Positions 1 to 64,000 of a DNA stretch of 64,000 bases are shown here, one piece after another. Source of the stretch: a virus. Where the stretch lies: positions 3,616 to 67,615 of IMG/VR virus record IMGVR_UViG_3300005836_000042; one strand, written 5' to 3'. Each line of letters opens with the position of its first letter. Position 1 is the stretch's first letter. Under the pieces are notes generated by a model. That model was given only the letters and a program-made list of their open reading frames with translations, ran no database searches and was not told the origin of the DNA. The position numbers were made by a program, and so were the translations under genes.

Positions 1-6
1 GCCGCC

Positions 7-279
7 CTACGGATGATCACTATGTTTGCCAGTTAACCGCACTCCGTGGTCAGGGTAGGTCCGAAGCCCATGCGCGACGCAGCGGCCATTTTTGGCGGAG
101 GCCGGCGCGAGACGCCGCGACAGGACCCCGACGCTATGGTGGCAAGACGCCGCAACGGGCCGCCCGTTGCACACGGAAGCCGCGTTGCAGCGGGCATGGC
201 GGCGGAGGTAGAGCGTCGAGTTCTTTGGGACCTTGTAGGGATCGAACACTTCATCCCACCGTGGTTCGAGAGGAAGCAT
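7..279 (-). CDS. hypothetical protein
   Basis: ATG at 279, 5 nt after the TAA of the upstream ORF; first ~30 aa look protein-like, the rest is less typical. Confidence 0.4.
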   Translation of the reverse strand: MLPLEPRWDEVFDPYKVPKNSTLYLRRHARCNAASVCNGRPVAASCHHSVGVLSRRLAPASAKNGRCVAHGLRTYPDHGVRLTGKHSDHP

Positions 280-283
280 GTTG

Positions 284-391
284 TTACCCACGGAGGTTCT
301 CCTCGTCCTTCACCAGCTGAATGACCCACTCGACCAAGGTCCCCAAGGAGAGAACCAGCAGCAATCCGAGCCCTCCCAGAAGGAGAGTCAC
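284..391 (-). CDS. small membrane protein (35 aa, MTLLLGGLGLLLVLSLGTLVEWVIQL...)
   Basis: Read manually; GTG overlaps the TGA of 388-888 (GTGA); one hydrophobic segment. Confidence 0.6.
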   Translation of the reverse strand: MTLLLGGLGLLLVLSLGTLVEWVIQLVKDEENLRG

Positions 392-888
392 TTCCGGCAC
401 CACATGCAGTCGTCGGGGTACGCGAGGGAAAGCCTGCCCTCGCCGCAGGGACAGCGCCAGGGGACGAACAAGACGTTCGCCTGCTCGAAGCTCAGGCCCT
501 GGGCCATGTCCATGACGTTTGCCTTCTCACGGATGGGGTCGCTCCCCAGGATCGCCTGCCACGCGAAGGGGTGTGCAGGAACGCCGTCGACGAGAACCTC
601 GACGTGAACCCCCTCACCACTTGAGGGGCGGATGTGGATCCTCCGCACGTAGTAGCTCTCCATCAGGAAGACGAGGTTGCTGACGAAGGTCTGCATGGAG
701 TGCTGATTGTCGATGTCGAGGTAGAGCCAGCCAGGGATGCCAGTCTTGATCTGGGATTTCTGGAACACGGGCTTGCCAGTTCTTTCGCTCACACGCCTCC
801 TGAATGGGCTCTGCCCTTGGGTGAGGCCAGTGAAGGATCCAGGTGGGTAGACGTTCTTCAGAACCTTCGAGATGTTGGTGAAGGCCAC
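388..888 (-). CDS. compact archaeo-eukaryotic primase (AEP)-like protein
   Basis: hhhDhD motif (LYLDID), SxG-x-G-h-H motif (SSGEGVH), C-terminal CPC...CMWC; near helicase and origin-like tract. Confidence 0.5.
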   Translation of the reverse strand: MAFTNISKVLKNVYPPGSFTGLTQGQSPFRRRVSERTGKPVFQKSQIKTGIPGWLYLDIDNQHSMQTFVSNLVFLMESYYVRRIHIRPSSGEGVHVEVLVDGVPAHPFAWQAILGSDPIREKANVMDMAQGLSFEQANVLFVPWRCPCGEGRLSLAYPDDCMWCRK

Positions 889-1302
889 TTAGGGCTTCCT
901 GAAGGTCCACTTCTCGCACATCGCGAGATGTCCTTCGTAGGCTGACTTGGCGTCGTTGTACCCGTTGAAGTCGACTTCCTGTGGTTCGCTGTAGGTATAG
1001 AGGCAGCATGGAGTGTCGGACTTCTTGGCTGGGAAGACCATGGTCTCGTACTTGCGGCCTGCGCCGATGTCCTCGAATCCGAGTCTCTTCATGTAGTCAG
1101 CCAGCCGTTCGTCTCCTCTACCTTGGAGTTGGATCCCTCGGCTTGAAGCCAGGATCTCTCTCACTGGAGCGTCGGGAAGGTACTCCCCAACTGTGGAGAC
1201 GAGCCAACCTCCCACGAACGTGCAGAGGTGAAACCGGCAGTCCTGCCCCACGATGAGGTGTCCAGGGTGAGGCATCCAAACCCACATTTCTCTCGTCTTC
1301 AT
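889..1302 (-). CDS. phage hypothetical protein
   Basis: 137-aa ORF, tightly packed in operon, typical codon usage. Confidence 0.75.
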   Translation of the reverse strand: MKTREMWVWMPHPGHLIVGQDCRFHLCTFVGGWLVSTVGEYLPDAPVREILASSRGIQLQGRGDERLADYMKRLGFEDIGAGRKYETMVFPAKKSDTPCCLYTYSEPQEVDFNGYNDAKSAYEGHLAMCEKWTFRKP

Positions 1303-1523
1303 TTCATCCCCAAGTATTTCCTGATCAGCTCCTGGGTCTGCAGGTAGCTCTTGTAGTTCGTCTGCTGGTTGATGGCGGCTTCAGCGACTTGCTGAGCCAC
1401 GGTCTTCTGCGGGTGAGGCGGGGGCTTCTCGTCGGGCCTGAGACCCTTGTAGCCCCAGCTCTCGATGTTCCGGACAGCCTCCTCGGTGTAGCGCCCTTCC
1501 GGGTCGCGGATCTCGGGGTTCAA
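1299..1523 (-). CDS. hypothetical protein
   Basis: 74-aa ORF, TTG start, stop overlaps next ATG. Confidence 0.6.
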   Translation of the reverse strand: MNPEIRDPEGRYTEEAVRNIESWGYKGLRPDEKPPPHPQKTVAQQVAEAAINQQTNYKSYLQTQELIRKYLGMK

Positions 1524-1595
1524 AGCCAGGGGTCCAGGGGGGCGGCCAGCCCCCCGGCTGGAGCTGAGCGGCCTCTGGCCGAGCGAAGCGGAAGG

Positions 1596-1680
1596 GCGAA
1601 AACCCCGTTCCGGGTTTTTGCCGGGGGGATACCTATAAGGGGGGAAAGCGGCAAAAACCTAAAAGCGGCAAAAACCCCCC
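1596..1680. repeat. iteron-like repeats, candidate replication origin
   Basis: AAAGCGGCAAAAACC exact direct repeat at 1645-1659 and 1662-1676; inverted CGGCAAAAACC copy near 1613-1623; G/C and A tracts; immediately downstream of the helicase gene. Confidence 0.55.
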
Positions 1681-3006
1681 TCACGAGAACTCCTCGTCCC
1701 AATCTTCTTGTGGCTGAGGAGGTTCCGGCGGCGCCTCGTAGGTCCGCTTCGGACGACCCCCATCGGCCTTCTTTTCCTCGTTCAGCTTCAGGAACTGACC
1801 CTCGACCAGCTCGTTCAGGGCCTTGTCTACCCGCCCGTGGCTCCCGAGTTTCAGCTCCCGGATCTCCTGCTTCGTCATCCCAGGGTTCTTCCGGATCGCC
1901 GCGAGAAGTTGCTCCCCGAGGCGTGACTGCTTCCGCTCGGCCCGCTCTTCCTGCTGCGACCGATACCCCGGTGGTAGGCTCGCGTCCATGACCTCGTCAG
2001 CGCTCGCTCCGCTCACGTCCTTCCACACCACGGTCACGACACCCTTGCCGTCGTCGACCAGCTCATAGACCAGCGTTGGCGCCTTCACGTCGAGGTTCGA
2101 CTTGTAGTTGGCGAGGTGCATCTTTCCCTTCGCCCCCGCAGCGAGCAGGCACGTCCGTGCAGCTGCCGCAATGGCGATGGAGCTTCCTCCCCGGTACATC
2201 GTCTTCGAGTGGAGAGCTTTGTTGAGGTGACGAACGAGAACGATCGCGCTCTCGGTGTGGGCGGCAAGCGCTGCGAGTGGACTCAGGACCTTCCGCATCT
2301 TGGCGTCCTGCCCTGAGTCGATCCCGTCGTCGAGCATCGCGAGCACTGGATCCACCAGCACGAGGCGAGCCCTCCGCTCCAGGATCATGTCCTTCAGCTT
2401 GCCAACGTCGTTGGGGAAGCTCAGCGGCTCCAGCGCGACGAACACCCTGCTCGCGTCAGCATGTGCAGCGTGGACACGGGGGGCGATCGTGTTGGAGATC
2501 GAGTCCTCAGCGCTGACGATCAGCGAGTTTGCTGGGCGGAGGCCTTCTGCCTCGAACGGCATCGCTGTCCCAGTAGAGAGCCGTGCCATCAGGTCGAGCA
2601 TGATGCTCGTCTTCCCGCAGCCGGGGTCCCCGTCGATGATGCACAGCGTACCGAAGGCAATCCGCTTCGGCCACAACCAGGGAACCGGTTCAGCCTTCAC
2701 GTCCGAGATGGCCTTGGTCCGGGTCTGCTTCCCGGTCGGGTGGGCGCTCGCGATGTCGGGCGTTAGAGGAGCTGGAGGCTTCGGCTCAGCGTGCTGAAGG
2801 TAGTCGTACTCGAAGCCCGTCGTTGGCTTCTCGTAGTTGTGCTCTTCCAGCTCCCACTCGGCCTTCAGCCGCTCTGCGGCTTCGGCGTCCTCCCTCTCCC
2901 GCTGGGCTTCTTCGAGCGCGCGGATTCGGACGTCGTCCTCGAACTCCAGATCCTCATGGGAGGGGAACTTGGGCTCACCCGTGCTATCTTCAGCGTGCTG
3001 GGCCAA
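1681..3006 (-). CDS. RepA-like AAA_25 (SF4-related) replicative helicase/ATPase
   Basis: Walker A GDPGCGKT, Walker B LVLVDP, VRHLNK...YRGGSSIAI motif, C-terminal winged-helix-like region; AAGGAG SD before TTG. Confidence 0.85.
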   Translation of the reverse strand: MAQHAEDSTGEPKFPSHEDLEFEDDVRIRALEEAQREREDAEAAERLKAEWELEEHNYEKPTTGFEYDYLQHAEPKPPAPLTPDIASAHPTGKQTRTKAISDVKAEPVPWLWPKRIAFGTLCIIDGDPGCGKTSIMLDLMARLSTGTAMPFEAEGLRPANSLIVSAEDSISNTIAPRVHAAHADASRVFVALEPLSFPNDVGKLKDMILERRARLVLVDPVLAMLDDGIDSGQDAKMRKVLSPLAALAAHTESAIVLVRHLNKALHSKTMYRGGSSIAIAAAARTCLLAAGAKGKMHLANYKSNLDVKAPTLVYELVDDGKGVVTVVWKDVSGASADEVMDASLPPGYRSQQEERAERKQSRLGEQLLAAIRKNPGMTKQEIRELKLGSHGRVDKALNELVEGQFLKLNEEKKADGGRPKRTYEAPPEPPQPQEDWDEEFS

Positions 3007-3103
3007 AGGCTGCTCACTCCTTGGCTCGGAAGTCCGGTCCCTCGGTGCTGGGCACGCCGCCGGGGGACCGGGCGATCTTTGCCGTCCCCAATAATACGCT
3101 TGC

Positions 3104-4759
3104 GTGCCTCGGAGCGCCAGCGGTTTGTCGCAGCCGACTTTCGAGGAACTGATCCGGAGTCAGGAGGCACGGGACAAGCTCTCGCTTCCCCAACTCCAAC
3201 AGTTCTACGACAAGCTCAAGGAAGCAGCGGCAGGGATCGGCAGGTCTCGGGGGATCCCCAATAACCCTGGAGACTTCGCTGCAGAACTCTCCGGAGGCGA
3301 GTGGATTCACGCCAGGCACCTCGACTTTCTGTCCAACTTGCTGGCGCGAGCCGAGCGGCGCGAGATCCGCAGACTGATGGTCTCGATGCCTCCCCGCCAC
3401 GGCAAGAGCCTGCTCATCAACGTGTGGTTCCCCATCTGGTGGCTTACTCGCCACCCAAAGGACACCGTCGTCCTGGCAGGCTATGGGGAGCGCTTCGCTC
3501 GGGAATGGGGTGGCAAGGTTCGGGATCTGATCATCCAGAACCGCGAGAAGCTGAACCTCGTGGTCAAGGACGACTCTGTTGCTGCGGACGACTGGCGACT
3601 GAACATGGGCGGCGGAATGATCTCGGTCGGAGTCGGCGGAGCCCTGACAGGACGAGGCGCGCACCTCCTGATCATCGACGACCCGATCAAGAACGAGCAG
3701 GAGGCCAACTCCGAGGTCTACCGCGAGCGCATGTGGAACTGGTGGCAGGCGACGTCTTCCACGAGAATCGAGCCCAACGGCGTCGTGGTCCTCGTTGCAA
3801 CGCGCTGGCACGAAGACGATCTCCTGGGAAGGCTGAGCAAGGAGAAGGACGCCTCATGGGAGATCGTCAACCTCCCCGCCATCGCGGAGGAGAACGACGC
3901 GCTTGGCAGGGCAGTTGGGGATCCCCTCTGGCCAGAGCGCTGGGCGAACGACGACCCTGACTACGAGATCCGCAAGAAAACTTCGGGGCCGTACTGGTGG
4001 TCGGCGCTCTTTCAGGGCAGGCCGTCGCCACCTGGTGGTGGCATCTTCCAACGGGAGGACTGGCAGTTCTTCAGCGACGTCAAGCAGGTGATCTCTGAGG
4101 CTGACCAGATGGTGCAGTGCTGGGACCTTGCGATGAAGGACAAGACGTCGAGCGACTACACCGTGGGGCAGGTGTGGGCCAGGAAGGGGGCTGACTTCTT
4201 CCTCGTCGACCAGATCCGTGGCCACTTCGATCTCGCTGCGATCGAGCGCTACATGAAGATGTTCACCCTGAAGTACCCCAAGGCTCTCGCCAAGCTCGTC
4301 GAGGACGCGGCTCTTGGCCCGGCGCTGAAGCAGAGGCTTCAGCACGAGGTCTCGGGGATCGTCCCCATCAAGGTCTCTGCAGGTCCGAAGTCCCCTTCCA
4401 AGACAGCTCGTGCGCAGAACGTGGTGCCCTATCTGCAGGGCCACAACATCTACCTTCGGGCTGAAGAGGATGGGACGAAGCCGCAGTGGGTCTGGGAGTT
4501 CATCGAGGAGTGCGCTCAGTTCGACAAGGGTGCCCACGACGATCAGGTCGACGCGATGGGCCATGCGATTGCCTACATGCAGCCTGGCGGCTGGAGGGAC
4601 ATCAAGAAGGCGCTCGCGGAGGCGATGGAGAAGGACCCGAGCAACGTGATGACTCCTCAGCAAGCGCGACAGGTGTGGTTCGCAGAGAAGACGAAGCAGG
4701 TTCGCAAGCGTGCTGACAGGTTGTTCAACCCGCCACGGCGGGGGACGAGGATGTGGTGA
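3104..4759 (+). CDS. terL: terminase large subunit
   Basis: Walker A MPPRHGKS, LTGRGAHLLIIDDP, TRWHEDDL, RNaseH-like WDLA and HDDQVDA motifs. Confidence 0.97.
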   Translation: MPRSASGLSQPTFEELIRSQEARDKLSLPQLQQFYDKLKEAAAGIGRSRGIPNNPGDFAAELSGGEWIHARHLDFLSNLLARAERREIRRLMVSMPPRHGKSLLINVWFPIWWLTRHPKDTVVLAGYGERFAREWGGKVRDLIIQNREKLNLVVKDDSVAADDWRLNMGGGMISVGVGGALTGRGAHLLIIDDPIKNEQEANSEVYRERMWNWWQATSSTRIEPNGVVVLVATRWHEDDLLGRLSKEKDASWEIVNLPAIAEENDALGRAVGDPLWPERWANDDPDYEIRKKTSGPYWWSALFQGRPSPPGGGIFQREDWQFFSDVKQVISEADQMVQCWDLAMKDKTSSDYTVGQVWARKGADFFLVDQIRGHFDLAAIERYMKMFTLKYPKALAKLVEDAALGPALKQRLQHEVSGIVPIKVSAGPKSPSKTARAQNVVPYLQGHNIYLRAEEDGTKPQWVWEFIEECAQFDKGAHDDQVDAMGHAIAYMQPGGWRDIKKALAEAMEKDPSNVMTPQQARQVWFAEKTKQVRKRADRLFNPPRRGTRMW

Positions 4760-4963
4760 ATGGTGACCTACAGGGTCTACGTGCACGGGCCAGGGCGAAA
4801 GGCGTTCGCCCTTGGGCAGTCGCACTTCAGCCTCAAGAGGGCCATCCGCTCAGCTGCGGATAGCGCAACCAAGATCGTCGGAAGGAAGATGGTCCCCCAC
4901 AGGATTATCGGAAGCGGCTTCGAGGGAACGCAACTTCTGGTGCTGCATCTGATGGCTCTCTAG
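4760..4963 (+). CDS. hypothetical protein
   Basis: 67-aa ORF starting directly after the terL stop. Confidence 0.6.
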   Translation: MVTYRVYVHGPGRKAFALGQSHFSLKRAIRSAADSATKIVGRKMVPHRIIGSGFEGTQLLVLHLMAL

Positions 4964-4994
4964 AGCCCGAGGCTGGAGACCACGTAAGCTCTGG

Positions 4995-5034
4995 GGGCGG
5001 GGGTCGGCTCAGGGGCTCGGCCCCCGTCCTTATT
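4995..5034 (+). terminator. putative intrinsic terminator
   Basis: ~13-bp GC-rich stem (GGGCGGGGGTCGG / CTCGGCCCCCGTCC, with G-U pairs) followed by TTATT. Confidence 0.5.
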
Positions 5035-5061
5035 GACAGCACGCTGGGAATTTGGTCCTAT
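5033..5061 (+). promoter_or_regulatory. putative sigma70-type promoter for head operon
   Basis: Perfect TTGACA, 17-bp spacer, then TG-G-TCCTAT (weak -10 with TGn extension). Confidence 0.35.
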
Positions 5062-5081
5062 CACCCCTAGCGGGGTGGTAG

Positions 5082-5420
5082 ATGGGCTGGTTCGACCACG
5101 CGCGTGACGACGCGCTGGTCATTCTAAAAGCCGAGAACAGCGACTTGCGTGCGCAGCTCCGTGCGGAGCGTACGCAGTTCGCGGAGGAGCGCCAGCAGCT
5201 TCTCGACAGGATCATCGCCCTCTCGCGCCCCGAGATCCACCGTGAGCTTCACCCCCGCGCAGCAGTCGTCCCTCAGCGCCAGCCCCAACGCAAGGTGGGG
5301 CTTCCTGGCTCTGGGCATCTGGTGCCACGTCCGGATCCACCGGCTGAACGCATCGACCCTGAGGCGCTCTATCACCTGCCCGCGCAGAGAGAAGAGCCCA
5401 TGGAGGAGACGCCCAGCTGA
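5082..5420 (+). CDS. hypothetical coiled-coil protein
   Basis: 112 aa; stop overlaps the portal ATG (TGATG). Confidence 0.75.
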   Translation: MGWFDHARDDALVILKAENSDLRAQLRAERTQFAEERQQLLDRIIALSRPEIHRELHPRAAVVPQRQPQRKVGLPGSGHLVPRPDPPAERIDPEALYHLPAQREEPMEETPS

Positions 5421-8155
5421 TGGCGATGCAGGCCCGCTACCCGCAGCCCTCGCAGCGGTACGCGCGGTTCCCCAGGATCGACGCCGATGCCTCCGAGATC
5501 ATCGGCTACCGCGACACCCACTTCGCAGACTTCCAGACCTTCCGAAACCACGTCCTTTCCGAGATTGCGCGCAGCGTGCTGTACAAGCACGGGCAGCAGT
5601 GGATCGAGCGTGAGAGCGAAGTCCTGACGGATGGGGCGCGCGGGTACGCCTGGAAGGCGCTCCAACCCAACGCCGACGTGGAGCGCCCGATGCCGGTGGA
5701 CAACCGGGTTGGGGCTTCGATAGACGTCGAGTTCGCCACGCTCTCCAAGAGGCAGTGGCAGCCCAAGATCCCGACCTACTCGCGTGACCCCCGCAGGGAA
5801 GCGAGCGCCAAGGTCGCGGGGAGCATCCTGAAGGACCGGATGAAGAAGCTGTCGTGGGACGATCTCCGCGACCGCTTCACCATGAACGACATCTCGCATG
5901 GCATCGCGATCATGAAGTCGTTCTGGAACGAGTCCTACTACGACGTGACGTGGATCCAGTCGTCGGACGCGATGAAGTGCCAGCAGTGCGAGCGGACGCT
6001 CAGCTCACCACGAGTTCCTTCCGGGCTCGTGAACATGCTGAGGAACGGGCAGACCGTGACGCCCGATGCGATGGAAGGGCCGCTTGACGCGATGCTCACC
6101 AACTGCCCGATGTGCACGGGGCCGCTCGCTCCGATGGACGTCGACCAGCAGGACTCCAAGGACATGTTCCAACGCCCGATGGGGGAGTACGTCCCCAAGG
6201 GCAACACCGACCTGGAGATCGTCTCGGCCTTCGAGTACTACCCTCAGAACGCGGGGATCTACGTCAACACCAACACGATCAAGCAGCACGGGGTGTGTAA
6301 GGTCCGCTCGCTCGACTGGGTGGAAGAGCACTTCCCCTGGCTCGAAGGCAAGATCGACCCGGAGCCTCCTGAGGAGCTGATGCGGTTCCACCCCACGTTG
6401 GGGATGTGGGACTACGTAGGCAGGTTCCACCCGACGCTCGACTCGGGCATGTTCGACTGCCACGTCCGGGTGTTCGAGATGTACGCTGAGCCCTCCTACC
6501 GCTACCCCGAGGGACGGAGCATCATCGTCATCGGCAGGCAGCAGGACGTGATCGCCGTCAACGAGCCGTTGGTGGTGAGCATTCAGGACGAGACCACAGG
6601 CGACAAGGTCTCCGTCCCCAAGGTCTGCTTTGGCGTTGCGGTGTGGAAGGAGGTCGAGGACGTCCTGTGGGGCAGGAACCTCCCGGCTGACATCATCTCC
6701 CCGCAGAACCGGCTGAACGGGATCGACTCCCAGACGGTCGAAGCCAGGGAGCGGATGGGCTCCCCCAATCTCATGATCCCCGAGGATGCGGACCTGCAGG
6801 GTCCGGAGTACGACGCCTCCTACGGGGTGGGCAAACTGTTCCGCTACCAACCCTCTGTGGTGGTCCCCGGTGCGAAGCCCGAGGTGTTCGGCTCAGTGCT
6901 GATGCCTGCAGGGGTGAACGAGGAGCGGCAAAGCGTCGAGAGTTCCATCACCAAGATCATCGGGCCAGCCGACATCGAGATCGGAGAGGCGCCCAGGAAC
7001 GTCACCACCACGAGCGGGCTCCAGATCTTGGGAGAGCAGGCTGAGCGGAGGCGTGCGACCCGTGAGCGCTCGCTGACCAGCGCTTTCCAGAAGATCTGGG
7101 AGCACCAGATGCAGATGTTGTGGGTGCTCCGGATCGACGAGGACACCTACGAGGAGACCTCTCCTGATGGCTCGTGGGAGCTGAAGCAGTACAACCGCGA
7201 CTCGATCGCCGGACACACGCGGGTGGAGATCGAGAAGCAGGCCTACATCGACAGGTCGATCGTCCTCCGGGAGGCTTCTCGTGAGGCTCAGGTGGACGGG
7301 CTCTACGGACCACCGGCGCTCTTCTCTCCGCTGGTCAGGAAGAAGCTGTTGGAGCTGCGGGGGCTGCCCACCGACGTCAACGAGGAGTCCAACCTGCAGA
7401 TCGACCACGCGAAGCGGACGTGGGTGGACTTCGTCGATGACGGCAAGATCCCCGTGATCGACCAATCGGTGGACGACCCCAACATCAACTTCCAGGTTCT
7501 GGGCGCGCAGTTCAAACAGGACGAGGGGCTCAGGCTGTCGGAGGAGCACGGCTGGTTCGCCATCGTTGGGGACTTGTCTGGGTGGAAGGACGACCTTCTT
7601 CGTCTGCAGCAACAGGACATGATGATGCGGCAGATGTACGTCAACGAGGAGCAGGCCCCCCAGATCTACGGACAGCTGACGATCGCCTATCAGGACGCCA
7701 AGGCTGCCTTCGAGCAGGCCAAGCTCCAGCCGCCGCCGACCGTTCCTGGGATGCCACCCGAGCAGCAGCAGCTTCAGGAGCCACAGCCTCCACCGCCTCC
7801 CGTGTTCGCGCCGCGCCAGATCGAGAAGCAGATCATGCTGGTCTGGGCGCAGCTGCTGAAGCGGACCGACTCGATGCAGAAGTGGGCCGAGGCGGAGGGA
7901 ATGAAGCAGCTCAAGAGCCCGGAGGAGATGGTCCAGAAGATGGAGAACTACCTCCGCTTCCGGGCGTACTTCGAGGGCTTCGGCGTGTTGGGGGGAGCGG
8001 CTGCTCCCACTCCTGGGAGTCTCCCGGAGGGTGTCGTTCCACAGCCGCCCCAGACTTCGCCACCGCAGCAACCGGGGGCGCAGCAAGGTGGGCCTCCTCC
8101 AACCTCTGGAGCTGCAGCCAGCCCGCTCCCCCCAAGTCCACCGGTTGGCCAGTGA
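5420..8155 (+). CDS. portal (head-tail connector) protein with CxxC...CxxC insertion and Pro/Gln-rich tail
   Basis: Follows terL; DN-type N-terminal motif (VDNRV), helical stem, GEAPRNVTTTSGLQIL; size fits P22-like portals. Confidence 0.85.
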   Translation: MAMQARYPQPSQRYARFPRIDADASEIIGYRDTHFADFQTFRNHVLSEIARSVLYKHGQQWIERESEVLTDGARGYAWKALQPNADVERPMPVDNRVGASIDVEFATLSKRQWQPKIPTYSRDPRREASAKVAGSILKDRMKKLSWDDLRDRFTMNDISHGIAIMKSFWNESYYDVTWIQSSDAMKCQQCERTLSSPRVPSGLVNMLRNGQTVTPDAMEGPLDAMLTNCPMCTGPLAPMDVDQQDSKDMFQRPMGEYVPKGNTDLEIVSAFEYYPQNAGIYVNTNTIKQHGVCKVRSLDWVEEHFPWLEGKIDPEPPEELMRFHPTLGMWDYVGRFHPTLDSGMFDCHVRVFEMYAEPSYRYPEGRSIIVIGRQQDVIAVNEPLVVSIQDETTGDKVSVPKVCFGVAVWKEVEDVLWGRNLPADIISPQNRLNGIDSQTVEARERMGSPNLMIPEDADLQGPEYDASYGVGKLFRYQPSVVVPGAKPEVFGSVLMPAGVNEERQSVESSITKIIGPADIEIGEAPRNVTTTSGLQILGEQAERRRATRERSLTSAFQKIWEHQMQMLWVLRIDEDTYEETSPDGSWELKQYNRDSIAGHTRVEIEKQAYIDRSIVLREASREAQVDGLYGPPALFSPLVRKKLLELRGLPTDVNEESNLQIDHAKRTWVDFVDDGKIPVIDQSVDDPNINFQVLGAQFKQDEGLRLSEEHGWFAIVGDLSGWKDDLLRLQQQDMMMRQMYVNEEQAPQIYGQLTIAYQDAKAAFEQAKLQPPPTVPGMPPEQQQLQEPQPPPPPVFAPRQIEKQIMLVWAQLLKRTDSMQKWAEAEGMKQLKSPEEMVQKMENYLRFRAYFEGFGVLGGAAAPTPGSLPEGVVPQPPQTSPPQQPGAQQGGPPPTSGAAASPLPPSPPVGQ

Positions 8156-8164
8156 GGTAGCGAG

Positions 8165-8533
8165 ATGATGAACCCATCTGGGCTCAGGAGGGCGATGATG
8201 GCGGCAGCTGACGCGGAGAAGAAGAAGAAGCCGGTTGCCCCGACGTCAGCCGACGTTGCACGGCGTGGTGCGATCAACAGCGGTGGCTTCGAGGGAGAGC
8301 AGGCCCGTGCGCAGGCTGCGCGGGAGAAGGCCACCGGAGCCGCTGCCGCTCAGGAGCGGGCGGCAAACGAGGGGTCCTACGCAGGGCTGGGGCTCGCTGA
8401 CCGGGCGGCAGCCGAGCGGCTGATCCGGAGCGGCGAGGCGAAGACCCAGGACGAGGCTGCGGGGATCATCAAGAAGCGGAAGGCCAAGCCGACGACTGCG
8501 GGGGCGCAGGCGAAGGCGCTGGAGAAGCCATGA
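8165..8533 (+). CDS. Ala/Lys-rich hypothetical virion-module protein
   Basis: 122 aa; AGAQAKAL near the C-terminus. Confidence 0.8.
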   Translation: MMNPSGLRRAMMAAADAEKKKKPVAPTSADVARRGAINSGGFEGEQARAQAAREKATGAAAAQERAANEGSYAGLGLADRAAAERLIRSGEAKTQDEAAGIIKKRKAKPTTAGAQAKALEKP

Positions 8534-8763
8534 TGATGGACATGCCCGACGAGACGCTGCCCACGGCATCGCTCCAGGCGAACGCGCTGGAGTCGCTCGC
8601 ACCGGACTCCGAGATCAAGCGCATGGAGAAGATGCTCGCGCAGCAGGCTGCGAACGCAATGCAGCCTCAAGGTGAGGAGATGGGTGAGGCTCCAGACGCC
8701 GACGAGCCGCTATCGCTGGAAAAGCTGATGGCGAGCGGCGAAGAGCCCGACATCTACGACTGA
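8530..8763 (+). CDS. acidic hypothetical protein
   Basis: 77 aa, ATGA overlap; contains ASLQANAL. Confidence 0.75.
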   Translation: MMMDMPDETLPTASLQANALESLAPDSEIKRMEKMLAQQAANAMQPQGEEMGEAPDADEPLSLEKLMASGEEPDIYD

Positions 8764-8903
8764 TGCCGCACACCCACGAGTGTCCGCTCTGCGACTCGAA
8801 GTACAGCTGCAGCGACCTGGGCTGTGAGGAGATGCCCATCAACATCTGTGAGGAGTGCATGAAGGGCATCGACGAAGTTCCTGCGGAGGAAGTCGTTCAT
8901 TGA
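8763..8903 (+). CDS. 46-aa Cys-rich microprotein (MPHTHECPLCDSKYSCSDLGCEEMPINICEECM...)
   Basis: Read manually (below the ORF-track cutoff); TGATG coupling; 6 Cys. Confidence 0.65.
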   Translation: MPHTHECPLCDSKYSCSDLGCEEMPINICEECMKGIDEVPAEEVVH

Positions 8904-9139
8904 AGCTCATCTCCTGTACGAAGTGTGGGGCGAGACGGATTGGCCCCAAGAACGACAAGCACCCCAAGGGTGCGCCCGTCGTGATGGCCTTTTTCAGCAG
9001 CCCTGGCGCGATCGTCATGAAGTGCCACCGCTGCACGCACGCGATGAAGCTCACGGCAGTCGAGTTCCACCGTCTACCGGTGTTGACTGCTGGGGAGCTG
9101 GAGGACCTTGGCTTCTCTAGCCAGCTTGCTGTACAGTAG
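8900..9139 (+). CDS. Mu Com-like zinc-ribbon protein
   Basis: GGAGGA SD then TTG; MKLISCTKCG...IVMKCHRC matches the Com-type CxxC...IxhKCxRC pattern. Confidence 0.55.
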   Translation: MKLISCTKCGARRIGPKNDKHPKGAPVVMAFFSSPGAIVMKCHRCTHAMKLTAVEFHRLPVLTAGELEDLGFSSQLAVQ

Positions 9140-9177
9140 TCCGAACTTGAACGGGTCTACCCCGTGAGAGGAACCAG

Positions 9178-10284
9178 ATGCCTGACGATTTCGAGCCTGA
9201 CGTAGCGGGTGGCGGCGAGCCAGCGGGTGACGAGCCCGTTGTCGACGAGACCTCTACCCCTGAGGGGGAACCGGCTGAACCCCAGGGTGACGGTGCTGCC
9301 GAGGACACCACTTCTGACGTAGACGATCAGCAAGGTTCAGAGTCGACCCCTGCAGCAGGCCGCAGCGCGAGACTCCAGAAGCTCCTGGCGAAGTACGGTG
9401 GGGACGAAGACCAGATGGTCGACGCCTACTTCGAGCAGGCCAACTCGATGAGCGAACTGAAGCAGAAGTTCGACGAGCTGGCCGAGAAGTTGACCCAGAA
9501 GCAACTGACCCCCGAGGAGGAGGCGAGGCAACTCGCTGAGGACCCGGACGTCAAGGAGATCGGTGTCGAGTTGGCAAACCTCGACGCTGAGATCAAGGAT
9601 TACGGAGCACGGGACAAGCAGCTGGTCTCCGAGTACGGTCAGTTGGAGACCACGATTCAGGCTCTGACGGCGAAGTTGGAGTTCGCCCCGGACGACCTGA
9701 CGAAGATGGAGCTGAAGCGAGAGATCGCGGAAGCCAAGCGTGAGCAGAAGGACGTGGCGCGAGACTGGCGTTCCAACCAGTCTGCTCTGCGTAACAGCAA
9801 TCGTCTTCTGCAGAGCGCCATCCGGGACTACCGTGAAGCGGAATCCAAGGCCAAGGCGAAGAGGGAACAGGCAAAGAAACTGGAGTGGGACCAGAAGGCA
9901 GACGCAGCAGCGACGAAGAAGGACTTCTCCGATTCGATCCGGGCCGAGGCAGCCGCGTACGGCATCGAGCAGAAAAGCTCGAAGTACTCGATGATCCAGC
10001 AGGCGATTCAAAACCGGCTGGTGACCTACCTCCGCTCGCTTGGCGAAGAGGCTGAGGGGATCGACATCCCCGAGGCTGTCGGGCTCCTGTTCAAGGAGTA
10101 CGCCGAGGGCATGGGCCACAAGCGTCGTGGACGTGCTCTCGCCCAGGCAAAGGACGCGACTCGGTCGAAGCCCCTTTCTCCTGACCTGAAGGCGACTGAT
10201 CCGAAGGCTCCACCCAAGGACAAGACCGGCAACTACTGGGACCCCAAATTCGTCCGGGAGCGGGCGAAGCAGATGTTGGGGTAG
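9178..10284 (+). CDS. capsid scaffolding protein
   Basis: Acidic disordered N-terminus, long coiled coil, directly upstream of the capsid gene. Confidence 0.8.
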   Translation: MPDDFEPDVAGGGEPAGDEPVVDETSTPEGEPAEPQGDGAAEDTTSDVDDQQGSESTPAAGRSARLQKLLAKYGGDEDQMVDAYFEQANSMSELKQKFDELAEKLTQKQLTPEEEARQLAEDPDVKEIGVELANLDAEIKDYGARDKQLVSEYGQLETTIQALTAKLEFAPDDLTKMELKREIAEAKREQKDVARDWRSNQSALRNSNRLLQSAIRDYREAESKAKAKREQAKKLEWDQKADAAATKKDFSDSIRAEAAAYGIEQKSSKYSMIQQAIQNRLVTYLRSLGEEAEGIDIPEAVGLLFKEYAEGMGHKRRGRALAQAKDATRSKPLSPDLKATDPKAPPKDKTGNYWDPKFVRERAKQMLG

Positions 10285-10311
10285 TTGCTGTCGGTCGGGT
10301 GAGGTTCTCTC

Positions 10312-11622
10312 ATGGCTGGTGAGTTCCAGAACGCTGGGGTGGCGATCAAGACCGTTTACCCCACGAAGGCCCTGGAGCCGATGATCAACGAGGAGGCCCC
10401 GTTCCGGGCCAAGCTCTCCAAGAGCATCCCCGCTGGTGGAAAGGTCTCCGAGGGGGACGTCAAGTTCAACGGCATCCTGGCGCTGCCGCAGAACGTCGCA
10501 CAGATCCAGGACGGTGACGACCTGCAGGACGCGGGCGAGCGGTCGGAGGTGCAGTTCAACCTGCGGCCGACGATCTTCACGGCCACCATGAACATCGGGT
10601 GGCTGACCCGCAAGGCGATCAACAGCAACAAGAGCGGCTTCAACGGCGGTGAGGTTCGTCGCCGCACCGAGGAGACGGTCGGCAACCTGGGCAAGTTCAT
10701 CGAGTCGCAGTACGTGGGCTCGTACGGGAACGGCTCGCGTGGCTTCGTGGAGACGAGCGCTGCGGGTTACCTGCAGCTGCGGCTCCCGGAGACGACCAAG
10801 CTGGTTCGGCAGGGGATGAAGGTCTCCGTCCGCGTCAGCACCAACATCGCCACCGTTCGGCACGCTTCGCTCGACGGCATCCGTGTGTCGAGCGTCAACC
10901 CCGACACCCGGCGCATCACGCTGACCGGCGTGGCGGACCACACCGCAGGCGGCACCGTCGTGGCCGACGACCAGATCATCGTCACCACGAAGGCCTCGCA
11001 GGTGATCACCAACGTGTTCGCCAACTCGCTTCGTTCGCTGATCGACGATGGCACCGTGGCGCAGTACATCCACGGCGTCGACCGCACCACGGCGGGCAAC
11101 GAGAAGCTGAAGTCCTACGTGGACTCCAACGGCGGAACGCCGCGTGATCTCACCGAGCAGATCCTCATCAAGGCCAACCACGCCATCCGCGAGGGCGTGG
11201 GCAAGCGGCCCACCGACATGTGGTGCGGGCCTGGGCAGTTCCAGAAGTACATCGACTTCGTGGCTCCGGACCGGCGCCGCGCGGTTTCGGGCGGGACGTA
11301 CGACAAGTCCACCGGCTACAAGTCGGAGGACGAGTTCGTGCACTACGCGCCCGGTGTCGCGCTCCGCATGAACCTCAGCTTCGACGTCATCCCCCGCGAG
11401 CTGTTCCTGATCTCGTGGGACACCATGTTCCACTACCTCGCGCAGGAGATGCAGTGGGTCGACGACGACTCGATGCTGCACCTCGCGCTGGGCACCTCGG
11501 GCGCCAGCTACCGTGCCCGGTGGGACAGCTTCATGTCCTCGATGGAGAACATCGGCTGCGACATGCCCTCGGCCAACGGAGTGATCCGCGACCTGAAGGC
11601 ACCGGACATCGGCGACGTCTAA
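10312..11622 (+). CDS. major capsid protein (HK97 fold)
   Basis: 436 aa after scaffold, very strong codon bias, DLTEQIL...PTDMWCGPGQFQKY P-domain-like motif. Confidence 0.85.
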   Translation: MAGEFQNAGVAIKTVYPTKALEPMINEEAPFRAKLSKSIPAGGKVSEGDVKFNGILALPQNVAQIQDGDDLQDAGERSEVQFNLRPTIFTATMNIGWLTRKAINSNKSGFNGGEVRRRTEETVGNLGKFIESQYVGSYGNGSRGFVETSAAGYLQLRLPETTKLVRQGMKVSVRVSTNIATVRHASLDGIRVSSVNPDTRRITLTGVADHTAGGTVVADDQIIVTTKASQVITNVFANSLRSLIDDGTVAQYIHGVDRTTAGNEKLKSYVDSNGGTPRDLTEQILIKANHAIREGVGKRPTDMWCGPGQFQKYIDFVAPDRRRAVSGGTYDKSTGYKSEDEFVHYAPGVALRMNLSFDVIPRELFLISWDTMFHYLAQEMQWVDDDSMLHLALGTSGASYRARWDSFMSSMENIGCDMPSANGVIRDLKAPDIGDV

Positions 11623-11640
11623 GCATCTCGGGTAGGGCAC

Positions 11641-11685
11641 GTGGGGGCGAGAGATCGCCCCCGCAACCCAGCGCTAGGGCTGGGT
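11641..11685 (+). terminator. tandem hairpins after capsid gene (terminator or mRNA stabiliser)
   Basis: GTGGGGGCGA-GAGA-TCGCCCCCGC (10 bp, GNRA loop) and ACCCAGC-GCTAGG-GCTGGGT; no U tract. Confidence 0.5.
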
Positions 11686-11705
11686 AACTCGAAAAGGAAC
11701 AGGAC

Positions 11706-12506
11706 ATGAGCGTTCATCGCAGGCACATCGGGTTGGGGGCCGTCTCCCCCAAGAAGCTCTCCGCCGTTCTGCGCAACGGCAAGTACATCGAGGAGTACTT
11801 CAACTACCAGCCTCGCTGCACCGCGCCGAACGGCTACTCGGATCCCAGCGGGGTCGACACGGAGACGTTCCGGGTCCACCTCAAGAACGGTGGCAACCTG
11901 CTGGGGACGTACATCGGAACGGGTACGCAGCTCGCTCCGAAGCTCACGGCTGGCGTCTTCGAGATCTCGCTCGACGAGGCCGCGAGCGACGGCGTCGAGT
12001 ACAACCCCGTCAGCGAGCTGGGCGTGGGTGTTGCCTACGGGCAGCACGTCCTCACTCGTGGTGCGCAGCCTGCGCACTTCATTCGGGCGAAGCTGAAGGT
12101 GGTGGACGTCTCGGAGATCTCCTACTGCGCGGTCGGCTATCGCAAGGCGGGAGCGGTCGTGCCGGTGTTCGACAACTACACAGACGCGGCCATCATCAAG
12201 CTCGACTCGGGTACGGTGAAGATCGACACGATCACCAACAACGCAGCGACAGCGACTACGACTACCACGAAGACCGTGGCGGATGGAGTGGAGTTCGAGC
12301 TGAAGGCGGTGCTGGAGAAGTACGCAGTGCGCTTCTTCTGCAACGGGAAGGAGTACGGCTCCAAGTTCGCCATCTACTCGGGTGTCACCAGCGTCATCCC
12401 CATGCTGTTGGTGTTCCAGAAGGCTGCTGGCGCGGGGTCGGTGGTCAGCTGCTCCGAGCTGGAGGTTGGCTTCCTGGACGACGTCGACGACCACAGGATT
12501 CTCTGA
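11706..12506 (+). CDS. putative minor capsid/decoration protein (beta-rich)
   Basis: 266 aa directly after the capsid gene; beta-strand-rich composition. Confidence 0.5.
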   Translation: MSVHRRHIGLGAVSPKKLSAVLRNGKYIEEYFNYQPRCTAPNGYSDPSGVDTETFRVHLKNGGNLLGTYIGTGTQLAPKLTAGVFEISLDEAASDGVEYNPVSELGVGVAYGQHVLTRGAQPAHFIRAKLKVVDVSEISYCAVGYRKAGAVVPVFDNYTDAAIIKLDSGTVKIDTITNNAATATTTTTKTVADGVEFELKAVLEKYAVRFFCNGKEYGSKFAIYSGVTSVIPMLLVFQKAAGAGSVVSCSELEVGFLDDVDDHRIL

Positions 12507-12517
12507 GGAGAGAAGTT

Positions 12518-13285
12518 GTGGATCTGGCTAGCTGGGCGGATGGGATCGACATCGAACAGGTGCCGGTAGCCCCCAGCGTGCTGCCGCGAGGCCGGGTGCA
12601 GTTGCGGGATTCGTTCCACACCGCACCCGGCTATCGCGAGATCGGGATGTTCTACTCGTGTGTCCCCGATCCGGTCTACCCCTGGGACCCGAAGGTGGTG
12701 CGGGAGATCTGGAAGTTTGCTCCCGATGCGGTGCCGATGTGGGTCCAGTGGGTTTTCATGAGTCCCCAGGAAACCGGCAACCCTGAGATCGTGGTCTTCG
12801 GGCGTCATGCGCTTGGGCGCTCGATCAAGAACCAGCGTGCGTACCTGGAGCCGTTTCGGGTGCACATGCCCACGATGCCGTGTCAGGGCCTCAAGTTCGA
12901 CCGTCCAAACGACATCTGGTTCATTCATCAGGGGTTGATGGGCCAGCACCCCAAGTACAAGGATCTGCCGGGAGACTACCTCCCGTTCGATTCTGATCTC
13001 GTGAAGAAGGTGGCGGACATCTCCGAGGGCTTCAAGATGTCCGACAAGGAGTACCGCGAGCGTCTCGAAGACGTGATGATCAAGCAAGTCGTTGGTCGAG
13101 AGATGCGGCGGGTGATCCACAACAGGTTGGAGAAGGCGTACGCACGCAAGCAGGTCTTGAACTACGTGGACCGGCAGTACGAGAAGGTCTCGGAGAACGA
13201 GGCGCGTGACTACTACCTGGGGCGTGGACGACGTCGGGAGCGGAAGCCCTTTGTCGATGTGGGGTCTACCCCCACAAGGAGATGA
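12518..13285 (+). CDS. hypothetical protein
   Basis: 255 aa with GAGGAG SD. Confidence 0.75.
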   Translation: MDLASWADGIDIEQVPVAPSVLPRGRVQLRDSFHTAPGYREIGMFYSCVPDPVYPWDPKVVREIWKFAPDAVPMWVQWVFMSPQETGNPEIVVFGRHALGRSIKNQRAYLEPFRVHMPTMPCQGLKFDRPNDIWFIHQGLMGQHPKYKDLPGDYLPFDSDLVKKVADISEGFKMSDKEYRERLEDVMIKQVVGREMRRVIHNRLEKAYARKQVLNYVDRQYEKVSENEARDYYLGRGRRRERKPFVDVGSTPTRR

Positions 13286-14109
13286 GCATGGCGTCCCCAG
13301 CACAGCCGTACATTCCGAACTTCGGGTACAAGCCGCAGGCGTTCACCGTCCACAATCCCTCTCCAGAGGCGGTCAACGTGCGGTGGGCGGGACTCGCGTT
13401 CACGGTCCCTCCTGCGGACACGCTCTCGCACAAGCCGGGGAAGTACGACGATGGTGGGGTCATCCCTGGAACGCTTTCCCTGGAGGACGCCTACAGCTTC
13501 GGGCCGGATGGGAACCTGCCGAACCCTGGTGCGCCGCCCAACTGGTTCGCAGCCGAGGCGGTCAGGAACATGTTGGGGATCGACTCGCAGGGGATCGCGA
13601 CGAGTCCCTACGCGAAGCGAGGGCTCAGCGTGCTGCCTCCAAACCCGACGCGGGCGCAGGTGGCAGAGATCGCTGCGGCTGGGATGAAGCGCTACCACCA
13701 GTTCCTGGTGGACTGGGCGCAGTACACCGTCATGGCGTGGGCGGACTCGGCGGAGCGGGCTCGGCGTGCGGGGGTGGCGGCGGTGCCTCCGGGACGGGAC
13801 TACTACAAGGCCGAGATCATCATCAAGAAGCACAACGAGGAGATGAAGAAGATGCTGGGGTACGTGCCTCAGCAGGCTGAGCAGGAGATCGCGGACGACG
13901 ACATCGAGTTCCAGGCCTACGCCATTGCTGAGGCGATGAAGATCGCCAAGACCGTGGCAGACGACAAGAACGTGAGCAGCGCTGAGCTGGCCGAGAAGAT
14001 GATCGAAGACCCCAAGATCCGGCAGCAGCTGATGAAGAAGTACCGCATCCGCAGGGTGGGTCATCTCGACGTGCCCACTGTTGGGGCCGAGGGAGAAGAC
14101 CCGCAGTAA
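13282..14109 (+). CDS. hypothetical virion-module protein
   Basis: 275 aa; AAGGAG SD, likely start ATG 13288. Confidence 0.75.
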   Translation: MSMASPAQPYIPNFGYKPQAFTVHNPSPEAVNVRWAGLAFTVPPADTLSHKPGKYDDGGVIPGTLSLEDAYSFGPDGNLPNPGAPPNWFAAEAVRNMLGIDSQGIATSPYAKRGLSVLPPNPTRAQVAEIAAAGMKRYHQFLVDWAQYTVMAWADSAERARRAGVAAVPPGRDYYKAEIIIKKHNEEMKKMLGYVPQQAEQEIADDDIEFQAYAIAEAMKIAKTVADDKNVSSAELAEKMIEDPKIRQQLMKKYRIRRVGHLDVPTVGAEGEDPQ

Positions 14110-14118
14110 GGGGGTGGG

Positions 14119-14829
14119 GTGCCGTACGCTCTCGTCGATGATCTACTCAGGGACGTTGCGAGCCACTACGATGACACCGATGCGACGGCATTCGTGTTGC
14201 CGACGTCCAAGCTCAACCGCTATCTCCATTACGTTCAGCGGACGCTCGACGAGATCTACAACTTCAAGCCGTGGCCCTGGAAGATGGCGTACAAGACGTT
14301 GCAGTTCAACGTCAGCCCAGCGAACGGCAGGGAAGCTGCGGTCCCCAAAGACTTCGCCAATGTAGGACCGAACGGAGCGCTGTTCGACCCACGGGGAGAG
14401 CCGTGGGCCGAGATCTCGTTCCGGGACATGATCGCGCTCCACGCCAGTGGCTCTGGCCAGTCGAACCACCTCTTCGCGGTCGGGAGAAGGCAGGCGGACG
14501 CTTCTGCTGCGGTAGGGGATGGTGGGATCAAGAACGCCGACTCCAGGGGCCTGCTGATCCCGGATCCCAACCGAACCGACGTCTTCACGCTGTTCTACGA
14601 GACGTCACCGCCCAAGGCTGCACTCGGGGCGGTCATCCCCATCCCCGAGTCGATGCACAACGCTCTGCTGTTGGGGACGGTGGCGAAGCTCCAAGAGGGA
14701 AAGGCTGATCCACGAGACATCTGGCGGGCGGAGTACGTGACTGCGCTCTCCAAGCAGGTTGCTGCGCTCATGCCGTTGACGTCGAGGATGCGGCAGATGC
14801 CGATGACGACAGGGAGGCGAATGTGGTGA
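14119..14829 (+). CDS. head-tail adaptor (P22 gp4 / tail tubular A-like)
   Basis: Helical N-terminus ending WPW, xPxDF motif, C-terminal IPESMHNALLLG; expected position. Confidence 0.65.
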   Translation: MPYALVDDLLRDVASHYDDTDATAFVLPTSKLNRYLHYVQRTLDEIYNFKPWPWKMAYKTLQFNVSPANGREAAVPKDFANVGPNGALFDPRGEPWAEISFRDMIALHASGSGQSNHLFAVGRRQADASAAVGDGGIKNADSRGLLIPDPNRTDVFTLFYETSPPKAALGAVIPIPESMHNALLLGTVAKLQEGKADPRDIWRAEYVTALSKQVAALMPLTSRMRQMPMTTGRRMW

Positions 14830-15617
14830 AGAAGGTTCTTGCAGGGCTGGCACTCCTGCTGCTGGCTGCGCATCCGGTGGGAAGCGCAGAGGCGGTCCAG
14901 AGCGCGTTTGCCTACAACATCGACGTCGATTCAGCGACGGTCACGTACTTCAAGCACGTCGGTCAGAATGGGTCTCCCTTCGGAGGCTCGATCCTGGGGC
15001 CGGGGACCATCAAGACCACGGGCTCGTCGACTACTGTTGCGGAGGCGGTGGCAGGGAGCAACCCCTTCACCGACATCGCAGTTGGTGATGTTCTCGAAGT
15101 GGCGCCGATCGGCACCAGCGGGCGGAGAACCTACCTGCGGGTGGATGCCCGAGCGAGTGCTGCCTCCATCACGGTGGACACCGCAGTCGATCTTGGGACC
15201 GGAGTGGCGTGGCGCTACTGGAGGCTGCAGTCTGGGACCACAGTCAACGATGGGTGGTTTCCTGTCAGCGGGGCAACGAGCGTCACGATCGGGGTCTACT
15301 GGGTCCAAGGAGATCTCGATGCGTTGCAGGTGATCTGGCAATGCAGGAGCGCAGCTCCAGGATCGAAGCCAATGCAGGTGTTCCCAGGGCTCACCTCGGA
15401 GTGCGGCTTGGGGGGCAGTGCTGCGACGGTTCCCGGCTTCTGTACCTATCCGGTTGCGCAGGTGGGCCAAGCGACCGCGACGACAGTGCAGATCGTCTTC
15501 GGCAACTACTCGGAGTGCCGCGTGGGCTTGAAGTACACGACGACTGACACCAGCGATGCCGGGGCCAACCTGGAGAAGGTGATGGTCACCGTCGACACTT
15601 CGCGGAGCACTCCATGA
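14823..15617 (+). CDS. signal-peptide-bearing, beta-rich tail-like protein
   Basis: MKKVLAGLALLLLAAHPVGSAEA N-terminus; GTIKTTGSSTTV...FTDIAVGD motif typical of tail proteins. Confidence 0.7.
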   Translation: MVKKVLAGLALLLLAAHPVGSAEAVQSAFAYNIDVDSATVTYFKHVGQNGSPFGGSILGPGTIKTTGSSTTVAEAVAGSNPFTDIAVGDVLEVAPIGTSGRRTYLRVDARASAASITVDTAVDLGTGVAWRYWRLQSGTTVNDGWFPVSGATSVTIGVYWVQGDLDALQVIWQCRSAAPGSKPMQVFPGLTSECGLGGSAATVPGFCTYPVAQVGQATATTVQIVFGNYSECRVGLKYTTTDTSDAGANLEKVMVTVDTSRSTP

Positions 15618-16105
15618 AGCGGGCCGCAGTTGTAGTGAGCCTGCTGCTTGCAGCAGCTCTCAGCTCATCACAGGTCCGTCCGATTCCGCCTGCTGATGTA
15701 GTCCCAGCGGCAGGGCCTGCAACTGCGCCGGTGGTGCCTGCTGACTTCACTGCCCCGACTTGCAACATTACTGCCCCAAGCACGGGTCCGGTGGCTGGGT
15801 TGTCTACCGTCGTCAGCGTGACTTCGACGGATGCTCTCAGTGGGGTGAAGAAGGTGACCTTCGCTTGGGTCTACTGTGCTGCGGTTGGAGCATGCGACCA
15901 GGTTCCTCCGAACGTGGAAGTGCAGACGGACTTGGTCCCGAACCCAGACACGACAGGCTCACCCTACACGTCGACCTGGACCTTTCCTGCATGTGGTCCA
16001 TACCCTAACGACAGGTTCATGATCGTGGCCTACTGTGAGGACAACGGGGGGAACATCGTGCGGGTACGGGTTGACGACTTGCGGTTGACGGGGAGGGGAT
16101 GTTGA
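15614..16105 (+). CDS. signal-peptide-bearing Ig-like domain protein
   Basis: MKRAAVVVSLLLAAALSS; PTCNITAPS...VSVTSTDALSGVKKVTF...YTSTW Ig-like pattern; 6 Cys. Confidence 0.7.
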   Translation: MKRAAVVVSLLLAAALSSSQVRPIPPADVVPAAGPATAPVVPADFTAPTCNITAPSTGPVAGLSTVVSVTSTDALSGVKKVTFAWVYCAAVGACDQVPPNVEVQTDLVPNPDTTGSPYTSTWTFPACGPYPNDRFMIVAYCEDNGGNIVRVRVDDLRLTGRGC

Positions 16106-17370
16106 GAAAACTGGTAGCTGGGCTCTTCTTGCTGGCGGCTCCTGCTGCTGCGCAGGTTTCCTCCATCCCTCCGCAGTCTTCTTCAGCTGGTGTAGGGACT
16201 GAGGCGGTTCACCTGACCCAAGCCTGGACGGCACCTGCGTACGGTTCCGAGCTGGTGACGAATGGCACCTTCACTGGCAGCGCGACTGGGTGGACGCTCG
16301 GTGGTGGAGGGGGCGCACCGGACTGGGCCTACGCGGCAAACGCTGTCTCACACACGAGCGGCGGCGGAACGGCAACGCTCACGCCTTCGACGCCAATCGT
16401 TCCATCGGTCGGGACCGACACGTTCTACATGATCACCTTCACCCTCTCTTCGGTGACGAGTGGAACGCTGACGGTTAGCTTCGCTGGAGGTTCAGCGACC
16501 TACCGCGACAGTGGGACCTACGACACCTTCTTTGGTGTGGCCTCCACTGCCAACTTAGCATTCACTCCAACGAACGACTTCGCTGGGACCATCGACGACA
16601 TCTCGGTCAAGACCGCGACGAAGGCCAGCTCGGCGTTCAGCATCCCGCACAACACAGGGTCTGATGGCATTGTCGAGCTGCGGTCGAAGGGAAACGACCT
16701 CTACTTCGGAGCGTGGTCTGCCCCATGGGCAAACGCGAACACGTACTGGAACGTGACCCTCGGGTGGGGCGCTGGATTCAACTTCGGCGGCGGCGGGCCA
16801 GCGGTTCTCAACCGCGACAACGTCTGCATCGGCACCGACTCCTGCAACTGGTCGAGCCGCCTCAACGACAGCGTCTTCGTTGGTGCCTTCGCAGGCAGGT
16901 TGGTGTCGGGCAACAGCGCGAACAACACGGCAGTCGGATCTGGCGCGCTTCAGCTCTACCCCACCGGAGCCATCGTGAATGGCGACACGATGATCGGCAC
17001 CAGCACGGGGCAAAACTGGAATTCGGACAACAGCACTTGCGTGGGATACAACAACTGCATAACCGGCACGGCTCTCAACAATGTCACCGTGCTCGGCTAC
17101 AACATCACCCCCGTCACCGCCAACACCGCAGTCGTTGGCAACGGGAGCACCACCGATGTGTGGATCGGGGATGCTGACGGCTCAGGTGCTGCAGCCGCGA
17201 AGCTCCACACCAAGGGCATCGAGGACACGGGTACCACGTTTGCCTCGCTCGGGACTCCAGCGAACGGGACGCTGATCTACTGTTCTGACTGCACGATCGC
17301 GAATCCTTGCGCCGGAAGTGGTACTGGTGCGTTCGCCAAGCGTCTCAACGGCGCCTGGGTGTGTAACTAG
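16099..17370 (+). CDS. signal-peptide-bearing fibre/adhesin-like protein (CBM-like domain plus beta-helix/autotransporter-adhesin-like repeats)
   Basis: MLRKLVAGLFLLAAPAAA-Q; ELVTNGTF...W...GTIDDISVK CBM-like block; NTAVGSGAL-type repeats. Confidence 0.7.
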   Translation: MLRKLVAGLFLLAAPAAAQVSSIPPQSSSAGVGTEAVHLTQAWTAPAYGSELVTNGTFTGSATGWTLGGGGGAPDWAYAANAVSHTSGGGTATLTPSTPIVPSVGTDTFYMITFTLSSVTSGTLTVSFAGGSATYRDSGTYDTFFGVASTANLAFTPTNDFAGTIDDISVKTATKASSAFSIPHNTGSDGIVELRSKGNDLYFGAWSAPWANANTYWNVTLGWGAGFNFGGGGPAVLNRDNVCIGTDSCNWSSRLNDSVFVGAFAGRLVSGNSANNTAVGSGALQLYPTGAIVNGDTMIGTSTGQNWNSDNSTCVGYNNCITGTALNNVTVLGYNITPVTANTAVVGNGSTTDVWIGDADGSGAAAAKLHTKGIEDTGTTFASLGTPANGTLIYCSDCTIANPCAGSGTGAFAKRLNGAWVCN

Positions 17371-17837
17371 TGACAGAGGACATCTTCCGGGTGCTGGTGA
17401 AGGAGGAGGGGATCAAGCTCGATCCCTATCGCGACCACATGGGCTGGTGGACGATAGGCATCGGGCACCTGATCGACCGCAGGAAGGGTGGTGGGTTGCC
17501 TCCGTGGGTGAAACCCAGCTTCCCAATCACTCAGACTGAGGCCGAGGAGATGTGCCGTGACGACATCGCCACGATGGGGGTTGGGCTGAAGAACCAGCTC
17601 CATTGGTGGGAGAACACGAGCGACGTCGCCAGGAGCCTGCTGGTGCTGATGGCCTTTCAGCTGGGGGTTGGTGGAGTTCTTGTCTTCAAGCGGATGCTGG
17701 AAGCTGTGAAGGGTGGGGATTTCGATCTTGCGGCGAAGGAGATGCGGGACAGCGCGTGGTGGCGGGTGCAGACACCACAGCGTGCTGAGCGCATGGCGCA
17801 GGCGATGGAGACGCAGTCGCTGAGGGGGTTGCTCTAA
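17370..17837 (+). CDS. T4-type lysozyme (GH24 endolysin)
   Basis: E-x8-D-x5-T catalytic triad (EGIKLDPYRDHMGWWT), TIGIGH, SAWWRVQTPQRAER. Confidence 0.93.
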   Translation: MTEDIFRVLVKEEGIKLDPYRDHMGWWTIGIGHLIDRRKGGGLPPWVKPSFPITQTEAEEMCRDDIATMGVGLKNQLHWWENTSDVARSLLVLMAFQLGVGGVLVFKRMLEAVKGGDFDLAAKEMRDSAWWRVQTPQRAERMAQAMETQSLRGLL

Positions 17838-18151
17838 TGCCTTTGGGTGGAAGTATCGCGTATGGGGGCAACCTGCTGGGTGGAACTGCAAGCGCTCAGC
17901 AGACTCCCCCGCAGATGCCACGGCCTCAACGTCCGATGGACCCGAACAGCCAGATGGGGCAGTTCAAGCAGAAGGGCCTGCAGGGAGGCCAGCGTGGGCT
18001 TCGTCGTCCACGCGCGAGACAGCAGGCGGATGCGTTGTCGCAGCAAGGAAGGCCCCCGCAGCAGGTGACGGATGCTCTCATCAACATGTTGGGGTTCGAC
18101 GTGAACGACCCGATGTTGAGGTTGAACCCGAGGACAGGGCGTAGGGTCTGA
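17837..18151 (+). CDS. Gln/Gly/Pro-rich hypothetical protein
   Basis: 104 aa, TAATG coupling; contains ARQQADAL. Confidence 0.75.
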   Translation: MPLGGSIAYGGNLLGGTASAQQTPPQMPRPQRPMDPNSQMGQFKQKGLQGGQRGLRRPRARQQADALSQQGRPPQQVTDALINMLGFDVNDPMLRLNPRTGRRV

Positions 18152-18873
18152 TGGCGCACAGCGATCCGTACGAGGACTGGAAGGAACAGGGCAGGCCCGG
18201 TGGCAGCTACGAGGCGTGGCTTAGCGGGCAGACGACTGCCGCGACGGATGCTCCACAAAAACAGAACATCGCCCTACCTCAGACGGCTCAGCCTGCTGAG
18301 CAGAAAGCGGGGATCGGTGGCCCAGGCTGGAACGAAGACTTCGACCAAGCATGGGCGCGGCGCGTCCTTGACAACTCTCAGCTCAAGGATGCGTTCGGGC
18401 TCTCCGACACCTCGTCGCTGCGTGACGAGGAAACACGCAGGCAGATCAACCGGTGGCTTCGTGAGCACCGTGGAAGCGGAAGCGATAGCAGCCCTGCCGC
18501 AGCTGGAGCGACGACTGCAGCTGCAGCGGTTCCTGCTGCTGGCAAACCAGCTAGCACAACTGGCACAGGAGCTGGGGCGAAAGCACCGACTCAACCCACC
18601 GGCACGACGGGGAAGGCTACCGTCGTTTCTGGAAAGGAGACAGCAAGCGCTCAGCAGGCTCCAAGCTCGGGTCACCTCATTCTAGGTGGGGTTCGCCCGC
18701 CAATGGGACTCGTCTACGGGAACACGGTGGTGCCTGCGGCAGGGGGCTCGATCCCTGCGCTCCAGGGACCCTGGTGGCCGTCGTATCCTCCAGGGAATGC
18801 CGCTAAGCTAGCGGTTCGACCGGGTACTGCATCAGCGCAAGCTGCAGCCCTGACTGAACAAAGGGGGACGTGA
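18151..18873 (+). CDS. Ala/Thr/Gly-rich hypothetical protein
   Basis: 240 aa, TGATG coupling; ASAQAAAL near the C-terminus. Confidence 0.75.
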   Translation: MAHSDPYEDWKEQGRPGGSYEAWLSGQTTAATDAPQKQNIALPQTAQPAEQKAGIGGPGWNEDFDQAWARRVLDNSQLKDAFGLSDTSSLRDEETRRQINRWLREHRGSGSDSSPAAAGATTAAAAVPAAGKPASTTGTGAGAKAPTQPTGTTGKATVVSGKETASAQQAPSSGHLILGGVRPPMGLVYGNTVVPAAGGSIPALQGPWWPSYPPGNAAKLAVRPGTASAQAAALTEQRGT

Positions 18874-20006
18874 TGCGGAAGAGAACGTGGGTGTTCGCGT
18901 GGGCCTGGACGGTCGGGGCCACTCTAATTACGGGGTGCAGCACCGGGGGGCATCCGCAGCCTCCGCAACCCCCGGAGCCTCCGCCGCCGACACCGCAGTG
19001 CAGTGAGGGGCAGAGCTACAGCTGCTGGCACCGTCCTCCTGGGAACGAGTGGCTCTACGCCTGTCCGGTCTACAACTCGGCTGGACAGGTGGTGGGGATC
19101 CTGAACGTCGCGGGCGGGCCTGCGCAGTGCCCGAAGCCGCCGACTGAGCCTCCGGTGGAACCTCCGGTTCCTCCGCCTTCTGGGAACTACTTCCTTGACG
19201 ACGAGGCACTGTCGGTCGTGGGGCCTGCCTCCAAGAACACCTGGAACAAGACGTGGGAGGCGCTCCAACAGTGGAAGGCTGCGAACCAGGACAAGTTCCG
19301 AAACGAGAACTGCCTCAAGGCGGGAGGAGCGGGGATCGACGATGCCTACGACGGCATCGGTGCGCTTCTTCGGTCGAAGGGGTCCGACGCAGGACAGTCG
19401 ATCGACGACGGCGGAAAGAAGTCGGACTGCATCTTCGTCAACGACTCGGGGAACGTCTACGAGGAGAACCACCTGTTCGAGTACGGGGGTGGGTGCTACT
19501 CGACGTCGAGCAGCTCGATCAAGAACGCATGGCGATACTCCGGTGGTGGAACGACTCCGCCGCCTGTTCAGCCTCCGCCGAGCAGTGGAGACTGTCCGCA
19601 CCAGCCCTGTCCGATCCACGAGTGGACTCAGGCGACGTTGCCACCGGGATGGGATCCTGCGCTCGTGGGCTCTCCTGCGGGACTGATGAACTGCAACCCG
19701 CATGGCTCGGGAGCTGACAAGGACTGCACACCGCTCGCGCAGCGGCAGGAGCCATTCTGCGCAGCGATCGGCATGAGTCCCTATGCGGACGGTCAGCCAA
19801 GAAACGACTGCCCCATGAGACCGGACGGTCACCCGGAGCGGCTCGACATGGAGCTGTGGTTCCTCTACGGAGGCTGGAAGCGGGAGGGAAGGAACGGGCA
19901 GGACTGCACTCCCGCGAAGTCGGAGAGCCAAGCCTCGATCCTGAACGGGACCGGAAACTGCCGCATGTGCAACGCCAAGGGCACCATGTGCTCACCGTGG
20001 TTCTGA
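18873..20006 (+). CDS. Cys-rich multidomain lipoprotein
   Basis: MRKR n-region, hydrophobic stretch, lipobox LITG-C; 18 Cys; Pro-rich linkers. Confidence 0.75.
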   Translation: MRKRTWVFAWAWTVGATLITGCSTGGHPQPPQPPEPPPPTPQCSEGQSYSCWHRPPGNEWLYACPVYNSAGQVVGILNVAGGPAQCPKPPTEPPVEPPVPPPSGNYFLDDEALSVVGPASKNTWNKTWEALQQWKAANQDKFRNENCLKAGGAGIDDAYDGIGALLRSKGSDAGQSIDDGGKKSDCIFVNDSGNVYEENHLFEYGGGCYSTSSSSIKNAWRYSGGGTTPPPVQPPPSSGDCPHQPCPIHEWTQATLPPGWDPALVGSPAGLMNCNPHGSGADKDCTPLAQRQEPFCAAIGMSPYADGQPRNDCPMRPDGHPERLDMELWFLYGGWKREGRNGQDCTPAKSESQASILNGTGNCRMCNAKGTMCSPWF

Positions 20007-20007
20007 A

Positions 20008-20358
20008 ATGCTCGACGACGATTCCATCCCTCCAGGCAAGCTGAAGCGACGAAGTGGAGACGTGATCTCTGCACAGAGGATCGTCATGGCTCTTCTTGCG
20101 TCGACGCCACTGACGATTCCTGGGGTGGTCAAGGGAGGGCAGATGGTCCTCGACATCCACACGCAGTGGATCGAGATGCAGAAGGACCACGAGCGGCTGC
20201 ACGAGATCGAGAGACAGCTCTCCGTTGCGGACCCGCACGAGAAGCGGTTGGACTCGTTGGAGCGGTGGAAGTGCGTCCTAGGGTGGGATCCTCCGAAGAC
20301 TCGGCTCAGAGGGAACACGGCGCAGTGCCATGATGGGCAACGCGATGCCGATCAGTAA
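20008..20358 (+). CDS. hypothetical protein with hydrophobic segment and coiled coil
   Basis: 116 aa; RIVMALLASTPLTIPGVV then heptad-like region. Confidence 0.6.
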   Translation: MLDDDSIPPGKLKRRSGDVISAQRIVMALLASTPLTIPGVVKGGQMVLDIHTQWIEMQKDHERLHEIERQLSVADPHEKRLDSLERWKCVLGWDPPKTRLRGNTAQCHDGQRDADQ

Positions 20359-20524
20359 GTACGACCCGGAGTTCGGTGGGAAGCAGGGCGCAGCCGAGGA
20401 AGCACACGCCAACATGATCAAGGAGTACGGCGCGAAGAAAGGCGAGAAGGTCTTCTACGCGACGAAGAACAAGCGGAAGAAGAAACTGAAGGCGCACGCG
20501 CAAGCGGCTGCGCTGGGGGGATGA
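20342..20524 (+). CDS. small Lys-rich protein
   Basis: MPISKY...KVFYATKNKRKKKLKAHAQAAALGG; start ATG 20345 (track gives 20330). Confidence 0.75.
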   Translation, partial: AMPISKYDPEFGGKQGAAEEAHANMIKEYGAKKGEKVFYATKNKRKKKLKAHAQAAALGG

Positions 20525-20525
20525 G

Positions 20526-20711
20526 ATGGCCTACACGGGGTTCAAGAAGCTCGTCGCAGAGGGCGTCCCTCCGGGCGCCGCTGCGAACATCGGACGCAAG
20601 AAGTACGGCAAGGAGAAGTTCCAGAAGGCTGCGGCGCAGGGCAAGAAGATGAAGGGCATGAAGCCGAAGAGCAAGGCTCATGCTCAAGCCAGCGCGCTGG
20701 AGGGAATGTGA
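20526..20711 (+). CDS. small Lys-rich protein
   Basis: 61 aa ending KSKAHAQASALEGM. Confidence 0.8.
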   Translation: MAYTGFKKLVAEGVPPGAAANIGRKKYGKEKFQKAAAQGKKMKGMKPKSKAHAQASALEGM

Positions 20712-21025
20712 GCACAGTCGGTGTGGGCAGCGGCTACAACCCGCTGTCGGTGTGGCAGGACCCCAACGGGGTACGCAAGTTCTCCAACGCGAAGCTGCAG
20801 AGCGCCATCGACGACGCCATTGCAGCTTCGGGGGACTCGCACTTCGTCGCGGTTGCGCATCAGGTCTACAACCAGAACGGTGACCAGATCGAGAACGTGA
20901 CGAAGGTCTCGCTCCTGGTCAAGCTCGACAGCGCAGGCAAGTTCTCGATCGCTGCTGGCGGATACAAGGACTGGACGAAGGGTGATCTGGGCGCCGAGGC
21001 CAAGGTCATCTGGAAGCCGTTCTAA
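20708..21025 (+). CDS. hypothetical protein
   Basis: 105 aa, GTGA overlap. Confidence 0.7.
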   Translation: MSTVGVGSGYNPLSVWQDPNGVRKFSNAKLQSAIDDAIAASGDSHFVAVAHQVYNQNGDQIENVTKVSLLVKLDSAGKFSIAAGGYKDWTKGDLGAEAKVIWKPF

Positions 21026-21036
21026 GGGAGGACACG

Positions 21037-21249
21037 ATGTCAGACGTCAAGCTCAGCAAGGACTACAACCCCTGGATTTCGTTGTGGAAGGGACTGCAAC
21101 CGCTCCTGGTCACGGCGGTGGTAGGAGCGCTCACGACCTACGTCCAGAACCTGGATGTGGCGACTGCGGTTTCGCTGGGTCTCCCTGTGGGGATCGCGGC
21201 TTTCTTGGTTCCAGCGTTGAAGAACTTCCTGAAGAACCGCAACAACTGA
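21037..21249 (+). CDS. holin-like membrane protein
   Basis: 70 aa, two hydrophobic segments, basic C-terminus, GGAGG SD. Confidence 0.55.
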   Translation: MSDVKLSKDYNPWISLWKGLQPLLVTAVVGALTTYVQNLDVATAVSLGLPVGIAAFLVPALKNFLKNRNN

Positions 21250-21250
21250 G

Positions 21251-22576
21251 ATGAAGCAGCCCCGTCAAGGTCGGACGTTCGAGCGTCTCAACGGTACGGA
21301 CGGGTTTGCCTGGGGAGGGATCGCCACCAAGGTCGACCCTGCAGGCAACCCGCCGGAACGCCCCCGAGACACCGTCAACGTCCGTCATCAAGGCGGGGTC
21401 ATCGTCTCGCGGCCTTCGTTCAGGGGGGACGGAGTCTTCATCCCCCTGATCCCGATCCACTACCTGAAGACGCCGAGTGCTTCTGAGAACCCACCGTTCG
21501 TGGTGACCAACCGTGCGCGGTGGGTTCCGCATTGGCTGGCCGAGCACAACAATGCTGCCGGGGTGAGGCTGTGGTGCATTGCTGAGGCAGCGGTGCCCAA
21601 CGACTTCGCTCGGATCATGTTCATCGACACCGATGCGGACCTGTGCGTCCAGACGCTGGCCTCGATCAGGCAGCAGCAGACTGGGCATACCTTTCCGATC
21701 GAGAAGTTCGACAACGAGATCTACTTCGGGGACATCAACGGGCTCAGGAAGCTCTACTTGATCCCGTCGCGGGAGGGAGACAACTCGCCTCCGATCGACA
21801 CCGACCAGATCGCGGACGACGTGATCGTCTCCACGCCAGGGTTCCGGGTGGCGGCGCTGCAGAGCCATGCTGGGCTTCTGTTCTTCGCCATCGCAGGCTC
21901 GCCCGTGGGGGAGATCTACGCCTGGGATGGTCAGAGCGTGGGGTTGGAAGTCGCGATGGTGGGCAGCTCTGGCGACGTGGGCTGCCACATGGCGGTCTAC
22001 AAGGACACCCTCGTCGTTGCGGTTCGGGACTACATCGGGGCCGGGCAGGGAGCCTTGCTCGTCAGAGACGCGACAGGAGCATGGACGACGCACACGCTCG
22101 CGAGCTTCAACGTCTCACGCTACCCCAACAGCATCGTCGAGTACGGGAACCTGCTTTACGTCGTGGATGGGGCTGACCAGATCCATACCTGGGATGGGAG
22201 CAACATCGCGTTGGCCCACACGCTTCCGCTGGGGTCGAGCGCGTTGAACGTGATCGCGAAGTTGGGGAGGCGGCTCTACTTCCCCTACAGCGACGGCTCT
22301 CAGATCGAGCTGGGCTACGTCGACGATCTCGACGCAGCAGGCTTCATCGACATCGGCACGCGGGATCCGGTTCGGGCAGACACCTTGCCGCCTGTGGCCA
22401 TGTCGCACTACCGGGGTAGGTTGTGGATCTCCTTCGATGGTGGTGCTGGGGCAGCGCTTGTCATGTGGCACTCCCAGCAGTTCATGCCCTTCTCTGGCTG
22501 GCAGTCATTTGGGGATGATCAGGCCTTCACGGATGAATCCATCTCCTACCTGATCACCAACATGAGGAGCCTCTAG
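21251..22576 (+). CDS. tail protein, beta-propeller-like (nozzle N-terminal-like)
   Basis: GG...NVRHQGGVIVSRP N-terminus typical of nozzle/tubular B proteins; repeated beta blades. Confidence 0.6.
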   Translation: MKQPRQGRTFERLNGTDGFAWGGIATKVDPAGNPPERPRDTVNVRHQGGVIVSRPSFRGDGVFIPLIPIHYLKTPSASENPPFVVTNRARWVPHWLAEHNNAAGVRLWCIAEAAVPNDFARIMFIDTDADLCVQTLASIRQQQTGHTFPIEKFDNEIYFGDINGLRKLYLIPSREGDNSPPIDTDQIADDVIVSTPGFRVAALQSHAGLLFFAIAGSPVGEIYAWDGQSVGLEVAMVGSSGDVGCHMAVYKDTLVVAVRDYIGAGQGALLVRDATGAWTTHTLASFNVSRYPNSIVEYGNLLYVVDGADQIHTWDGSNIALAHTLPLGSSALNVIAKLGRRLYFPYSDGSQIELGYVDDLDAAGFIDIGTRDPVRADTLPPVAMSHYRGRLWISFDGGAGAALVMWHSQQFMPFSGWQSFGDDQAFTDESISYLITNMRSL

Positions 22577-24756
22577 TGTACGCAGTCGGAGTCACCGCTT
22601 CAGTGGAAGCCAACATCATCACGGGAGGCGGTGGAGTCTACCTCGTTGGCCAACAGGACGGTGGCTGGGGGAGGCTCGGGGCGGGCTGCGTCGACCAGAA
22701 GGAGGGGCTTGGGCAGAACCGTGGACGTTGGTTCTCGCCGCTCCCGTTCGGAGTGGCTCCAACGGGAGAGTACCCCTCTGTTGTCACCTACAACGGGCGC
22801 ACCTACGTCTGTGGTGGGTACTCCTACCAGATCGTCATCGACGAGCACCACAGGATCTGGAAGCAGGGGATTCGCGCGCCCGAGGCAGCACCGGCGATCA
22901 CTGGGGCGGCTGGTGCGACCAACATCGCGTACCTGTCGTGGTGGGACGAGCTGACAGGAGAACGCAGCCCGCTCAGCAAGGGGTTCGCCATCGGAGATGC
23001 TGTTCCGAGAACCTGGAACACCCTGCCCATCGCACCGCCTGACGACGTCTTCATCGGCAACGAGCTGATCACGGCGGATCTTCCCTATGGGACTGGCAGG
23101 ACGAAGCCCTTGGCGATCCGCTATCCCTACGGCGGAAAGATCCGTCAGCTGCGTGGAGGTGACCGCTACACTCTGACTGGGACGACGGTGGGCATGGTCG
23201 TCTACCCAGGCTGCGTGGACGATGCTGTGGCGCCTGCGCCTGGGCCGACCGAGCCGGTGATCCTGTGCGACCCGTTTGGTGAGGTCAGCGCGCTGCAGAC
23301 AGGGATCACGGTCTACCCCGTGTCGCGGCCGACGCATCTGGAGTTGTGGCTGGCGATTGCCGGAGACCTGCCACGGCTGGCGATGCGGGTGCCTGCAGGA
23401 ACGACGACCGTCGTCGAGAGCAAGGGCATCGCTGATCTTGGGGAGGCGTTCATCACCCAGTTTCAACGCTTCCCTCGCTGCTCGATGAACGCCATCTACC
23501 ATGACCGTCAGATCGTGGCTGGTGACCTGGAGAACCCGGACACCGTCTACTTGAGTGCCCTCTACCAGCCTGAGCGCTTCGAGGGGCTCAGCTTCCGGAC
23601 TCGGGATGGGAAGGCGGTCACAGGGCTGTTGGCGACGAGGGACTTCTGCCTCGTCACCACGCGCAGCGGTGCGTACATGCTGCAGGGGTACACCGACAAC
23701 GACTACACCATGAACCCCATCGACCAGTCGATCGGGGCGGTGGGGCACCACTGCAACATCCTGATCCACGGGAACCCGTACGTGTGGAGCGAGAAGGGGC
23801 CGTACATGTACAACGGCGGTTGGCACCCGCTGAGCCCTGAGAACCGCTGGGTGCCTCCGGTTGGTGGGGACAAGATGATCGCCACCGAGGACCCCTACTA
23901 CAACACCTACATCGTGTCGCAGGGCTATCGGGCGGCGAAGGCTTTCAACGAGCCGTTCGCGACGTGGAAGGAGTCGGGAGCGTTCGAGGGGCTCTACGAC
24001 CCGGATCTGGTTTCCCCAACTGAGCTGCCTGAGCTGTTGAAGTACTTCGCGGTGCTTGACTACACTCTGGTGCAGCCGGAGACGGGTGGAGCTGTGCAGC
24101 CCGCGCGGTTGGGATGGGACTCGGGGCAGGCCTGGATCTTCCCCAACGAGAGCCCTCCGGACAGCTTGCTGCTCGATGACGAGGTCTTCATGAAGTACCT
24201 GCGGAACAGGTACGGCAGGGGCAACCTCTATCGCATCATTGGGAACAGGAAGAGCGAGTACGTCGCTGCGGACTGGCTCGATGATCCTCCGACGTCGCCG
24301 TCTTTCTGGGTCAGTGGGATGTTGCTGCCTGAGGCCCTGATCGAGCTGGACTTCGGACCTGAGGAGGAGAGCCAGATCATCACGGCGTTCGACTATCTGG
24401 GGGATGGTGGCGGCTACCTCATGGAGCAGAAGCAGATCAAGCGGCTCTGGTACTACATGAGGATGCTGGATGGAGCCGTGCAACTCTACGTGGGGCCTGG
24501 GCCGGGGTACTGGGGGAGCCGGATGTACCCAACCACTGCCCCTGCAATCGTCAACACGGTGACCTTCGTGAACGGGGAGTACCGAGACGGGGTGGTTGAG
24601 GCCCCACACGCCGACGTCATCATGCCGCTTCTGCCTCAGAACTTGAGCGGGCGGGGGATGTGGCTCAGGCTCCGAGGGACGAAGCTGTTCTTCTGTGGGT
24701 ACGGGGTCGAAACGATCTGGGGTTCCGAGGTGATCAACACTCTCGCCAGCCCTTGA
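22576..24756 (+). CDS. tail nozzle/stabilisation protein (P22 gp10 / tubular B-like)
   Basis: YHDRQIVAG...TVYLSALYQPERF...VTGL...IGAVG propeller motifs; precedes ejection-like genes. Confidence 0.65.
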   Translation: MYAVGVTASVEANIITGGGGVYLVGQQDGGWGRLGAGCVDQKEGLGQNRGRWFSPLPFGVAPTGEYPSVVTYNGRTYVCGGYSYQIVIDEHHRIWKQGIRAPEAAPAITGAAGATNIAYLSWWDELTGERSPLSKGFAIGDAVPRTWNTLPIAPPDDVFIGNELITADLPYGTGRTKPLAIRYPYGGKIRQLRGGDRYTLTGTTVGMVVYPGCVDDAVAPAPGPTEPVILCDPFGEVSALQTGITVYPVSRPTHLELWLAIAGDLPRLAMRVPAGTTTVVESKGIADLGEAFITQFQRFPRCSMNAIYHDRQIVAGDLENPDTVYLSALYQPERFEGLSFRTRDGKAVTGLLATRDFCLVTTRSGAYMLQGYTDNDYTMNPIDQSIGAVGHHCNILIHGNPYVWSEKGPYMYNGGWHPLSPENRWVPPVGGDKMIATEDPYYNTYIVSQGYRAAKAFNEPFATWKESGAFEGLYDPDLVSPTELPELLKYFAVLDYTLVQPETGGAVQPARLGWDSGQAWIFPNESPPDSLLLDDEVFMKYLRNRYGRGNLYRIIGNRKSEYVAADWLDDPPTSPSFWVSGMLLPEALIELDFGPEEESQIITAFDYLGDGGGYLMEQKQIKRLWYYMRMLDGAVQLYVGPGPGYWGSRMYPTTAPAIVNTVTFVNGEYRDGVVEAPHADVIMPLLPQNLSGRGMWLRLRGTKLFFCGYGVETIWGSEVINTLASP

Positions 24757-24781
24757 GGGTGTAGACTTTAGAGGGTTTCCG

Positions 24782-25642
24782 ATGCCTTACGGCTATACGA
24801 ACGATCAGTGGAACTCGATGTCGCAGGCCGACCGCACGGCAGCGAGCCAGAAGGCTGCTGGTGGTGCAGGCTCCAACGACGCGAGCATCGGTGCTGCCAA
24901 CACGGCTCTGAAGCAGCAGGGGCTGCCGGGGCAGTACTCCAACACCGGCTATCAGGTTCTTGGGGGGTCGAAGGCTGGAGTTGGCTCGTCCCCCTCGCCA
25001 GCTGCTTCTGCTCTGTCCAGCATCCTGGGCGGAGGCGGTGGGCCTCCGGCGACGGCGAGCCAGATGGCTCAGCAGTCGGGGGTGCCGTCTGCTGGGGGCA
25101 TCGGTCTGCCGGTCGGTGGGGGGACGGTGGGCGCGGGAAGCGGAGCGGTTCCAGCTGCGGCTGGGAACTATTCCGCGACGGCGCAGCAGAACCCGTACAT
25201 CGCACAGCTGATGAAGCTGTCGCAGCAGCAGTTCAACACGCCGCTTGATCGAGAAGCTGAGCTGAGCAAGCTGCGTCGAGAGCAGAGCGTTCGGATGAAC
25301 GAAGCTCGGCAGGGTGGAGCGCAGGCTGGGCGCGGTGGGCTGTGGGGCTCGCAGCTGCAGGGGATGGCGCAGCAGAACGAGCAGGAGGTCGCGGGGACCA
25401 TCAAGGGCTTCAACGACCGCGAGACCCAGGCGAGGAACGCGCTGCTCTCGACGATGACGGGGATCGCGGGAGCGGGCACCAGCGACATCGCCTCGCAGCT
25501 GCAGGCACAGCTTGCTGCACAGCAGCTCAACGAAAATGCGCGACAGGCGAATCTTGACTACAACGCGAAGATCGCGCTTCTTCCCTATCAGGCCCAGGCG
25601 ATGCAGCTGCAGGCTGCAGCGGACCTGATGCGGTTGCTCTAG
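24782..25642 (+). CDS. putative DNA-ejection/internal virion protein
   Basis: Gly/Ala/Gln-rich, follows the nozzle. Confidence 0.55.
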   Translation: MPYGYTNDQWNSMSQADRTAASQKAAGGAGSNDASIGAANTALKQQGLPGQYSNTGYQVLGGSKAGVGSSPSPAASALSSILGGGGGPPATASQMAQQSGVPSAGGIGLPVGGGTVGAGSGAVPAAAGNYSATAQQNPYIAQLMKLSQQQFNTPLDREAELSKLRREQSVRMNEARQGGAQAGRGGLWGSQLQGMAQQNEQEVAGTIKGFNDRETQARNALLSTMTGIAGAGTSDIASQLQAQLAAQQLNENARQANLDYNAKIALLPYQAQAMQLQAAADLMRLL

Positions 25643-25652
25643 GAGGCCAGAA

Positions 25653-26201
25653 ATGGCGACCTTCACCTCTGGCTTCAACTACCCCACGGGCCAGCTCACC
25701 GCTTCCATGCAGGCTGATGCACTCAGCGGCTCGCCGGGGTTCGACACGGGAACGGGTGGGCTGCTCAACGCCATCCTCGCGGAGAAGCGGCGTCAGCAGG
25801 CGCTCGCCATGGACGCGCAGCGTCAGGCGAAGCTCGACGCTGAGCGGCAGGCTGCGATGGCCCGCCAGGAGTCCGCGAGGCAGCAGGGAAACGCGGCTCT
25901 GGCGATGCAGCAAGGCGATCCCTACACTCAGATGCAGCGGGCGCGAAACGTCTTTGGAAGGGACTACTCCAACTTCGCTGGTGCAATCGGGGGGCCGCAC
26001 GCGACCAACTACCAGCGTGCCATGCGCGAGACGATCGCTCCGATGTCGATCGGCTTTGGGAAGCTGCCGCAGTACACCGGGATCACAGATCTGGTGAACG
26101 CCAGCTCTGGCGCGAGTGCTGCTGCGGTTGAGCAGGCAGGAGCCAATCAGCGTAGCAAGGATCTGAACGCACGGTTGCAGGCCGACGCACTCCGGAGGTA
26201 G
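25653..26201 (+). CDS. putative DNA-ejection/internal virion protein
   Basis: Ala/Gln-rich; ASMQADAL near N-terminus and ARLQADAL at C-terminus. Confidence 0.55.
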   Translation: MATFTSGFNYPTGQLTASMQADALSGSPGFDTGTGGLLNAILAEKRRQQALAMDAQRQAKLDAERQAAMARQESARQQGNAALAMQQGDPYTQMQRARNVFGRDYSNFAGAIGGPHATNYQRAMRETIAPMSIGFGKLPQYTGITDLVNASSGASAAAVEQAGANQRSKDLNARLQADALRR

Positions 26202-26203
26202 CG

Positions 26204-27367
26204 ATGCCTGACGAGTACGGAAATCTCACTCCGGAGGAGTTGGCGAAAGAACGCCTCCGGCTCTACCAGATGGGAGTTGGTCTGGCGGGGCTGCGTCAGG
26301 GGATGCCGCACCCTGAGGGAGTAGATCTGCCTCAGCCTGATACTGCGGTGGAGTGGTCGAGTATCGGGATCCCAGGCATGACTCCCGAGCAGGCAGCGCT
26401 CGACAAGGAGATCGCACGGCGACAGCGGGAGCTGAACGCTAGAGCTGGCGCCATCAACACTGCGGAGCGCGCTGCGGGACTCGCAGGCAGAACGCGCGCG
26501 GCGCAGTCTCAGGTGGCTTCAGCTATCGGAGAGCCGTCCTCCAGGCAGCCACTCACAGCCGAGCAGGCCCTCATCGAGGGTGGGCAGTCCCCGGTGACTT
26601 CGACTGCTCCGACTGCTTCAACTGATCCTGGGGCGTTCGTTGGGCCAAAGCAGATGACGAAGGAGGTCATCACCGCAGTTCGTCAGCCGGATGGCCGGAT
26701 CGTCTTCACCAATGCGACGGTCCCCATCAATGACACCGCAGCGGAGAAGGCCTACGGAGAGGGCGTTGGTGACTGGCGCTCGAAGGCTCTCGCGGAGAAC
26801 GACATTCGAGCGAGGACTCAGGGGGGTCTCAACGCATCCGGGCAGGTGTCCCAGAACTTCCTGGTGGGGAACACGCCGGGCTATGGAGCGAGTCGTCAGC
26901 TTCCAGCCTTGTCGGCCAGCTTCGAGGACGTGCAACAGGAGTCCCCACTGATCCAAGACAAGTGGATGGCCAAGAAGCTGCAGGATCTGGGGCTCTCCAC
27001 GCAGGAAGCTGAGCTTGGTGGACTTGGCTCGCGGAACAGGTTGATGAACGCGCAGGCTGGGCTGGCGGAGGAACAGCTTCGTCGTCAGCAGAACCCGGAG
27101 ATCGCGGCGCGTGAGGTGTTGGCTCCGTACAACGTGACTCGGCAGGTCTTGGGTGAGGAGCGTGCAGCCAAGATCGAGGACGACTTCCACACCGCTGTCC
27201 GGGCACTTCAGGCGCTCGGGAAGTACGACCCGGCGGACGACATCGCGATTCGTCAGCGCATCATCGAGGCGAACACGGGGGATGCGGCCATTGCACAGCG
27301 TCTGGCAATCGCCATGGGTGGGAACGTCGCGGTTCAGGCTGCGCGGGCGCGAGGCTACTCCTACTGA
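26204..27367 (+). CDS. putative DNA-ejection/internal virion protein
   Basis: 387 aa, Ala/Gln-rich, precedes the large internal protein. Confidence 0.55.
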   Translation: MPDEYGNLTPEELAKERLRLYQMGVGLAGLRQGMPHPEGVDLPQPDTAVEWSSIGIPGMTPEQAALDKEIARRQRELNARAGAINTAERAAGLAGRTRAAQSQVASAIGEPSSRQPLTAEQALIEGGQSPVTSTAPTASTDPGAFVGPKQMTKEVITAVRQPDGRIVFTNATVPINDTAAEKAYGEGVGDWRSKALAENDIRARTQGGLNASGQVSQNFLVGNTPGYGASRQLPALSASFEDVQQESPLIQDKWMAKKLQDLGLSTQEAELGGLGSRNRLMNAQAGLAEEQLRRQQNPEIAAREVLAPYNVTRQVLGEERAAKIEDDFHTAVRALQALGKYDPADDIAIRQRIIEANTGDAAIAQRLAIAMGGNVAVQAARARGYSY

Positions 27368-27381
27368 GCGAGGTTTGATGC

Positions 27382-30300
27382 GTGGGAAGCCTTCCTCCCG
27401 ACGTCAGAAAGATCCTCGAAGAACAGGGGATCATCCCGCCTGAGCAGGAGGCCCCGGAGGACCGTGGGACTCAACTACTCAAGGAGCTGGGCCTCGCTCC
27501 TGAGCCGACCGAGACCAGCATCTTTCAGCCGATCCGTACGGCGTTCGGTGCGACTCAGGGAGTTGGGGGGAAAGCGCTGGGGGTTCTCGCCCCCGAAGCC
27601 TACGCGGCAGCAGAAGCGGAGCTGCGCAAGAACCTGGGAGTCACCGAGCAGAGTCCCTGGTACAAGCAGGTTGAGGCTTCGCCGGGGCTGGGGGATGTCG
27701 GTGCGCAGCTCGTCCCGGAGTCGGTTCGGCAGAGCAGGCTGGGCACAGCACTCGGGCCGGTGGGGAGGCTCGCGGGGAACATCGCAGGCGACCCGACGAC
27801 CTATACGCCGTGGGCGTTGGGGAAGCTCAGCTCTGGGATCGTGGCGGGGATTCCTGAGGCGGCTGCTGTGGCGGAACGCGCAGCGCAGGCGGAGGCGACG
27901 AGAAGGGCGTTCATCGGTCCGCTGACCAAGACGATGGAGGTCGCCCAGAACGTCGACCGAGCGAACGACGCGCGGGCAGTTGTCGAGGCGGTCAGGGCGA
28001 ATGCAAGCCCGCTGACGCGCAGGGTCTTTACTGCTGGGAACGTGATCCAGTCTGCGGAGCCCTACGCGCTTGGAACGGCTGCGGCGCTGGCCTACGGACC
28101 CGAAGCCTTGAAGAGTGCCTACGAGGGATGGAAGCAGGTTGCTCAGGGGATCACCGAGCAGCCGGTGCTCGACACTGCTGCAGAGGCTGCGAACGCCACG
28201 CTGCTGACAGCGCTCACCGCCATGATGGGCCACGGCCTCATCTCGACGGGAGAGGCGATGATTCGGCTGCGCCGCCACCTCGCGGAACAGCAGCCTGCTG
28301 TCGAGCGCGCGATCAACGAAGTTGGGGGGAGGATCGAGCAGGCTGTGGAGGCGGCTACTCCGAAGCCGCCTGAGAATCTGACCCAGACGCGGGACTGGCT
28401 GGCCGAGGGCGAGGCGATGCTCCGTCAGCGAGAGGCTGACCAGGGGCTTGCTGCACGGAGGTTGGCCGAGGCGGACCGGGTGGTTCCTCCTGAGCGGCCC
28501 AAGCCTCCGGTGCCCGAGGAGCCGCCAGTCCTCCCTGAGGATGCTGTCTCGCTCGTGGCCGAGCCGATCGTCGAGAGGGGTCAGCTCCCAGCAGAGGTCG
28601 AGACCTTCCTCAAGGAGCCCGGCAACCAGAACAGCGTGATGCTGCAGAAGCGGTTCAAGGTGGGCCGCACGCAGGCGGAGAGGTGGTTGGACACGTTCCA
28701 GAAGAACGCTCCGATCCTGCCTGAGTCGGCGGTGACGGCGGTGGAGGGCGAGCCGCTGGTGCCTGCCACCCTGGCCCCCCGCGAGCGCCCCCGCCCGCGT
28801 GCACCGAGGGAACCGGTCCTCCCGGAGAGCGCGGTCTCGTTGGTGGCGGAGCCCATCGTCGAAGAGCCCGTTCGAGCACCGGAGGCTCCGCCCAGCACGC
28901 TGCCCGCAGCTGAAAGACCTGGTGGGCTCACCCCCGAAAAAACGGCTCCAGAAGTCACTGAGCCACAGGCATCTACGGAGCCGGTTCTGGAGGCCAAGCC
29001 ACCTGGTCAGGAGCCTACCCCACAGCAAGCTGAGCCTACGCCTGCCCCTACTGGGCCTGAGGCTCCACCAGAGCCCGCCGCAGCTGCTCCTGTGGTGGAG
29101 GAGCCGCCCCGGCCCGCTCCAGAGGCTCCTGCGGCAGCCACGGAGCCGCCGAAGCCAGAGGACCGTGAGAACGCTGTCCAGTACCTCCTCAAGCAGGGGG
29201 ACGACGAGCTTGCGCGGGAGCCTGCCGTCGCGCGGGTTTTGCGCTCTATCTTTGGGCTTGGGAGCCGGAAGCGGGAAACCGAGACGGACATGCGGATGCA
29301 GGCGGCAGCTTCTGAGGTTCTGGAGACCCCGGAGAAGCGAGCCAAGCTCTTGGCGCGTGTACAGGCCATCATCGAGAAGGCGCAGAAGGTTGGAGAGGAG
29401 GTGGACCCCAAGGCCATCCAGAACGAGGTGGCAGGGTTCATCCGGCGGGAGGCTCGGGAGAAGCAGCCAGGGCGGAGAGTTGAGGATCGTGCTCAACTGC
29501 AGGAGCAAGCAGCGGTAGAGGCAGCGGAGGGGAAGCGACCCGAGGGGAAGATGGAGACCCCGAAGGCACGGAGCCCGCACCACTACGACTACCTGAACGA
29601 GCAGCTCAGGGCTCCAGGGAGCCCGCTCCAGAAGGCAGGGTTGAAGAGCGTCAGCGAGCTGGTCGAAGCGCTGCGGCCCCAACTCGAAGCTGGCAAGTTC
29701 CCAGCAGGCTGGGTGCAGTCCTTCGCGGACTACGTTGCAGCGCGCGACAAAGGCGCGACTCATGCGGATGCTGTGAAGGCTGCGATGGACGCTCAGAACG
29801 CCCGAGGTGGGAAGTGGTCCTCGCCACAGGCAGCGGCGAACGCTCTCAATCGAATCGGAAGTCGAGCAGGAGAGCTACTTCGGGAGCAGTGGGGTGGGGA
29901 GAAGCCTGTTCAGGTGGAGGGGCGCAGAGCCCCGACGCCACAGGAGCTTGACGAGCTTGGCAGGGATCGGCTCGACATCATCTCCCACATCGAGAACGCA
30001 GTCAGGACGGGGAACAAGGAAGAGCTGTCGGCAGGGTTGGGGGCGTGGCTCGCACACGTCGAGCGCAGGAAGGTGTTCGACCTGAAGCGGGACTACACCT
30101 TCATGAGGCCGCTGAAGACGATCGCTGACCAACTGAACGCGCTCGGGGATGGCCCCAAGATCCCGGCTTCTGCCTACAAGAATGCTACGCAGCTTGCTGA
30201 GGCAATCGCCCGGAACCGGGGCATCGTCATCAAGGAGCTGAAGCCCAGGGTCGAGGAGAAGCTCGCTCCAGCGCGGGCGGCTGAAGTCGCGCGCTTGCGG

Positions 30301-33300
30301 GCGCCCGCGCAAGGAAAGAGGACGCGCGGGCCGGGCGGGTTCGAGCCGATCCAGCCTCGTGGTGATGTCAAGCACATTCGCTACAAGGGGCCGGGCGATA
30401 CCTACATCTCCTTCATCGAGAACGAAGGGATCGCGGGGGTGGAGAAGTTCAACCCCGACGACTTGGCAGGGGTGCGGGAAGCGCTTTCCCGGCTGCGGGA
30501 GGACTCCGACGTTCGCATCATCGACGCTGGTGAAGTCCCGAACAAGGCTCTGGACGTTCTGCTGAATCCAGAGGATGGAAAGCTCCCGGCGTTCATCGAG
30601 GACCCCGATGCTCCTGAGGGAGTGGACCGGCTGATCCGGATCGGAGCCGAGCAGAACCGCATCGCGGAGATGGCAGCGCGGGATGCGTACGGGATCCCCA
30701 CCAGCTGGGAGACGCGGCTCCGGGCGGCTGACCCGGATACGTGGGCAGATGCGTGGGGGGATGAAGCTCGGGAGCACCTCGATGACGCGCGCGGGCCGAT
30801 GCTGCAGATCAAGGTTCAGCTGGAGAAGTTGGGGATCAAGGGCACCGACCTGAACCAGCCAGTCAAGCTGATTGGCTATGGGCGCTACCACAACGTCTAT
30901 GAGATCCCTGGTGCGAAGGACGCTGATGGGCATGGGCTCGTCCTCAGGGTGGGAGCACTCCCGGACATGCCGCTGCCCAAGCCTGAGCAGCGGGCGTTGG
31001 TGATCCCCACCATCGAGAAGGGCGTGCTGTTCATCAACAGCGCCAGCGGCGAGCCGATCCATTACACGGTCCACCCGAAGGTGGAGGCGCTGGGGGCTGA
31101 GCTGGGGAAGTACCCTCTGTCGCAGATCGACAAGGAGGGGCGCGCGAGCGCGATGCTCGAAGCGGTCACTCCTGGGTCGCAGAAGGAGCCCTTCCATCCT
31201 GGGGCGGAAGCCGAGGCCGAAGCCTATGCGGTGCTCTACGACTGGCTCCCGCAGGGAGTCACGCTGCAGGAGTTCCTGAGCGATGCGGCTACGCTGCTTG
31301 GGAAGGCTGCTTCCAGTGGGCTGGACGTAGCGAACGACGTCGTCTCCTACGAGCCGCATGGGGAGCTGATCGGGGGGATCCGGGCGCAGCAGTTCGCCTA
31401 CATGCCGGTGAAGGCTCTCGACACGCAGGGAGTCGGCAGGGTCATCAACGGCAAGGCCCATCAGCTCGTCGCGATCGACAAGGGACTCCTGACACCTTGG
31501 GGGGCTGAGGCCAAGGCAGACCCGTTGTGGGGTCAGATGCAGGAGGGGAACCGCATCGCAGCGTCGAGGACCCTCCCAGACAGCAGGCTCACGCTGGAGG
31601 AGAACGCTCGCAAGCATCTCCACTACGACGAGGACGCACGGGATGCGGTCGAGATCGACGAGGGGTTGGTAAGCGCAAACCACGATCGGATGGCCAGCCA
31701 GGGGTTCGTCGATCGGCACGGCGAGCTGGGTGTAGGCGCAGCCAGAGCGCTGCGGGATGTCGTGGATGATCTGACGCGGACGATCAATGCCACGCTTGGA
31801 GAGGGCGATGCTCCGCTTGCGGTCGGCTTCAAGGGGCTGACGTCCAGTCCGTTCCTCCGGGGGCTGTACCACGAGGTGCCGGGCGAGGAACGAGCGCACA
31901 TCTACGCCAACGTCGTGGAGGCGGTGAACGGATCTCACGGCAACTACGAGAGAGCCGTCGACGACCTGGTCTACGCGATGGTTCACGAGGTCGCCCACAA
32001 CAAGTCGAAGGGTCATGGATCCTCCTTCCAGACGTGGGAAGAGTACGTTCGTCACCACATCGAGGCGTCGAAGAAGATCGATCAATACCGGGAGATGGTG
32101 AAGAAGGGCTTCACCAAGGAGGACTATCACGCGATTGCTGACGAGCTAGTCCCCGAGTTCCAGCGGCTGAGGAGGGCGAATGGCAATCAGCGACGAGCAA
32201 GCTGGCGGGAAGCTGCCCCTGTCGAGGGAGTACCTGCTGGGGGTGTTGAGGGCCGCGCTCCGCCCCTCGCGAATCGACCCGGACGAGCTACGGAAGGTGC
32301 TGCGCTTGATCTCGCAGGCGGGGTTGAACCCGGTGGAGCTGTACCGGGAGGCGGTGAAGGAGCGCCCGGAGGGGTACGACCCGCCACCGTTGCTGGCGAG
32401 CCTCCTGCCTCGGGATTTGCCGAAGCAAAAGCAGCTCGACCTGCAGCTGGGGGAGACCCTCTCCAAGAGATCAAGCAGCGAATAGCTGAGTACGGCTCCT
32501 CTCCGACGAGTGAGGAGAAGGCCAAGAACCTGTTGTCCGCGATGATGGAGGCGCACCAGAGGTCTGGCGGAGGTGCTCCGACGCACGACGCAGTGTTCAA
32601 CTGGGCCTACCAGCTGGCGGGTGATCTGGTCAAGGTGATGCACCCGAATGATCTGGAAGCTCGTGCAAGGAGCCTGCCCTACCCCAGGAAGCCCGATCAG
32701 ATGCACGGCGTCGTGAACATGCTCCACAACGTCGACCTTCCTGTGGAGACGAAGGCGCGGATCCAGATCACGGGTGAGCTGACGAAAGGCTTGTGGCCAG
32801 CAGACCATCCGCAGCGCTGGGACCAGGTCGAGAAGGAGATGCACGATGTTCTGGGGCTTTACACCCCGGAGCAGTGGGCACAGCACTACCGCAACCAGAA
32901 GGGTGGTCCGACCGCGAAGGACGTCCTGATCATGCGGCAGGTTGCTGACGAGCTGTACCGCAACGTGACCAGGGCGGAAGAGCAGCTCTACCACGAGCTG
33001 GCGACGAACAAGAACCTGACGCCTGAGCGTCTGGAGGAGCTGCAGCAGGCTGTGAACAAGGCCACCGGCAGCGTCGTCGAGGGGATGCTGATGCTGACCG
33101 GCGGACAGGCCAAGGCTGGTCGGGCGCTCGCCATTCATAGGAAGGACATCCGGGCGCTCGACCCGCAGATCGCCTTCCAGCAGGATCTTAGGGCGGCGCT
33201 CCGGGAGCGGACCCAGAGTCGGTGGAAGAACGACCCCAAGAAAGCAGAGCAGGTGGCGAACGACCTGTACGCCCGGTTCATGGCCGAGCGGACGTCGCAG

Positions 33301-35184
33301 AACCCGGATTGGGGAGCGTTCCAAGAGGCCTACCGTGCGGCGATGGGCTCGCACGTCTGGCCCGACAAGATCCTGGAGTGGTACAAGGGAGGTCTGCTGG
33401 GGTGGCCCTCGCGGGTTGCGAACATGGCCAGCAACTCCCTGCTGCGGGGCGTGCGTCTTGTGGAGGACGCCATCGCCGGAGGTCTGGACGCTACGGCCAG
33501 CAAGCTGTTTGGAAAGGAGCGGGAGATCTACGTCAGTGAGGGAGCAGTCTCGCTGCTGGCGCACAGGCGGGCGTTCGCTGAGGCTGTCCCCAAGTGGTGG
33601 CAGGAGATGAAGCGCCACATGATGCTCCAGCCCGACGATCTCAGCCGGGCGTTGGAGAAGGGTTCGATGATGGAGGACTTGCTGCAGGGAAGTGGCGCGA
33701 TCCCTGGCAGGACAGGCGAGTTCATCAGGTTCCACCTCAAGGGCATGGGCGCCGACGACGCGCTGGCGAAGCACTTCATTCGGACCGACTCGATGTACCG
33801 GCAGGTCTACCGCAAGCTCAGGGCAGGAGACAAGCAGTTCCAGCGACTGGGCAACGAGAGCTATGCGCAGGCGACTGAGCGGATCGTCAGCGACCTGAAG
33901 GCCAACTGGCGAGAGGCGCTGAACGGGGCACCGCAGTACGACTACAACAAGATTCGGATGTTCGAGCCGATTCTGAAGGAAGCCGAGGTAGCGGCGCGAC
34001 GGGAGACCTTCCAGGCGGAGCTGGGTGGGACAGGCAAGTCAGGAGCGACCTTCCTGAGGAACAACCCCATCTTCCAGCTGTTCATTCCCTTCTACCGGAC
34101 GCCGATCAACATCACGAAGGAGACGTTGGTCCGGACCCCATTGGGTTTCTTGAACACGGCGCGCAACTGGAAGGACATGACCCCGGCACAGCGGACTGGC
34201 GAGCTGTCCCGCAATATCACCGGGACGCTGCTGGGCACCGGGGCGCTCGCGTACGCGATGGCAGGCGGGGCGAGCGGAGGAGGACCAGTCGACCCTGACG
34301 AGAAAGCCATGTTGGAGACGACAGGCTGGCAGCCCTACAGCGTGAAGATCGGGAACCAGTACATGTCCTACCAGCGCCTGGAGCCGATCGCCAGCGTGCT
34401 GGGGGTTGCGGCTGATGCAGCGGAAGCAGTCCGGAACGGAGACTTCCAGAGCGCGCAGACGGGGTTCGTTCGTGTCTTGCAAAGCCTGGGAGAGAACATC
34501 ACCAACAAGACCTTCCTGAGTGGGCTCGATGCGCTGTCGAGCGCGATCTCCCATCCGATGCAGTATGGGCCGAGCTTCCTGAAGCAGATGCAGGCGAGCT
34601 TGATCCCGAACTCGATCGGGTTCATTCCGGTCAGCACGCTGGCCAGAGCGCTCGACAGAACCTACCGTCAGACGGAACCCTTCTCGATGAGCGTCTTCTA
34701 CGCGAAGCTGCCGTTCCTGAGCACCACGTTGGAGCCGCAGTACGGCCCCAGCGGGGAGGAGCGGCAGCGGCCTGGGACTGCACTGGAGCAGCTGATCTCG
34801 CCTTTCTCCCGGAGGACTCTACAGGAGGGTGCTGCACGGGTGGGAGCGGAAGAAGTAGTGCGGCTGGCAGCGAGCCCCAAGGCCCCGAGGAAGTATTGGG
34901 TCGCTCCTGGCGGGCTTCGGGTAGACTTCGCTCCCGAGGAGCGGAAGGCGATGGCTGTGGCCATGACCGAGGCCACGAAGTTCATCGGGGATCGGCTGGT
35001 GAAGGACCCCAACTACATCGCGCTTCCGGACAACGAGCTGGACGCAAGGTTCCGCTTCGGCCGGAGGACCAAGGAGCAGGTGATCAAGGACACCTACTCG
35101 CGGTATCGTGATCGCGTCATGCAGCAGATCAAGCCCAAGCTGGTGCAACGAGCGAAGAAGAAGCTCTCCGAGCGAGGGACCTGA
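27382..35184 (+). CDS. large polyvalent internal virion protein (FtsK-gamma-like, kinase-like, zincin HExxH, conserved helical C-terminus)
   Basis: 2600 aa; HEVAH at 31984; C-terminal WQPYSVKIG...SYQRLEP block typical of large podovirus ejection proteins. Confidence 0.8.
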   Translation: MGSLPPDVRKILEEQGIIPPEQEAPEDRGTQLLKELGLAPEPTETSIFQPIRTAFGATQGVGGKALGVLAPEAYAAAEAELRKNLGVTEQSPWYKQVEASPGLGDVGAQLVPESVRQSRLGTALGPVGRLAGNIAGDPTTYTPWALGKLSSGIVAGIPEAAAVAERAAQAEATRRAFIGPLTKTMEVAQNVDRANDARAVVEAVRANASPLTRRVFTAGNVIQSAEPYALGTAAALAYGPEALKSAYEGWKQVAQGITEQPVLDTAAEAANATLLTALTAMMGHGLISTGEAMIRLRRHLAEQQPAVERAINEVGGRIEQAVEAATPKPPENLTQTRDWLAEGEAMLRQREADQGLAARRLAEADRVVPPERPKPPVPEEPPVLPEDAVSLVAEPIVERGQLPAEVETFLKEPGNQNSVMLQKRFKVGRTQAERWLDTFQKNAPILPESAVTAVEGEPLVPATLAPRERPRPRAPREPVLPESAVSLVAEPIVEEPVRAPEAPPSTLPAAERPGGLTPEKTAPEVTEPQASTEPVLEAKPPGQEPTPQQAEPTPAPTGPEAPPEPAAAAPVVEEPPRPAPEAPAAATEPPKPEDRENAVQYLLKQGDDELAREPAVARVLRSIFGLGSRKRETETDMRMQAAASEVLETPEKRAKLLARVQAIIEKAQKVGEEVDPKAIQNEVAGFIRREAREKQPGRRVEDRAQLQEQAAVEAAEGKRPEGKMETPKARSPHHYDYLNEQLRAPGSPLQKAGLKSVSELVEALRPQLEAGKFPAGWVQSFADYVAARDKGATHADAVKAAMDAQNARGGKWSSPQAAANALNRIGSRAGELLREQWGGEKPVQVEGRRAPTPQELDELGRDRLDIISHIENAVRTGNKEELSAGLGAWLAHVERRKVFDLKRDYTFMRPLKTIADQLNALGDGPKIPASAYKNATQLAEAIARNRGIVIKELKPRVEEKLAPARAAEVARLRAPAQGKRTRGPGGFEPIQPRGDVKHIRYKGPGDTYISFIENEGIAGVEKFNPDDLAGVREALSRLREDSDVRIIDAGEVPNKALDVLLNPEDGKLPAFIEDPDAPEGVDRLIRIGAEQNRIAEMAARDAYGIPTSWETRLRAADPDTWADAWGDEAREHLDDARGPMLQIKVQLEKLGIKGTDLNQPVKLIGYGRYHNVYEIPGAKDADGHGLVLRVGALPDMPLPKPEQRALVIPTIEKGVLFINSASGEPIHYTVHPKVEALGAELGKYPLSQIDKEGRASAMLEAVTPGSQKEPFHPGAEAEAEAYAVLYDWLPQGVTLQEFLSDAATLLGKAASSGLDVANDVVSYEPHGELIGGIRAQQFAYMPVKALDTQGVGRVINGKAHQLVAIDKGLLTPWGAEAKADPLWGQMQEGNRIAASRTLPDSRLTLEENARKHLHYDEDARDAVEIDEGLVSANHDRMASQGFVDRHGELGVGAARALRDVVDDLTRTINATLGEGDAPLAVGFKGLTSSPFLRGLYHEVPGEERAHIYANVVEAVNGSHGNYERAVDDLVYAMVHEVAHNKSKGHGSSFQTWEEYVRHHIEASKKIDQYREMVKKGFTKEDYHAIADELVPEFQRLRRANGNQRRASWREAAPVEGVPAGGVEGRAPPLANRPGRATEGAALDLAGGVEPGGAVPGGGEGAPGGVRPATVAGEPPASGFAEAKAARPAAGGDPLQEIKQRIAEYGSSPTSEEKAKNLLSAMMEAHQRSGGGAPTHDAVFNWAYQLAGDLVKVMHPNDLEARARSLPYPRKPDQMHGVVNMLHNVDLPVETKARIQITGELTKGLWPADHPQRWDQVEKEMHDVLGLYTPEQWAQHYRNQKGGPTAKDVLIMRQVADELYRNVTRAEEQLYHELATNKNLTPERLEELQQAVNKATGSVVEGMLMLTGGQAKAGRALAIHRKDIRALDPQIAFQQDLRAALRERTQSRWKNDPKKAEQVANDLYARFMAERTSQNPDWGAFQEAYRAAMGSHVWPDKILEWYKGGLLGWPSRVANMASNSLLRGVRLVEDAIAGGLDATASKLFGKEREIYVSEGAVSLLAHRRAFAEAVPKWWQEMKRHMMLQPDDLSRALEKGSMMEDLLQGSGAIPGRTGEFIRFHLKGMGADDALAKHFIRTDSMYRQVYRKLRAGDKQFQRLGNESYAQATERIVSDLKANWREALNGAPQYDYNKIRMFEPILKEAEVAARRETFQAELGGTGKSGATFLRNNPIFQLFIPFYRTPINITKETLVRTPLGFLNTARNWKDMTPAQRTGELSRNITGTLLGTGALAYAMAGGASGGGPVDPDEKAMLETTGWQPYSVKIGNQYMSYQRLEPIASVLGVAADAAEAVRNGDFQSAQTGFVRVLQSLGENITNKTFLSGLDALSSAISHPMQYGPSFLKQMQASLIPNSIGFIPVSTLARALDRTYRQTEPFSMSVFYAKLPFLSTTLEPQYGPSGEERQRPGTALEQLISPFSRRTLQEGAARVGAEEVVRLAASPKAPRKYWVAPGGLRVDFAPEERKAMAVAMTEATKFIGDRLVKDPNYIALPDNELDARFRFGRRTKEQVIKDTYSRYRDRVMQQIKPKLVQRAKKKLSERGT

Positions 35185-35555
35185 TGGCCACGGGGAGGAG
35201 GTTCCTGGGAGGGCAGATCCGGCTGGCCCAGCGCTCGTGGGCCGACGTCGCTCCGGAGCTGGAGTTCTTCCTTGCGCGGCTCTGGGACAGCGAGGCGAAC
35301 GGCATCCCTGCCGGGTTCAACAACATCGACCCGGAGGACATCCAAGCAGGGGTCGCAGCGGATCCAGGGGAGGAGTCAAGCGGCTGGGCGGCTGCGAACC
35401 ACCAGCATGCTGTGCTCACGGACATCCCGGTTCCAGTGGGGTTCGTCCTCGATGCAGGCACCAGCTCGGCACTCTCGCGAGCCGACCACGTCCATACCAT
35501 TGCACAGGAAGTCCTCGACGAGATCCTTGCCTTCGCATTTCTGGGGTATCGGTAG
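35184..35555 (+). CDS. tail-fibre-associated protein
   Basis: HQH and ADHVH motifs typical of trimeric fibres; TGATG coupling. Confidence 0.6.
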   Translation: MATGRRFLGGQIRLAQRSWADVAPELEFFLARLWDSEANGIPAGFNNIDPEDIQAGVAADPGEESSGWAAANHQHAVLTDIPVPVGFVLDAGTSSALSRADHVHTIAQEVLDEILAFAFLGYR

Positions 35556-35888
35556 ATGGCCTTCCAGTACAGCAGTCTCTACGACGGTCAGCTCCCCAAC
35601 GCCAAGGCCACGCTCTACACCTCGGTTGGGGAGACTTCGGTCCAGCAGATCACTCTCGTGGAGACGGGACTGTCAGCGCGGACGGTCAACATCTACCTGA
35701 AGCGGAACGCCAGCTCATCGAGGAGGCTGATCCCCAAGGATCTCCCGATGGATGGGAGCGATCCCACGACGGCGGCGGTGGTGGAGTGTCTCGATGCTCC
35801 CTTGGAGATGTCGGCTGGTGACGTGATCGAGGGAGACGCGGATACGGCAGCGGTGATCGACTGCACGATCACGGGGGCCAAGCGATGA
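35556..35888 (+). CDS. small beta-sandwich tail-associated protein
   Basis: 110 aa between fibre genes. Confidence 0.6.
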   Translation: MAFQYSSLYDGQLPNAKATLYTSVGETSVQQITLVETGLSARTVNIYLKRNASSSRRLIPKDLPMDGSDPTTAAVVECLDAPLEMSAGDVIEGDADTAAVIDCTITGAKR

Positions 35889-37987
35889 AGGCTTACAACC
35901 TCAAGGGCGCGCAGCTCATCACCGGGGCTGGTGGCGGTGGTGGTGGGTCGTTCTCTGCTGGGATGTCGAACCTTGGCAACACCGGTGGCACAAGCGGGAT
36001 GGTCAGCGACAGGCTTGTCCTTGTCGGCAGCAACAACATCACCCTCTCGCAGTCGGTCAACGCTGGCTCGGCCACAGTGTCGATCTTCGGCCCGAGCGGC
36101 GGAGGGTTGACCAACATCAACATCTCCGCAGGCACGACGAGCAACAACCTCTCGAATCTCGTCTTCTCGAACTCGAATGGGCTGAGCTTCGGGTTGAACG
36201 GCAGCACGATCACGGGGAGTCACAACGGACTCACGAGCCAGTCGAACCAAGCCTTCTCCGCTGGTGGGGTGTCGAGCGCCTTCGAGACCCTGGTGTTTCA
36301 GGACTCCAACGGGATCAGCTTCAGCAACAACGTGGGGTCGATCCGCCTCACTCATGAGCTGCAGTTCACCTCGAACACCTCTGTCATCACCTCCAACGCG
36401 CTGCACTCAAGCGCTGCTCGCGTCATCAACATCGTCGCCGCTACCAACAACACGGGAGGCGGGACGGCATCGCTGAGCAGCAACGTCAGCTTCTCGGCGG
36501 CGAACGGTCTGACCTTCTACACCTCTGCGGGAAACGCCATCGTCGGCAGCTACAGTGTGCCGACCGTGACCAACTCCTCGATGACGGTGTCGGATGCTGC
36601 GACCAGCGGGACGCTCGCGCGGCTGGCCTTCACCAATCTCAACGGGGTGACCCTCTCGCTCTCGACTGGGGCGGGCGGCTCCCACACCATCGTCGGATCA
36701 CACAACGCCCTGACCAGCCAGAGCAACCAAGCCTTCTCAGCAGGAGCTGCATCCAGTGCGTTCCAGACTCTCGTCTTCCAAGACTCGAACGGGATCTCCT
36801 TCTCGAACAACGCTGGGTCGATCAGGCTGACGCACGGGCTCATGTTCAGCAGCCAGAGCGTGATGAGCGTCTACGCTGTCAGCAACACGACGCAGAGCAG
36901 CAGCGGGACGGTGCCATTCTCGGCGCATAGCTTTGCTGGAGCCGGGGTCGCCTTGGTCGGCGTGAGCAATGGTTCGGTGGTGATCTCGGTCCCGGCTGGT
37001 GGCGGTGGGTTGACCAACATCAACGTGTCTGCCGGGACCACCAGCAACAACCTCTCCAACGTGGTCTTCAGCAACTCGAATGGCGTGAGCTTTGGGCTCA
37101 ACGGCTCGACCATCACGGCGAGCGTCAACGCGGGCGCAGGCGGAGTCGCGGTTGGAGTCTCCACAGGTGGTCACACCGCAGGCAACACCGGGACCTTCTC
37201 CTCAGGAACCATCGTCCTGGCTGGGTCCAGCTCGCTGACTCTTAGCCAGAGCACGGGTGGGGCGGGCGTCCACACGATCTGGCTGCAGCCCGCGATGAGC
37301 CAGCTCACGGCTGGGGCGAACATCACGTTGAGCACCACAGGCTCTACGATCTCGATCATCGGGGCAGGTGGCGGGGGAGCGACGGTTGGCGGCTATCACC
37401 CCTACGACGACTTTGTTCAGGTCGTGGGTCAGGTTGGGCAGGGAACGCTTCAGGTCGATCCTCAGGTGCTGCCCAACGTCTCCTTCGACCGACTCGTCTT
37501 CTACCTGCAGCACTCCAACGCCACCAACTCCTCGGGCTCGCAGACGCTCAGCTTCTGGGTCGGTCTCTACACCCGAACCTCCAACTCCCTCTCGCGCTAC
37601 ACCTCGTGGAGCGTTTCGACAGCGCTGACGCAGTCTGGGACGGTGGGGAGCTACTCGCTCTACTCGGGAGGCAGGGCGTTCCCGCTGACCTTGGCTGCTG
37701 CTACCTCCATTTCCGGTGACCGCTACTGGATCGCCTTCCTCTCTCGAACCACGAGCGGTGGAGCAAACGCCAGCTTCTCGAACTATCTCATCAGCAACAT
37801 CAACTCGCAGTACACCGGGCTCTTTGGAGCTGCGAGCAATGCCTCGATGCAGCCGAAGCTCGGACAGGGGTACTACTCAGCAACGACAAGCGGAATGCCG
37901 AACGCGATTGCATTCGCTGATCTCCAGGGGACCAACTCGGCAGCACGCAGGTTCCCGGTCGTTGGATTCGGGACGAGCACCTACTGA
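35885..37987 (+). CDS. tail fibre with duplicated Ser/Asn/Gly/Thr-rich modules
   Basis: 700 aa; two ~40-aa and two ~46-aa repeats; distinct C-terminal head domain. Confidence 0.75.
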   Translation: MKAYNLKGAQLITGAGGGGGGSFSAGMSNLGNTGGTSGMVSDRLVLVGSNNITLSQSVNAGSATVSIFGPSGGGLTNINISAGTTSNNLSNLVFSNSNGLSFGLNGSTITGSHNGLTSQSNQAFSAGGVSSAFETLVFQDSNGISFSNNVGSIRLTHELQFTSNTSVITSNALHSSAARVINIVAATNNTGGGTASLSSNVSFSAANGLTFYTSAGNAIVGSYSVPTVTNSSMTVSDAATSGTLARLAFTNLNGVTLSLSTGAGGSHTIVGSHNALTSQSNQAFSAGAASSAFQTLVFQDSNGISFSNNAGSIRLTHGLMFSSQSVMSVYAVSNTTQSSSGTVPFSAHSFAGAGVALVGVSNGSVVISVPAGGGGLTNINVSAGTTSNNLSNVVFSNSNGVSFGLNGSTITASVNAGAGGVAVGVSTGGHTAGNTGTFSSGTIVLAGSSSLTLSQSTGGAGVHTIWLQPAMSQLTAGANITLSTTGSTISIIGAGGGGATVGGYHPYDDFVQVVGQVGQGTLQVDPQVLPNVSFDRLVFYLQHSNATNSSGSQTLSFWVGLYTRTSNSLSRYTSWSVSTALTQSGTVGSYSLYSGGRAFPLTLAAATSISGDRYWIAFLSRTTSGGANASFSNYLISNINSQYTGLFGAASNASMQPKLGQGYYSATTSGMPNAIAFADLQGTNSAARRFPVVGFGTSTY

Positions 37988-38349
37988 TGGCCAACATCAT
38001 CAGCGGCACGGTGATCGTGCCCTCGGGGACCAACGAGAGCCCGGTGGGGCACGTTCCGCCTGACGCCAATAGTGCCGAGCTGCGGATGACGCGGCAGAAC
38101 TGGCCTGCCGCAGGAGTCCTCGTCACTCTCTGGGTGAGCTACGACAACCAGGGAAGTTGGGTGGTCGGCAACCAAGCCCAGATCGACCCCGGCGAGCCGA
38201 ACCCGAAGAACGGGATCCTGGCCGACGCTGTCATCGGGATCGGGTGGAGCACACGCCAGCCGACTCACGCCAAGATCGGCACCGTGAATCCCTCGGCTCC
38301 CTTCCAGTCCACGATAGCGATCACGGTCTTCCGAGATGGCGTACAGTAA
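37987..38349 (+). CDS. hypothetical tail-associated protein
   Basis: 120 aa, TGATG coupling. Confidence 0.7.
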   Translation: MANIISGTVIVPSGTNESPVGHVPPDANSAELRMTRQNWPAAGVLVTLWVSYDNQGSWVVGNQAQIDPGEPNPKNGILADAVIGIGWSTRQPTHAKIGTVNPSAPFQSTIAITVFRDGVQ

Positions 38350-39028
38350 CTCTTGGACGAACTCGACGCCTGCCACATCTCTCGCGGTGACCGTCTCTCC
38401 CACCGCGCACGACGTGCTGCTGTTCTGGGCGGTGGTGGACCTGAGCGGAGAGACGCCGAACCCCTTCACTTGGCCGAGCGGCTTCAGCGAGATCGTCCGC
38501 CAGAACACAACGGGCGACGGTCAGACCCTTGCGGTCGCGATCAAGGCTGATGCATCCGGCTCGGAGACCTCGCTCACGGTGACTTCCGACCACAACAAGA
38601 TCGGGGGAGTGGTCGCATTCTCTGGGCGGGACAACGCGAGCCCCCAGGACTTCACGGCAAACGTGACCAACACGAATACGCCCGTGAGCAGTCCTCTCAG
38701 CATAACGTCTGGATCGGTGACGCCCGGGAACGACGACTGCGACTTCTTGGCCGTCTTTGGTGAGGACACGCTCGGGAACCCCGTCACCGGTTGCACCTTC
38801 TCGACCGCGAGCGGGACGACGGGAGCATGGACGACGCGCCACAACCAGACTGACGGCGGTTTTACGAACGTCTCAGCAGGCACGGCCAACCAGACGACAG
38901 CGGGAGCCGTCACTATCAACGGCAGCGCCACCTACACGGGCACTGCAGACGGTGCCTTGGCTATCATAGGGCTCAAGTCGTCAGGGGCTCCGCCTGCAGC
39001 GATCTACGCCCCCGGCTACTACGTCTGA
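38336..39028 (+). CDS. Thr/Ser-rich beta-sandwich surface/tail protein
   Basis: 230 aa; DVLLFW...WPSGFSEI...AVAIKAD pattern. Confidence 0.65.
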   Translation: MAYSNSWTNSTPATSLAVTVSPTAHDVLLFWAVVDLSGETPNPFTWPSGFSEIVRQNTTGDGQTLAVAIKADASGSETSLTVTSDHNKIGGVVAFSGRDNASPQDFTANVTNTNTPVSSPLSITSGSVTPGNDDCDFLAVFGEDTLGNPVTGCTFSTASGTTGAWTTRHNQTDGGFTNVSAGTANQTTAGAVTINGSATYTGTADGALAIIGLKSSGAPPAAIYAPGYYV

Positions 39029-39038
39029 GAGAGGAAGA

Positions 39039-39755
39039 ATGAAGCCGACCATCCTGACTGCGGAGACGATGGGAGCACACAACGCAGCGATCTCGGCCTC
39101 ACGCTCGCGCATCCTGAAGAGTGGAAGCTGGAAGAAGCAGAGGATCATCAAGATCCTCCCAGCCGACATGATGCTTCCGGCGCGTGTTGCGCTCGCGCAC
39201 GAGTGCCTAGCCTACCCACCGAACAACGTCGTCTATCGGATGCTCTGTCAAGGGATGGAGGTGGGAGACGCCTACTCGTCTGCCATCGAACAGATCCTCG
39301 CCAATCCGGAGCTGTCGAGCTGGGAGTACCTGCTCACGGTCGAGCACGACAACGCCCCGCCTGGAGACGGTGTGCTGCGTCTACTGGAGCGGATGGAAGC
39401 ACACCCTGAGTTCGCCGCGATCAGTGGGCTCTACTGGACGAAAGGACCAGACGGCGTCCCCCAGATCTGGGGGGACCCGAAGGATCCAGTGCTAAACTTC
39501 AGACCTCAACCTCCTGATCCTGACGGTGGGCTCAAGGAGTGTTGTGGGATCGGGATGGGCTTTGCGTTGTTCCGTATCAAGATGTTCAAGAATCCGGATC
39601 TTCGTCGTCCCTGGTTCGTGACGCAGCGTGCCCAAGGCATCGCGACACAGGATCTCTACTTCTGGGCTGACGCCCGCAAGTACGGCTACCGTTGCGCGGT
39701 GGACTGCTCTGTCAAGGTTGGGCACTACGATGTCGCCAACGACGTGATGTGGTAG
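39039..39755 (+). CDS. GT-A fold glycosyltransferase-like protein
   Basis: LLTVEHDN (DxD-equivalent), GMGFALF, QDLYF...GYRCAVDCSVKVGH. Confidence 0.7.
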   Translation: MKPTILTAETMGAHNAAISASRSRILKSGSWKKQRIIKILPADMMLPARVALAHECLAYPPNNVVYRMLCQGMEVGDAYSSAIEQILANPELSSWEYLLTVEHDNAPPGDGVLRLLERMEAHPEFAAISGLYWTKGPDGVPQIWGDPKDPVLNFRPQPPDPDGGLKECCGIGMGFALFRIKMFKNPDLRRPWFVTQRAQGIATQDLYFWADARKYGYRCAVDCSVKVGHYDVANDVMW

Positions 39756-39763
39756 GAGGCTCA

Positions 39764-40342
39764 ATGGCAGGGAAGGCGAAGAAGCGCAAGGCGCAGGCTG
39801 TTGCAGTGAAGCGGGAGAAGCTGCCTCCTCCGCTGAAGCTCGACCTGGGCTGCGGGAAGAACCCACGCGAGGGCTTCGAGGGGGTCGACGTCCGAGACTT
39901 CGGCCAGAAGTACACGGTGGACCTGGGGAACGCGAAGTGGCCCTGGAAGGACAACACCGTCGAGGAAGCGCACTGCTCCCACATGGTCGAACATCTTGGA
40001 CCCGAGGAGAGGATCCACTTCGTCAACGAGCTGTGGCGAGTCCTGAGGCCTGGGGGGCAGTGTCAGGTGATCACGCCCCACTGGGCCAGCTCCCGTGCCT
40101 ACGGAGACCTGACCCACAAGTGGCCTCCGGTCTCGGAGTTCTGGTTCTACTACCTGCGGAAGGAGTGGAGAGCAGTCAACGCTCCCCACAACGATGGCTA
40201 CACCTGCGACTTCGAGGTGACCTGGGGGCATACGATCCATCCCGCGCTTGCTGGACGCAACCAGGAGTACCTCTCTGATGCCCTGGCGTGGAAGAAGGAA
40301 GCTGCGCAGGACATGATCGCGACCTTCACGAAGAGGCCCTGA
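39764..40342 (+). CDS. class I SAM-dependent methyltransferase
   Basis: KLDLGCG motif I, WPWKDNTV...HMVEHL, ELWRVLRPGG. Confidence 0.9.
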   Translation: MAGKAKKRKAQAVAVKREKLPPPLKLDLGCGKNPREGFEGVDVRDFGQKYTVDLGNAKWPWKDNTVEEAHCSHMVEHLGPEERIHFVNELWRVLRPGGQCQVITPHWASSRAYGDLTHKWPPVSEFWFYYLRKEWRAVNAPHNDGYTCDFEVTWGHTIHPALAGRNQEYLSDALAWKKEAAQDMIATFTKRP

Positions 40343-40354
40343 GGAGGAGGAGAG

Positions 40355-40642
40355 ATGGTTCAGCGCGATGACGAAGCCCAAGAGGAGTTGAGCAGCAAAA
40401 TCAACAGCCATGACCGGTGGCTGCTGACGTTCCTTGGGTTAATACTAGCAAGCGCGCTGACTTGGCTCTCAACCAACTACATCACAACGCTGCGCTTGGA
40501 TGCAACATTGGCACTTGAAAAGGCTCGTGCGAACGAGACGGCAATCAAGGTGCAGGAGTCTGAGTACGCTCAGATCAAGAGTGATCTCAAGGAGCTGAAG
40601 GACGGTCAGAAGGAGCTGCTTCGTGAGATCGCGAAGAAGTGA
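40355..40642 (+). CDS. single-TM coiled-coil protein (holin- or spanin-like)
   Basis: WLLTFLGLILASALTWL TM then heptads; last gene of the late operon. Confidence 0.55.
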   Translation: MVQRDDEAQEELSSKINSHDRWLLTFLGLILASALTWLSTNYITTLRLDATLALEKARANETAIKVQESEYAQIKSDLKELKDGQKELLREIAKK

Positions 40643-40752
40643 GAGCGTGGGGGCTAGGTAACCCCGGTGGGTCCCGGTGCCCTAGCCCCCTCCCCAGGGT
40701 GGCCCCACGCTCAGCTTGGATGATAGGAAATTCCTGGGGTATCTGCAACTCA

Positions 40753-40869
40753 CTAGCTACGGTGCATCCGTTGCAGGAAGAGCTTGAGGAGCAGTAGGCC
40801 AACGAGTAGTGCCCCAAGTGCAAATCCCCCCACGAAGGCCATGAAGTGAGTGAGAAGTGCGAGCGTCAT
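40753..40869 (-). CDS. small membrane protein (38 aa)
   Basis: MTLALLTHFMAFVGGFALGALLVGLLLLKLF; coupled to upstream ORF. Confidence 0.55.
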   Translation of the reverse strand: MTLALLTHFMAFVGGFALGALLVGLLLLKLFLQRMHRS

Positions 40870-41057
40870 ACGCGGGGAGCGGGAAGGATGCGCCCGTCTC
40901 CAAAGCAGCGTGGGCAGATGTCGGTCTGACCTTCGCCTCTGTTGCGGGTGACCCTCCCAGCACCCTTGCACCGGCGGCAGGGGTCCTCGAACTTGGGCAG
41001 CCCACCAGGAATGATGCGCATCGCCTTCTTGTGCTTGGTGTCCTTACTTTTGGTCAT
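40866..41057 (-). CDS. DnaJ-type CxxCxGxG zinc-finger microprotein
   Basis: CRRCKGAG...CPRCFGDG. Confidence 0.65.
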   Translation of the reverse strand: MTKSKDTKHKKAMRIIPGGLPKFEDPCRRCKGAGRVTRNRGEGQTDICPRCFGDGRILPAPRV

Positions 41058-41595
41058 AGAGGTAGGTAGGGACGTCCATGTGGCCACGGTAGAAGAACCA
41101 ATGACCGGATGGGAGCGGGACGTACTCGCGCTCTGCGCGCTCGGCAGCTGAGCGCAGCAAGCTGGCTGCAGCGTCATAGGCCTGCTGGTTGTGGAAGAGG
41201 CTCCGGGCACAGGCCCAGGCAGCTGTCTCGTTCTCGCCTGCGACGGAGAAGAACTTGGTGGGCTTGGTGGCATGGCCAAGAGCGACGTGGCAAACCTCGT
41301 GGGCAGCGATCAGGTCTTGGGCAGTGCAGGGCAGCAGGAGAGCCATGTCGTAGCGGAGGTAGATGGTTCGGTCCCAGGTGAGGCTCGACTTGACCCAAGC
41401 GACCGCTCGGGTTTCCATGACTGTGCCCTGTTGGGAGATCCCTCTTGGGGCGTCTTCGCGAGGGCGGATCTCGACCTTCATCGGGGTGGCCACTCCCAGC
41501 CGCGCTGCAGCGAGAGCAGCTGCCCGTCCGAAGTAGTAGACCCCATCCGAGCAGGCAACCGGAACGGTGAGGAACATGACGAGGAGGAAGTTCAC
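41044..41595 (-). CDS. membrane-anchored or exported zincin-like metallopeptidase
   Basis: Hydrophobic N-terminus ending VPVA-C; AAHEVCHVALGH (HExxH-x4-H). Confidence 0.6.
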   Translation of the reverse strand: MNFLLVMFLTVPVACSDGVYYFGRAAALAAARLGVATPMKVEIRPREDAPRGISQQGTVMETRAVAWVKSSLTWDRTIYLRYDMALLLPCTAQDLIAAHEVCHVALGHATKPTKFFSVAGENETAAWACARSLFHNQQAYDAAASLLRSAAERAEREYVPLPSGHWFFYRGHMDVPTYLYDQK

Positions 41596-41605
41596 TCAGG
41601 ACTCC

Positions 41606-41639
41606 AGAAAAAAGAAAGAGGGGAGGTTGCCCTCCCCTC
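41606..41639 (-). terminator. intrinsic terminator
   Basis: Minus strand GAGGGGAGG-GCAA-CCTCCCCTC followed by TTTCTTTTTT. Confidence 0.85.
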
Positions 41640-41645
41640 ACCGGG

Positions 41646-42479
41646 TCAGTCGTGCTTCGAGAGGCAGCCAGCTGCAGACTGGCCGGGGTTCAGCTCGAAG
41701 TGCTTGCTGCTGACCCCAGGGAACGACAGGCCACAGAGGTGGTTCTGTGCGTTCCAGCTGAGGAACCCAGGCTGAGCAAGGCAGCGGTTCTTGCCGTCGT
41801 CGCCGGGCACGTTGTAGTAGCAGATTCCGGGTGGGTCGTCAGTGGGGCAGGTGGTCGCAACCTCGCGGATCTCGTAGTAGGGCTCCCCCTTGTCGCGGAC
41901 TTCTTTGGTGCACGAGTTCTGCTCCTGCTTGACGACCAGACGTCGCTGCGACTTGCTGCACTGAGTCGACACGAAGTCGGTCCAGTCCTGGATGACGCGC
42001 ACGGTTTCGATCGTGCTCCAGTAGGGGGTGCAGCGGTTGCGGCACTCCGTCACCTTCGGGGAGTGAGGGTCGCTGAAGGGCCTGCCGTTGATATCGAAGT
42101 AGCAGTGGCCAGCCGGTGGTCCGCTGAGCGGCTCGGCATCGGACTGGCGACAGGCGTCGAAGCCACGGTCGAAGCCACCTCCGGTTTTCAGGGTGTCGAC
42201 CTTGTCGTCCGTGTGGGCAGGGCCGTCGAAGGACGTGGAGTAGGTGAGGACTTGAGCGTAGGGAGCACCACCGTTGTACTTCACCGTCATGGTGGCGCCG
42301 CCGGAACAGGAGACCTCCCAGGCAGGAACGTCGTTGGGGGCAAAAGCCGGGGTCGCGGTGGGAACGGGTGCAGCCACGACGGCCTTGGCAGGGGGAACGA
42401 CGATGGGTTTGGTGGGCAGAGGGGATTCCCCACAGCTTGCTGCGAGCAGGGCAGCCCCGAGAAGGGCACGCTTGCGCAC
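41646..42479 (-). CDS. Cys-rich lipoprotein
   Basis: MRKRALLGAALLAAS-C lipobox; 13 Cys; Pro/Ala linker; AAGGAGG SD. Confidence 0.75.
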   Translation of the reverse strand: MRKRALLGAALLAASCGESPLPTKPIVVPPAKAVVAAPVPTATPAFAPNDVPAWEVSCSGGATMTVKYNGGAPYAQVLTYSTSFDGPAHTDDKVDTLKTGGGFDRGFDACRQSDAEPLSGPPAGHCYFDINGRPFSDPHSPKVTECRNRCTPYWSTIETVRVIQDWTDFVSTQCSKSQRRLVVKQEQNSCTKEVRDKGEPYYEIREVATTCPTDDPPGICYYNVPGDDGKNRCLAQPGFLSWNAQNHLCGLSFPGVSSKHFELNPGQSAAGCLSKHD

Positions 42480-42483
42480 GGTA

Positions 42484-42663
42484 TTACGCCTCCTTGTAGC
42501 GGTTGATGGTGTTGTAGAGGGTGTTGGGACTGAAGCCGAAATGCTTCGCGACCTGCGCGTCCGTCAGCTTGTGCTCCTTCTTGAACGCGATGATCTTCCG
42601 CAGCTCGGTCCGGGAAGCGATGCGAGGATGACGACCCTTGCCGCCGTTGCTCTTCTTCTTCAT
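42484..42663 (-). CDS. small helix-turn-helix DNA-binding protein
   Basis: LTDAQVAKHFGFSPNTLYNTI; ATG overlaps the polymerase stop. Confidence 0.7.
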   Translation of the reverse strand: MKKKSNGGKGRHPRIASRTELRKIIAFKKEHKLTDAQVAKHFGFSPNTLYNTINRYKEA

Positions 42664-43943
42664 GCAGCTTTCTCCATCTCGCCCCAATTGGGTCCGATCT
42701 TGACGTCAGCACCGATGACGAGGGGCAGCGCTCCGGTGACTCCAGGAGGGGTGAAGCCTTCAAACCTGGAGATTTGCATACTTCTACGCAACTTGTCAAC
42801 GAATTGTTGGAGACACCCCTCCCTGACCTCCGAGAGGATCTCGTCATGGATCAGGGCTCGAAGGGGAGTCTCCCCATTTGGCCCCATGTCTCCAACGTAG
42901 TTGGGGCTCTGGGGGTCGGTCAGATCGAGGACTGTGTCGTAGAGGATCCCAGCTGCGGTCGACTGCGGGTAGAAAGCGATCACCCTGTTCCAGTCGGAGC
43001 CCTTGACCATCTGTCCGGTTGCAGCGTCGAGCTTGGTGACGTCCCAGAACCAGTGCTTGAACCGATAGGGGTGGTCGTTTCCACCCAGGAAGTTCTCCTT
43101 AGCAGCGCGGGTCCTGAGGTTGCCATGCCAGATCTTCAGCTTGGGACACAGGTCCAGGTAGAAGTTCTGCATCTGCTCCGCGATAGCGATCGAGGGGAAC
43201 TGCTCGGGAGCCGCAAGGTTCATCATCGCGGGAGAGCCACCGTAGTTGGTGAGGTGCACCGTGCGCTTTAGCGCGTGGTAGGTGTCGCTGTCGTGGAAGC
43301 GGTCCTTGATGTTCTTCAGGAACGCCTTGAGCTTCTCGTCTGGCCATGCAAGATCCGCCGGTTCCCCCACTTTATGGGAGGTGAGGTAGGAGTGGATGCC
43401 GTACTTGGCGAGCCTCATATAGTCGGCATCGTTCGCGTACCAGCCAGTCAGTACTGCTTCGATGCCAGCGAAGTCGGCACCAACCAGCTTGCAGCCGGGT
43501 AACGCAACAATGGCCGTGCGGAACTGCTTCTGGAGCGAGTCGTCCCCGTCCTCGTCGGAGGGCTGGGGGATGTTCTGGAAGTTGGGCTCTGCGGAGCTGA
43601 GCCGCCACGTCGAGGGGACGTGTGGGAACTGCGGGTGGAAGCGGTCGTTCTCGTCGAGCAGCCCTAGGATGCTGTTGACGTAGGTTCCTTCCAGCTTGCT
43701 GAGCTTACGCCACTGCAGGATGTAGCCGAAGAAGGCATCCTTCTTGGCGAAGCGCTTGAGTGTCCCCTCGTCGGTGGAGGGCTTCCCGGTCTTGGAGTGC
43801 TTGCTGGGCTTCGACGTCTTCCCGACTACCTCCATGTACTTGATGATGTGGTCGGGGCTAGCTGGGTTGAACTTGTCGTGGACGAACCACCGCTCGACGT
43901 CGCACATCTCGTAGGTCAGGTGGTCAGGAAGAGGCTTGCTCAC
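42660..43943 (-). CDS. polA: family A DNA polymerase, polymerase half (thumb/palm/fingers)
   Basis: FNPxSP, STDEGTL, RLSSAEPNFQNIP, motif A DFAGIE, motif B KRTVHLTNYG, motif C IHDEI; own GAGG SD and GTG at 43943. Confidence 0.92.
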   Translation of the reverse strand: MSKPLPDHLTYEMCDVERWFVHDKFNPASPDHIIKYMEVVGKTSKPSKHSKTGKPSTDEGTLKRFAKKDAFFGYILQWRKLSKLEGTYVNSILGLLDENDRFHPQFPHVPSTWRLSSAEPNFQNIPQPSDEDGDDSLQKQFRTAIVALPGCKLVGADFAGIEAVLTGWYANDADYMRLAKYGIHSYLTSHKVGEPADLAWPDEKLKAFLKNIKDRFHDSDTYHALKRTVHLTNYGGSPAMMNLAAPEQFPSIAIAEQMQNFYLDLCPKLKIWHGNLRTRAAKENFLGGNDHPYRFKHWFWDVTKLDAATGQMVKGSDWNRVIAFYPQSTAAGILYDTVLDLTDPQSPNYVGDMGPNGETPLRALIHDEILSEVREGCLQQFVDKLRRSMQISRFEGFTPPGVTGALPLVIGADVKIGPNWGEMEKAA

Positions 43944-44488
43944 TGCTTTTTCCTCGCAGCACGGTCTGGGTAGCACATATGGCAGAAGCCATCTGGGCCG
44001 ATGACGCAGCCGTGAATCACCAGTTCTCTCCCCTCGGGAGAGAGCTGTCGCGGCTCAGAGTAGGCAGTGGTGTCGTCCATTCGGGCTCGCTGAAGCTCCG
44101 CGAGGCGGGCCTCGGCAGCTTCCCGCTTCCGCTCCTCGGCCATGATGAGCTGGTCCGTCTCTTCCTGTCGGTCGATCAGGGCATTCTTGGCGGCGGCAAG
44201 CTTGGCGCGGAGATCGGCCAGATCGCAGTGCGAGCAGCCAATCTCGTGAGCCGCAATGGCGTCTTTCTCGTGTGCCAATCTGAGCGCCTCCTGCGCCTCC
44301 CGCAGCTCGCGGGTCAGGCGGTCGTGGTCGGAGAGCAGTAGCCGCAAGGCTATAGCGTCGTCCTCGCGCATGTTCACGGGAACCAACAGCCCGAGAGTCC
44401 TCTTGCCAAGTTGGGCCAAGGCCGACTCGATCACCGAAGCCCATCGAGCCAACCGCTCCTTCGCCCGCTCCACGTCGCTCTCAGCCAC
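43940..44488 (-). CDS. coiled-coil hypothetical protein with C-terminal Cys motif
   Basis: 182 aa; stop overlaps the polymerase-half start. Confidence 0.7.
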   Translation of the reverse strand: MAESDVERAKERLARWASVIESALAQLGKRTLGLLVPVNMREDDAIALRLLLSDHDRLTRELREAQEALRLAHEKDAIAAHEIGCSHCDLADLRAKLAAAKNALIDRQEETDQLIMAEERKREAAEARLAELQRARMDDTTAYSEPRQLSPEGRELVIHGCVIGPDGFCHMCYPDRAARKKQ

Positions 44489-44633
44489 GGGTCAACTTCT
44501 CCCCGACTTCCACGTCAGTGTCGTCTCTGAGCGGAACTTCACTCCCAGTCACCCACCACAGCCCGTCGTACCAATGGGCCGGTTGCCACTCTCCATCCTG
44601 CACGCGAATCCAGTAGTAGCCATCGCGGTTCAT
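44481..44633 (-). CDS. Trp-rich 50-aa protein (MNRDGYYWIRVQDGEWQPAHWYDGLWWV...)
   Basis: Read manually; TGATG coupling; fills the gap exactly. Confidence 0.65.
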   Translation of the reverse strand: MNRDGYYWIRVQDGEWQPAHWYDGLWWVTGSEVPLRDDTDVEVGEKLTRG

Positions 44634-45187
44634 CACTTCTCCTCGTCCCGGGGGTGGGCGGCCCAGTACGCATCCTCACACTCCCCACACCGGCAGTTCC
44701 TATGTCCTGTGCGCGGGTCGATGCTTTGGTCCGGCTGCTCTGCCTGCTTCGGCGCATAGATGGTGTCGTCCGGCCCCTCGCCCGGCTCACAGCAGTCGGG
44801 GTAGTTCTGCGGCTGGCAGGCGTGCTTCGGCGCGGCGAGGACGCGGATCGCTTCTCGCAGCTCCTCTGCGCCGATCGTCCCTACGCCCCGGAGTCGCAGC
44901 GACCGCAGCACTCGATCGGCCGCCCCGTCTGCTCGCTCGTAGGCTTCGGCAGCGCCCTTCCTCAGCCCCTTGTCCTTCCCTGCGGTGTAGCCGTTGTCGT
45001 AGGCTGCGTCGAGGTCTTCATGGCAAGCGCAGGAGCACGCCCGACTCAGCACTTCTCGCTTGGCTGCGTCGAGGGCGCGCTGGGCTTCCTCCTCAGCCAG
45101 TGCTTGGCGCTCAAACAACGGTCCTGAGGAAATCGCTAGCCGCCACACTTCCTTCGCCAGCTTCCTCGCCGCCTCGCTAATTGCCAT
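44633..45187 (-). CDS. hypothetical protein with Cys motifs
   Basis: ATG 45187 (MAISEAARK); overlaps upstream stop. Confidence 0.65.
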   Translation of the reverse strand: MAISEAARKLAKEVWRLAISSGPLFERQALAEEEAQRALDAAKREVLSRACSCACHEDLDAAYDNGYTAGKDKGLRKGAAEAYERADGAADRVLRSLRLRGVGTIGAEELREAIRVLAAPKHACQPQNYPDCCEPGEGPDDTIYAPKQAEQPDQSIDPRTGHRNCRCGECEDAYWAAHPRDEEK

Positions 45188-45437
45188 CTTGCTTCTCCTT
45201 CCTGGTGATCTCGACGGACTGGTAGGCACCGACCGCGAGTTGCAGGAAGCCACGAAGGTCGAGCTGGGTGAGCTTGGCAAGGGAAGCGGCGTAGCAGACC
45301 ATCGTCACCGCGAGGTGAGCGTCGTCGATGTCCCGAAGGTCGGGGTGTTCAAGCGTGGACTGGTTGACGATCGGCACCTTGCTCACGCCGTAGGTGACGA
45401 GCCTGAGGATGGCCTCTTCGGAAAGGGGTTCGCTCAC
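45177..45437 (-). CDS. hypothetical protein
   Basis: 86 aa, GTGA coupling. Confidence 0.7.
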   Translation of the reverse strand: MSEPLSEEAILRLVTYGVSKVPIVNQSTLEHPDLRDIDDAHLAVTMVCYAASLAKLTQLDLRGFLQLAVGAYQSVEITRKEKQDGN

Positions 45438-45685
45438 CAGATCCTCTCGTAGGTGGCTGCGAAGACGTTTGGCTTACAAGAGTAGAACTCTCCCATGACA
45501 CCCTTGATGATCCAGTCTCCGGATTCGGCACGCATGGTTCCTTCGAGGGTCTTGATCGAGAGAGAACCGTCTTCGTTGTAGATGAAGATGCTGTGGGAGT
45601 CCCCAACGAACTTGGAGTCCAACGTCTTCCCAGCTTCGTAGAGGACGGCTTCGATTCGGATCGGCTTCTTCTGGAAGATGCTCAC
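45434..45685 (-). CDS. conserved phage protein (KKPxxIEA...TLEG...GDWII...GEFY.CKP.VF..TYE family)
   Basis: GTG 45685 overlaps the stop of the pol N-half; recognisable widespread motif. Confidence 0.8.
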   Translation of the reverse strand: MSIFQKKPIRIEAVLYEAGKTLDSKFVGDSHSIFIYNEDGSLSIKTLEGTMRAESGDWIIKGVMGEFYSCKPNVFAATYERIW

Positions 45686-47130
45686 TGTAGCTCCTTGGCT
45701 TCGAGGGCTGCTTCCCTCGCCTTCACGATGTCGCACTTGTGGCGCGACGTGACGTCTTGCTCCTTGCACGCTGTGCATACGATGACGCGCTCCTGGACGG
45801 TGGCCTTGAAGGCATTCGTGTAGACGGATGGGTCTGGCTCGCGCTTCCACCCTCCGACCCAGGGGAGCGCTTCCTTGGGCAGGTACTGCTGGATCATCTT
45901 CTCGATGGCCTCGATCGAGGTGGCGATCGACTTGGACATCCCCAAGAGGGTAGGCTTATGAACGCCGATGCCGACCTTCTCCATGGGGTAGATGGCTTGG
46001 TGGTCGAGCTGAGTGGCGTAGCGCATGAAGCTTTCCCACTGACCAGAGGCGGTGAGATCCTTCTTGAGCCCTAGCATGATGCGGAGCGTCTGGACAGGGT
46101 CGATGGCTGCGTACTTGCCTGGGTCGCTGACGTTGAGGTGCTTCCAGGGTTCGATGTCGGAGTAGAAGGGAGCAACAAATCCCAGGCCCTTGGGCAGGTC
46201 GGACTGCAGCATGTGCCAGCCCCACATCCCGTCGAGGGTTTCACCTGCGATCTCGATACCTTCTTTGCTGATCTCCTCCAAATCGAAGCGCTCGTTCCAG
46301 AACACCTTGGTGCACTTCTTGCCCATGGCCCTGCGGATAGCGAAGCGGTAGCGTTCCTCGTTGGGGACAGTCACTCCCTGGTCGGGGTGCATGGCGAAGT
46401 TCCAGCGGGTGATGCGTCCCTTCCTGGGGTTGGCGAACTCGGTCTCGCCGGTCTCGGTGTCGGTGGCAAGCCAAGCCTCAGGGTCATCAGGGATCTGCTC
46501 GACGTAGTCTCCGAACCATGTGGGAGGGGGGTCGACGATCAGCTGCGGGTTTGAGGCATTGAAGCCAAAGCTGGCAACCTCCATGGCCCGCTTGATCGCG
46601 AACAGGAAGGCCCCGAAGAGCCTGTGGTTCCCTTGCAGAACGTGAGAAGGATGGAAGGTGGGGATGACGAAGGGTCCGTTTGGCCTGCGCCCGATGACGT
46701 AGCCCTGCCAGTTCTCGATGTCACCCGAGTAGTCGACGTCGAGGACTTCCTTGAGGACCGTGCGCGTGGCGGCGACTCCCATCGTCAGGTAGGTCGAGCC
46801 GGGGGCGAGGTAGAACTTCTTGCGGTGAACGAAGCAATGGCGGATGGCGCTCTGCTCGTAACTTGCTCCCGTCAGCCAATTCCCCGGCGGGCGACAGTTG
46901 ACAGTGTTCCCGATGTAGAGCTGTTGCTTGTGGAGTCCGAGCCTGTGGAGAGCACGCTGCCAGTAGACACCGGCCTCGCCTACCAGGGGCTCGCCCTTTG
47001 CGGCCTCGTTCGCACCGAGCGCTTCGGCTATGACGATGAGAGCGGACTCAGGGTTGCCATATGGGGGAGCGAATCCTTGGCCTCGGTGTTCGAGGGGGCA
47101 GCCTGCACACTGACCGGGCTTAGCGAGCAT
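45682..47130 (-). CDS. polA: family A DNA polymerase N-terminal half: family-4 uracil-DNA glycosylase-like domain plus 3'-5' exonuclease
   Basis: CAGCPL, AEALGANE...GEPLVGEAG, NTVNCRPPGN, TFHPS (UDG); DTETG, WNERFD, YAAID (ExoI-III); YPMEKVGI thumb start. Confidence 0.88.
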   Translation of the reverse strand: MLAKPGQCAGCPLEHRGQGFAPPYGNPESALIVIAEALGANEAAKGEPLVGEAGVYWQRALHRLGLHKQQLYIGNTVNCRPPGNWLTGASYEQSAIRHCFVHRKKFYLAPGSTYLTMGVAATRTVLKEVLDVDYSGDIENWQGYVIGRRPNGPFVIPTFHPSHVLQGNHRLFGAFLFAIKRAMEVASFGFNASNPQLIVDPPPTWFGDYVEQIPDDPEAWLATDTETGETEFANPRKGRITRWNFAMHPDQGVTVPNEERYRFAIRRAMGKKCTKVFWNERFDLEEISKEGIEIAGETLDGMWGWHMLQSDLPKGLGFVAPFYSDIEPWKHLNVSDPGKYAAIDPVQTLRIMLGLKKDLTASGQWESFMRYATQLDHQAIYPMEKVGIGVHKPTLLGMSKSIATSIEAIEKMIQQYLPKEALPWVGGWKREPDPSVYTNAFKATVQERVIVCTACKEQDVTSRHKCDIVKAREAALEAKELQ

Positions 47131-47306
47131 CAGCTGTTCCAGGGAGCAAGGTGGTTCTGGACTGCCTTCTCCAGCTCGCTCGCCTTCTCTCCGATCTCGA
47201 TGAGGGTTCGACGGCGCTCGGCTGGAGAGGGGTCGTAGAGCTTGCCTGCCAGGGCGTTGAGGGCGCGGAGTGCTCTGATCACCTCGTTGTCGAAGGGGTC
47301 TTTCAT
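47130..47306 (-). CDS. hypothetical protein
   Basis: ATG 47306, coupled at both ends. Confidence 0.65.
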   Translation of the reverse strand: MKDPFDNEVIRALRALNALAGKLYDPSPAERRRTLIEIGEKASELEKAVQNHLAPWNS

Positions 47307-47722
47307 ACGTCGGCCTCGATGTTCTCCCACTCGACCTTGGCCCGGTAGCCGAGCATCTTCTTGAAGATGAAGAGGGACATGGCTCCCCGCTCCTTGGCGT
47401 TGTTCACCGCTATTTGGAGATGCTGGGCATCCCTGCAGTAGACGATGACTCCGTCGTGAGCTGAGAGCTGCTTCTCTGGCGATGAGCCACCGATGCTGAC
47501 CACGACGAACTCGGCCTCGGCTGCGCTAACCGGACGAGCTTCCATGGGCTTGTACTGCGCAGCTGAGACACCGCTCACGGTCAACATTCCGCTGCCACTG
47601 CCTTGTCCCACTTGTCCCCAAGGGCTGTAGCCGGGCTGGTTCTGATACTGCTGCTGAGCGTAGGGGTCGCTGAAGGGGTTCTGAGGTGGGTTCATGTTGG
47701 TCCCGATTCGGTGGAAGCTCAT
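47303..47722 (-). CDS. hypothetical protein with Gln/Pro/Gly-rich N-terminus
   Basis: ATG 47722, GGAGA SD. Confidence 0.7.
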   Translation of the reverse strand: MSFHRIGTNMNPPQNPFSDPYAQQQYQNQPGYSPWGQVGQGSGSGMLTVSGVSAAQYKPMEARPVSAAEAEFVVVSIGGSSPEKQLSAHDGVIVYCRDAQHLQIAVNNAKERGAMSLFIFKKMLGYRAKVEWENIEADV

Positions 47723-47931
47723 GGTTCTCTCCAACAATCGAGCGCGACGGTCCGCTCTACCTGGAGACAGACCTCCCTTGCTGCTTCGTTGCGGATGGCC
47801 TGGATCATGCGCTCGACCAGATCGAGGTTCTCCACAGGAACTTCCTCGTGAACGAGGACGTTGATGATGCGCAGAGCCCACTCAGCGGATTGGCGGTCGG
47901 TGATGGTAGGCAGGCTCTCGACGTCGATCAT
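47719..47931 (-). CDS. hypothetical protein
   Basis: 70 aa, ATGA overlaps. Confidence 0.7.
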   Translation of the reverse strand: MIDVESLPTITDRQSAEWALRIINVLVHEEVPVENLDLVERMIQAIRNEAAREVCLQVERTVALDCWREP

Positions 47932-48248
47932 GGGGCTTCGACCTCTGTGACTTCGACGTGCTCGCAGATCTTCCAGATGTCGTCGACCATCCGCTTGAAG
48001 CCAGCGCGGTCTAGTCCATGCAGCTTGCTGATCCCAACAGCCAGGATCAGTAAGCCTTGGGTTTGCGTGAAGTGATCGAAGAGGACGCCGCCCTCGTCGG
48101 AGAGCTGCTGCCCGACTACTGCAGCGATCTGCTCCGCGAAGAGGGCGGCTTCTTCGTTCTCAGTCCGCAGGGCGGAAGCCGCCAAGCTCACTCCAGCAGC
48201 GAAGCTCCGCAGTGCACTTGCACCCAAACCGGAGCGCGACCTTGCCAT
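47928..48248 (-). CDS. hypothetical protein (start uncertain, possibly TTG near 48186)
   Basis: Overlaps the 3' end of 48160-48843; C-terminal part looks protein-like. Confidence 0.55.
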   Translation of the reverse strand: MARSRSGLGASALRSFAAGVSLAASALRTENEEAALFAEQIAAVVGQQLSDEGGVLFDHFTQTQGLLILAVGISKLHGLDRAGFKRMVDDIWKICEHVEVTEVEAP

Positions 48249-48843
48249 CCGGGGTCTTGGGAAGCGTCATGACGTCGGGCTTCCCATCGCGACCGGCGTA
48301 ACCCTGCACCCGGTAGCGTTGACCACAGCCCTTCTCTCCGACTTGGACCTTGCCGTCCTTGTAGATGTCGCGCGCCTTGTCGCAGCTGGCGGTCAGGGTG
48401 TGTTCCGCGATGAACTCGCGCCCGGCTGCGCTGATGAGAGCGTCACCGTAGGACTTGTTGGTGACGATCCCGTTCACCGGCTCGGGCTTCACCTTGAGAG
48501 CCTTCAGCAACATCCCCATGTCGGAGACCACCCTGTCGGGGTTGTCGTTCCTGCCCTTGATGATGCGGGTCCGGTTGTTGATGCGGGCGTTGTACCACTC
48601 TCCAAGCGTGACGTTGAAGAGCGCGGCCTCGTCCTGGAGAACGGCTACGAGCTTCTGCCCCTGGTCGGAGGTGTTCAAGGGCTCGAAGCAGCTTGCGAGG
48701 GCGGAGAGCACGGGGAGGCGGAAGCGGTAGATGCCGGGCTGAGGAGGCATCCGTCCGCCGCTGCCGACCGTCTGGGGCATGTTCTCAAAGTCGGCCTCGG
48801 AGATGCCCTCGTCGTTGAGGTTGAGATCCTGCAGGTTTGCCAT
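48160..48843 (-). CDS. putative single-stranded DNA-binding protein
   Basis: PPQPGIYRFR N-terminal pattern of phage SSB-like OB folds; next to the annealing protein. Confidence 0.45.
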   Translation of the reverse strand: MANLQDLNLNDEGISEADFENMPQTVGSGGRMPPQPGIYRFRLPVLSALASCFEPLNTSDQGQKLVAVLQDEAALFNVTLGEWYNARINNRTRIIKGRNDNPDRVVSDMGMLLKALKVKPEPVNGIVTNKSYGDALISAAGREFIAEHTLTASCDKARDIYKDGKVQVGEKGCGQRYRVQGYAGRDGKPDVMTLPKTPDGKVALRFGCKCTAELRCWSELGGFRPAD

Positions 48844-48859
48844 TCTTGTGGACTCCTTG

Positions 48860-49591
48860 TTATGGTTTCACGGCGGGGAGGACGGACGGGAGCTTCGGTG
48901 CAGCAGGCTGGCTGGAAGGCGCGCCCGCCTGGGGCAGCGAACGGGTCGAGACGACCTTCGGAGGCGCGGCCATCGGTGTAACCTCGACCTTGGGTAGGGG
49001 GTTTGGCTCGTCGCTGAAGTTCTCTTGCGGGCGGATCGGAGGAGGCTGCAGCTGCCGGGGGTTGCCCTCGCTGCCCTCCAGACCCTTGGCGCTCTGGACC
49101 TCCAGCTCATCGAGGAAGCCGAGCCCGCAGAAGGCCAGCGTCCCACGACGCAGGGCCTTGGTGTGGCACTTCATGATGGCGTTGCCAAGAGCCTCGTCCT
49201 TCAGGTTGGAGATGCCCAGCAGCCCGAGCGCATCCTCGTGGCGACCACTCGGGTCGGTGATGCGCACCTTCACTCGGTAGGTGTCAGGACGTACCTCGTC
49301 TCCGAGCTTGAGAGCACCCTCCTCGATGATCTCGCTGGAGATGTTGTGGAGCTTGCGGAGCTGGTCGCCTGCCGTCTTGTTGGCGTAGAGAGTGACCTTG
49401 TTGTTGAGGACGATGAAGTCGAAGGGCTTGGTCAGGGGGTTGAGACCCAGCCGCAGGGCGAGCTGGTAACAGAAGATGCTGCGGTCTCGCATCGTCAGCC
49501 CGCTGAAGTCACCCTTCTGGATCAGGTCGTCGATGTACTCTTCGGGAAGCGAAGCCAGCTGAGGGACGGTCATGGCGGTTGTGTCGCTCAT
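48860..49591 (-). CDS. Bet/RecT-like single-strand annealing protein
   Basis: CYQLALRLGLNPLTK...LYANK...AIMKCHTKALRR; disordered C-terminus. Confidence 0.65.
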   Translation of the reverse strand: MSDTTAMTVPQLASLPEEYIDDLIQKGDFSGLTMRDRSIFCYQLALRLGLNPLTKPFDFIVLNNKVTLYANKTAGDQLRKLHNISSEIIEEGALKLGDEVRPDTYRVKVRITDPSGRHEDALGLLGISNLKDEALGNAIMKCHTKALRRGTLAFCGLGFLDELEVQSAKGLEGSEGNPRQLQPPPIRPQENFSDEPNPLPKVEVTPMAAPPKVVSTRSLPQAGAPSSQPAAPKLPSVLPAVKP

Positions 49592-49779
49592 TCGGTGACG
49601 CTCCAGCCAGCGATGCTCGCCGTGTAGAACTTCGCCTTCCGAAACGAGTCGTCCCGCTTCGAAGCGTAGGTGAAGATGAGCAGGTTCACGTCGTCGACCA
49701 AGATCCCCACGTTGTGGAACGTGAGAGCCTTGGCTGTGGGCAGGAAAACGACGAGCTGTGCGATCGGGGATTCAGGCAT
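49588..49779 (-). CDS. hypothetical protein
   Basis: 63 aa, AGGAG SD. Confidence 0.7.
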   Translation of the reverse strand: MPESPIAQLVVFLPTAKALTFHNVGILVDDVNLLIFTYASKRDDSFRKAKFYTASIAGWSVTE

Positions 49780-49788
49780 GTTTTCTCC

Positions 49789-49956
49789 TTAGAACTTCTC
49801 CTGAGGGCGAACGACACCTACTCCCTCGCGGAGCTTGAGCTGGTTCTCAGCTTCTTGCTGCAGGTCAGGCCACTTGTCGCCTTCGCTGGCCAGCCAGTAG
49901 AGGTAGGAAGTAGGGATGTCTTCCAGCTGCTCGCCTTTGAACTTGCCGAATGGCAT
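49789..49956 (-). CDS. MPFGKxKG-family small protein (DUF3820-like), 55 aa
   Basis: Read manually: MPFGKFKGEQLEDIPTSYLYWL. Confidence 0.75.
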   Translation of the reverse strand: MPFGKFKGEQLEDIPTSYLYWLASEGDKWPDLQQEAENQLKLREGVGVVRPQEKF

Positions 49957-49958
49957 CC

Positions 49959-51119
49959 TCATTCTTCGTCGGTCTCACCGATGGAATGGTGAGGGATCCG
50001 CTCCTGGTACTTGCCGCTGCCGATGGGGTCGTCCCAACCGGGCGCTCGGTGGCAGATGTCGTAGAACTGGCAGCGCCGCTTGCCGAACTCGTAGCAGTTG
50101 AAGGTGCGGGGGAACTTGGTGTCGAGCTGACTCTGGAAGTCGGGGTCTTTCCACTGCGACCAGTCTAGTCCTTCGAGGCGCATCCTCCAGTAGCCTTCAT
50201 TGGTGGGGAGTCCCTTGAGGAAACGTTCGACCTTGTTGTAGTCGACCTCGTAGGGACCGAGCACGGGAACGCTCTTGGCGACGTAGCTCGCGTCAGCACG
50301 CCACACCCACTCTGGGATGGTCAGAGGGATCTCGGGAGCGAAGACGCGAGCGTACCCGGCCTTGCGGGTGTAGTAGGGCAGGATGTCCTCTTGAACGATC
50401 GGCGGGTTGGCGGGACGGTAGGAAGGGTGGGTCAGGTAGGAAGGCGACGTCTTGGTACCCTTCACGAGGATGTGGATGTAGAAGTGGTCGACGCGCTCTC
50501 CGTAAACCATGCTGCAAACCCAGGCGTTCATCATCTGCTGAAGGCTGTCGCGCCACTCGTCGTGGGGGTTGTTGTCGCTCCAGTAGGCCTGAGACTTGAA
50601 GTCATGGATGGCAAGCCTCTTCAGGCCTGCCTTGGCTCTGGTGACGAAGTCGGTCCGCGCCCGCCAGATGATGTCGCCAGCCAGCTTGACCCCCTGCTCA
50701 GGCTCGACGTCGACGATGTCGAAGTTGTCGTGAACCCAGGGGATGGTGATCCTGGTGTAGGCATGGGCAAGAGCTTGGACGATGGCGACTTGCTTGCCAA
50801 CCTCGTCGGCGGGGTTCTCGAACTCCACGTCTGTGAGCTTCTTGACGTAGTCGGAAATGGGCTCGTCGACGAGGTTGGAGACCTCTTCACGGGTGGTAGC
50901 CTTGTTGCGGAGGATTGCCTCCAGCGCGCTGTGCAGAGTGATCCCCGTCTGAAGCGGCGCGAACACGAGCCTCCGCTCGATGCCTCTGCCGAAGGCATGG
51001 TGGCGGAGAAGGCGCTTCCATTCGCAGCTGAAGCCTTCGAGGAACCTACTTCGATCGGTCGGCCAGCTGTTGGATGACGTCTTTGGTTCCTTCGCAGTAC
51101 TCTCGGAATTTTCGCTCAC
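49959..51119 (-). CDS. PD-(D/E)xK Cas4/RecB-like exonuclease
   Basis: N-terminal Cys, GITLHSALE, RARTDFV...AIHDFKS...QQ, C-terminal C-x7-C-x5-C. Confidence 0.8.
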   Translation of the reverse strand: MSENSESTAKEPKTSSNSWPTDRSRFLEGFSCEWKRLLRHHAFGRGIERRLVFAPLQTGITLHSALEAILRNKATTREEVSNLVDEPISDYVKKLTDVEFENPADEVGKQVAIVQALAHAYTRITIPWVHDNFDIVDVEPEQGVKLAGDIIWRARTDFVTRAKAGLKRLAIHDFKSQAYWSDNNPHDEWRDSLQQMMNAWVCSMVYGERVDHFYIHILVKGTKTSPSYLTHPSYRPANPPIVQEDILPYYTRKAGYARVFAPEIPLTIPEWVWRADASYVAKSVPVLGPYEVDYNKVERFLKGLPTNEGYWRMRLEGLDWSQWKDPDFQSQLDTKFPRTFNCYEFGKRRCQFYDICHRAPGWDDPIGSGKYQERIPHHSIGETDEE

Positions 51120-51606
51120 GCTCTTCATCCTCCTCAACAAGCTCTGGGCAGAGCCTGCGCCACTCCATCATCTGATCTCCAGTGCCTGCACCCCGATATT
51201 TGTAGAAGGCTGCCTTCGTGATGGTTCCGTCTTTCTGTCGCTTGGGTCCTCGTGGCTTCTTGACTTTCTGGTGGTCGCACAGTCGACACCGGCACCGGTG
51301 GCCTTCGAGGTAAACGACCTCCGCAACTTGGCCCTGCGCCAAGTTCCAGACGTACCAGAGGGGTCTCTGTGCAAGCCAGACAAGCGGGACGGTCTTCTGT
51401 CGCTTGTCGCTGTTGGCCCAGATGTAGACTGAGCGAGGGATCTCGTTGTCGTGGCCTGGACCTGTTGTTGACCGGTACTTGCTGAACGCTGAGCTGATGA
51501 GCATCATCAGCTCGTAGAATGAGATCGGACGCCCAGGCTTGGTGACGCTGCGGCTCTTCCGCTTTTTCTTGGGAGGAACCCCTTCCTCTTCCCCATGGAT
51601 CAGCAT
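51046..51606 (-). CDS. basic hypothetical protein with CRCRLC motif
   Basis: ATG 51606; overlaps the nuclease start by about 74 nt. Confidence 0.6.
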   Translation of the reverse strand: MLIHGEEEGVPPKKKRKSRSVTKPGRPISFYELMMLISSAFSKYRSTTGPGHDNEIPRSVYIWANSDKRQKTVPLVWLAQRPLWYVWNLAQGQVAEVVYLEGHRCRCRLCDHQKVKKPRGPKRQKDGTITKAAFYKYRGAGTGDQMMEWRRLCPELVEEDEERERKFREYCEGTKDVIQQLADRSK

Positions 51607-52157
51607 GCGCACCTGAAGGGGGAAGCCTCGTAACCTGCAGGGACCTTCTTCCCCGTGAGCGTCTGGAAGTGCTGCCAGAATTCTTCGCCTGCTTCGTACC
51701 ACATGTTTGGGGTGTCGACGTTGAGACAGTATTGCTCGCCGGTCTCGATGAACTCCCCAACAACTTCAAGAAGTTGCTGCACGCTCATTCCCAGCTCGTG
51801 CGCAGCCATCTTCATGAACTGCGTGGCTGCTGCGTAACGCTTGCTGTGGGCTTCGACGATGAAGGGATGGGTCCAGTCGTGACGGAGCTGCGTGATCGTT
51901 CCTGGGAAGAGAAACATCCAACACCGCTCCCCAGGTTGGACAGGCGCTTCGAGGAACGGGTCGATGACACCGACTGCTGGCGTCTCCTCATCTTTGGCAG
52001 CGACTACAGTAGTGAACTCGTCACCGGGGGTGAAGGCGACTCGCGTTCCTGGAGAGAGGATGCTGGCTGCAACGACGGGGTAGATGGGGACGTGGATCGC
52101 GTCCTTCTCCCAGCTCTGGTCCTCGCTGAGGATCCTGCCGATGTGAAGCTCGTTCAT
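51600..52157 (-). CDS. conserved phage hypothetical protein
   Basis: MNELHIG...DAIHVP...GVIDPFL...LFPGTITQLRHDWTHP. Confidence 0.75.
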   Translation of the reverse strand: MNELHIGRILSEDQSWEKDAIHVPIYPVVAASILSPGTRVAFTPGDEFTTVVAAKDEETPAVGVIDPFLEAPVQPGERCWMFLFPGTITQLRHDWTHPFIVEAHSKRYAAATQFMKMAAHELGMSVQQLLEVVGEFIETGEQYCLNVDTPNMWYEAGEEFWQHFQTLTGKKVPAGYEASPFRCAC

Positions 52158-52339
52158 CGCTGCACCGACTTGTCTTCGAGCAACGCTGCGTCGTGATCCT
52201 CGTCGATGATGAACTGGCATACCGGACAGGTCCTGAATCGGTCGTTCTTCAGGTGCTCTGAAAGAGTCAGCCTGGACGATCGCGGGCTCACTTCAGGCTG
52301 ATTGTTGGGGATCGTATCTCTGGACTCCACGGTTGTCAA
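52154..52339 (-). CDS. hypothetical protein with CPVC
   Basis: 61 aa, coupled. Confidence 0.5.
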   Translation of the reverse strand: MTTVESRDTIPNNQPEVSPRSSRLTLSEHLKNDRFRTCPVCQFIIDEDHDAALLEDKSVQR

Positions 52340-52587
52340 CTCCTTTTGTTGGGGTCCGTAAGTGCTTGACCGCTAACCTGATAGGTCCGGACAGCGTCCC
52401 GCGACTGACGCACCTCCTCGGCCATCTCGGTCAGGTCCCTGAACAGGTCAGTGAGGTAGAGCTTCTCGTCTCCAATATTCTCATGGGTGAGCAGCTCCAC
52501 CTTGTTGCGGAGCTGTGCAACGTCCCCAAGAATGGCGAGGTAGAGAGACTCAGCGTTGGACTTGCTGGGCTTAGTCTTTCTTCTCAC
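52336..52587 (-). CDS. hypothetical coiled-coil protein
   Basis: GTG 52587 overlaps upstream stop. Confidence 0.6.
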   Translation of the reverse strand: MRRKTKPSKSNAESLYLAILGDVAQLRNKVELLTHENIGDEKLYLTDLFRDLTEMAEEVRQSRDAVRTYQVSGQALTDPNKRS

Positions 52588-52838
52588 TTGGGCTGCTCTG
52601 GGAGAGGCTTCGTTGTGAACTCGAACGAGGCCACGTTGCAGATGCGGTCGCTGGGCTGGCCGTTCTCGTCTTTCGCGATGAAGCAGTCGGGGTAGTCCCA
52701 CTCTGCGTAGAAGGCTGTCAGCTCCCGCACCGAGCCGTCCTTCATCGTGAGAGAGTAGCGCTTGCAGGGGCTGTTGTTGCTGCAGGTCTGCTGTCCAACG
52801 GTGCAAACCGTCAGGAGAAGAACGATCGGGCGGATCAT
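52584..52838 (-). CDS. putative exported Cys-containing protein
   Basis: MIRPIVLLLTVC N-terminus; 5 Cys. Confidence 0.6.
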   Translation of the reverse strand: MIRPIVLLLTVCTVGQQTCSNNSPCKRYSLTMKDGSVRELTAFYAEWDYPDCFIAKDENGQPSDRICNVASFEFTTKPLPEQPK

Positions 52839-53071
52839 GCGGCCCTCCTCTTGATGCGCAGGTGGATGCGTGCAGCAGAGAGCTTCTTCCTCTTGGGCTT
52901 GGTGATCAGCCTGCGGATCTTGCGGATCTCCCCAGGCAGCTGCTTGAACTCCCAGCACCGGAGGACGTCGAGACGGTCACGGATGTCCATGAGAACGGCG
53001 ACTTGAACCTGTTCCCATGTATCGACCTTGCCCTGCGGCAGGTCCCAATGCTGATCCGGATAGCGCGCCAT
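52835..53071 (-). CDS. basic hypothetical protein
   Basis: ATG 53071, coupled. Confidence 0.65.
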   Translation of the reverse strand: MARYPDQHWDLPQGKVDTWEQVQVAVLMDIRDRLDVLRCWEFKQLPGEIRKIRRLITKPKRKKLSAARIHLRIKRRAA

Positions 53072-53295
53072 CAGGCAGCACTCCGACGCCAGCCTGTGAA
53101 CAGCTTGCTGCGCGTTCGGCCGGTGAAGCGACCGAGGCGCTGCATGTAGGAGGCCAGCTCGCGCTCGTCCTTCATCTGCATCCGCTGCCACCATGAGCGG
53201 CAGGCAGGGCAGAGAGCATGGTGCTCGGGGATCTGCTCCCAGCAGTCGGGGATGGGGCACTTCTTGGTCTTGGGCTGAGGCTTGGGCTTGCTCAC
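53071..53295 (-). CDS. zinc-finger protein (CPIPDC...HHALCPAC)
   Basis: GTG 53295, coupled. Confidence 0.65.
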   Translation of the reverse strand: MSKPKPQPKTKKCPIPDCWEQIPEHHALCPACRSWWQRMQMKDERELASYMQRLGRFTGRTRSKLFTGWRRSAA

Positions 53296-53432
53296 TTGAC
53301 ACTCCTGAAAATGGTCATCCCCACTGAGACGAAGATGGCCAGGATACCGAGAGCGGCCACCGCCATGATCAAGAAGCAGGCGATGGTCGCACCGATGGTC
53401 GCGGCAACTTCTGGGATCTCTTCTTTCTTCAT
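53292..53432 (-). CDS. small membrane protein (46 aa)
   Basis: Read manually; long hydrophobic segment. Confidence 0.6.
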   Translation of the reverse strand: MKKEEIPEVAATIGATIACFLIMAVAALGILAIFVSVGMTIFRSVK

Positions 53433-53770
53433 CGTCCGTTTGCGTCCTCGAAGGTGTACTTCGCACAACTATAGCATCCGCAGAGACGGCCCCCCAACAA
53501 TCCCCAACAAATTAAGTTGAGGAAGAGGGCTTGGTCTGCGTACATGGTAACGACAGTGTTCATGTCGAATCCGTGCAGCATCCTCCGCTTTTGCAGCTGC
53601 CATGCCCAATAGATGATAGGGTAGACAGCGGGATACTTCTGGAAGCAGATGGGTGGAAGGAGAACCATCTGCATGGCAAGCTTCTGCCACACATCCGCCG
53701 TCAGGGCGAAAGCCAAGCCCTTTCGTTCGATGGCCTGGAGGACGGCTAGGCTTTCGATTGGGGAGTGCAT
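53429..53770 (-). CDS. hypothetical protein
   Basis: 113 aa, atypical composition. Confidence 0.5.
   Translation of the reverse strand: MHSPIESLAVLQAIERKGLAFALTADVWQKLAMQMVLLPPICFQKYPAVYPIIYWAWQLQKRRMLHGFDMNTVVTMYADQALFLNLICWGLLGGRLCGCYSCAKYTFEDANGR
53468..53476 (-). promoter_or_regulatory. extended -10 promoter candidate
   Basis: Minus strand TG-C-TATAGT about 36 nt upstream of ATG 53432, in an AT-richer patch. Confidence 0.45.
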
Positions 53771-53773
53771 GAG

Positions 53774-54058
53774 TCACCGAGCTGTCTTGTCGTTCTGGTG
53801 GGCGATGACGAGGTTGGTTGCTACCACCATGCCTACGAAGGCCCAGGCTGTCTTCTTGTGGTGCTTGCGGATGCCGCAGAAGACGGCTGTCTCCACAGCT
53901 GTGGTTGTTGCCTTGACCACGGTGAGGCGTTCTCCGTTGGAGCCGATGGTGAGGGTCAGCTCCCGTGCACCCCTGTTCATAGCACGCTGGGTGGAAGCGT
54001 AGTCGGTGTAGTTGGCCCCTGCGATGATGACTGCCGCCGCGACTGCTTCAGCGATCAT
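53774..54058 (-). CDS. putative membrane/exported protein
   Basis: Hydrophobic N-terminus and C-terminal TM-like segment. Confidence 0.65.
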   Translation of the reverse strand: MIAEAVAAAVIIAGANYTDYASTQRAMNRGARELTLTIGSNGERLTVVKATTTAVETAVFCGIRKHHKKTAWAFVGMVVATNLVIAHQNDKTAR

Positions 54059-54264
54059 TGGTTGTCCAGCGAGGTTGGTGTGAGAGTCTGGGTGACCAGC
54101 ATGTCCATGTAGTCAGTCGTTGCTTTGCAAAGTGCCTCGACCTGAGTCTGCACGGAGGTGCTGTAATCACCGTCCTTGAGCTTTAGGTCTCGGAGCCTGA
54201 TGCAGTGAAGGATCAGCAGTTTGGCTTGCTCGTCGAGCTTGCGGCAGTCGATTGGGGAGTGCAT
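54055..54264 (-). CDS. hypothetical protein
   Basis: ATG 54264 (MHSPIDC). Confidence 0.55.
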   Translation of the reverse strand: MHSPIDCRKLDEQAKLLILHCIRLRDLKLKDGDYSTSVQTQVEALCKATTDYMDMLVTQTLTPTSLDNQ

Positions 54265-54268
54265 GGCT

Positions 54269-54427
54269 TTAGTCCACATTGGGACGAGCGAACTTGTGGT
54301 TGCTGCAGTAGCCGGACGGGTGGGCAGTCATCCGCTTGCACTGCCCGCGATCGAACACGTAGCGCTGCCCCTTGAAGCGGCGCTCCCACCAGTAGACGCA
54401 GCGCCGGCTCTTCTTCTCCCTCTTCAT
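54269..54427 (-). CDS. basic zinc-finger microprotein (52 aa, C...C...CxxH)
   Basis: Read manually: MKREKKSRRCVYWW...QCKRMTAHPSGYCSNH; GGAGG SD. Confidence 0.6.
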   Translation of the reverse strand: MKREKKSRRCVYWWERRFKGQRYVFDRGQCKRMTAHPSGYCSNHKFARPNVD

Positions 54428-54582
54428 TGTTTCCTCCCTACGATCTTCGCGACGTCCCCATCTTGGGGGTCACGGCCGGTTTCGTAGCGGAACTGCATAC
54501 GGAGGGCGGTGCGGGTGACTTGCTGCTTGCACTCGATGAGAGTGCGCGCAATCTCCATGAGGCGCTTCAGGTCTTCGTTCAT
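54424..54582 (-). CDS. hypothetical protein
   Basis: ATG 54582, coupled. Confidence 0.55.
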   Translation of the reverse strand: MNEDLKRLMEIARTLIECKQQVTRTALRMQFRYETGRDPQDGDVAKIVGRKQ

Positions 54583-54806
54583 CGGCAGTCGACCATGGTG
54601 TCGGACCAGACTTCGCAGAGTTGAGGGGAGAGACGACGTCCCCCGATGGGGTTCTGGTTCTCGACTACGAGCTGGGACATGCAGCCGTACCAGTGGATGC
54701 CTCGCTCGATCTTGAGGATGGTGCCGCAGTAGCGACAACCGAATACCCAACGGCCTTCTCGGGTGACGATCTTCCAGCAGTGCTCCTTCGCTCGGTGTTT
54801 CTTCAC
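54579..54806 (-). CDS. hypothetical protein with CRYC
   Basis: 75 aa, coupled. Confidence 0.55.
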   Translation of the reverse strand: MKKHRAKEHCWKIVTREGRWVFGCRYCGTILKIERGIHWYGCMSQLVVENQNPIGGRRLSPQLCEVWSDTMVDCR

Positions 54807-54970
54807 TTGGGGATCCTCCCGAAGTAGGCGTAGAACTCAGGCTCGGTGAGGTGCTCGACTTTCTCACAGATGTTGCAGTACCTTGCTGGGCTCTTGCTGG
54901 TGAGTGCAGGTCGCCACTTGTGTGGGCAAGCCAGTCCGATGTTGATGAGGAACTTCTGCAGGAAGTTCAT
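54803..54970 (-). CDS. zinc-binding microprotein (CPH...CNIC)
   Basis: ATG 54970, coupled. Confidence 0.6.
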   Translation of the reverse strand: MNFLQKFLINIGLACPHKWRPALTSKSPARYCNICEKVEHLTEPEFYAYFGRIPK

Positions 54971-55236
54971 TGCTTGCTTGCTCTGACACGCTGCATCCAG
55001 GCCTTGGAGTGGCAGCTCAGGCACTCGAAGTCCCCGCTGTCCATCTCGGTCACGCCCTTGAGGACAGCGACACCGTTGCGAAGCCCGTACCACGCGAGGC
55101 AGGCTCCGGTGTGAACCTCGTTGAACTTGCGACTGGTGGAGGAGACGAACACGTTCTTGCCGCAGGTGGTGCACTGCTTATCGACGAGGCTCGACTCCAG
55201 ATCGGTGACTTCGAGGTGCGGGATGGTGTCACTCAT
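54967..55236 (-). CDS. zinc-finger protein (CTTC...CLSC)
   Basis: ATG 55236. Confidence 0.65.
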   Translation of the reverse strand: MSDTIPHLEVTDLESSLVDKQCTTCGKNVFVSSTSRKFNEVHTGACLAWYGLRNGVAVLKGVTEMDSGDFECLSCHSKAWMQRVRASKQ

Positions 55237-55453
55237 TGCGTTCTCCACGCTCGGCGTAGTACTTCATGGCAAGCTGCTCCCATTCCTTGCGTGCATGTTG
55301 TTCCGCAAGAACGACGTGATCTTGGCAGATGATCACGAGCCACAGGATGCCGATGACGTACTCGCCTGTGAACAGTGCGCTGAACGCAGCGAAGGTGTAG
55401 ACGAGGACACCAAGGAGATCTCCTGTGGCGTAGGGGGTTCCGAGAATCGTCAT
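55229..55453 (-). CDS. two-TM membrane protein
   Basis: 74 aa, AAGGAG SD. Confidence 0.7.
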   Translation of the reverse strand: MTILGTPYATGDLLGVLVYTFAAFSALFTGEYVIGILWLVIICQDHVVLAEQHARKEWEQLAMKYYAERGERNE

Positions 55454-55644
55454 TGGGATCTCCTTTGGGTTGGAGGCAGTAGTGGGCGCAAATTGGAGGG
55501 GTTCTCCAGCTGTGTCCAGTTTGCTGGGTCTTCACAGGGCTCACGGTCCATCTCCTGGCGGATGAGATGCCACATGACGTGGGCTCGACTCACCTCGGGT
55601 GGGAGGAACAGCTCGCGGATCGTTCGCCTCAGCTTGCTGAGCAT
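55450..55644 (-). CDS. hypothetical protein
   Basis: ATG 55644. Confidence 0.5.
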   Translation of the reverse strand: MLSKLRRTIRELFLPPEVSRAHVMWHLIRQEMDREPCEDPANWTQLENPSNLRPLLPPTQRRSQ

Positions 55645-55922
55645 AGAATCAGGGCTCCCTCCTTCCACTCGAAGAGCCTGTCCCCCCATCGGAAGTAGAT
55701 GCGGTTGGGCTTGTCGTAGCGCTCGTAGGGCGTCTTGCCAGGGATGGTCAGGTAGTTGATGCAGCGCTCGAAGCCGTTCTCCTCTCCGCTGAAGTCGTTG
55801 AGAACAGGTCCAGCTGAGTAGAAGCGTGTGCCCTTGGGGAGTTGGATCTCCCAATGCCAGACACCGGGCCACTTCAAGAGCAGACCGCAGTGCCGACAGC
55901 GCAGGCGGGAGTCCGTTCGCAT
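55629..55922 (-). CDS. hypothetical protein with CRHC
   Basis: ATG 55922 coupled to upstream TGA. Confidence 0.65.
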   Translation of the reverse strand: MRTDSRLRCRHCGLLLKWPGVWHWEIQLPKGTRFYSAGPVLNDFSGEENGFERCINYLTIPGKTPYERYDKPNRIYFRWGDRLFEWKEGALILCSAS

Positions 55923-56608
55923 CAGTCGGGAAGCACTGCGGCGACCTTCACCGCTTTGGCCAGCTCGGGAGACATGAACTGGAAGTTGGGAAGGTTGGGA
56001 GTGTGCTTGAATGGCCGGATGACAGCAGGCTCCAAGTTGTTCCAACCTGCAGAGCCGTTGTTGACAAGGTTGGCGCGCCACGCAGGCGACATGGCAACGA
56101 TCCTTGAGAGATCGGAGTCGGTGAATTGGAGACGGCCGCCGTATTTCGACCTCTTGCAGAAGCTGCGGACCCAGTCGTCAAGCTGTGAGCTTGCGGCATG
56201 CCACATCGTAGAGGCGTTCATCAGCTCTTCGTCCTTGTCGAGCTGGCAGACGACGTCACGCTCTTTCCAGCTGAGGACGTGAGTGGTGACGTCGTAGAAC
56301 ACGTCGATGAGGTAGATCTCGTAAAGAGGTGGGTGGTTGAGGGTCAGGCTGATTGTGGGCATCCGTGGGCAATTGACTTGGACGTTGGTCTGCGTGTGGG
56401 GGCTGCGATAGCAGACTACGGTGTCGAGGAGGTGCGGAGGGATCTCCCTTTGCGCCTCGGCCAGGAGGTGAGTTTCGCGGGCTACCTGAGCGTTGATGAC
56501 TGGAGCCAGCGCACTGCCCAGAGTCTGAAGGAAGAGCTTCTGCAGTTTGAAGACGATCTTCTCGTTGGTCTTGTGGACGGCGTACGAGGCACGACTGTGC
56601 TCGCTCAT
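55922..56608 (-). CDS. hypothetical protein
   Basis: 228 aa directly after the VWA gene. Confidence 0.7.
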   Translation of the reverse strand: MSEHSRASYAVHKTNEKIVFKLQKLFLQTLGSALAPVINAQVARETHLLAEAQREIPPHLLDTVVCYRSPHTQTNVQVNCPRMPTISLTLNHPPLYEIYLIDVFYDVTTHVLSWKERDVVCQLDKDEELMNASTMWHAASSQLDDWVRSFCKRSKYGGRLQFTDSDLSRIVAMSPAWRANLVNNGSAGWNNLEPAVIRPFKHTPNLPNFQFMSPELAKAVKVAAVLPD

Positions 56609-56611
56609 GGG

Positions 56612-57871
56612 TCAGCTCTTCAGCTGGACGGTGAATCCGAACGGAGCCTTGTGGTCGGTCGTCGCGACCCACATGACGGGATAGTTGGGGGCGAACTCCG
56701 GGAAGCTACCTTCCATGTCAGTGAGGTAGACGAGGCACGAGGGCGTGATGCTCTTCTCCTTGAGCCACTCGAATGGCGGGATGAAGCTCGTGCCGCCACG
56801 GCCTGTGCACTTGATCTCCGTCTTCCACTCGGAGCGCTCGCGGAACTCGTCGACCCTGTGCACTCCGGCATCGCACTGGATGATGCGGACGAGCTTGGGG
56901 CCGAGCTTGCGGAGGATCTCGCCTGCGATCTTGTGGAACATCTGCAGGTCTTCGTCAGGGACCGAGCCACTGGTGTCGTAGACCACGGTGACGTCGGAGA
57001 TCTTCTCGCTCCAGGGCGTGGGCATGATGATCCCGTAAGGCAGGTAACGCCGGTTGGGCTGATGCCAGCTGTAGTCCTCGTCCCGGATGTTGGAGTCGAT
57101 GAATCGCTCCAGCAGGCTGTACACAGGGTAGACCGGCTCGGTGCACTCCTTGATCAGGTTCTCCAGCGAAGCAGGGAGCTTGCCCTGTGACTTGGCGATG
57201 GTTGCCGCCTTGGAGACGATCTCCTTGATCTGGTCCTCGGAGAGACCTTCAGCAGGAGCCATGATGTCCTGACCGGTGATGCCGTCCTGCGGCACGTTGC
57301 TGCCCCCTCCGCCGTTCTGCTTCTGCTGCTTCTCGATGATGTTGTAGACCTGCTCGGTGGTCATCCCCGTGAACTGTGGGTCGCAGAGGCAGCCGCTCTT
57401 CTTGCCTGTCTGTGCCTCGGCCCAGGTCTGGGGGTTCCACAGCTCGAAGCCGCAGTCGCGGAGCGCGAGGTTGATCACGAAGTCACCGGCGATGTTCCAC
57501 AGGGCGGGGTCGTAGAACATGGGCTTGCCGTTGCGGAAGCCGTAGAACTCCGAGCGCCCTGGCCTGCGGACGCTGATGCGCGTGAGGTGCATGAACATGG
57601 GATGTGCTGCCTCGTGGGCGAGCACCATCATGTTGACGCCACGCGAGAGGGACTCGGAGAACTTGCGGTTGTAGTAGATCTTCCTCCCGTCAGTGGCGAA
57701 GGTGGCGGTCTTCATCCCCAGGTCCGTCCAGAAGCTCGTGGGCTTCTCCTCCAGCTCCATGTGGAGTACGAGGGTGGCCCAGAAGGGCTGCAGGATGGTC
57801 AGGTCGTTCAGGGCCTGCTTGAGCTTGGGGGGAAGCTCTGCGCGAGGCTTTTCGTCATCGAGTTCGGTCAT
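56612..57871 (-). CDS. DUF2201-type metallopeptidase-like plus VWA domain protein
   Basis: TATFATDGR, LAHEAAH, WNIAGDFVIN, VVYDTSGS (MIDAS), GRGGTSF, YLTDMEG. Confidence 0.9.
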   Translation of the reverse strand: MTELDDEKPRAELPPKLKQALNDLTILQPFWATLVLHMELEEKPTSFWTDLGMKTATFATDGRKIYYNRKFSESLSRGVNMMVLAHEAAHPMFMHLTRISVRRPGRSEFYGFRNGKPMFYDPALWNIAGDFVINLALRDCGFELWNPQTWAEAQTGKKSGCLCDPQFTGMTTEQVYNIIEKQQKQNGGGGSNVPQDGITGQDIMAPAEGLSEDQIKEIVSKAATIAKSQGKLPASLENLIKECTEPVYPVYSLLERFIDSNIRDEDYSWHQPNRRYLPYGIIMPTPWSEKISDVTVVYDTSGSVPDEDLQMFHKIAGEILRKLGPKLVRIIQCDAGVHRVDEFRERSEWKTEIKCTGRGGTSFIPPFEWLKEKSITPSCLVYLTDMEGSFPEFAPNYPVMWVATTDHKAPFGFTVQLKS

Positions 57872-57913
57872 TGGATCCTCCGGAGTCGGCGCGGTCAGCG
57901 GGCGCAAATCCCG

Positions 57914-58816
57914 CTACTCCACCTTCTTGGTCTGGTAGATGCCAGACAGCTTGTCGAAGAGCCGCTGCGCCTCGTCGCGGAGCTGCTTGCGAGAGTAGAT
58001 GTCGGTCTTGAGGGTGGACTCGTCGTAGCGCAGCAGGAAAGAGGCTTCGTTCGCGAGCTGCTCGAACTTGGGGTCGCCGTTGATGTTGAGGCCCTTGAGA
58101 GCAGGGAGAAGAGAGCGCATGTTCTCGATCCACTCGGTGCGGAACCTGCCGTCTTCCTTGGAGAGCTTGGAGAGCTGATCACGCGCGGTCTGGACGGACT
58201 CCAGCAGGCGCAGCCACAGTTGCTCGATGGCTTTGTCGTAGGCCTCGGTGCCCTGCTGCTGGAGCGCATCCTTGATGAAGCCCAGGGTGGGGTGCTGTGC
58301 GATGTCGGCGGCAGAGGGAACTCCCCTGAAGTCGATGTCGATGTAGCACCCTTCGAGAACGTCGTCGACGTCGTCGTAGTCGGAGGGATCGTAGGCTGTA
58401 CCCAGGTTGCTGGCTGCAGCCGCGAGCATCGCGTCCCATTCGTTCTTGAGGTGGACCTTGAGCGAGTCCAGCTTCTGCTGGAAAGCCGTCATGGTCTCGC
58501 GGTAGGTGGGCACCAGGGCGTTGGAGATGATCGCTGCGGAGCCCCAGGCCTTGGGAGCGGGAAGCGTGATGCTGTAGTGGAAGCCGCGCGCCTCGTTGAT
58601 CACGCCCTTGATGGACTGGAGGATGGTATCGCAACCCGCGAAGGTGTTCTTGTAGTTGGTGTAGGACTGCTCGTTGTGGGTCTCGGCTTTGGAGAACTTC
58701 TTGGAGGCGGCAGCGTCACGTTTCTTCCAGTTGGTGAAGCCGCCGTGGTAGTCCACGAGCACGCAGGTCTCGCGGAGTGTGGACGTTGCGATGGGGCTGG
58801 GGGTGTCGTTGCTCAC
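57914..58816 (-). CDS. helical protein of the AAA/VWA triad (DUF3150-like)
   Basis: 300 aa between MoxR-AAA and VWA genes; helical; YDPSDY motif. Confidence 0.6.
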   Translation of the reverse strand: MSNDTPSPIATSTLRETCVLVDYHGGFTNWKKRDAAASKKFSKAETHNEQSYTNYKNTFAGCDTILQSIKGVINEARGFHYSITLPAPKAWGSAAIISNALVPTYRETMTAFQQKLDSLKVHLKNEWDAMLAAAASNLGTAYDPSDYDDVDDVLEGCYIDIDFRGVPSAADIAQHPTLGFIKDALQQQGTEAYDKAIEQLWLRLLESVQTARDQLSKLSKEDGRFRTEWIENMRSLLPALKGLNINGDPKFEQLANEASFLLRYDESTLKTDIYSRKQLRDEAQRLFDKLSGIYQTKKVE

Positions 58817-58837
58817 TTCAGGTTTCCTTTCTTGCGT

Positions 58838-59875
58838 CTAGCCGTTGTCCGCGAGGAACTTGCCCCACGCGGCGGTGGCGACCAGCTCGGGCTTGGACTT
58901 GGAGAACTGCGAGATCCACATCTGGTGCCACTCGGTGGGCAGCTTCTGGACGTAGTTGCAGATGTTGGCGAGCGTGGCCTTGGTGGAGCGCTGGATCAGC
59001 GAGAAGAGGACCGCATAGACCACGGCGGGGTTCTTGACCACACGCTGGTTGTTGTCGCCTGCGGCGATGGCATCGCAGTCGGGCATCTCATGGTGGATCT
59101 GCGCGAAGCCCACGAACTTGATGCCGATGGCGTTGCCGATGGTCCCGCAGACGAGCGCACGGAACACGTTGTCGCTCATGCCGTGGGCGTCACGCTCCTT
59201 GAGGATGTTGCTGAGGCGCTCGTTGGAACGCGGGGAGCAGAACGCGGGATCGCCTGCGAGGAACTGCTTCTCGTCGAAGTGGAGGAGGTACTGCGAGTCG
59301 TTCTTGACCCAGGCGAGGTCGAGCGGGTGGAAGCCCTTGTTGAGCCCGTAGTCGATGAAGGCGTCGAGATCGGGCTCGACGGTGATGAACGTGGCTCGGT
59401 TGGCGAGCGCTGCGGAGAGCTGCTCGACGTGAGCGAGATCCCATGCACGGTTGCCGGTGGCCACGATGGCGACGTCGTCGCGCAGCTTGGTGTCTCCCAC
59501 CATGCGCTCGTCGAGCACCTTGAGCATGAGGTTCTGCATCAGGCGCGTTCCTCCACTGAACTCGTCGATGTTCAGCAGGATGCTCCGTCCGTCTGCGAAG
59601 TTGGGGTTGCCCACGAAGGGGATCTTGGGGTTGAGCTTCTGGACAAGCTGCCCCGTCTGGGGCTCGACGTAGCTCATGTAGACGTCGCCGGTGTCGCGGC
59701 CTGCGATCAGCATCTCGGTGCTGCGCATCCCCAGCTCGTCGCCAGCCTGCTGGACGATCTGGGTCTTACCCACGCCGGGAGGGCCAACGATCACGAGGAC
59801 GGTCCTGGACCGTACGGCGCTCTTGATCGCCTCTTTCAGCTCACCGATCGGAAGCGTCACCATCTGAAGTGCCAT
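58838..59875 (-). CDS. MoxR-like AAA+ ATPase
   Basis: Walker A GPPGVGKT, Walker B LNIDEF, ATGN, ALANR, SPRS. Confidence 0.9.
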   Translation of the reverse strand: MALQMVTLPIGELKEAIKSAVRSRTVLVIVGPPGVGKTQIVQQAGDELGMRSTEMLIAGRDTGDVYMSYVEPQTGQLVQKLNPKIPFVGNPNFADGRSILLNIDEFSGGTRLMQNLMLKVLDERMVGDTKLRDDVAIVATGNRAWDLAHVEQLSAALANRATFITVEPDLDAFIDYGLNKGFHPLDLAWVKNDSQYLLHFDEKQFLAGDPAFCSPRSNERLSNILKERDAHGMSDNVFRALVCGTIGNAIGIKFVGFAQIHHEMPDCDAIAAGDNNQRVVKNPAVVYAVLFSLIQRSTKATLANICNYVQKLPTEWHQMWISQFSKSKPELVATAAWGKFLADNG

Positions 59876-59878
59876 TCT

Positions 59879-60079
59879 CTAACTCCTGTTCTCAATGTTC
59901 GCGACAGTTTGCTGCGCGCAGTCGGCGGGGGCGCTGGGCGCAAATTTGCGGGACGGCTGGGTTGTTGCGTAGAACCGCAGGAATAGTGCCTTGCCGGTTC
60001 GCTTGTCCTGGATGTTGCGGATGTGGTTGCGATCCTCCTTGGTGAGTCGGACTTTGAGGAAACGGAAGCTGCGGTGCAT
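59879..60079 (-). CDS. hypothetical protein
   Basis: 66 aa, coupled. Confidence 0.5.
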   Translation of the reverse strand: MHRSFRFLKVRLTKEDRNHIRNIQDKRTGKALFLRFYATTQPSRKFAPSAPADCAQQTVANIENRS

Positions 60080-60358
60080 CTAGTCCTCCTCTCGCTCTTT
60101 ACGGTTGTTGCGGATCCACTCGAAGAACGGCTCTAGCTCAGCTTCAAGCCTGAGTTGGGTATGGATGTTGGACTCCAGGGGGTAGCCTTGCTCGACGATG
60201 ACTGCGGCTTCGCCAACACCAACAGCTTTCTGGGTGAAGTGGAGAACTTGGAGTGCTGTGAGTGGATCGTAGAACCGGCCAACCAACGTAGAAGCTTGTC
60301 TACCTTCCTGCGAGAAAGGCACGATGTAGATGTAGAAGCTGCGGTTGGCCGGTGCCAC
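60080..60358 (-). CDS. hypothetical protein
   Basis: 92 aa, GAGAGGAG SD. Confidence 0.6.
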   Translation of the reverse strand: MAPANRSFYIYIVPFSQEGRQASTLVGRFYDPLTALQVLHFTQKAVGVGEAAVIVEQGYPLESNIHTQLRLEAELEPFFEWIRNNRKEREED

Positions 60359-60549
60359 TATCCTCTCCTCTCAGACGCCACGAGCTGCCGGAACGCCTCC
60401 TCCACGCGAGCTGCGTAGAGCACCTTGTACTGAACGGGTGAAGGGCAGTTGCAGTTGGGGATCTGACAGTGCGTGGTTGGGGCGAAGTCGTGGGCCGCGA
60501 AGAAGTGCCCACAAATGCACTTGCGGTTGCCGTTGCGTGGAGTGCTCAC
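60358..60549 (-). CDS. Cys/His-rich zinc-binding microprotein
   Basis: CICGH...H...HCQIPNCNC. Confidence 0.65.
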   Translation of the reverse strand: MSTPRNGNRKCICGHFFAAHDFAPTTHCQIPNCNCPSPVQYKVLYAARVEEAFRQLVASERRG

Positions 60550-60878
60550 ATCCCCCCCTTGGCGAACTTCTCCCAGGCCTTCTGGTCGTTCTCGATGACG
60601 ATGCCCCAGCAGGCGTCCTCCTCGTCCCAGCCCTTGCAGGAGCCGCAGTGCTGCGGCTTGTCGCCCAGCTCAGGTGGGTGGCCTTCGCACTTGGAGAAGC
60701 GCTTGATGCCGATGGCGATCCACTCGCCACTGCGGAGCATGGCCAGCTCCTTGTTCTCGGCTTCCTTGGTCTCCTCCTCGGTGTCGTAGGCGTAGGAGCC
60801 CACGGTCTCGTGCAGCTCGTCGATGAAGACCAGGTACAGCTCGTCGTTGTGGATGAAGGTGTGGATGGGGTTGCTCAT
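60546..60878 (-). CDS. acidic hypothetical protein with Cys motifs
   Basis: ATG 60878, GGAGGAG SD. Confidence 0.75.
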   Translation of the reverse strand: MSNPIHTFIHNDELYLVFIDELHETVGSYAYDTEEETKEAENKELAMLRSGEWIAIGIKRFSKCEGHPPELGDKPQHCGSCKGWDEEDACWGIVIENDQKAWEKFAKGGM

Positions 60879-60880
60879 GG

Positions 60881-61237
60881 CTACAGCTCCTCCTTGCTCG
60901 CAGCTTGCTGCGGCGAATCGGGCGGGGTTGCCGGGCGCAAATTCGCCCGCTCCAGCAGCTGGCGAACCTCCAGCTGCTGGCGAACCTGAGACATGACGTG
61001 GATCGCCGAGAAGCTGCCCAGATCCGTCTCGTGGGCCTTGGAGCACAGGTCGTGGACGAGCTGCTGGGTCACCGTTCCTTCAAGGTGAGCCGCATTCATC
61101 TGAGTGCTGAACTCCTTCAGCAACTCAGCGCGGATAGCCTGGAGCAACTCGAAGCTGGTCGAGGCTTGCTTGAGGTGGTTGGCGTGCATCTTCTCGGCTC
61201 TCTGGAGCGCGAGAGAGAGCTTCTCGACTTTGGTCAT
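60881..61237 (-). CDS. hypothetical helical protein
   Basis: 118 aa. Confidence 0.65.
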   Translation of the reverse strand: MTKVEKLSLALQRAEKMHANHLKQASTSFELLQAIRAELLKEFSTQMNAAHLEGTVTQQLVHDLCSKAHETDLGSFSAIHVMSQVRQQLEVRQLLERANLRPATPPDSPQQAASKEEL

Positions 61238-61398
61238 ATGCGGACTCCTTCCCTGCGAGCCCAGAGGTAGAGCCCCTCGTCGTTGAGGATCCAGAGACGG
61301 ATCTCTTCGACTGTGAGCTTGCCGCAGTTGGGGCAGGCCCGGCGGATAGCCTGCTCCAGCTCGGAGCGGTTGTTGCGGATGAACTCACGAATGGTCAC
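61234..61398 (-). CDS. 54-aa phage protein (LWILNDEGLYLWA motif)
   Basis: Read manually; coupled at both ends; GGAGG SD. Confidence 0.7.
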   Translation of the reverse strand: MTIREFIRNNRSELEQAIRRACPNCGKLTVEEIRLWILNDEGLYLWARREGVRI

Positions 61399-62012
61399 TG
61401 GGAAACCTCCTGCCCGCAGAAGCAGGCATCTTCAGCGTTGCATGGCGAGTATCGGGAACCGATGTTGCGGTAGGCCGTCTCGGGGTAGAGCTTGAGGAAT
61501 GAGTCCTTGCCCTTGTAGAAGGCGAACGCGGTGCGGGCGTGGGCCTGGGGTTCTAGCTCGAAGAGCTTGATGAAGAAGTCGCGGAAGCCGTGCCAGCAGA
61601 CTGCACCGATGGCGCGCTCGCTGTCGGTCGCCTTGCGCATGAAGGGGGCGACCTTCTTGTAGGTCTGGCGCCATGTGCCGTGGATGCCCTTGAGGAGCTT
61701 CTCTGCGATGGCCCGCAGCTCGGGCTGTGAGAGAAGCTCTTGGTCGAGCCCGTTCTTGTAGAGCTGAGCGTTGTTGTGCAGGTTGTGAGCTGCAGCGAAG
61801 GCGGTCCAGGCTTCCTGTAGGCGAAGTCGCTCGGCGGCTGAAAGCCTGTGGTAGATCCTCTCGCCGGCTTCGACCTTGATGGTCTTGAGGTGTGAAGGGA
61901 AGAGCTTCACGCGGAAGCCTGTGGAGGAGAGCTGGTCGATGTCCACGCGAGCACCGATGGCTTGGGCTGCGAGGTAGATCGACTGGCGGTTGTTGAGGTG
62001 GGTGATGCGCAT
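61395..62012 (-). CDS. hypothetical protein
   Basis: 205 aa; VCWHGFRDF and terminal CFC motifs. Confidence 0.75.
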   Translation of the reverse strand: MRITHLNNRQSIYLAAQAIGARVDIDQLSSTGFRVKLFPSHLKTIKVEAGERIYHRLSAAERLRLQEAWTAFAAAHNLHNNAQLYKNGLDQELLSQPELRAIAEKLLKGIHGTWRQTYKKVAPFMRKATDSERAIGAVCWHGFRDFFIKLFELEPQAHARTAFAFYKGKDSFLKLYPETAYRNIGSRYSPCNAEDACFCGQEVSQ

Positions 62013-62014
62013 GG

Positions 62015-62347
62015 TTAGCCTCTCAGTCCAGGCACCGCGCGGAAGGCGGCGCGGGCAGCAGCTACAGCATCGAATGCCGCGTATTCGGCCGCGCGACCCC
62101 TAGATCCGCGGCTGTATCGGATGACATTAGCCACAGCCGGCGTAAACAGCCAATGGGTGTATGGAATCCACGGCCGTAGCGTCTCCGCATCCGCCACTGC
62201 ATCCGCGACCGGCATCCGGTCAGGGAACTGGCCTGCGCCGAGACAGACGGGGCACCGGGTCCAGACGGTGCGGCTCGACGTAAGCTGAGCGGCGTAGTAG
62301 CTGCCCCGCCCGCCGCACGCATCACACGGGTGAGTGCTAGTCATCAT
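62015..62347 (-). CDS. DnaJ-type zinc-finger protein
   Basis: CDACGGRG...CPVCLGAG. Confidence 0.6.
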   Translation of the reverse strand: MMTSTHPCDACGGRGSYYAAQLTSSRTVWTRCPVCLGAGQFPDRMPVADAVADAETLRPWIPYTHWLFTPAVANVIRYSRGSRGRAAEYAAFDAVAAARAAFRAVPGLRG

Positions 62348-62639
62348 GGTCCATGTCTCCACGCGCGCGACGGTCAGCGGCTGTCGCTGTGTCCAGATAG
62401 CAGCCCATCGAAAAGGCTCCGTCAAGGTCGCGGGCGCTCCACGACGACGTGTCGGCGCGGTAGCCGTGTTCTGATTTTGCCTTGCTGATAGCCTCTTCGT
62501 CAGTGTGGGCCAATACCGCATACTGGAACACGCGCACTTTCTGATTGCCACGTTCCAGTGCTTTGCGTTCATATACGATCCAAAGTTTTGCGTCGCCCGG
62601 GTGAGTCGCGACCTTGGAGTAGATCGGCTTGATAGTCAT
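62337..62639 (-). CDS. hypothetical protein
   Basis: 100 aa, AAGGAG SD. Confidence 0.65.
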   Translation of the reverse strand: MTIKPIYSKVATHPGDAKLWIVYERKALERGNQKVRVFQYAVLAHTDEEAISKAKSEHGYRADTSSWSARDLDGAFSMGCYLDTATAADRRARGDMDHDD

Positions 62640-62642
62640 CGG

Positions 62643-62846
62643 CTAGCTCCTTTGCTCGGGGTTGGTGGGGACGTCAGCCTGGAGGGCGTTGATCAGCTCC
62701 AGGGCGTTGGGGTTGATGGGCAGAAGATGAGAGGGCTTGTCGCCCCAGGAGAGCAGGCGGGCCTTGACGGCCCCCCTCCGCCCCGATGCGCTGAGGCGGA
62801 GGGGGAACAGGTACGCCAGAACGAAGGCGGCGATGAGGTAGGTCAC
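62643..62846 (-). CDS. small membrane protein
   Basis: GTG 62846, hydrophobic N-terminus. Confidence 0.55.
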   Translation of the reverse strand: MTYLIAAFVLAYLFPLRLSASGRRGAVKARLLSWGDKPSHLLPINPNALELINALQADVPTNPEQRS

Positions 62847-63139
62847 TCCGCACCTCCCATGAAGCCCGCCACGTAGGCGATGAGCGTGCGCCCCACGAAC
62901 CACACGGGGATCACGAGCAGGATGGCCGTCTCGGTGTGGACGGGCAGGGTCTTGAACATGATGTCGCTGAAGACGAGCAGGTCGAGCAGGCTGTGGACGC
63001 CCACGGGCGAGGTGGCCGCGTGGCGGATGCGCTCGACGTGGGTGATGGGCTTGCGGCGACGGCTGGACGGCTTGCGGTGGGTCAGCAGGCGGTCGACGGT
63101 CAGCTCGGCGCGCTCGGCGCTCGTCCTCGGCTTGTTCAT
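62843..63139 (-). CDS. membrane protein with basic N-terminus
   Basis: ATG 63139, AAAGGA SD. Confidence 0.65.
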   Translation of the reverse strand: MNKPRTSAERAELTVDRLLTHRKPSSRRRKPITHVERIRHAATSPVGVHSLLDLLVFSDIMFKTLPVHTETAILLVIPVWFVGRTLIAYVAGFMGGAE

Positions 63140-63234
63140 GGCTAAGTCCTTTCTGCTCGGTCGGTTGGATTCGGCCGGGCCGATCCAGGCGGGCGGGGCG
63201 GGCGCAAATTCGCGGAGAGTGGTAGGCTCTTGAG

Positions 63235-63720
63235 GTGGGGACGCACAGCGCGAAACTAGCGGATGCACCTCGGGCGAAGATGACCCGCAAGGTCCAGGCG
63301 TTTCTGGAGGTGATCCGCACGACTCCGGGGGTTACTGACACGGAAGCGGCTCGGAAAGCGGGCTATTCGAGCCCGAGGTATCACGCCCATTTGGTGAGGA
63401 GGAAGTGGGCGCAGGCGGTTCATGAGGCTGAGGTTGAGGCGAGGCGGACGTTGAAGATGTCAGCTGATGAGGCTGAGGGGGTTGTGGCAGCAGTAGCGAG
63501 AGACCCCATTCATCGTGACCGCTTGAAGGCAGCAGAGATCATGCTCAAGTTGCACGGCAAGCTCTCTGAGAAGTTGCAGGTTGTTGTGGACAGGCCAACC
63601 CTCAACAAGCAGCTCGACGAGCTACTGCAACAAATGGCCGAGCAACGAGCCGTAGAAGTTGCAGTTGTGCAGCATGCTGTCCCCAAGGAGCTTCCCCCAA
63701 GCAGCGAAGCTGACAGTTGA
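63235..63720 (+). CDS. terS: terminase small subunit-like HTH protein (likely start ATG 63280)
   Basis: TEAARKAGYS HTH, then helical region and RLKAAEIMLKLHG motif typical of TerS. Confidence 0.6.
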   Translation: MGTHSAKLADAPRAKMTRKVQAFLEVIRTTPGVTDTEAARKAGYSSPRYHAHLVRRKWAQAVHEAEVEARRTLKMSADEAEGVVAAVARDPIHRDRLKAAEIMLKLHGKLSEKLQVVVDRPTLNKQLDELLQQMAEQRAVEVAVVQHAVPKELPPSSEADS

Positions 63721-63872
63721 GGTAGCGCTCAGCTGGTAACGGGGGTCGTAGGTGGTAGCTGGGGTAGCGCTGCGGCCTCCCCCCCCCTCCGTCGCCCATC
63801 TACCATCATGCTTCTCGCGTCACGCTTCACGCATGTTGCGCCTACCGTCACCGTCATGGGTGGAGGTACACA

Positions 63873-64000
63873 ATGGCGAACATGGAGTATGTCACGGTCG
63901 AAATCAAGGACGCGAACGGCAAGATCATCACTAGCCAGACGGCGGATTTCCGCACCTTCAAGAGTGGCAAGAAGGGATGGGGCGCCTACGGCAAGGTCAA
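63873..64000 (+). CDS. partial ORF running off the window (MANMEYVTVEIKDANGK...FRTFKSGKKGWGAYGKV)
   Basis: GGAGG SD at 63862; open to the window end. Confidence 0.65.
   Translation, partial: MANMEYVTVEIKDANGKIITSQTADFRTFKSGKKGWGAYGKV

Follow-up and report, generated by a model that had tools for sequence, protein, structure and literature searches.

An octapeptide of the pattern A-x-x-Q-A-x-A-L, referred to here as the tag, was identified eight times as an exact match on seven late proteins in the window, the 64-kb stretch of uncultured phage DNA that was analysed. All eight copies are on the + strand and in plausible gene frames. The motif behaves as a functional short linear motif that is modular, clade-wide and terminally biased. 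A common address or docking tag is the most likely explanation because relatives retain the tag and its copies in any one genome change jointly. To the more definite reading, that virion-internal proteins use it as a docking tag independent of any protease, we give about an even chance.

Tag copies in the window and the question of chance

The eight matches, first listed in a sequence-only reading of the window, were all recovered at their positions and in coding frames. AGAQAKAL (8498..8521) lies 3 residues before the stop of a 122-aa post-portal protein (gene 8165-8533), and ASLQANAL (8566..8589) occupies residues 13-20 of an acidic 77-aa protein (gene 8530-8763). ARQQADAL (18014..18037) was found at residues 60-67 of a 104-aa protein encoded after the lysozyme gene (gene 17837-18151), and ASAQAAAL (18829..18852) lies 6 residues before the stop of a 240-aa protein (gene 18151-18873). 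The coding statistics of the latter gene are weak (GC3 0.60), yet we regard it as real because its homologues are conserved. Two Lys-rich proteins of 64 aa (gene 20330-20524) and 61 aa (gene 20526-20711) carry AHAQAAAL (20492..20515) and AHAQASAL (20676..20699), which end 2 and 3 residues before the stop, respectively. Finally, a 182-aa protein of the internal-virion-protein cluster (gene 25653-26201) has two copies, an N-terminal ASMQADAL at residues 17-24 (25701..25724) and a C-terminal ARLQADAL 2 residues before the stop (26169..26192).

In total 5/8 copies end 2-6 residues before the stop, 2/8 start at residues 13 and 17, and one is internal (residue 60 of 104). The distances to the termini of the five C-terminal and two N-proximal copies were as originally described, and the C-terminal placement bias of the tag has p=8e-5. 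A further claim, that most copies follow Lys/Arg, held in part. The directly preceding residue is Thr in 4/8 copies and Lys/Arg in only 3/8, but a Lys/Arg lies no more than 6 residues upstream in 6/8. Only one A..QA.AL match was present in the other five frames of the window (60646-60669, - strand), and its frame is non-coding.

Ala, Gln and Lys are abundant in the carriers, which speaks for chance matches produced by Ala/Gln-rich composition. This explanation is almost certainly wrong. Composition-preserving shuffles of 91 proteins (20,217 residues) gave 0.11 expected matches when residues were shuffled within each protein and 0.15 when they were shuffled in 30-aa blocks, compared with 8 observed. 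Eight matches were attained in 0/3000 shuffles, local 30-aa shuffling included, which bears out the excess over expectation that had been estimated beforehand. Nineteen other orders of the same five letters served as arrangement controls, and each occurred at most once. A scoring matrix built from 34 sites, all in other genomes, ranked the eight tags as the top 8 of 20,217 positions in the window, with scores of 12.4-22.4 bits against 10.3 for the next-best position. When shuffles were scored with this independent matrix, 0.28 positions reached at least 12.4 bits. The shuffles, the independent matrix and the conservation of the tag in homologues, described below, refute a chance origin.

Synonymous codons vary among the tag sites (GCG/GCA/GCT/GCC, CAG/CAA and CTG/TTG/CTC), and no similarity among the carriers was detectable outside the tag (blastp, every pairwise E-value >0.4). 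The tag is therefore selected at the protein level. Both the codon differences and the unrelatedness of the carriers had been proposed in the sequence-only reading, and both were upheld. A DNA-level signal as the origin of the motif was ruled out because the codons differ and every copy is in frame. We also considered whether the C-terminal copies arise from the ribosome-binding site that serves the following gene. Its overlap is limited to the residues after the Leu, so it cannot account for A..QA.A.

Conservation and concerted variation in relatives

No close relatives of the uncultured phage were found among 50,697 phage records, and when the 441-aa and 423-aa proteins were each scanned against IMG/VR, neither gave a match. 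Homologues in about 20 metagenomic relatives (including L038, L010, L002 and a 67-kb syntenic contig) carry the tag at the same terminus. The samples are metagenomes from freshwater and sediment. It is still found in relatives whose capsid-protein identity is ∼42% (L030) and ∼37% (L028). Tagged carriers occupy three conserved places. One follows the portal gene, another follows the lysin gene, and the third is the internal-virion-protein cluster upstream of a 2600-aa protein; the three tagged gene clusters recur in both the window and the 67-kb relative. Two carriers adjoin the lysin gene and could be lysis-related instead of virion proteins.

Conservation of the motif and of its terminal position, expected from the first reading if the tag were functional, was evident in individual families. 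In L038 the tag was kept in 5/5 homologues checked, with the variable positions changed. The C-terminal tag of the 122-aa family was kept in homologues from L006, L010, L011, L007, L003 and L002, and A112, Q115 and A118 make up 3/11 invariant columns of the family alignment. In the 240-aa family, all 12 homologues, with identities as low as 25%, share A227, Q230, A233 and L234, and the low-complexity sequence flanking the tag is variable. The L006 homologue of the 77-aa protein has AAGQAEAL at residue 21, and the L010 homologue of the 104-aa protein (blastp E 2.4e-06) has ARTQAQAL. Post-lysin counterparts of the 104-aa protein, assigned by position, contain AAQQARAL in L038 and C-terminal AEQQAEAL/AGDQTDAL in L002/L015. 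The L038 homologues of the 64-aa and 61-aa proteins (58 and 63 aa) end in AKDQAKALGG and AAKQAEALKGA, respectively, each followed directly by the stop. A similarity search with the 182-aa carrier recovered itself alone, and its homologues were identified via synteny. The one in L038 has AGMQGEAL at residue 17 and AQMQANAL 5 residues from the end, and its positional counterpart in the 67-kb relative has AGQQAGAF at residue 29.

The tag is portable between proteins as a short terminal peptide, having been appended to members of the AYVYGT and DUF6496 families in the window's clade only. In the widespread AYVYGT family of small proteins (40-60 aa; the 'AYVYGTMRKTGWKPSREK' family), nearly all of the 120 members stop just past the core; the tag is an extra tail in the members nearest to the clade only, and other lineages have other tails. 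In L028 and L030 the tag was found on small proteins of DUF6496 type. The alternative tail of the AYVYGT family in L026 was not seen in neighbouring genes within 13 kb.

The variable positions of the tag drift among relatives, and the tags of one genome vary in concert. Tag identity averages 4.77/8 within a genome versus 3.86 between genomes (label permutation p<0.0002), in a test that included paralogues and hand-curated tag instances. The 67-kb relative is an example: of its roughly 11 tags, 6 have Phe at position 8, which is rare elsewhere.

Bacterial degrons, such as ssrA and ClpX-type tags, sit at exposed termini. The tag does so as well, and it could be a degron or quality-control signal that clears unassembled copies of the carriers. 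We consider this very improbable. Known C-terminal degrons need a free ...LAA-type end, which the tag does not resemble, and an ssrA-type likeness was rejected on the residue pattern. The tag lies anywhere between 0 and 10 residues from the C-terminus, some copies are N-terminal or internal, and the concerted drift points to a reader encoded by the phage.

Peptide shape and the possibility of proteolytic processing

The consensus of the tag is [P/G]-[T/S/K]-A-[G/S/A]-x-Q-A-x-[A/G]-[L/I/F]-[E/D/S]. The conserved tag positions 1, 4, 5, 7 and 8 fall on one face of a helix with spacing i, i+3, i+4, i+7, and in the AlphaFold2 model of the 122-aa carrier residues 112-120 form a helix, with low confidence (pLDDT ∼57). 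The tag is probably an amphipathic helix. Some clades have Gly at tag positions 2 and 7, which weakens the argument. The bacterial beta-clamp-binding motif, of the Q-L-[S/D]-L-F type, has large hydrophobic residues after the Gln at positions 2 and 4, with position 5 being Phe/Leu. It was rejected as an identity for the tag, whose Q-A-x-[A/G]-[L/F] has small residues at motif positions 2 (27/41) and 4 (40/41).

The sequence-only reading had offered a shared maturation site as an alternative to docking. The motif would then be a proteolytic processing site for an undetected head protease, for the phage DUF2201 metallopeptidase/VWA protein or for a host protease, by which terminal peptides are trimmed and fused domains separated. 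Several observations suit such a site. Shared terminal motifs of T4-like head proteins also serve as cleavage sites (PMC7411985), and the N-terminal copies in our set are located 12-30 residues in, as in propeptides. L007, L003 and L002 encode a 122-aa-family protein with a second tag copy at a domain junction in addition to the C-terminal one. The N-terminal domain of these two-copy proteins was not found as a separate tagged gene elsewhere. The DUF2201 gene (56615-57907, - strand) is the only peptidase-like gene, and it is kept in the 67-kb relative.

It is nevertheless located among early genes, and Pfam and PHROGs scans of proteins of at least 70 aa plus the 64- and 61-aa carriers detected no prohead protease, in the head module or elsewhere. 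The capsid protein has a separate scaffold, and no leader on it was noticed. Many tag copies lie 0-3 residues from the C-terminus, so that cutting would take off almost nothing, and the conserved spacing is helical rather than the extended pattern that proteases need. The tags show no L/I-x-E-type cleavage-site pattern, and neither their spacing nor their placement suits the extended peptide and the removal of a meaningful propeptide that are expected of prohead-protease cleavage motifs. We felt that the undetected protease, the helical spacing and the position so close to the C-terminus made a shared maturation site quite unlikely.

Candidate receptors and a proposed docking function

The preferred reading, a docking tag, calls for one reader, and several candidates are encoded in the window. 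The first is the 911-aa portal protein (5420..8155, + strand), recognized by gene order and by tblastn matches to annotated portal proteins. Relaxed tag matches in three portals fail to align together, and a conserved tag copy in the portal was rejected. The second is a scaffolding-like protein of 368 aa (9178..10284, + strand), recognized by its sequence and alignment, directly upstream of the capsid gene, with an acidic N-terminus, a coiled-coil body and a conserved C-terminal helix. The third, the major capsid protein (436 aa; 10312..11622, + strand), gave a profile match to the PDB 6j3q major capsid protein (E 1.4e-11) and belongs to a family with 234 cluster representatives at E≤0.001. 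Its N-terminal GEFQNAGV was rejected as a tag copy; it is not conserved, the Gln being absent in L007 and L004/5. A co-fold of the capsid protein, the scaffold and the 122-aa carrier scored 0.21 in two runs against the tool's mark of 0.32, with alignments of 117, 11 and 6 rows, respectively; a score in this range counts neither for binding nor against it.

An alternative hub is the 2600-aa internal virion (ejection) protein (27382..35184, + strand; PHROG 6651 'internal virion protein', E 8.4e-28). More broadly, the tag may be a docking motif for a hub other than the procapsid, such as an assembly chaperone, the giant ejection protein while the ejectosome is being built, or a protein of the host after ejection. 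All support for one common reader counts equally for such a hub. The tagged 182-aa protein adjoins the 2600-aa protein, and the gene for a conserved Zn-ribbon protein (8855-9139), a candidate assembly chaperone, is flanked by the tagged post-portal genes on one side and the scaffold gene on the other in most relatives with the interval recovered. On the other side, no repeated receptor-like domains were found in the 2600-aa protein, which has a single 16-aa repeat, and the genome-specific joint drift of the tags is hard to explain with a host protein as reader. A hub outside the procapsid is on balance unlikely.

Under the docking reading, the tag would be a short linear peptide by which unrelated late proteins dock through a flexible N- or C-terminus, and one common receptor would read all tag copies of a genome. 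Its most likely role would be to bring small internal proteins, most of them basic, and proteins of the ejection cluster, as a set that can change, to the procapsid or internal core during assembly. The scaffold, the portal, the capsid interior or the giant internal protein would act as receptor, and proteolytic removal of the tag would not be involved. Of the common docking code proposed at the outset, the code itself fits a conserved, modular and concerted motif with carriers in the internal-virion-protein cluster. Loading into the procapsid is the part that we infer, namely that the tag binds something, that its partner is a procapsid part and that the carriers reach virions.

The fullest version of this reading, to which we assign somewhat less than an even chance, is that this uncultured podovirus lineage, related to SU10, has a helical tag that needs no protease, works at either terminus and loads 7-11 unrelated proteins into the procapsid, with tag and receptor co-evolving genome by genome. 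The loaded set would change fast and would include small basic proteins as well as ejection-cluster members. If so, the Leu-to-Phe switch at position 8 would exemplify this co-evolution.

Outside T4, where the tag is N-terminal and cleaved, little is understood of how podoviruses choose the internal and ejection proteins that go into the procapsid. The T4 internal proteins IPI-III and Alt share a short terminal peptide, the capsid targeting sequence (CTS), for loading into the prohead and later ejection (PMC7411985). The CTS occurs strictly at the N-terminus and binds the scaffolding core, and the prohead protease gp21 removes it. Like the CTS, the tag is a short terminal peptide common to otherwise unrelated proteins (eight copies on seven proteins), small basic carriers included. 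It differs in its consensus, in being mostly C-terminal with some N-proximal or internal copies rather than at the extreme N-terminus with a prohead-protease cleavage motif, and in coming from a genome with no prohead protease detected in the head module.

Encapsulin cargo-loading peptides are short, usually C-terminal and portable, and dock cargo inside an HK97-fold shell free of proteolysis (PMC8346489, PMC11866011). The tag resembles these peptides in being short, usually terminal and portable. Encapsulins usually take one cargo type, whereas the tag has another consensus and 7-11 carriers per genome, in a true tailed-phage genome. In the podovirus P22, internal/ejection proteins and the portal enter the procapsid through the scaffold (PMC5529062, PMC4992974). 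The window phage is podovirus-like, with a scaffolding-like protein and internal/ejection proteins. In the literature searched, no shared recognition peptide was found on the P22 ejection proteins.

The C-terminal segment of the HK97 gp4 head maturation protease reportedly targets it to the prohead, in work of Duda et al. from 2013. A C-terminal prohead-targeting region has been inferred for the SPN3US gp245 head maturation protease (PMC7411985, section 3.5). As in both of these, a C-terminal segment would here guide a non-shell protein into the procapsid, but gp4 and gp245 are single proteins with their own tails, and the tag is one consensus on many unrelated proteins.

If the loading reading is true, a tailed phage without a head protease would have in this tag a natural, portable means of encapsidation. 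The mostly C-terminal consensus of 8-11 residues would then be a sequence rule by which virion-internal (injected) proteins could be predicted in the clade's metagenomic phages, and the tag would provide both a handle on the receptor and a small portable means of loading foreign proteins into phage capsids. The concerted drift within genomes is a natural data set with which to map the receptor by covariation.

A degenerate half-copy, TASAQQ (17885..17911, + strand), and similar pieces at 18640-18666 and 24836-24862 (TAASQKAAG) were left out of the tag count. These are possibly decayed tag copies.

Late-gene order and a shared peptide motif

The source virus record is a single contig of 67,840 bp with 62% G+C, 64 kb of which form the window. 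On the + strand, genes for the large terminase (3104-4759; PHROG 38, E 8e-99) and a 911-aa portal (5420-8155) are followed by small genes, a coiled-coil scaffold-like gene (9178-10284) and, directly downstream, the major capsid gene (10312-11622), whose product gives a profile match to the PDB 6j3q capsid protein (E 1.4e-11). Then come adaptor- and tail-like genes with three signal-peptide proteins, a T4-type lysozyme (Pfam Phage_lysozyme; 17370-17837), more small genes, tail-like proteins of 441 aa and 726 aa, and a cluster of 286-, 182-, 387- and 2600-aa proteins. The giant 2600-aa protein (27382-35184) matches PHROG 6651 'internal virion protein' (E 8.4e-28). The - strand carries the early genes, among them those for a helicase, a family A DNA polymerase in split form and, as a pair, a DUF2201 metallopeptidase/VWA protein and a MoxR-like ATPase. 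The gene order is podovirus-like. No close cultured phage was found using megablast (no match) or tblastn (at best 21-29% identity). Distant relatives match the SU10 adaptor family.

The sequence-only reading had reported eight exact copies of the peptide A-x-x-Q-A-x-A-L, here called the tag, in seven unrelated late proteins. All eight were found in place and in frame in seven genes, encoding carriers of 122, 77, 104, 240, 64, 61 and 182 aa (two copies in the last). The remaining five frames of the window contained one match in total. Chance expectation had been put below 0.2. Shuffling a proteome of 91 proteins (20,217 residues; n = 3000) gave a mean of 0.11 matches when residues were shuffled inside each protein and 0.15 when they were shuffled in 30-residue blocks so as to preserve local Ala/Gln richness; eight matches were reached in 0/3000 shuffles. 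The same five letters in 19 alternative arrangements occurred at most once each, and the relaxed pattern [AGS]..Q..[AG][LIM] added just four matches proteome-wide.

Of the eight copies, five end 2-6 residues short of the stop codon (p=8e-5), 7/8 lie near either terminus (p=4e-4), and synonymous codons vary from site to site. With the motif masked, no carrier resembles another (blastp E >0.4 for every pair). The carriers, said to lack an enzyme signature, had 0 Pfam/PHROG matches above the curated cut-off; sub-threshold Pfam matches (E 0.065-0.067) were limited to the 64- and 61-aa carriers. They are small and mostly basic (pI 8.0-11.9), with one acidic member (pI 4.1). The observation of a shared motif is confirmed and extended.

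Conservation, concerted variation and modularity of the tag

Relatives were collected from capsid-based scans of IMG/VR (7 loci), from JGI metagenomes (17 loci), from species genomes, where a MAG supplied one contig of 67,051 bp, and by single-protein look-ups. Homologues bear the tag at an unchanged terminus, with different residues at its variable positions. Members of the 122-aa post-portal family end in AAVQAKALAKP, AGTQAGALEK, ASAQAGALEKP, AAEQAGAIE or AGGQADALEGAVPPE, and tag residues account for 3/11 invariant columns of the family alignment. In the 240-aa family four key tag residues, embedded in variable low-complexity sequence, are invariant in 12/12 members at identities as low as 25%. 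In the close relative L038, homologues of the 64-, 61- and 182-aa carriers end in AKDQAKALGG, AAKQAEALKGA and AQMQANALNSRGF, and the last also has an N-terminal copy, AGMQGEAL, at residue 17. L038 (ena ERZ25039490 contig_5452) lies on a 143-kb contig, about 2x a 68-kb genome; an assembled concatemer is one possibility.

In the 67-kb syntenic relative (capsid identity 66%), ~11 tags occupy the same three clusters of genes: post-portal, post-lysin, and a pair encoded upstream of the giant protein, in which the copies are N-terminal, at residue 29. The tag is still present at locus L030 (capsid identity ~42%) and locus L028 (~37%; AKQQIMALEGR, TAGSQVKALES). At locus L029 (~32%) two post-portal proteins have a common tail without Gln. 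The consensus from 41 curated instances was [P/G]-[T/S/K]-A-[G/S/A]-x-Q-A-x-[A/G]-[L/I]-[E/D/S]. A scoring matrix trained on 34 instances, all from other genomes, placed the eight window sites first to eighth among all positions (12.4-22.4 bits; next, 10.3), with 0.28 matches at >=12.4 bits on shuffles. This recovery is an independent confirmation.

Tags agree at 4.77/8 positions within a genome vs 3.86/8 between genomes (label permutation p<0.0002; hand-curated list with some paralogues). The style is A[H/S/R]xQAxAL in the window, AGDQAxGL in loci L004/L005 and [I/V]GxQxxG[L/I] in locus L001, and position 8 is Phe in 6 of the ~11 tags of the 67-kb relative. Such concerted variation would be the pattern expected from a common, co-evolving reader.

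One tagged small protein of the relatives is a member of a large family from metagenomes, the AYVYGT family, whose core is ...AYVYGTMRKTGWKPSREK. Over 226 members were found, and nearly all of the 120 inspected terminate right after the core. An appended tag (AGDQARGLE, AEQQAKGLA) occurs only in members nearest the window clade; other lineages have different tails. DUF6496-type small proteins with a tag were found in L028 and L030. The tag is thus an add-on that belongs to no single fold. Other AYVYGT...KTGWKP lineages have a conserved C-terminal tail of their own, GN[K/Q]AMxRF[H/K] or HHSPPTNxKFDNPDRY (P0003, P0005-P0007, P0047; P0013, P0016, P0039, P0050), and these tails may serve as tags in other groups of phages.

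Proposed docking or cleavage

Conserved tag positions 1, 4, 5, 7 and 8 share one alpha-helix face, and small residues like these fit tight packing between helices. AlphaFold2 modelled residues 112-120 of the 122-aa family as helical at low confidence (pLDDT ~57, mean 63; six-sequence alignment). Before the tag, residues 77-107 of the 122-aa carrier (8165-8533) form a confidently modelled helix-turn-helix-like pair (pLDDT 73-86), conserved family-wide (GLGLxDRA...R.GEAKT.DEAA).

Proteolytic cleavage at the tag is improbable in our judgment. We retained it because the 122-aa-family protein is longer in loci L007, L003 and L002 and contains another tag where two domains meet; two tagged proteins could have fused there, or a polyprotein could be cut. 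The sole candidate enzyme is the DUF2201 metallopeptidase (56615-57907). Pfam and PHROGs scans of the proteins of at least 70 aa, plus the 64- and 61-aa carriers, found no prohead protease family. Many tags have 0-3 residues between them and the C-terminus, and a cut there would remove almost nothing.

The best reading, to which we give an even chance, is a protease-independent putative docking tag for virion-internal proteins. It is based on the helix-face spacing, the lack of a detected prohead protease, the separate scaffold gene, tags at the extreme C-terminus, and carrier locations next to the portal gene and within the cluster of internal virion proteins. Two carriers sit after the lysin gene and may instead have a role in lysis. 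During procapsid or core assembly, such a tag would bring internal and ejection-type proteins to a single receptor. Co-folding of capsid, scaffold and the 122-aa carrier scored 0.21 (mark, 0.32), a value that counts neither for nor against binding. The portal has no conserved tag copy, and the giant protein lacks a repeated receptor-like domain. The common docking code proposed earlier is partly supported: conservation, modularity and concerted variation make a shared code likely, with capsid loading as its putative function.

In T4, the capsid targeting sequence sits at the N-terminus, docks on the prohead core and is cleaved off by gp21 (PMC7411985), whereas the window tag is mostly C-terminal and apparently protease-independent. 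Also among the closest known systems are encapsulin cargo-loading peptides (PMC8346489, PMC11866011), head-protease C-terminal targeting regions (PMC7411985 section 3.5) and P22, with scaffold-dependent recruitment of minor proteins (PMC5529062). The tag is apparently akin to capsid-targeting and cargo-loading peptides, and unusual in that either end is usable and the lineage is podovirus-like.

Neighboring genes

At the lysin position, loci L010, L002 and L015 replace the T4-type lysozyme with a non-homologous protein, common to the three, that ends in ..WEWGG.W....MHFQ.C..Y. Genes at this position are window 17370-17837, L010:17826-18392, L008:3694-4176 and L015:9211-9690. The lysin gene is replaced, yet the downstream tagged genes are conserved; our guess is that the substitute is a different kind of peptidase. 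Upstream of the terminase, an ORF at L005:812-1333 (same in L004:2379-2900) shares 51% identity over 35 residues with the strongly conserved capsid N-terminus. This stretch could be a capsid N-arm mimic, an alternative route into assembly.

A four-Cys Zn-ribbon protein, 80-94 aa long, is encoded at window 8855-9139. Its gene separates the tagged post-portal genes from the scaffold gene, and does so in most relatives with the interval recovered, L028 included; the protein could be a regulator or assembly factor. The portal-scaffold small genes of distant relatives include a GroES-like Cpn10 (L028:7935-8285; L029:1362-1784). A near-identical 16-residue repeat, VLPE[D/S]AVSLVAEPIVE, occurs twice in the 2600-aa protein (28528-28575 and 28816-28863), 96 residues apart. 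The genes for the DUF2201 protein (56615-57907, -) and the MoxR-like AAA ATPase (58841-59875, -) sit among early genes that look highly expressed (GC3 0.88-0.90), and both are retained in the 67-kb relative.

Follow-up and report, generated by a model that had tools for sequence, protein, structure and literature searches.

A phage UDG-exonuclease-PolA replicase probably split by inherited gene fission at the thumb tip, with a conserved small gene between its halves

The family A DNA polymerase (PolA) of the uncultured phage analysed here (IMG/VR record IMGVR_UViG_3300005836_000042, of which the window is a stretch of 64,000 nucleotides) is encoded as two genes, the N-half and the C-half, separated by 1.74 kb that is filled by five translationally coupled ORFs (A-E). 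We consider it probable (roughly 80%) that this arrangement results from the inherited fission of a UDG-exonuclease-PolA replicase gene, leaving a two-polypeptide enzyme whose parts would reassemble, with a companion gene (B) and additional cargo in the gap. Family A polymerases are textbook single-chain polymerases, and natural splits among them have been reported only recently, at the exonuclease/polymerase boundary. Split phage polymerases are thus already known, and what is new is the cut at the thumb tip with a conserved small gene between the halves. It suggests that the catalytic domain itself can be cut and yet be inherited for long (the N-halves have diverged to 43% identity), that the position of the cut, where a protruding hairpin makes its distal turn, is structurally sensible, and that a previously undescribed small protein family, that of B, always accompanies it.

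The two halves and the position of the break

The two polymerase genes and the motif at the end of the first are the following:

45682..47130, minus strand: PolA N-half, 482 aa, with its TGA stop at 45682-45684
45733..45777, minus strand: CxxC-x8-H-x-C, putative zinc knuckle (C452, C455, H464 and C466), with the N-half stop 16 residues on
42660..43943, minus strand: PolA C-half, 427 aa, with a GTG start at 43943

In the N-half, a family-4 UDG-like domain is followed by a 3'-5' exonuclease; the N-terminal palm and thumb helix H are also present, as are the first strand of a thumb-tip hairpin and the zinc knuckle. Pfam places a UDG match (PF03167) at residues 22-170 (E 1.2e-13), and the N-half profile matches family-4 UDG structures (1L9G and 1VK2 at E ~1e-28, best E 2.5e-28). 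In an alignment of 34 homologues, the putative Fe-S cysteines of this domain are invariant (C79 and C99) or nearly so (C8 and C11), and judged by sequence the N-terminus has the family-4 UDG fold with Fe-S cysteines that marks UDG-PolA fusions. The same alignment shows invariance of the Exo I DxE (D224/E226), Exo II (D283) and Exo III YxxxD (Y340/D344) residues, those of the DnaQ-like 3'-5' exonuclease of PolA. The domain order is that of known UDG-PolA fusions (N4-like cluster 17, the SPO1/SP-10/SP-15 type and PDB 9qhs), which, unlike the present case, consist of one chain each; the sequence match to 9qhs is confined to the UDG part.

The C-half comprises the second hairpin strand, thumb elements H1, H2 and I, and the palm and fingers with motifs A, B and C. 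It matches PF00476 (E 1.2e-28, profile positions 27-381) and is the sole match to this family in the 67.8-kb record. Residues D157, E162, K226, Y234, G235, H366 and D367 are invariant in 11 homologues, and the C-half thereby carries motifs A (Asp), B (Lys...Tyr-Gly) and C (His-Asp-Glu), by which family A DNA polymerases are recognized. Its O-helix is atypical, with His at the Phe762 position and Tyr at the Arg754 position. A GAGG lies 8 nt ahead of the GTG at 43943, and this GTG overlaps the TGA of ORF E and agrees with the C-half starts in relatives. The initial annotation had described a PolA in two genes with five ORFs between them, and its coordinates, the stop at 45682 and the GTG with its Shine-Dalgarno sequence at 43943 were all found to be correct. 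Departing from the family norm of thumb, palm and fingers on a single polypeptide, the enzyme has thumb helix H and the N-terminal palm in the N-half (482 aa) and its remaining polymerase elements in the C-half (427 aa).

Alignment of the halves to intact PolA, which had been proposed with that annotation, maps the break to Klenow chain residues 251 and 253, where the two halves abut. N-half profile positions 335-420 correspond to Klenow chain residues 166-251 (Klenow 489-574), from Exo III through thumb helix H, and beyond Klenow residue 574 the N-half runs for another 55-60 aa, which constitute an insertion; residue 23 of the C-half aligns with Klenow chain residue 253 and residue 46 with Taq 503. 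The last 55 aa or so of the N-half and the first 22 aa of the C-half are therefore without a Klenow counterpart, and this insertion lies between thumb helices H and H1, as does the T7-like thumb loop. Fused relatives are collinear over the break: they have CxxC-x8-HxC, directly followed by a variable linker of 5-50 aa and then by V-x-R-W-F...F-N-P-x-S, and the cut falls in this linker, just past the CxxC-x8-H-x-C motif, which is invariant across the N-half alignment.

In the AF2 model of one fused relative, L010 (pLDDT 87.8; TM 0.7-0.8 for the whole model against Klenow and Taq), helix H spans residues 408-432, two strands span 486-499 and 522-535, and H1 spans 543-552. The knuckle lies between the two strands, at the tip of a long, confidently modelled beta-hairpin, and therefore each half would contribute one strand. 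According to this model, the break site is a lineage-specific beta-hairpin/zinc-knuckle insertion and not the canonical thumb helices. It is also the place where T7 polymerase has its thioredoxin-binding loop. The motifs described at the break in the initial annotation are real, both the N-half CxxC-x8-H-x-C and the DHLTYEMC with which the C-half begins. Nevertheless, the His and Cys of the latter are not conserved and the segment is missing in divergent members, while the N-half by itself holds the whole CCHC motif, which fused relatives have too; the metal-binding clasp between the halves that had been suggested on this basis is thus not supported.

Thumb-tip insertions have precedents, since phiKMV-like enzymes have one made of beta-strands extending from the core (PMC10201439). 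The insertion described here shares with that of the phiKMV-like enzymes and with the T7 gp5 thioredoxin-binding loop its lineage-specific nature and its location at the thumb tip between H and H1. It differs from both in having a CCHC motif and a gene fission, and in that its partner protein is only a candidate.

The gap and its reading frames

The gap contains the following ORFs, and a 9-mer is repeated at its two ends:

45679..45687, minus strand: 9-mer CAGTGAGCA, at the N-half/A junction
45434..45685, minus strand: ORF A, 83 aa, whose GTG overlaps the N-half TGA; phage family of unknown function
45177..45437, minus strand: ORF B, 86 aa, acidic three-helix protein of no known family
44633..45187, minus strand: ORF C, 184 aa from the ATG at 45187 (longest frame from 45280), Cys-rich
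44481..44636, minus strand: ORF D, 51 aa, GTGA-coupled to C
43940..44488, minus strand: ORF E, 182 aa, coiled-coil-like with a Cys/His-rich tail, whose TGA overlaps the C-half GTG
43937..43945, minus strand: 9-mer CAGTGAGCA, at the E/C-half junction

All five ORFs have coding-like codon usage, with a GC3 of 0.71-0.82 and a coding score that is positive in their own frame only (0.54 bits/codon for A; weak for C, which lies in a GC-rich block of 0.63-0.70). GTGA stop/start overlaps occur at four of the six junctions from the N-half to the C-half, all junctions overlapping or nearly so, and no promoter-like or terminator-like site was found on the coding strand within the gap. ORF A belongs to phage families (phrog_419 at E 4.9e-24, phrog_4502 and phrog_1810 in PHROGs), and the 110 related loci surveyed gave no homologue of it in the parts that were fetched. 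Searches of Pfam and PHROGs gave no family match for ORF D, and none at E<0.001 for ORFs C and E. ORFs A, C, D and E are variable cargo, unlike B. The gap ranges from 259 to 1738 nt and contains either B by itself or B together with as many as four other ORFs, which supports the inter-half junction as a cargo site tolerant of extra genes, much as the initial annotation had supposed in calling it an insertion hot spot.

Alternatively, an intron, a split intein, ribosomal bypass or recoding of the stop codon could join the halves into one polypeptide, and some distant relatives of this polymerase do contain inteins or, in one instance, a LAGLIDADG insert. We regard this as very improbable, given that the gap consists wholly of coding ORFs (leaving no room for a ribozyme, as previously argued), that no Rfam intron or ribozyme was found in the region (a threshold of E<=1 gave one chance miRNA match alone) and that Pfam finds no Hint or intein domain in either half, in agreement with the reported lack of intein signatures. 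The new termini all align to fused relatives, reaching 1-16 aa past the last Cys and beginning 6-13 aa ahead of VERWF, and a split intein is unlikely because these spare residues are too few for intein halves. Recoding of the TGA that ends the N-half was considered and rejected, since the two halves are in different frames and the N-halves of relatives stop at TGA, TAG or TAA.

The 9-bp repeat previously reported at 43937 and 45679 is present, and in the window CAGTGAGCA occurs at those two junctions only. It exceeds chance by only about 3 bases, because the hexamer GTGAGC, which also forms the A/B junction, is common here (35 copies on that strand). Its reading as a target-site duplication or recombination scar was therefore rejected: the repeat is mostly shared start-codon context, and the relatives have no such flanking repeat.

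Replication enzymes of phages are reportedly also cut by mobile endonuclease DNA and work as reassembled fragments, as in nrdA/mobE of Aeromonas phage Aeh1 and the split gp43 of T4-related phages. The present case resembles these in that an essential phage replication enzyme is in pieces, but no homing endonuclease (HNH, GIY-YIG, LAGLIDADG or similar) was detected with Pfam and PHROGs in ORFs A-E or in the B of relatives.

Inheritance of the split

The same break is found in every relative whose N-half is at least 43% identical, whereas more distant relatives have one continuous protein. More than 60 clusters of N-halves of 460-495 aa were found; 21 split loci were checked at the DNA level, and N-half homologues without fetched DNA were labelled split by protein length only. 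The loci were found by an alignment-based scan (a search with the single N-half protein in viral contigs gave none). In the N-half tree, the split forms make up one clade (support 100/98) that adjoins the fused forms; as the tree is rooted at its midpoint, it is the outgroup pattern that suggests a change from the fused to the split form. In the wider family, two loci (L113 and L114) are cut just before motif A and have no B.

These observations bear on whether the split is an assembly artefact or the remnant of a decaying, non-functional polymerase gene. ORFs A, C, D and E occur on this contig only, and the C-E block has a deviant GC content (0.63-0.70) and weaker codon scores, as could be expected of such a case. 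Yet 21 independent metagenome contigs share the order N-half, B, C-half, neither half is disrupted and the active sites of both are invariant, the junctions are clean stop/start overlaps or nearly so, and there is no second PolA in the record, which makes this explanation highly unlikely. The split is inherited and not an artefact. The earlier proposal of a genuine two-protein PolA broken in the thumb is therefore upheld, because the break recurs in all close relatives, neither half varies at its catalytic residues and the ancestor-like relatives have a fused gene.

Based on these results, the ancestor of the clade would have had a thumb-tip insertion between H and H1, formed by a long beta-hairpin capped by the CCHC zinc knuckle, and its gene would have been divided in the linker just past the knuckle, where the hairpin makes its distal turn, in conjunction with B's arrival. 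We infer a single origin of the cut, with the arrival of B as the splitting event. One translationally coupled operon would since have yielded the enzyme in the form of two polypeptides, and these halves may reassemble non-covalently by three contacts: the two hairpin strands, one per half (VQERVIVC and LTYEMCDVERWF would be expected to pair between chains), the antiparallel thumb helices H (N-half) and I (C-half), and the exonuclease/palm interface. B has been kept by every member, and individual phages have added other cargo; in this genome A precedes B, and C, D and E follow.

One of the closest described arrangements is that of S-SBP1-like T7-type cyanophages, in which a frameshift has divided PolA into adjacent exonuclease and polymerase genes with no gene between them (Czernecki et al. 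2023, PMC10201439). In both cases a family A phage replicase is inherited as two adjacent genes, and for S-SBP1 reassembly is likewise expected, the new termini being solvent-exposed (PMC10201439). Unlike the S-SBP1 cut at the exonuclease/polymerase boundary, the one described here falls within the polymerase domain, at the tip of the thumb insertion (the N-half reaches past Klenow residue 574), and has a conserved gene in the gap. Another split PolA, from a group of related genomes, likewise has a small ORF of unknown function between its halves; it belongs to unrelated phages and is absent from the tblastn matches of the N-half in the phage collection. For annotation, both halves should be labelled as one enzyme, and genes of the B family mark the lineage; the break also offers a natural permissive site for the engineering of split or insert-bearing PolA.

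The companion gene B

The initial annotation missed that B, alone among the five ORFs, accompanies the split as a conserved gene over the whole clade. It lies between the halves in all 21 surveyed relatives split at the same site with enough sequence, and it is absent from about 70 fused loci and 8 whole fused-type genomes, in a search that recovered it from its own genome as a positive control. B is modelled by AF2 as three helices (pLDDT 89.8), is acidic (median pI about 5) and has no conserved catalytic-type residues. It has no family match in PHROGs or Pfam and no fold match better than E ~1 in the PDB or the AlphaFold DB clusters, and the ESM Atlas feature search returned viral hypothetical clusters alone, all below 0.9.

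That B works with the polymerase is a tentative proposal, and it may instead be a retained gene with another job. More specifically, B could be an obligatory third component docked on the opened hairpin tip or the zinc knuckle, acting as an assembly clamp or as a processivity or accessory factor in the way of thioredoxin on T7 gp5. Its strict co-occurrence with the split argues for this role, as do its retention while the neighbouring cargo turns over, its start close to the N-half stop (-35 to +5 nt, typically with an ATGA overlap) in 9 of 18 loci, its acidity and the location of the break at the site of the T7 thioredoxin-binding loop; a small, well-folded product devoid of conserved catalytic-type residues would, according to the model, suit binding. 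Nevertheless, its fixed position could be plain synteny inside one clade, the break site of the fused relatives lacks any B-like domain, none of the 68 B clusters contains an N-B or B-C fusion, and one weak B-like match lies outside any PolA context, so that we consider this role possible but doubtful. A prediction of the complex of N-half residues 195-482 and the C-half with B as partner, run without controls, scored 0.00, a value that weighs neither way on binding.

Less probable again is the full form of the proposal, in which B would be an obligate third subunit that arose with the fission, docks on the opened zinc-knuckle hairpin, and holds the halves together and/or tunes processivity or replisome contacts. 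If true, the enzyme would be a heterotrimeric family A replicase and B a phage-encoded counterpart of thioredoxin on T7 gp5. Two questions are thereby raised, namely whether the assembly of a split PolA needs a helper and whether the thumb tip is again a docking site for an accessory factor.

The descent of B from a domain of the ancestral polymerase was also considered and rejected, given that the fused relatives have only the 5-50 aa linker at this position and that the 68 clusters are free of fusions. Among the more distant matches to B, a weak one (P0177, E 9e-5) in a non-polymerase context may not be a true member of the family, and two divergent ones are on contigs of about 1 kb, directly behind an ORF that runs off the contig end.

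Layout of the divided polymerase

The source record (67.8 kb, with an estimated completeness of 78%) is an IMG/VR virus record, of which the window is a part. The initial annotation described a family A DNA polymerase (PolA) in two ORFs, with five overlapping ORFs (here A to E) in the gap and a start site for the second half, and ORF, Pfam, junction and Rfam checks confirmed every particular of this layout:

47130..45682, minus strand: N-half ORF, 482 aa, with a Pfam UDG match at residues 22-170
45685..45434, minus strand: gap ORF A, between the halves, a member of phrog_419/4502/1810 (function unknown)
45437..45177, minus strand: gap ORF B, between the halves, seed of the iterated HMM searches
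45187..44633, minus strand: gap ORF C, between the halves
44636..44481, minus strand: gap ORF D, between the halves
44488..43940, minus strand: gap ORF E, between the halves
GTG at 43943, minus strand: start of the C-half ORF, with a PF00476 match (profile positions 27-381)

The GTG at 43943 overlaps the preceding TGA and has a GAGG 8 nt upstream, and the N-termini of the relatives' C-halves agree with this start. Of the block's six junctions, four are GTGA overlaps and two are overlaps of 8-11 nt. For each of the ORFs A-E the codon score is positive in the ORF's own frame and in no other (GC3 0.71-0.82); C, D and E, which lie within a GC-rich stretch (0.63-0.70), score lower than the other gap ORFs. 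GC content is about 0.59-0.60 in either half of the polymerase and 0.63-0.70 at 44050-45100, and over ORFs C-E the GC skew becomes negative. The higher GC, the negative skew and the weaker codon scores suggest that the C-E block is more recently acquired, foreign DNA. In the polymerase region, no promoter-like sites and no Rfam match to an intron or ribozyme were found, and the three terminator-like matches all lie outside the gap.

The 9-mer CAGTGAGCA, reported to flank the insert, does occur at the two outer junctions and nowhere else in the window, but a reading as an insertion footprint is not supported, and the relatives are without such a repeat. Its hexamer GTGAGC, a common one, also forms the A/B junction, and a deletion between the two copies would take out B, which none of the relatives split here lacks. 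The most plausible reading of the 9-mer is start-codon context common to both sites, with about three further bases matching by chance.

Downstream, a 67-aa HTH_23 protein (42484-42687, minus strand) overlaps the C-half end, and relatives have, 3' of the C-half, a gene with the same HTH_23 match, weak or faint (the related locus L003, at 10078-10254, and the contigs of the protein-search match P0006); this gene is a conserved downstream neighbour of the C-half.

Inheritance of the split

A word-indexed protein search found N-half homologues (42-69% identical, 460-495 aa) in more than 60 clusters; below about 41% identity, homologues carry UDG and PF00476 together in one protein. We fetched 110 related loci and scored them with tblastn. 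Wherever N-half identity is 43% or higher, the N-half stops 1-16 codons past the last Cys and is followed by a gap of 190-1400 nt and then by the C-half; at 39% identity or less, most loci have one open frame across the junction. A maximum-likelihood tree places the split N-halves together in one group (UFBoot 100, SH-aLRT 98), which, with midpoint rooting, adjoins the fused group with the zinc motif, the fused forms without it lying further out.

The relatives' N-halves use three stop codons (TGA in 12, TAG in 3, TAA in 2), and the two halves are in different frames. These results, the shared break and single clade, the invariance of the exonuclease residues in N-half homologues and of the motif A, B and C residues in C-half homologues, and the absence of a second PF00476 match elsewhere in the 67.8-kb record argue jointly against misassembly, against pseudogenisation and against an intron, an intein or recoding. 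The split is thus inherited, not accidental.

The O-helix (43239-43475, minus strand) has the sequence Y222-x3-K226-x3-H230-x3-Y234-G, in which Tyr takes the place of Arg754 and His that of Phe762 of E. coli Pol I. Y222, K226 and H230 do not vary among the 11 split-clade C-halves, and Y234 is nearly invariant (at least 90%), so this unusual helix is a trait conserved across the clade rather than an error. In the UDG-like domain, C8 and C11 of an N-terminal CxxC (47107-47109 and 47098-47100) and C79/C99 are invariant or nearly so, and match the arrangement of Fe-S cysteines in family-4 UDGs; its first UDG motif reads A-E-A-L-G, the canonical one being G-E-x-P-G.

Position of the cut in the thumb

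The halves had been proposed to be a genuine PolA broken in the thumb, and their alignment to intact enzymes bears this out, placing the break within an insertion that separates thumb helices H and H1. Positions 335-420 of the N-half profile (34 homologues) align to Klenow chain residues 166-251, corresponding to Pol I residues 489-574 and, by the established helix boundaries, running from Exo III to the end of thumb helix H. In the C-half, residue 23 pairs with residue 253 of the Klenow chain and residue 46 with residue 503 of Taq, and therefore the halves abut on the canonical enzyme. The H/H1 insertion consists of the last ~55-60 N-half residues and the first 22 C-half residues. In T7 gp5 the thioredoxin-binding loop occupies the same position, between H and H1. 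In phiKMV-like enzymes the site bears an extension made of beta-strands (PMC10201439).

The N-half share of the insertion is closed by a putative zinc knuckle, CxxC-x8-H-x-C (CCHC), invariant in 34/34 sequences. Fused relatives have the same motif, and after it a variable linker (5-50 residues) and a conserved V-x-R-W-F...F-N-P-x-S segment, which in the window is the start of the C-half; the break lies within the variable linker. We modelled a fused relative, L010, with AlphaFold2 (998 aa, 27-sequence alignment, pLDDT 87.8, pTM 0.83), and the full-length model can be superposed on Klenow, Taq and Pol theta (TM 0.64-0.81, depending on the target). Helix H spans 408-432, two long strands 486-499 and 522-535, and H1 543-552. 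The Cys/His motif sits between the two strands. In terms of this predicted structure, fission opens the distal turn of a protruding thumb hairpin, strand 1 and the knuckle staying with the N-half and strand 2 beginning the C-half.

The suggestion of a metal clasp across the halves is unsupported, because the N-half holds the whole CCHC, which is older than the split, and the His and Cys of the C-half start ('DHLTYEMC') are not conserved; in relatives this start reads ...YEEVDVERWF, and the segment is absent from divergent members. The halves would more likely be joined by hairpin strand pairing and the H/I thumb helices.

Companion gene B and other fission sites

The main new result is the strict association of B with the split. 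Using iterated HMM searches seeded with ORF B, we found a homologue between the halves in 21/21 relatives split here with sequence past the N-half stop, and no match in fused loci. The B profile, which recovers its own genome's copy (E 2.4e-27), likewise matched none of eight whole fused-type virus records (seven with a completeness of 91% or more). In 9/18 loci the start of B falls between -35 and +5 nt relative to the N-half stop, typically in an ATGA overlap. In the smallest gaps (259-414 nt; L084, L002 and L085) B stands alone, and other split loci have further small ORFs before or after it, those of the window being A and C-E. Cargo unrelated to these, before or after B in L088-L090 and L103, includes hydrophobic or signal-peptide/transmembrane-like small proteins (L088:6407-6694; L090:6398-6664; L103:6570-6824).

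B is divergent (mean column identity 25%, with one Leu as the sole invariant residue) and acidic (median pI about 5), is confidently modelled as a three-helix bundle (pLDDT 89.8) and has no counterpart in Pfam, PHROG, PDB or AlphaFold DB. When 1.84 billion representatives were searched exhaustively with a profile, 68 B clusters emerged, all of stand-alone proteins (68-136 aa).

PolA splitting is already known, the exonuclease/polymerase fission of S-SBP1-like cyanophages being the first reported, by Czernecki et al., who also described UDG-PolA fusions and thumb-tip insertions (PMC10201439). What is new here is fission at the thumb-hairpin tip, with one particular small gene always alongside.

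Other cuts in the sampled family come without B. Just before motif A, around C-half residues 141-151, lies the cut of the nearest fused-at-thumb relatives (L113:1428-4044; L114:4001-6941; L033, L035 and L039, all without B; also L028 and L029), as two ORFs (548+330 aa and 607+374 aa) that overlap directly, without an intervening gene; the site represents an independent fission within this UDG-PolA family. In more distant relatives (L043-L047, L049, L052, L055, L064, L065, L068), from which B is absent, the N-part ends close to the exonuclease/polymerase boundary (query residues 359-432), and the polymerase part begins 13-1469 nt later, which is a third class of split. In distant relatives the polymerase also carries in-frame inserts: 315 aa with no Pfam match in L020 (8251-9195), a LAGLIDADG endonuclease domain in L076 (7189-8751) and an intein (Intein_splicing, Hint_2) in L054 (7324-8496).
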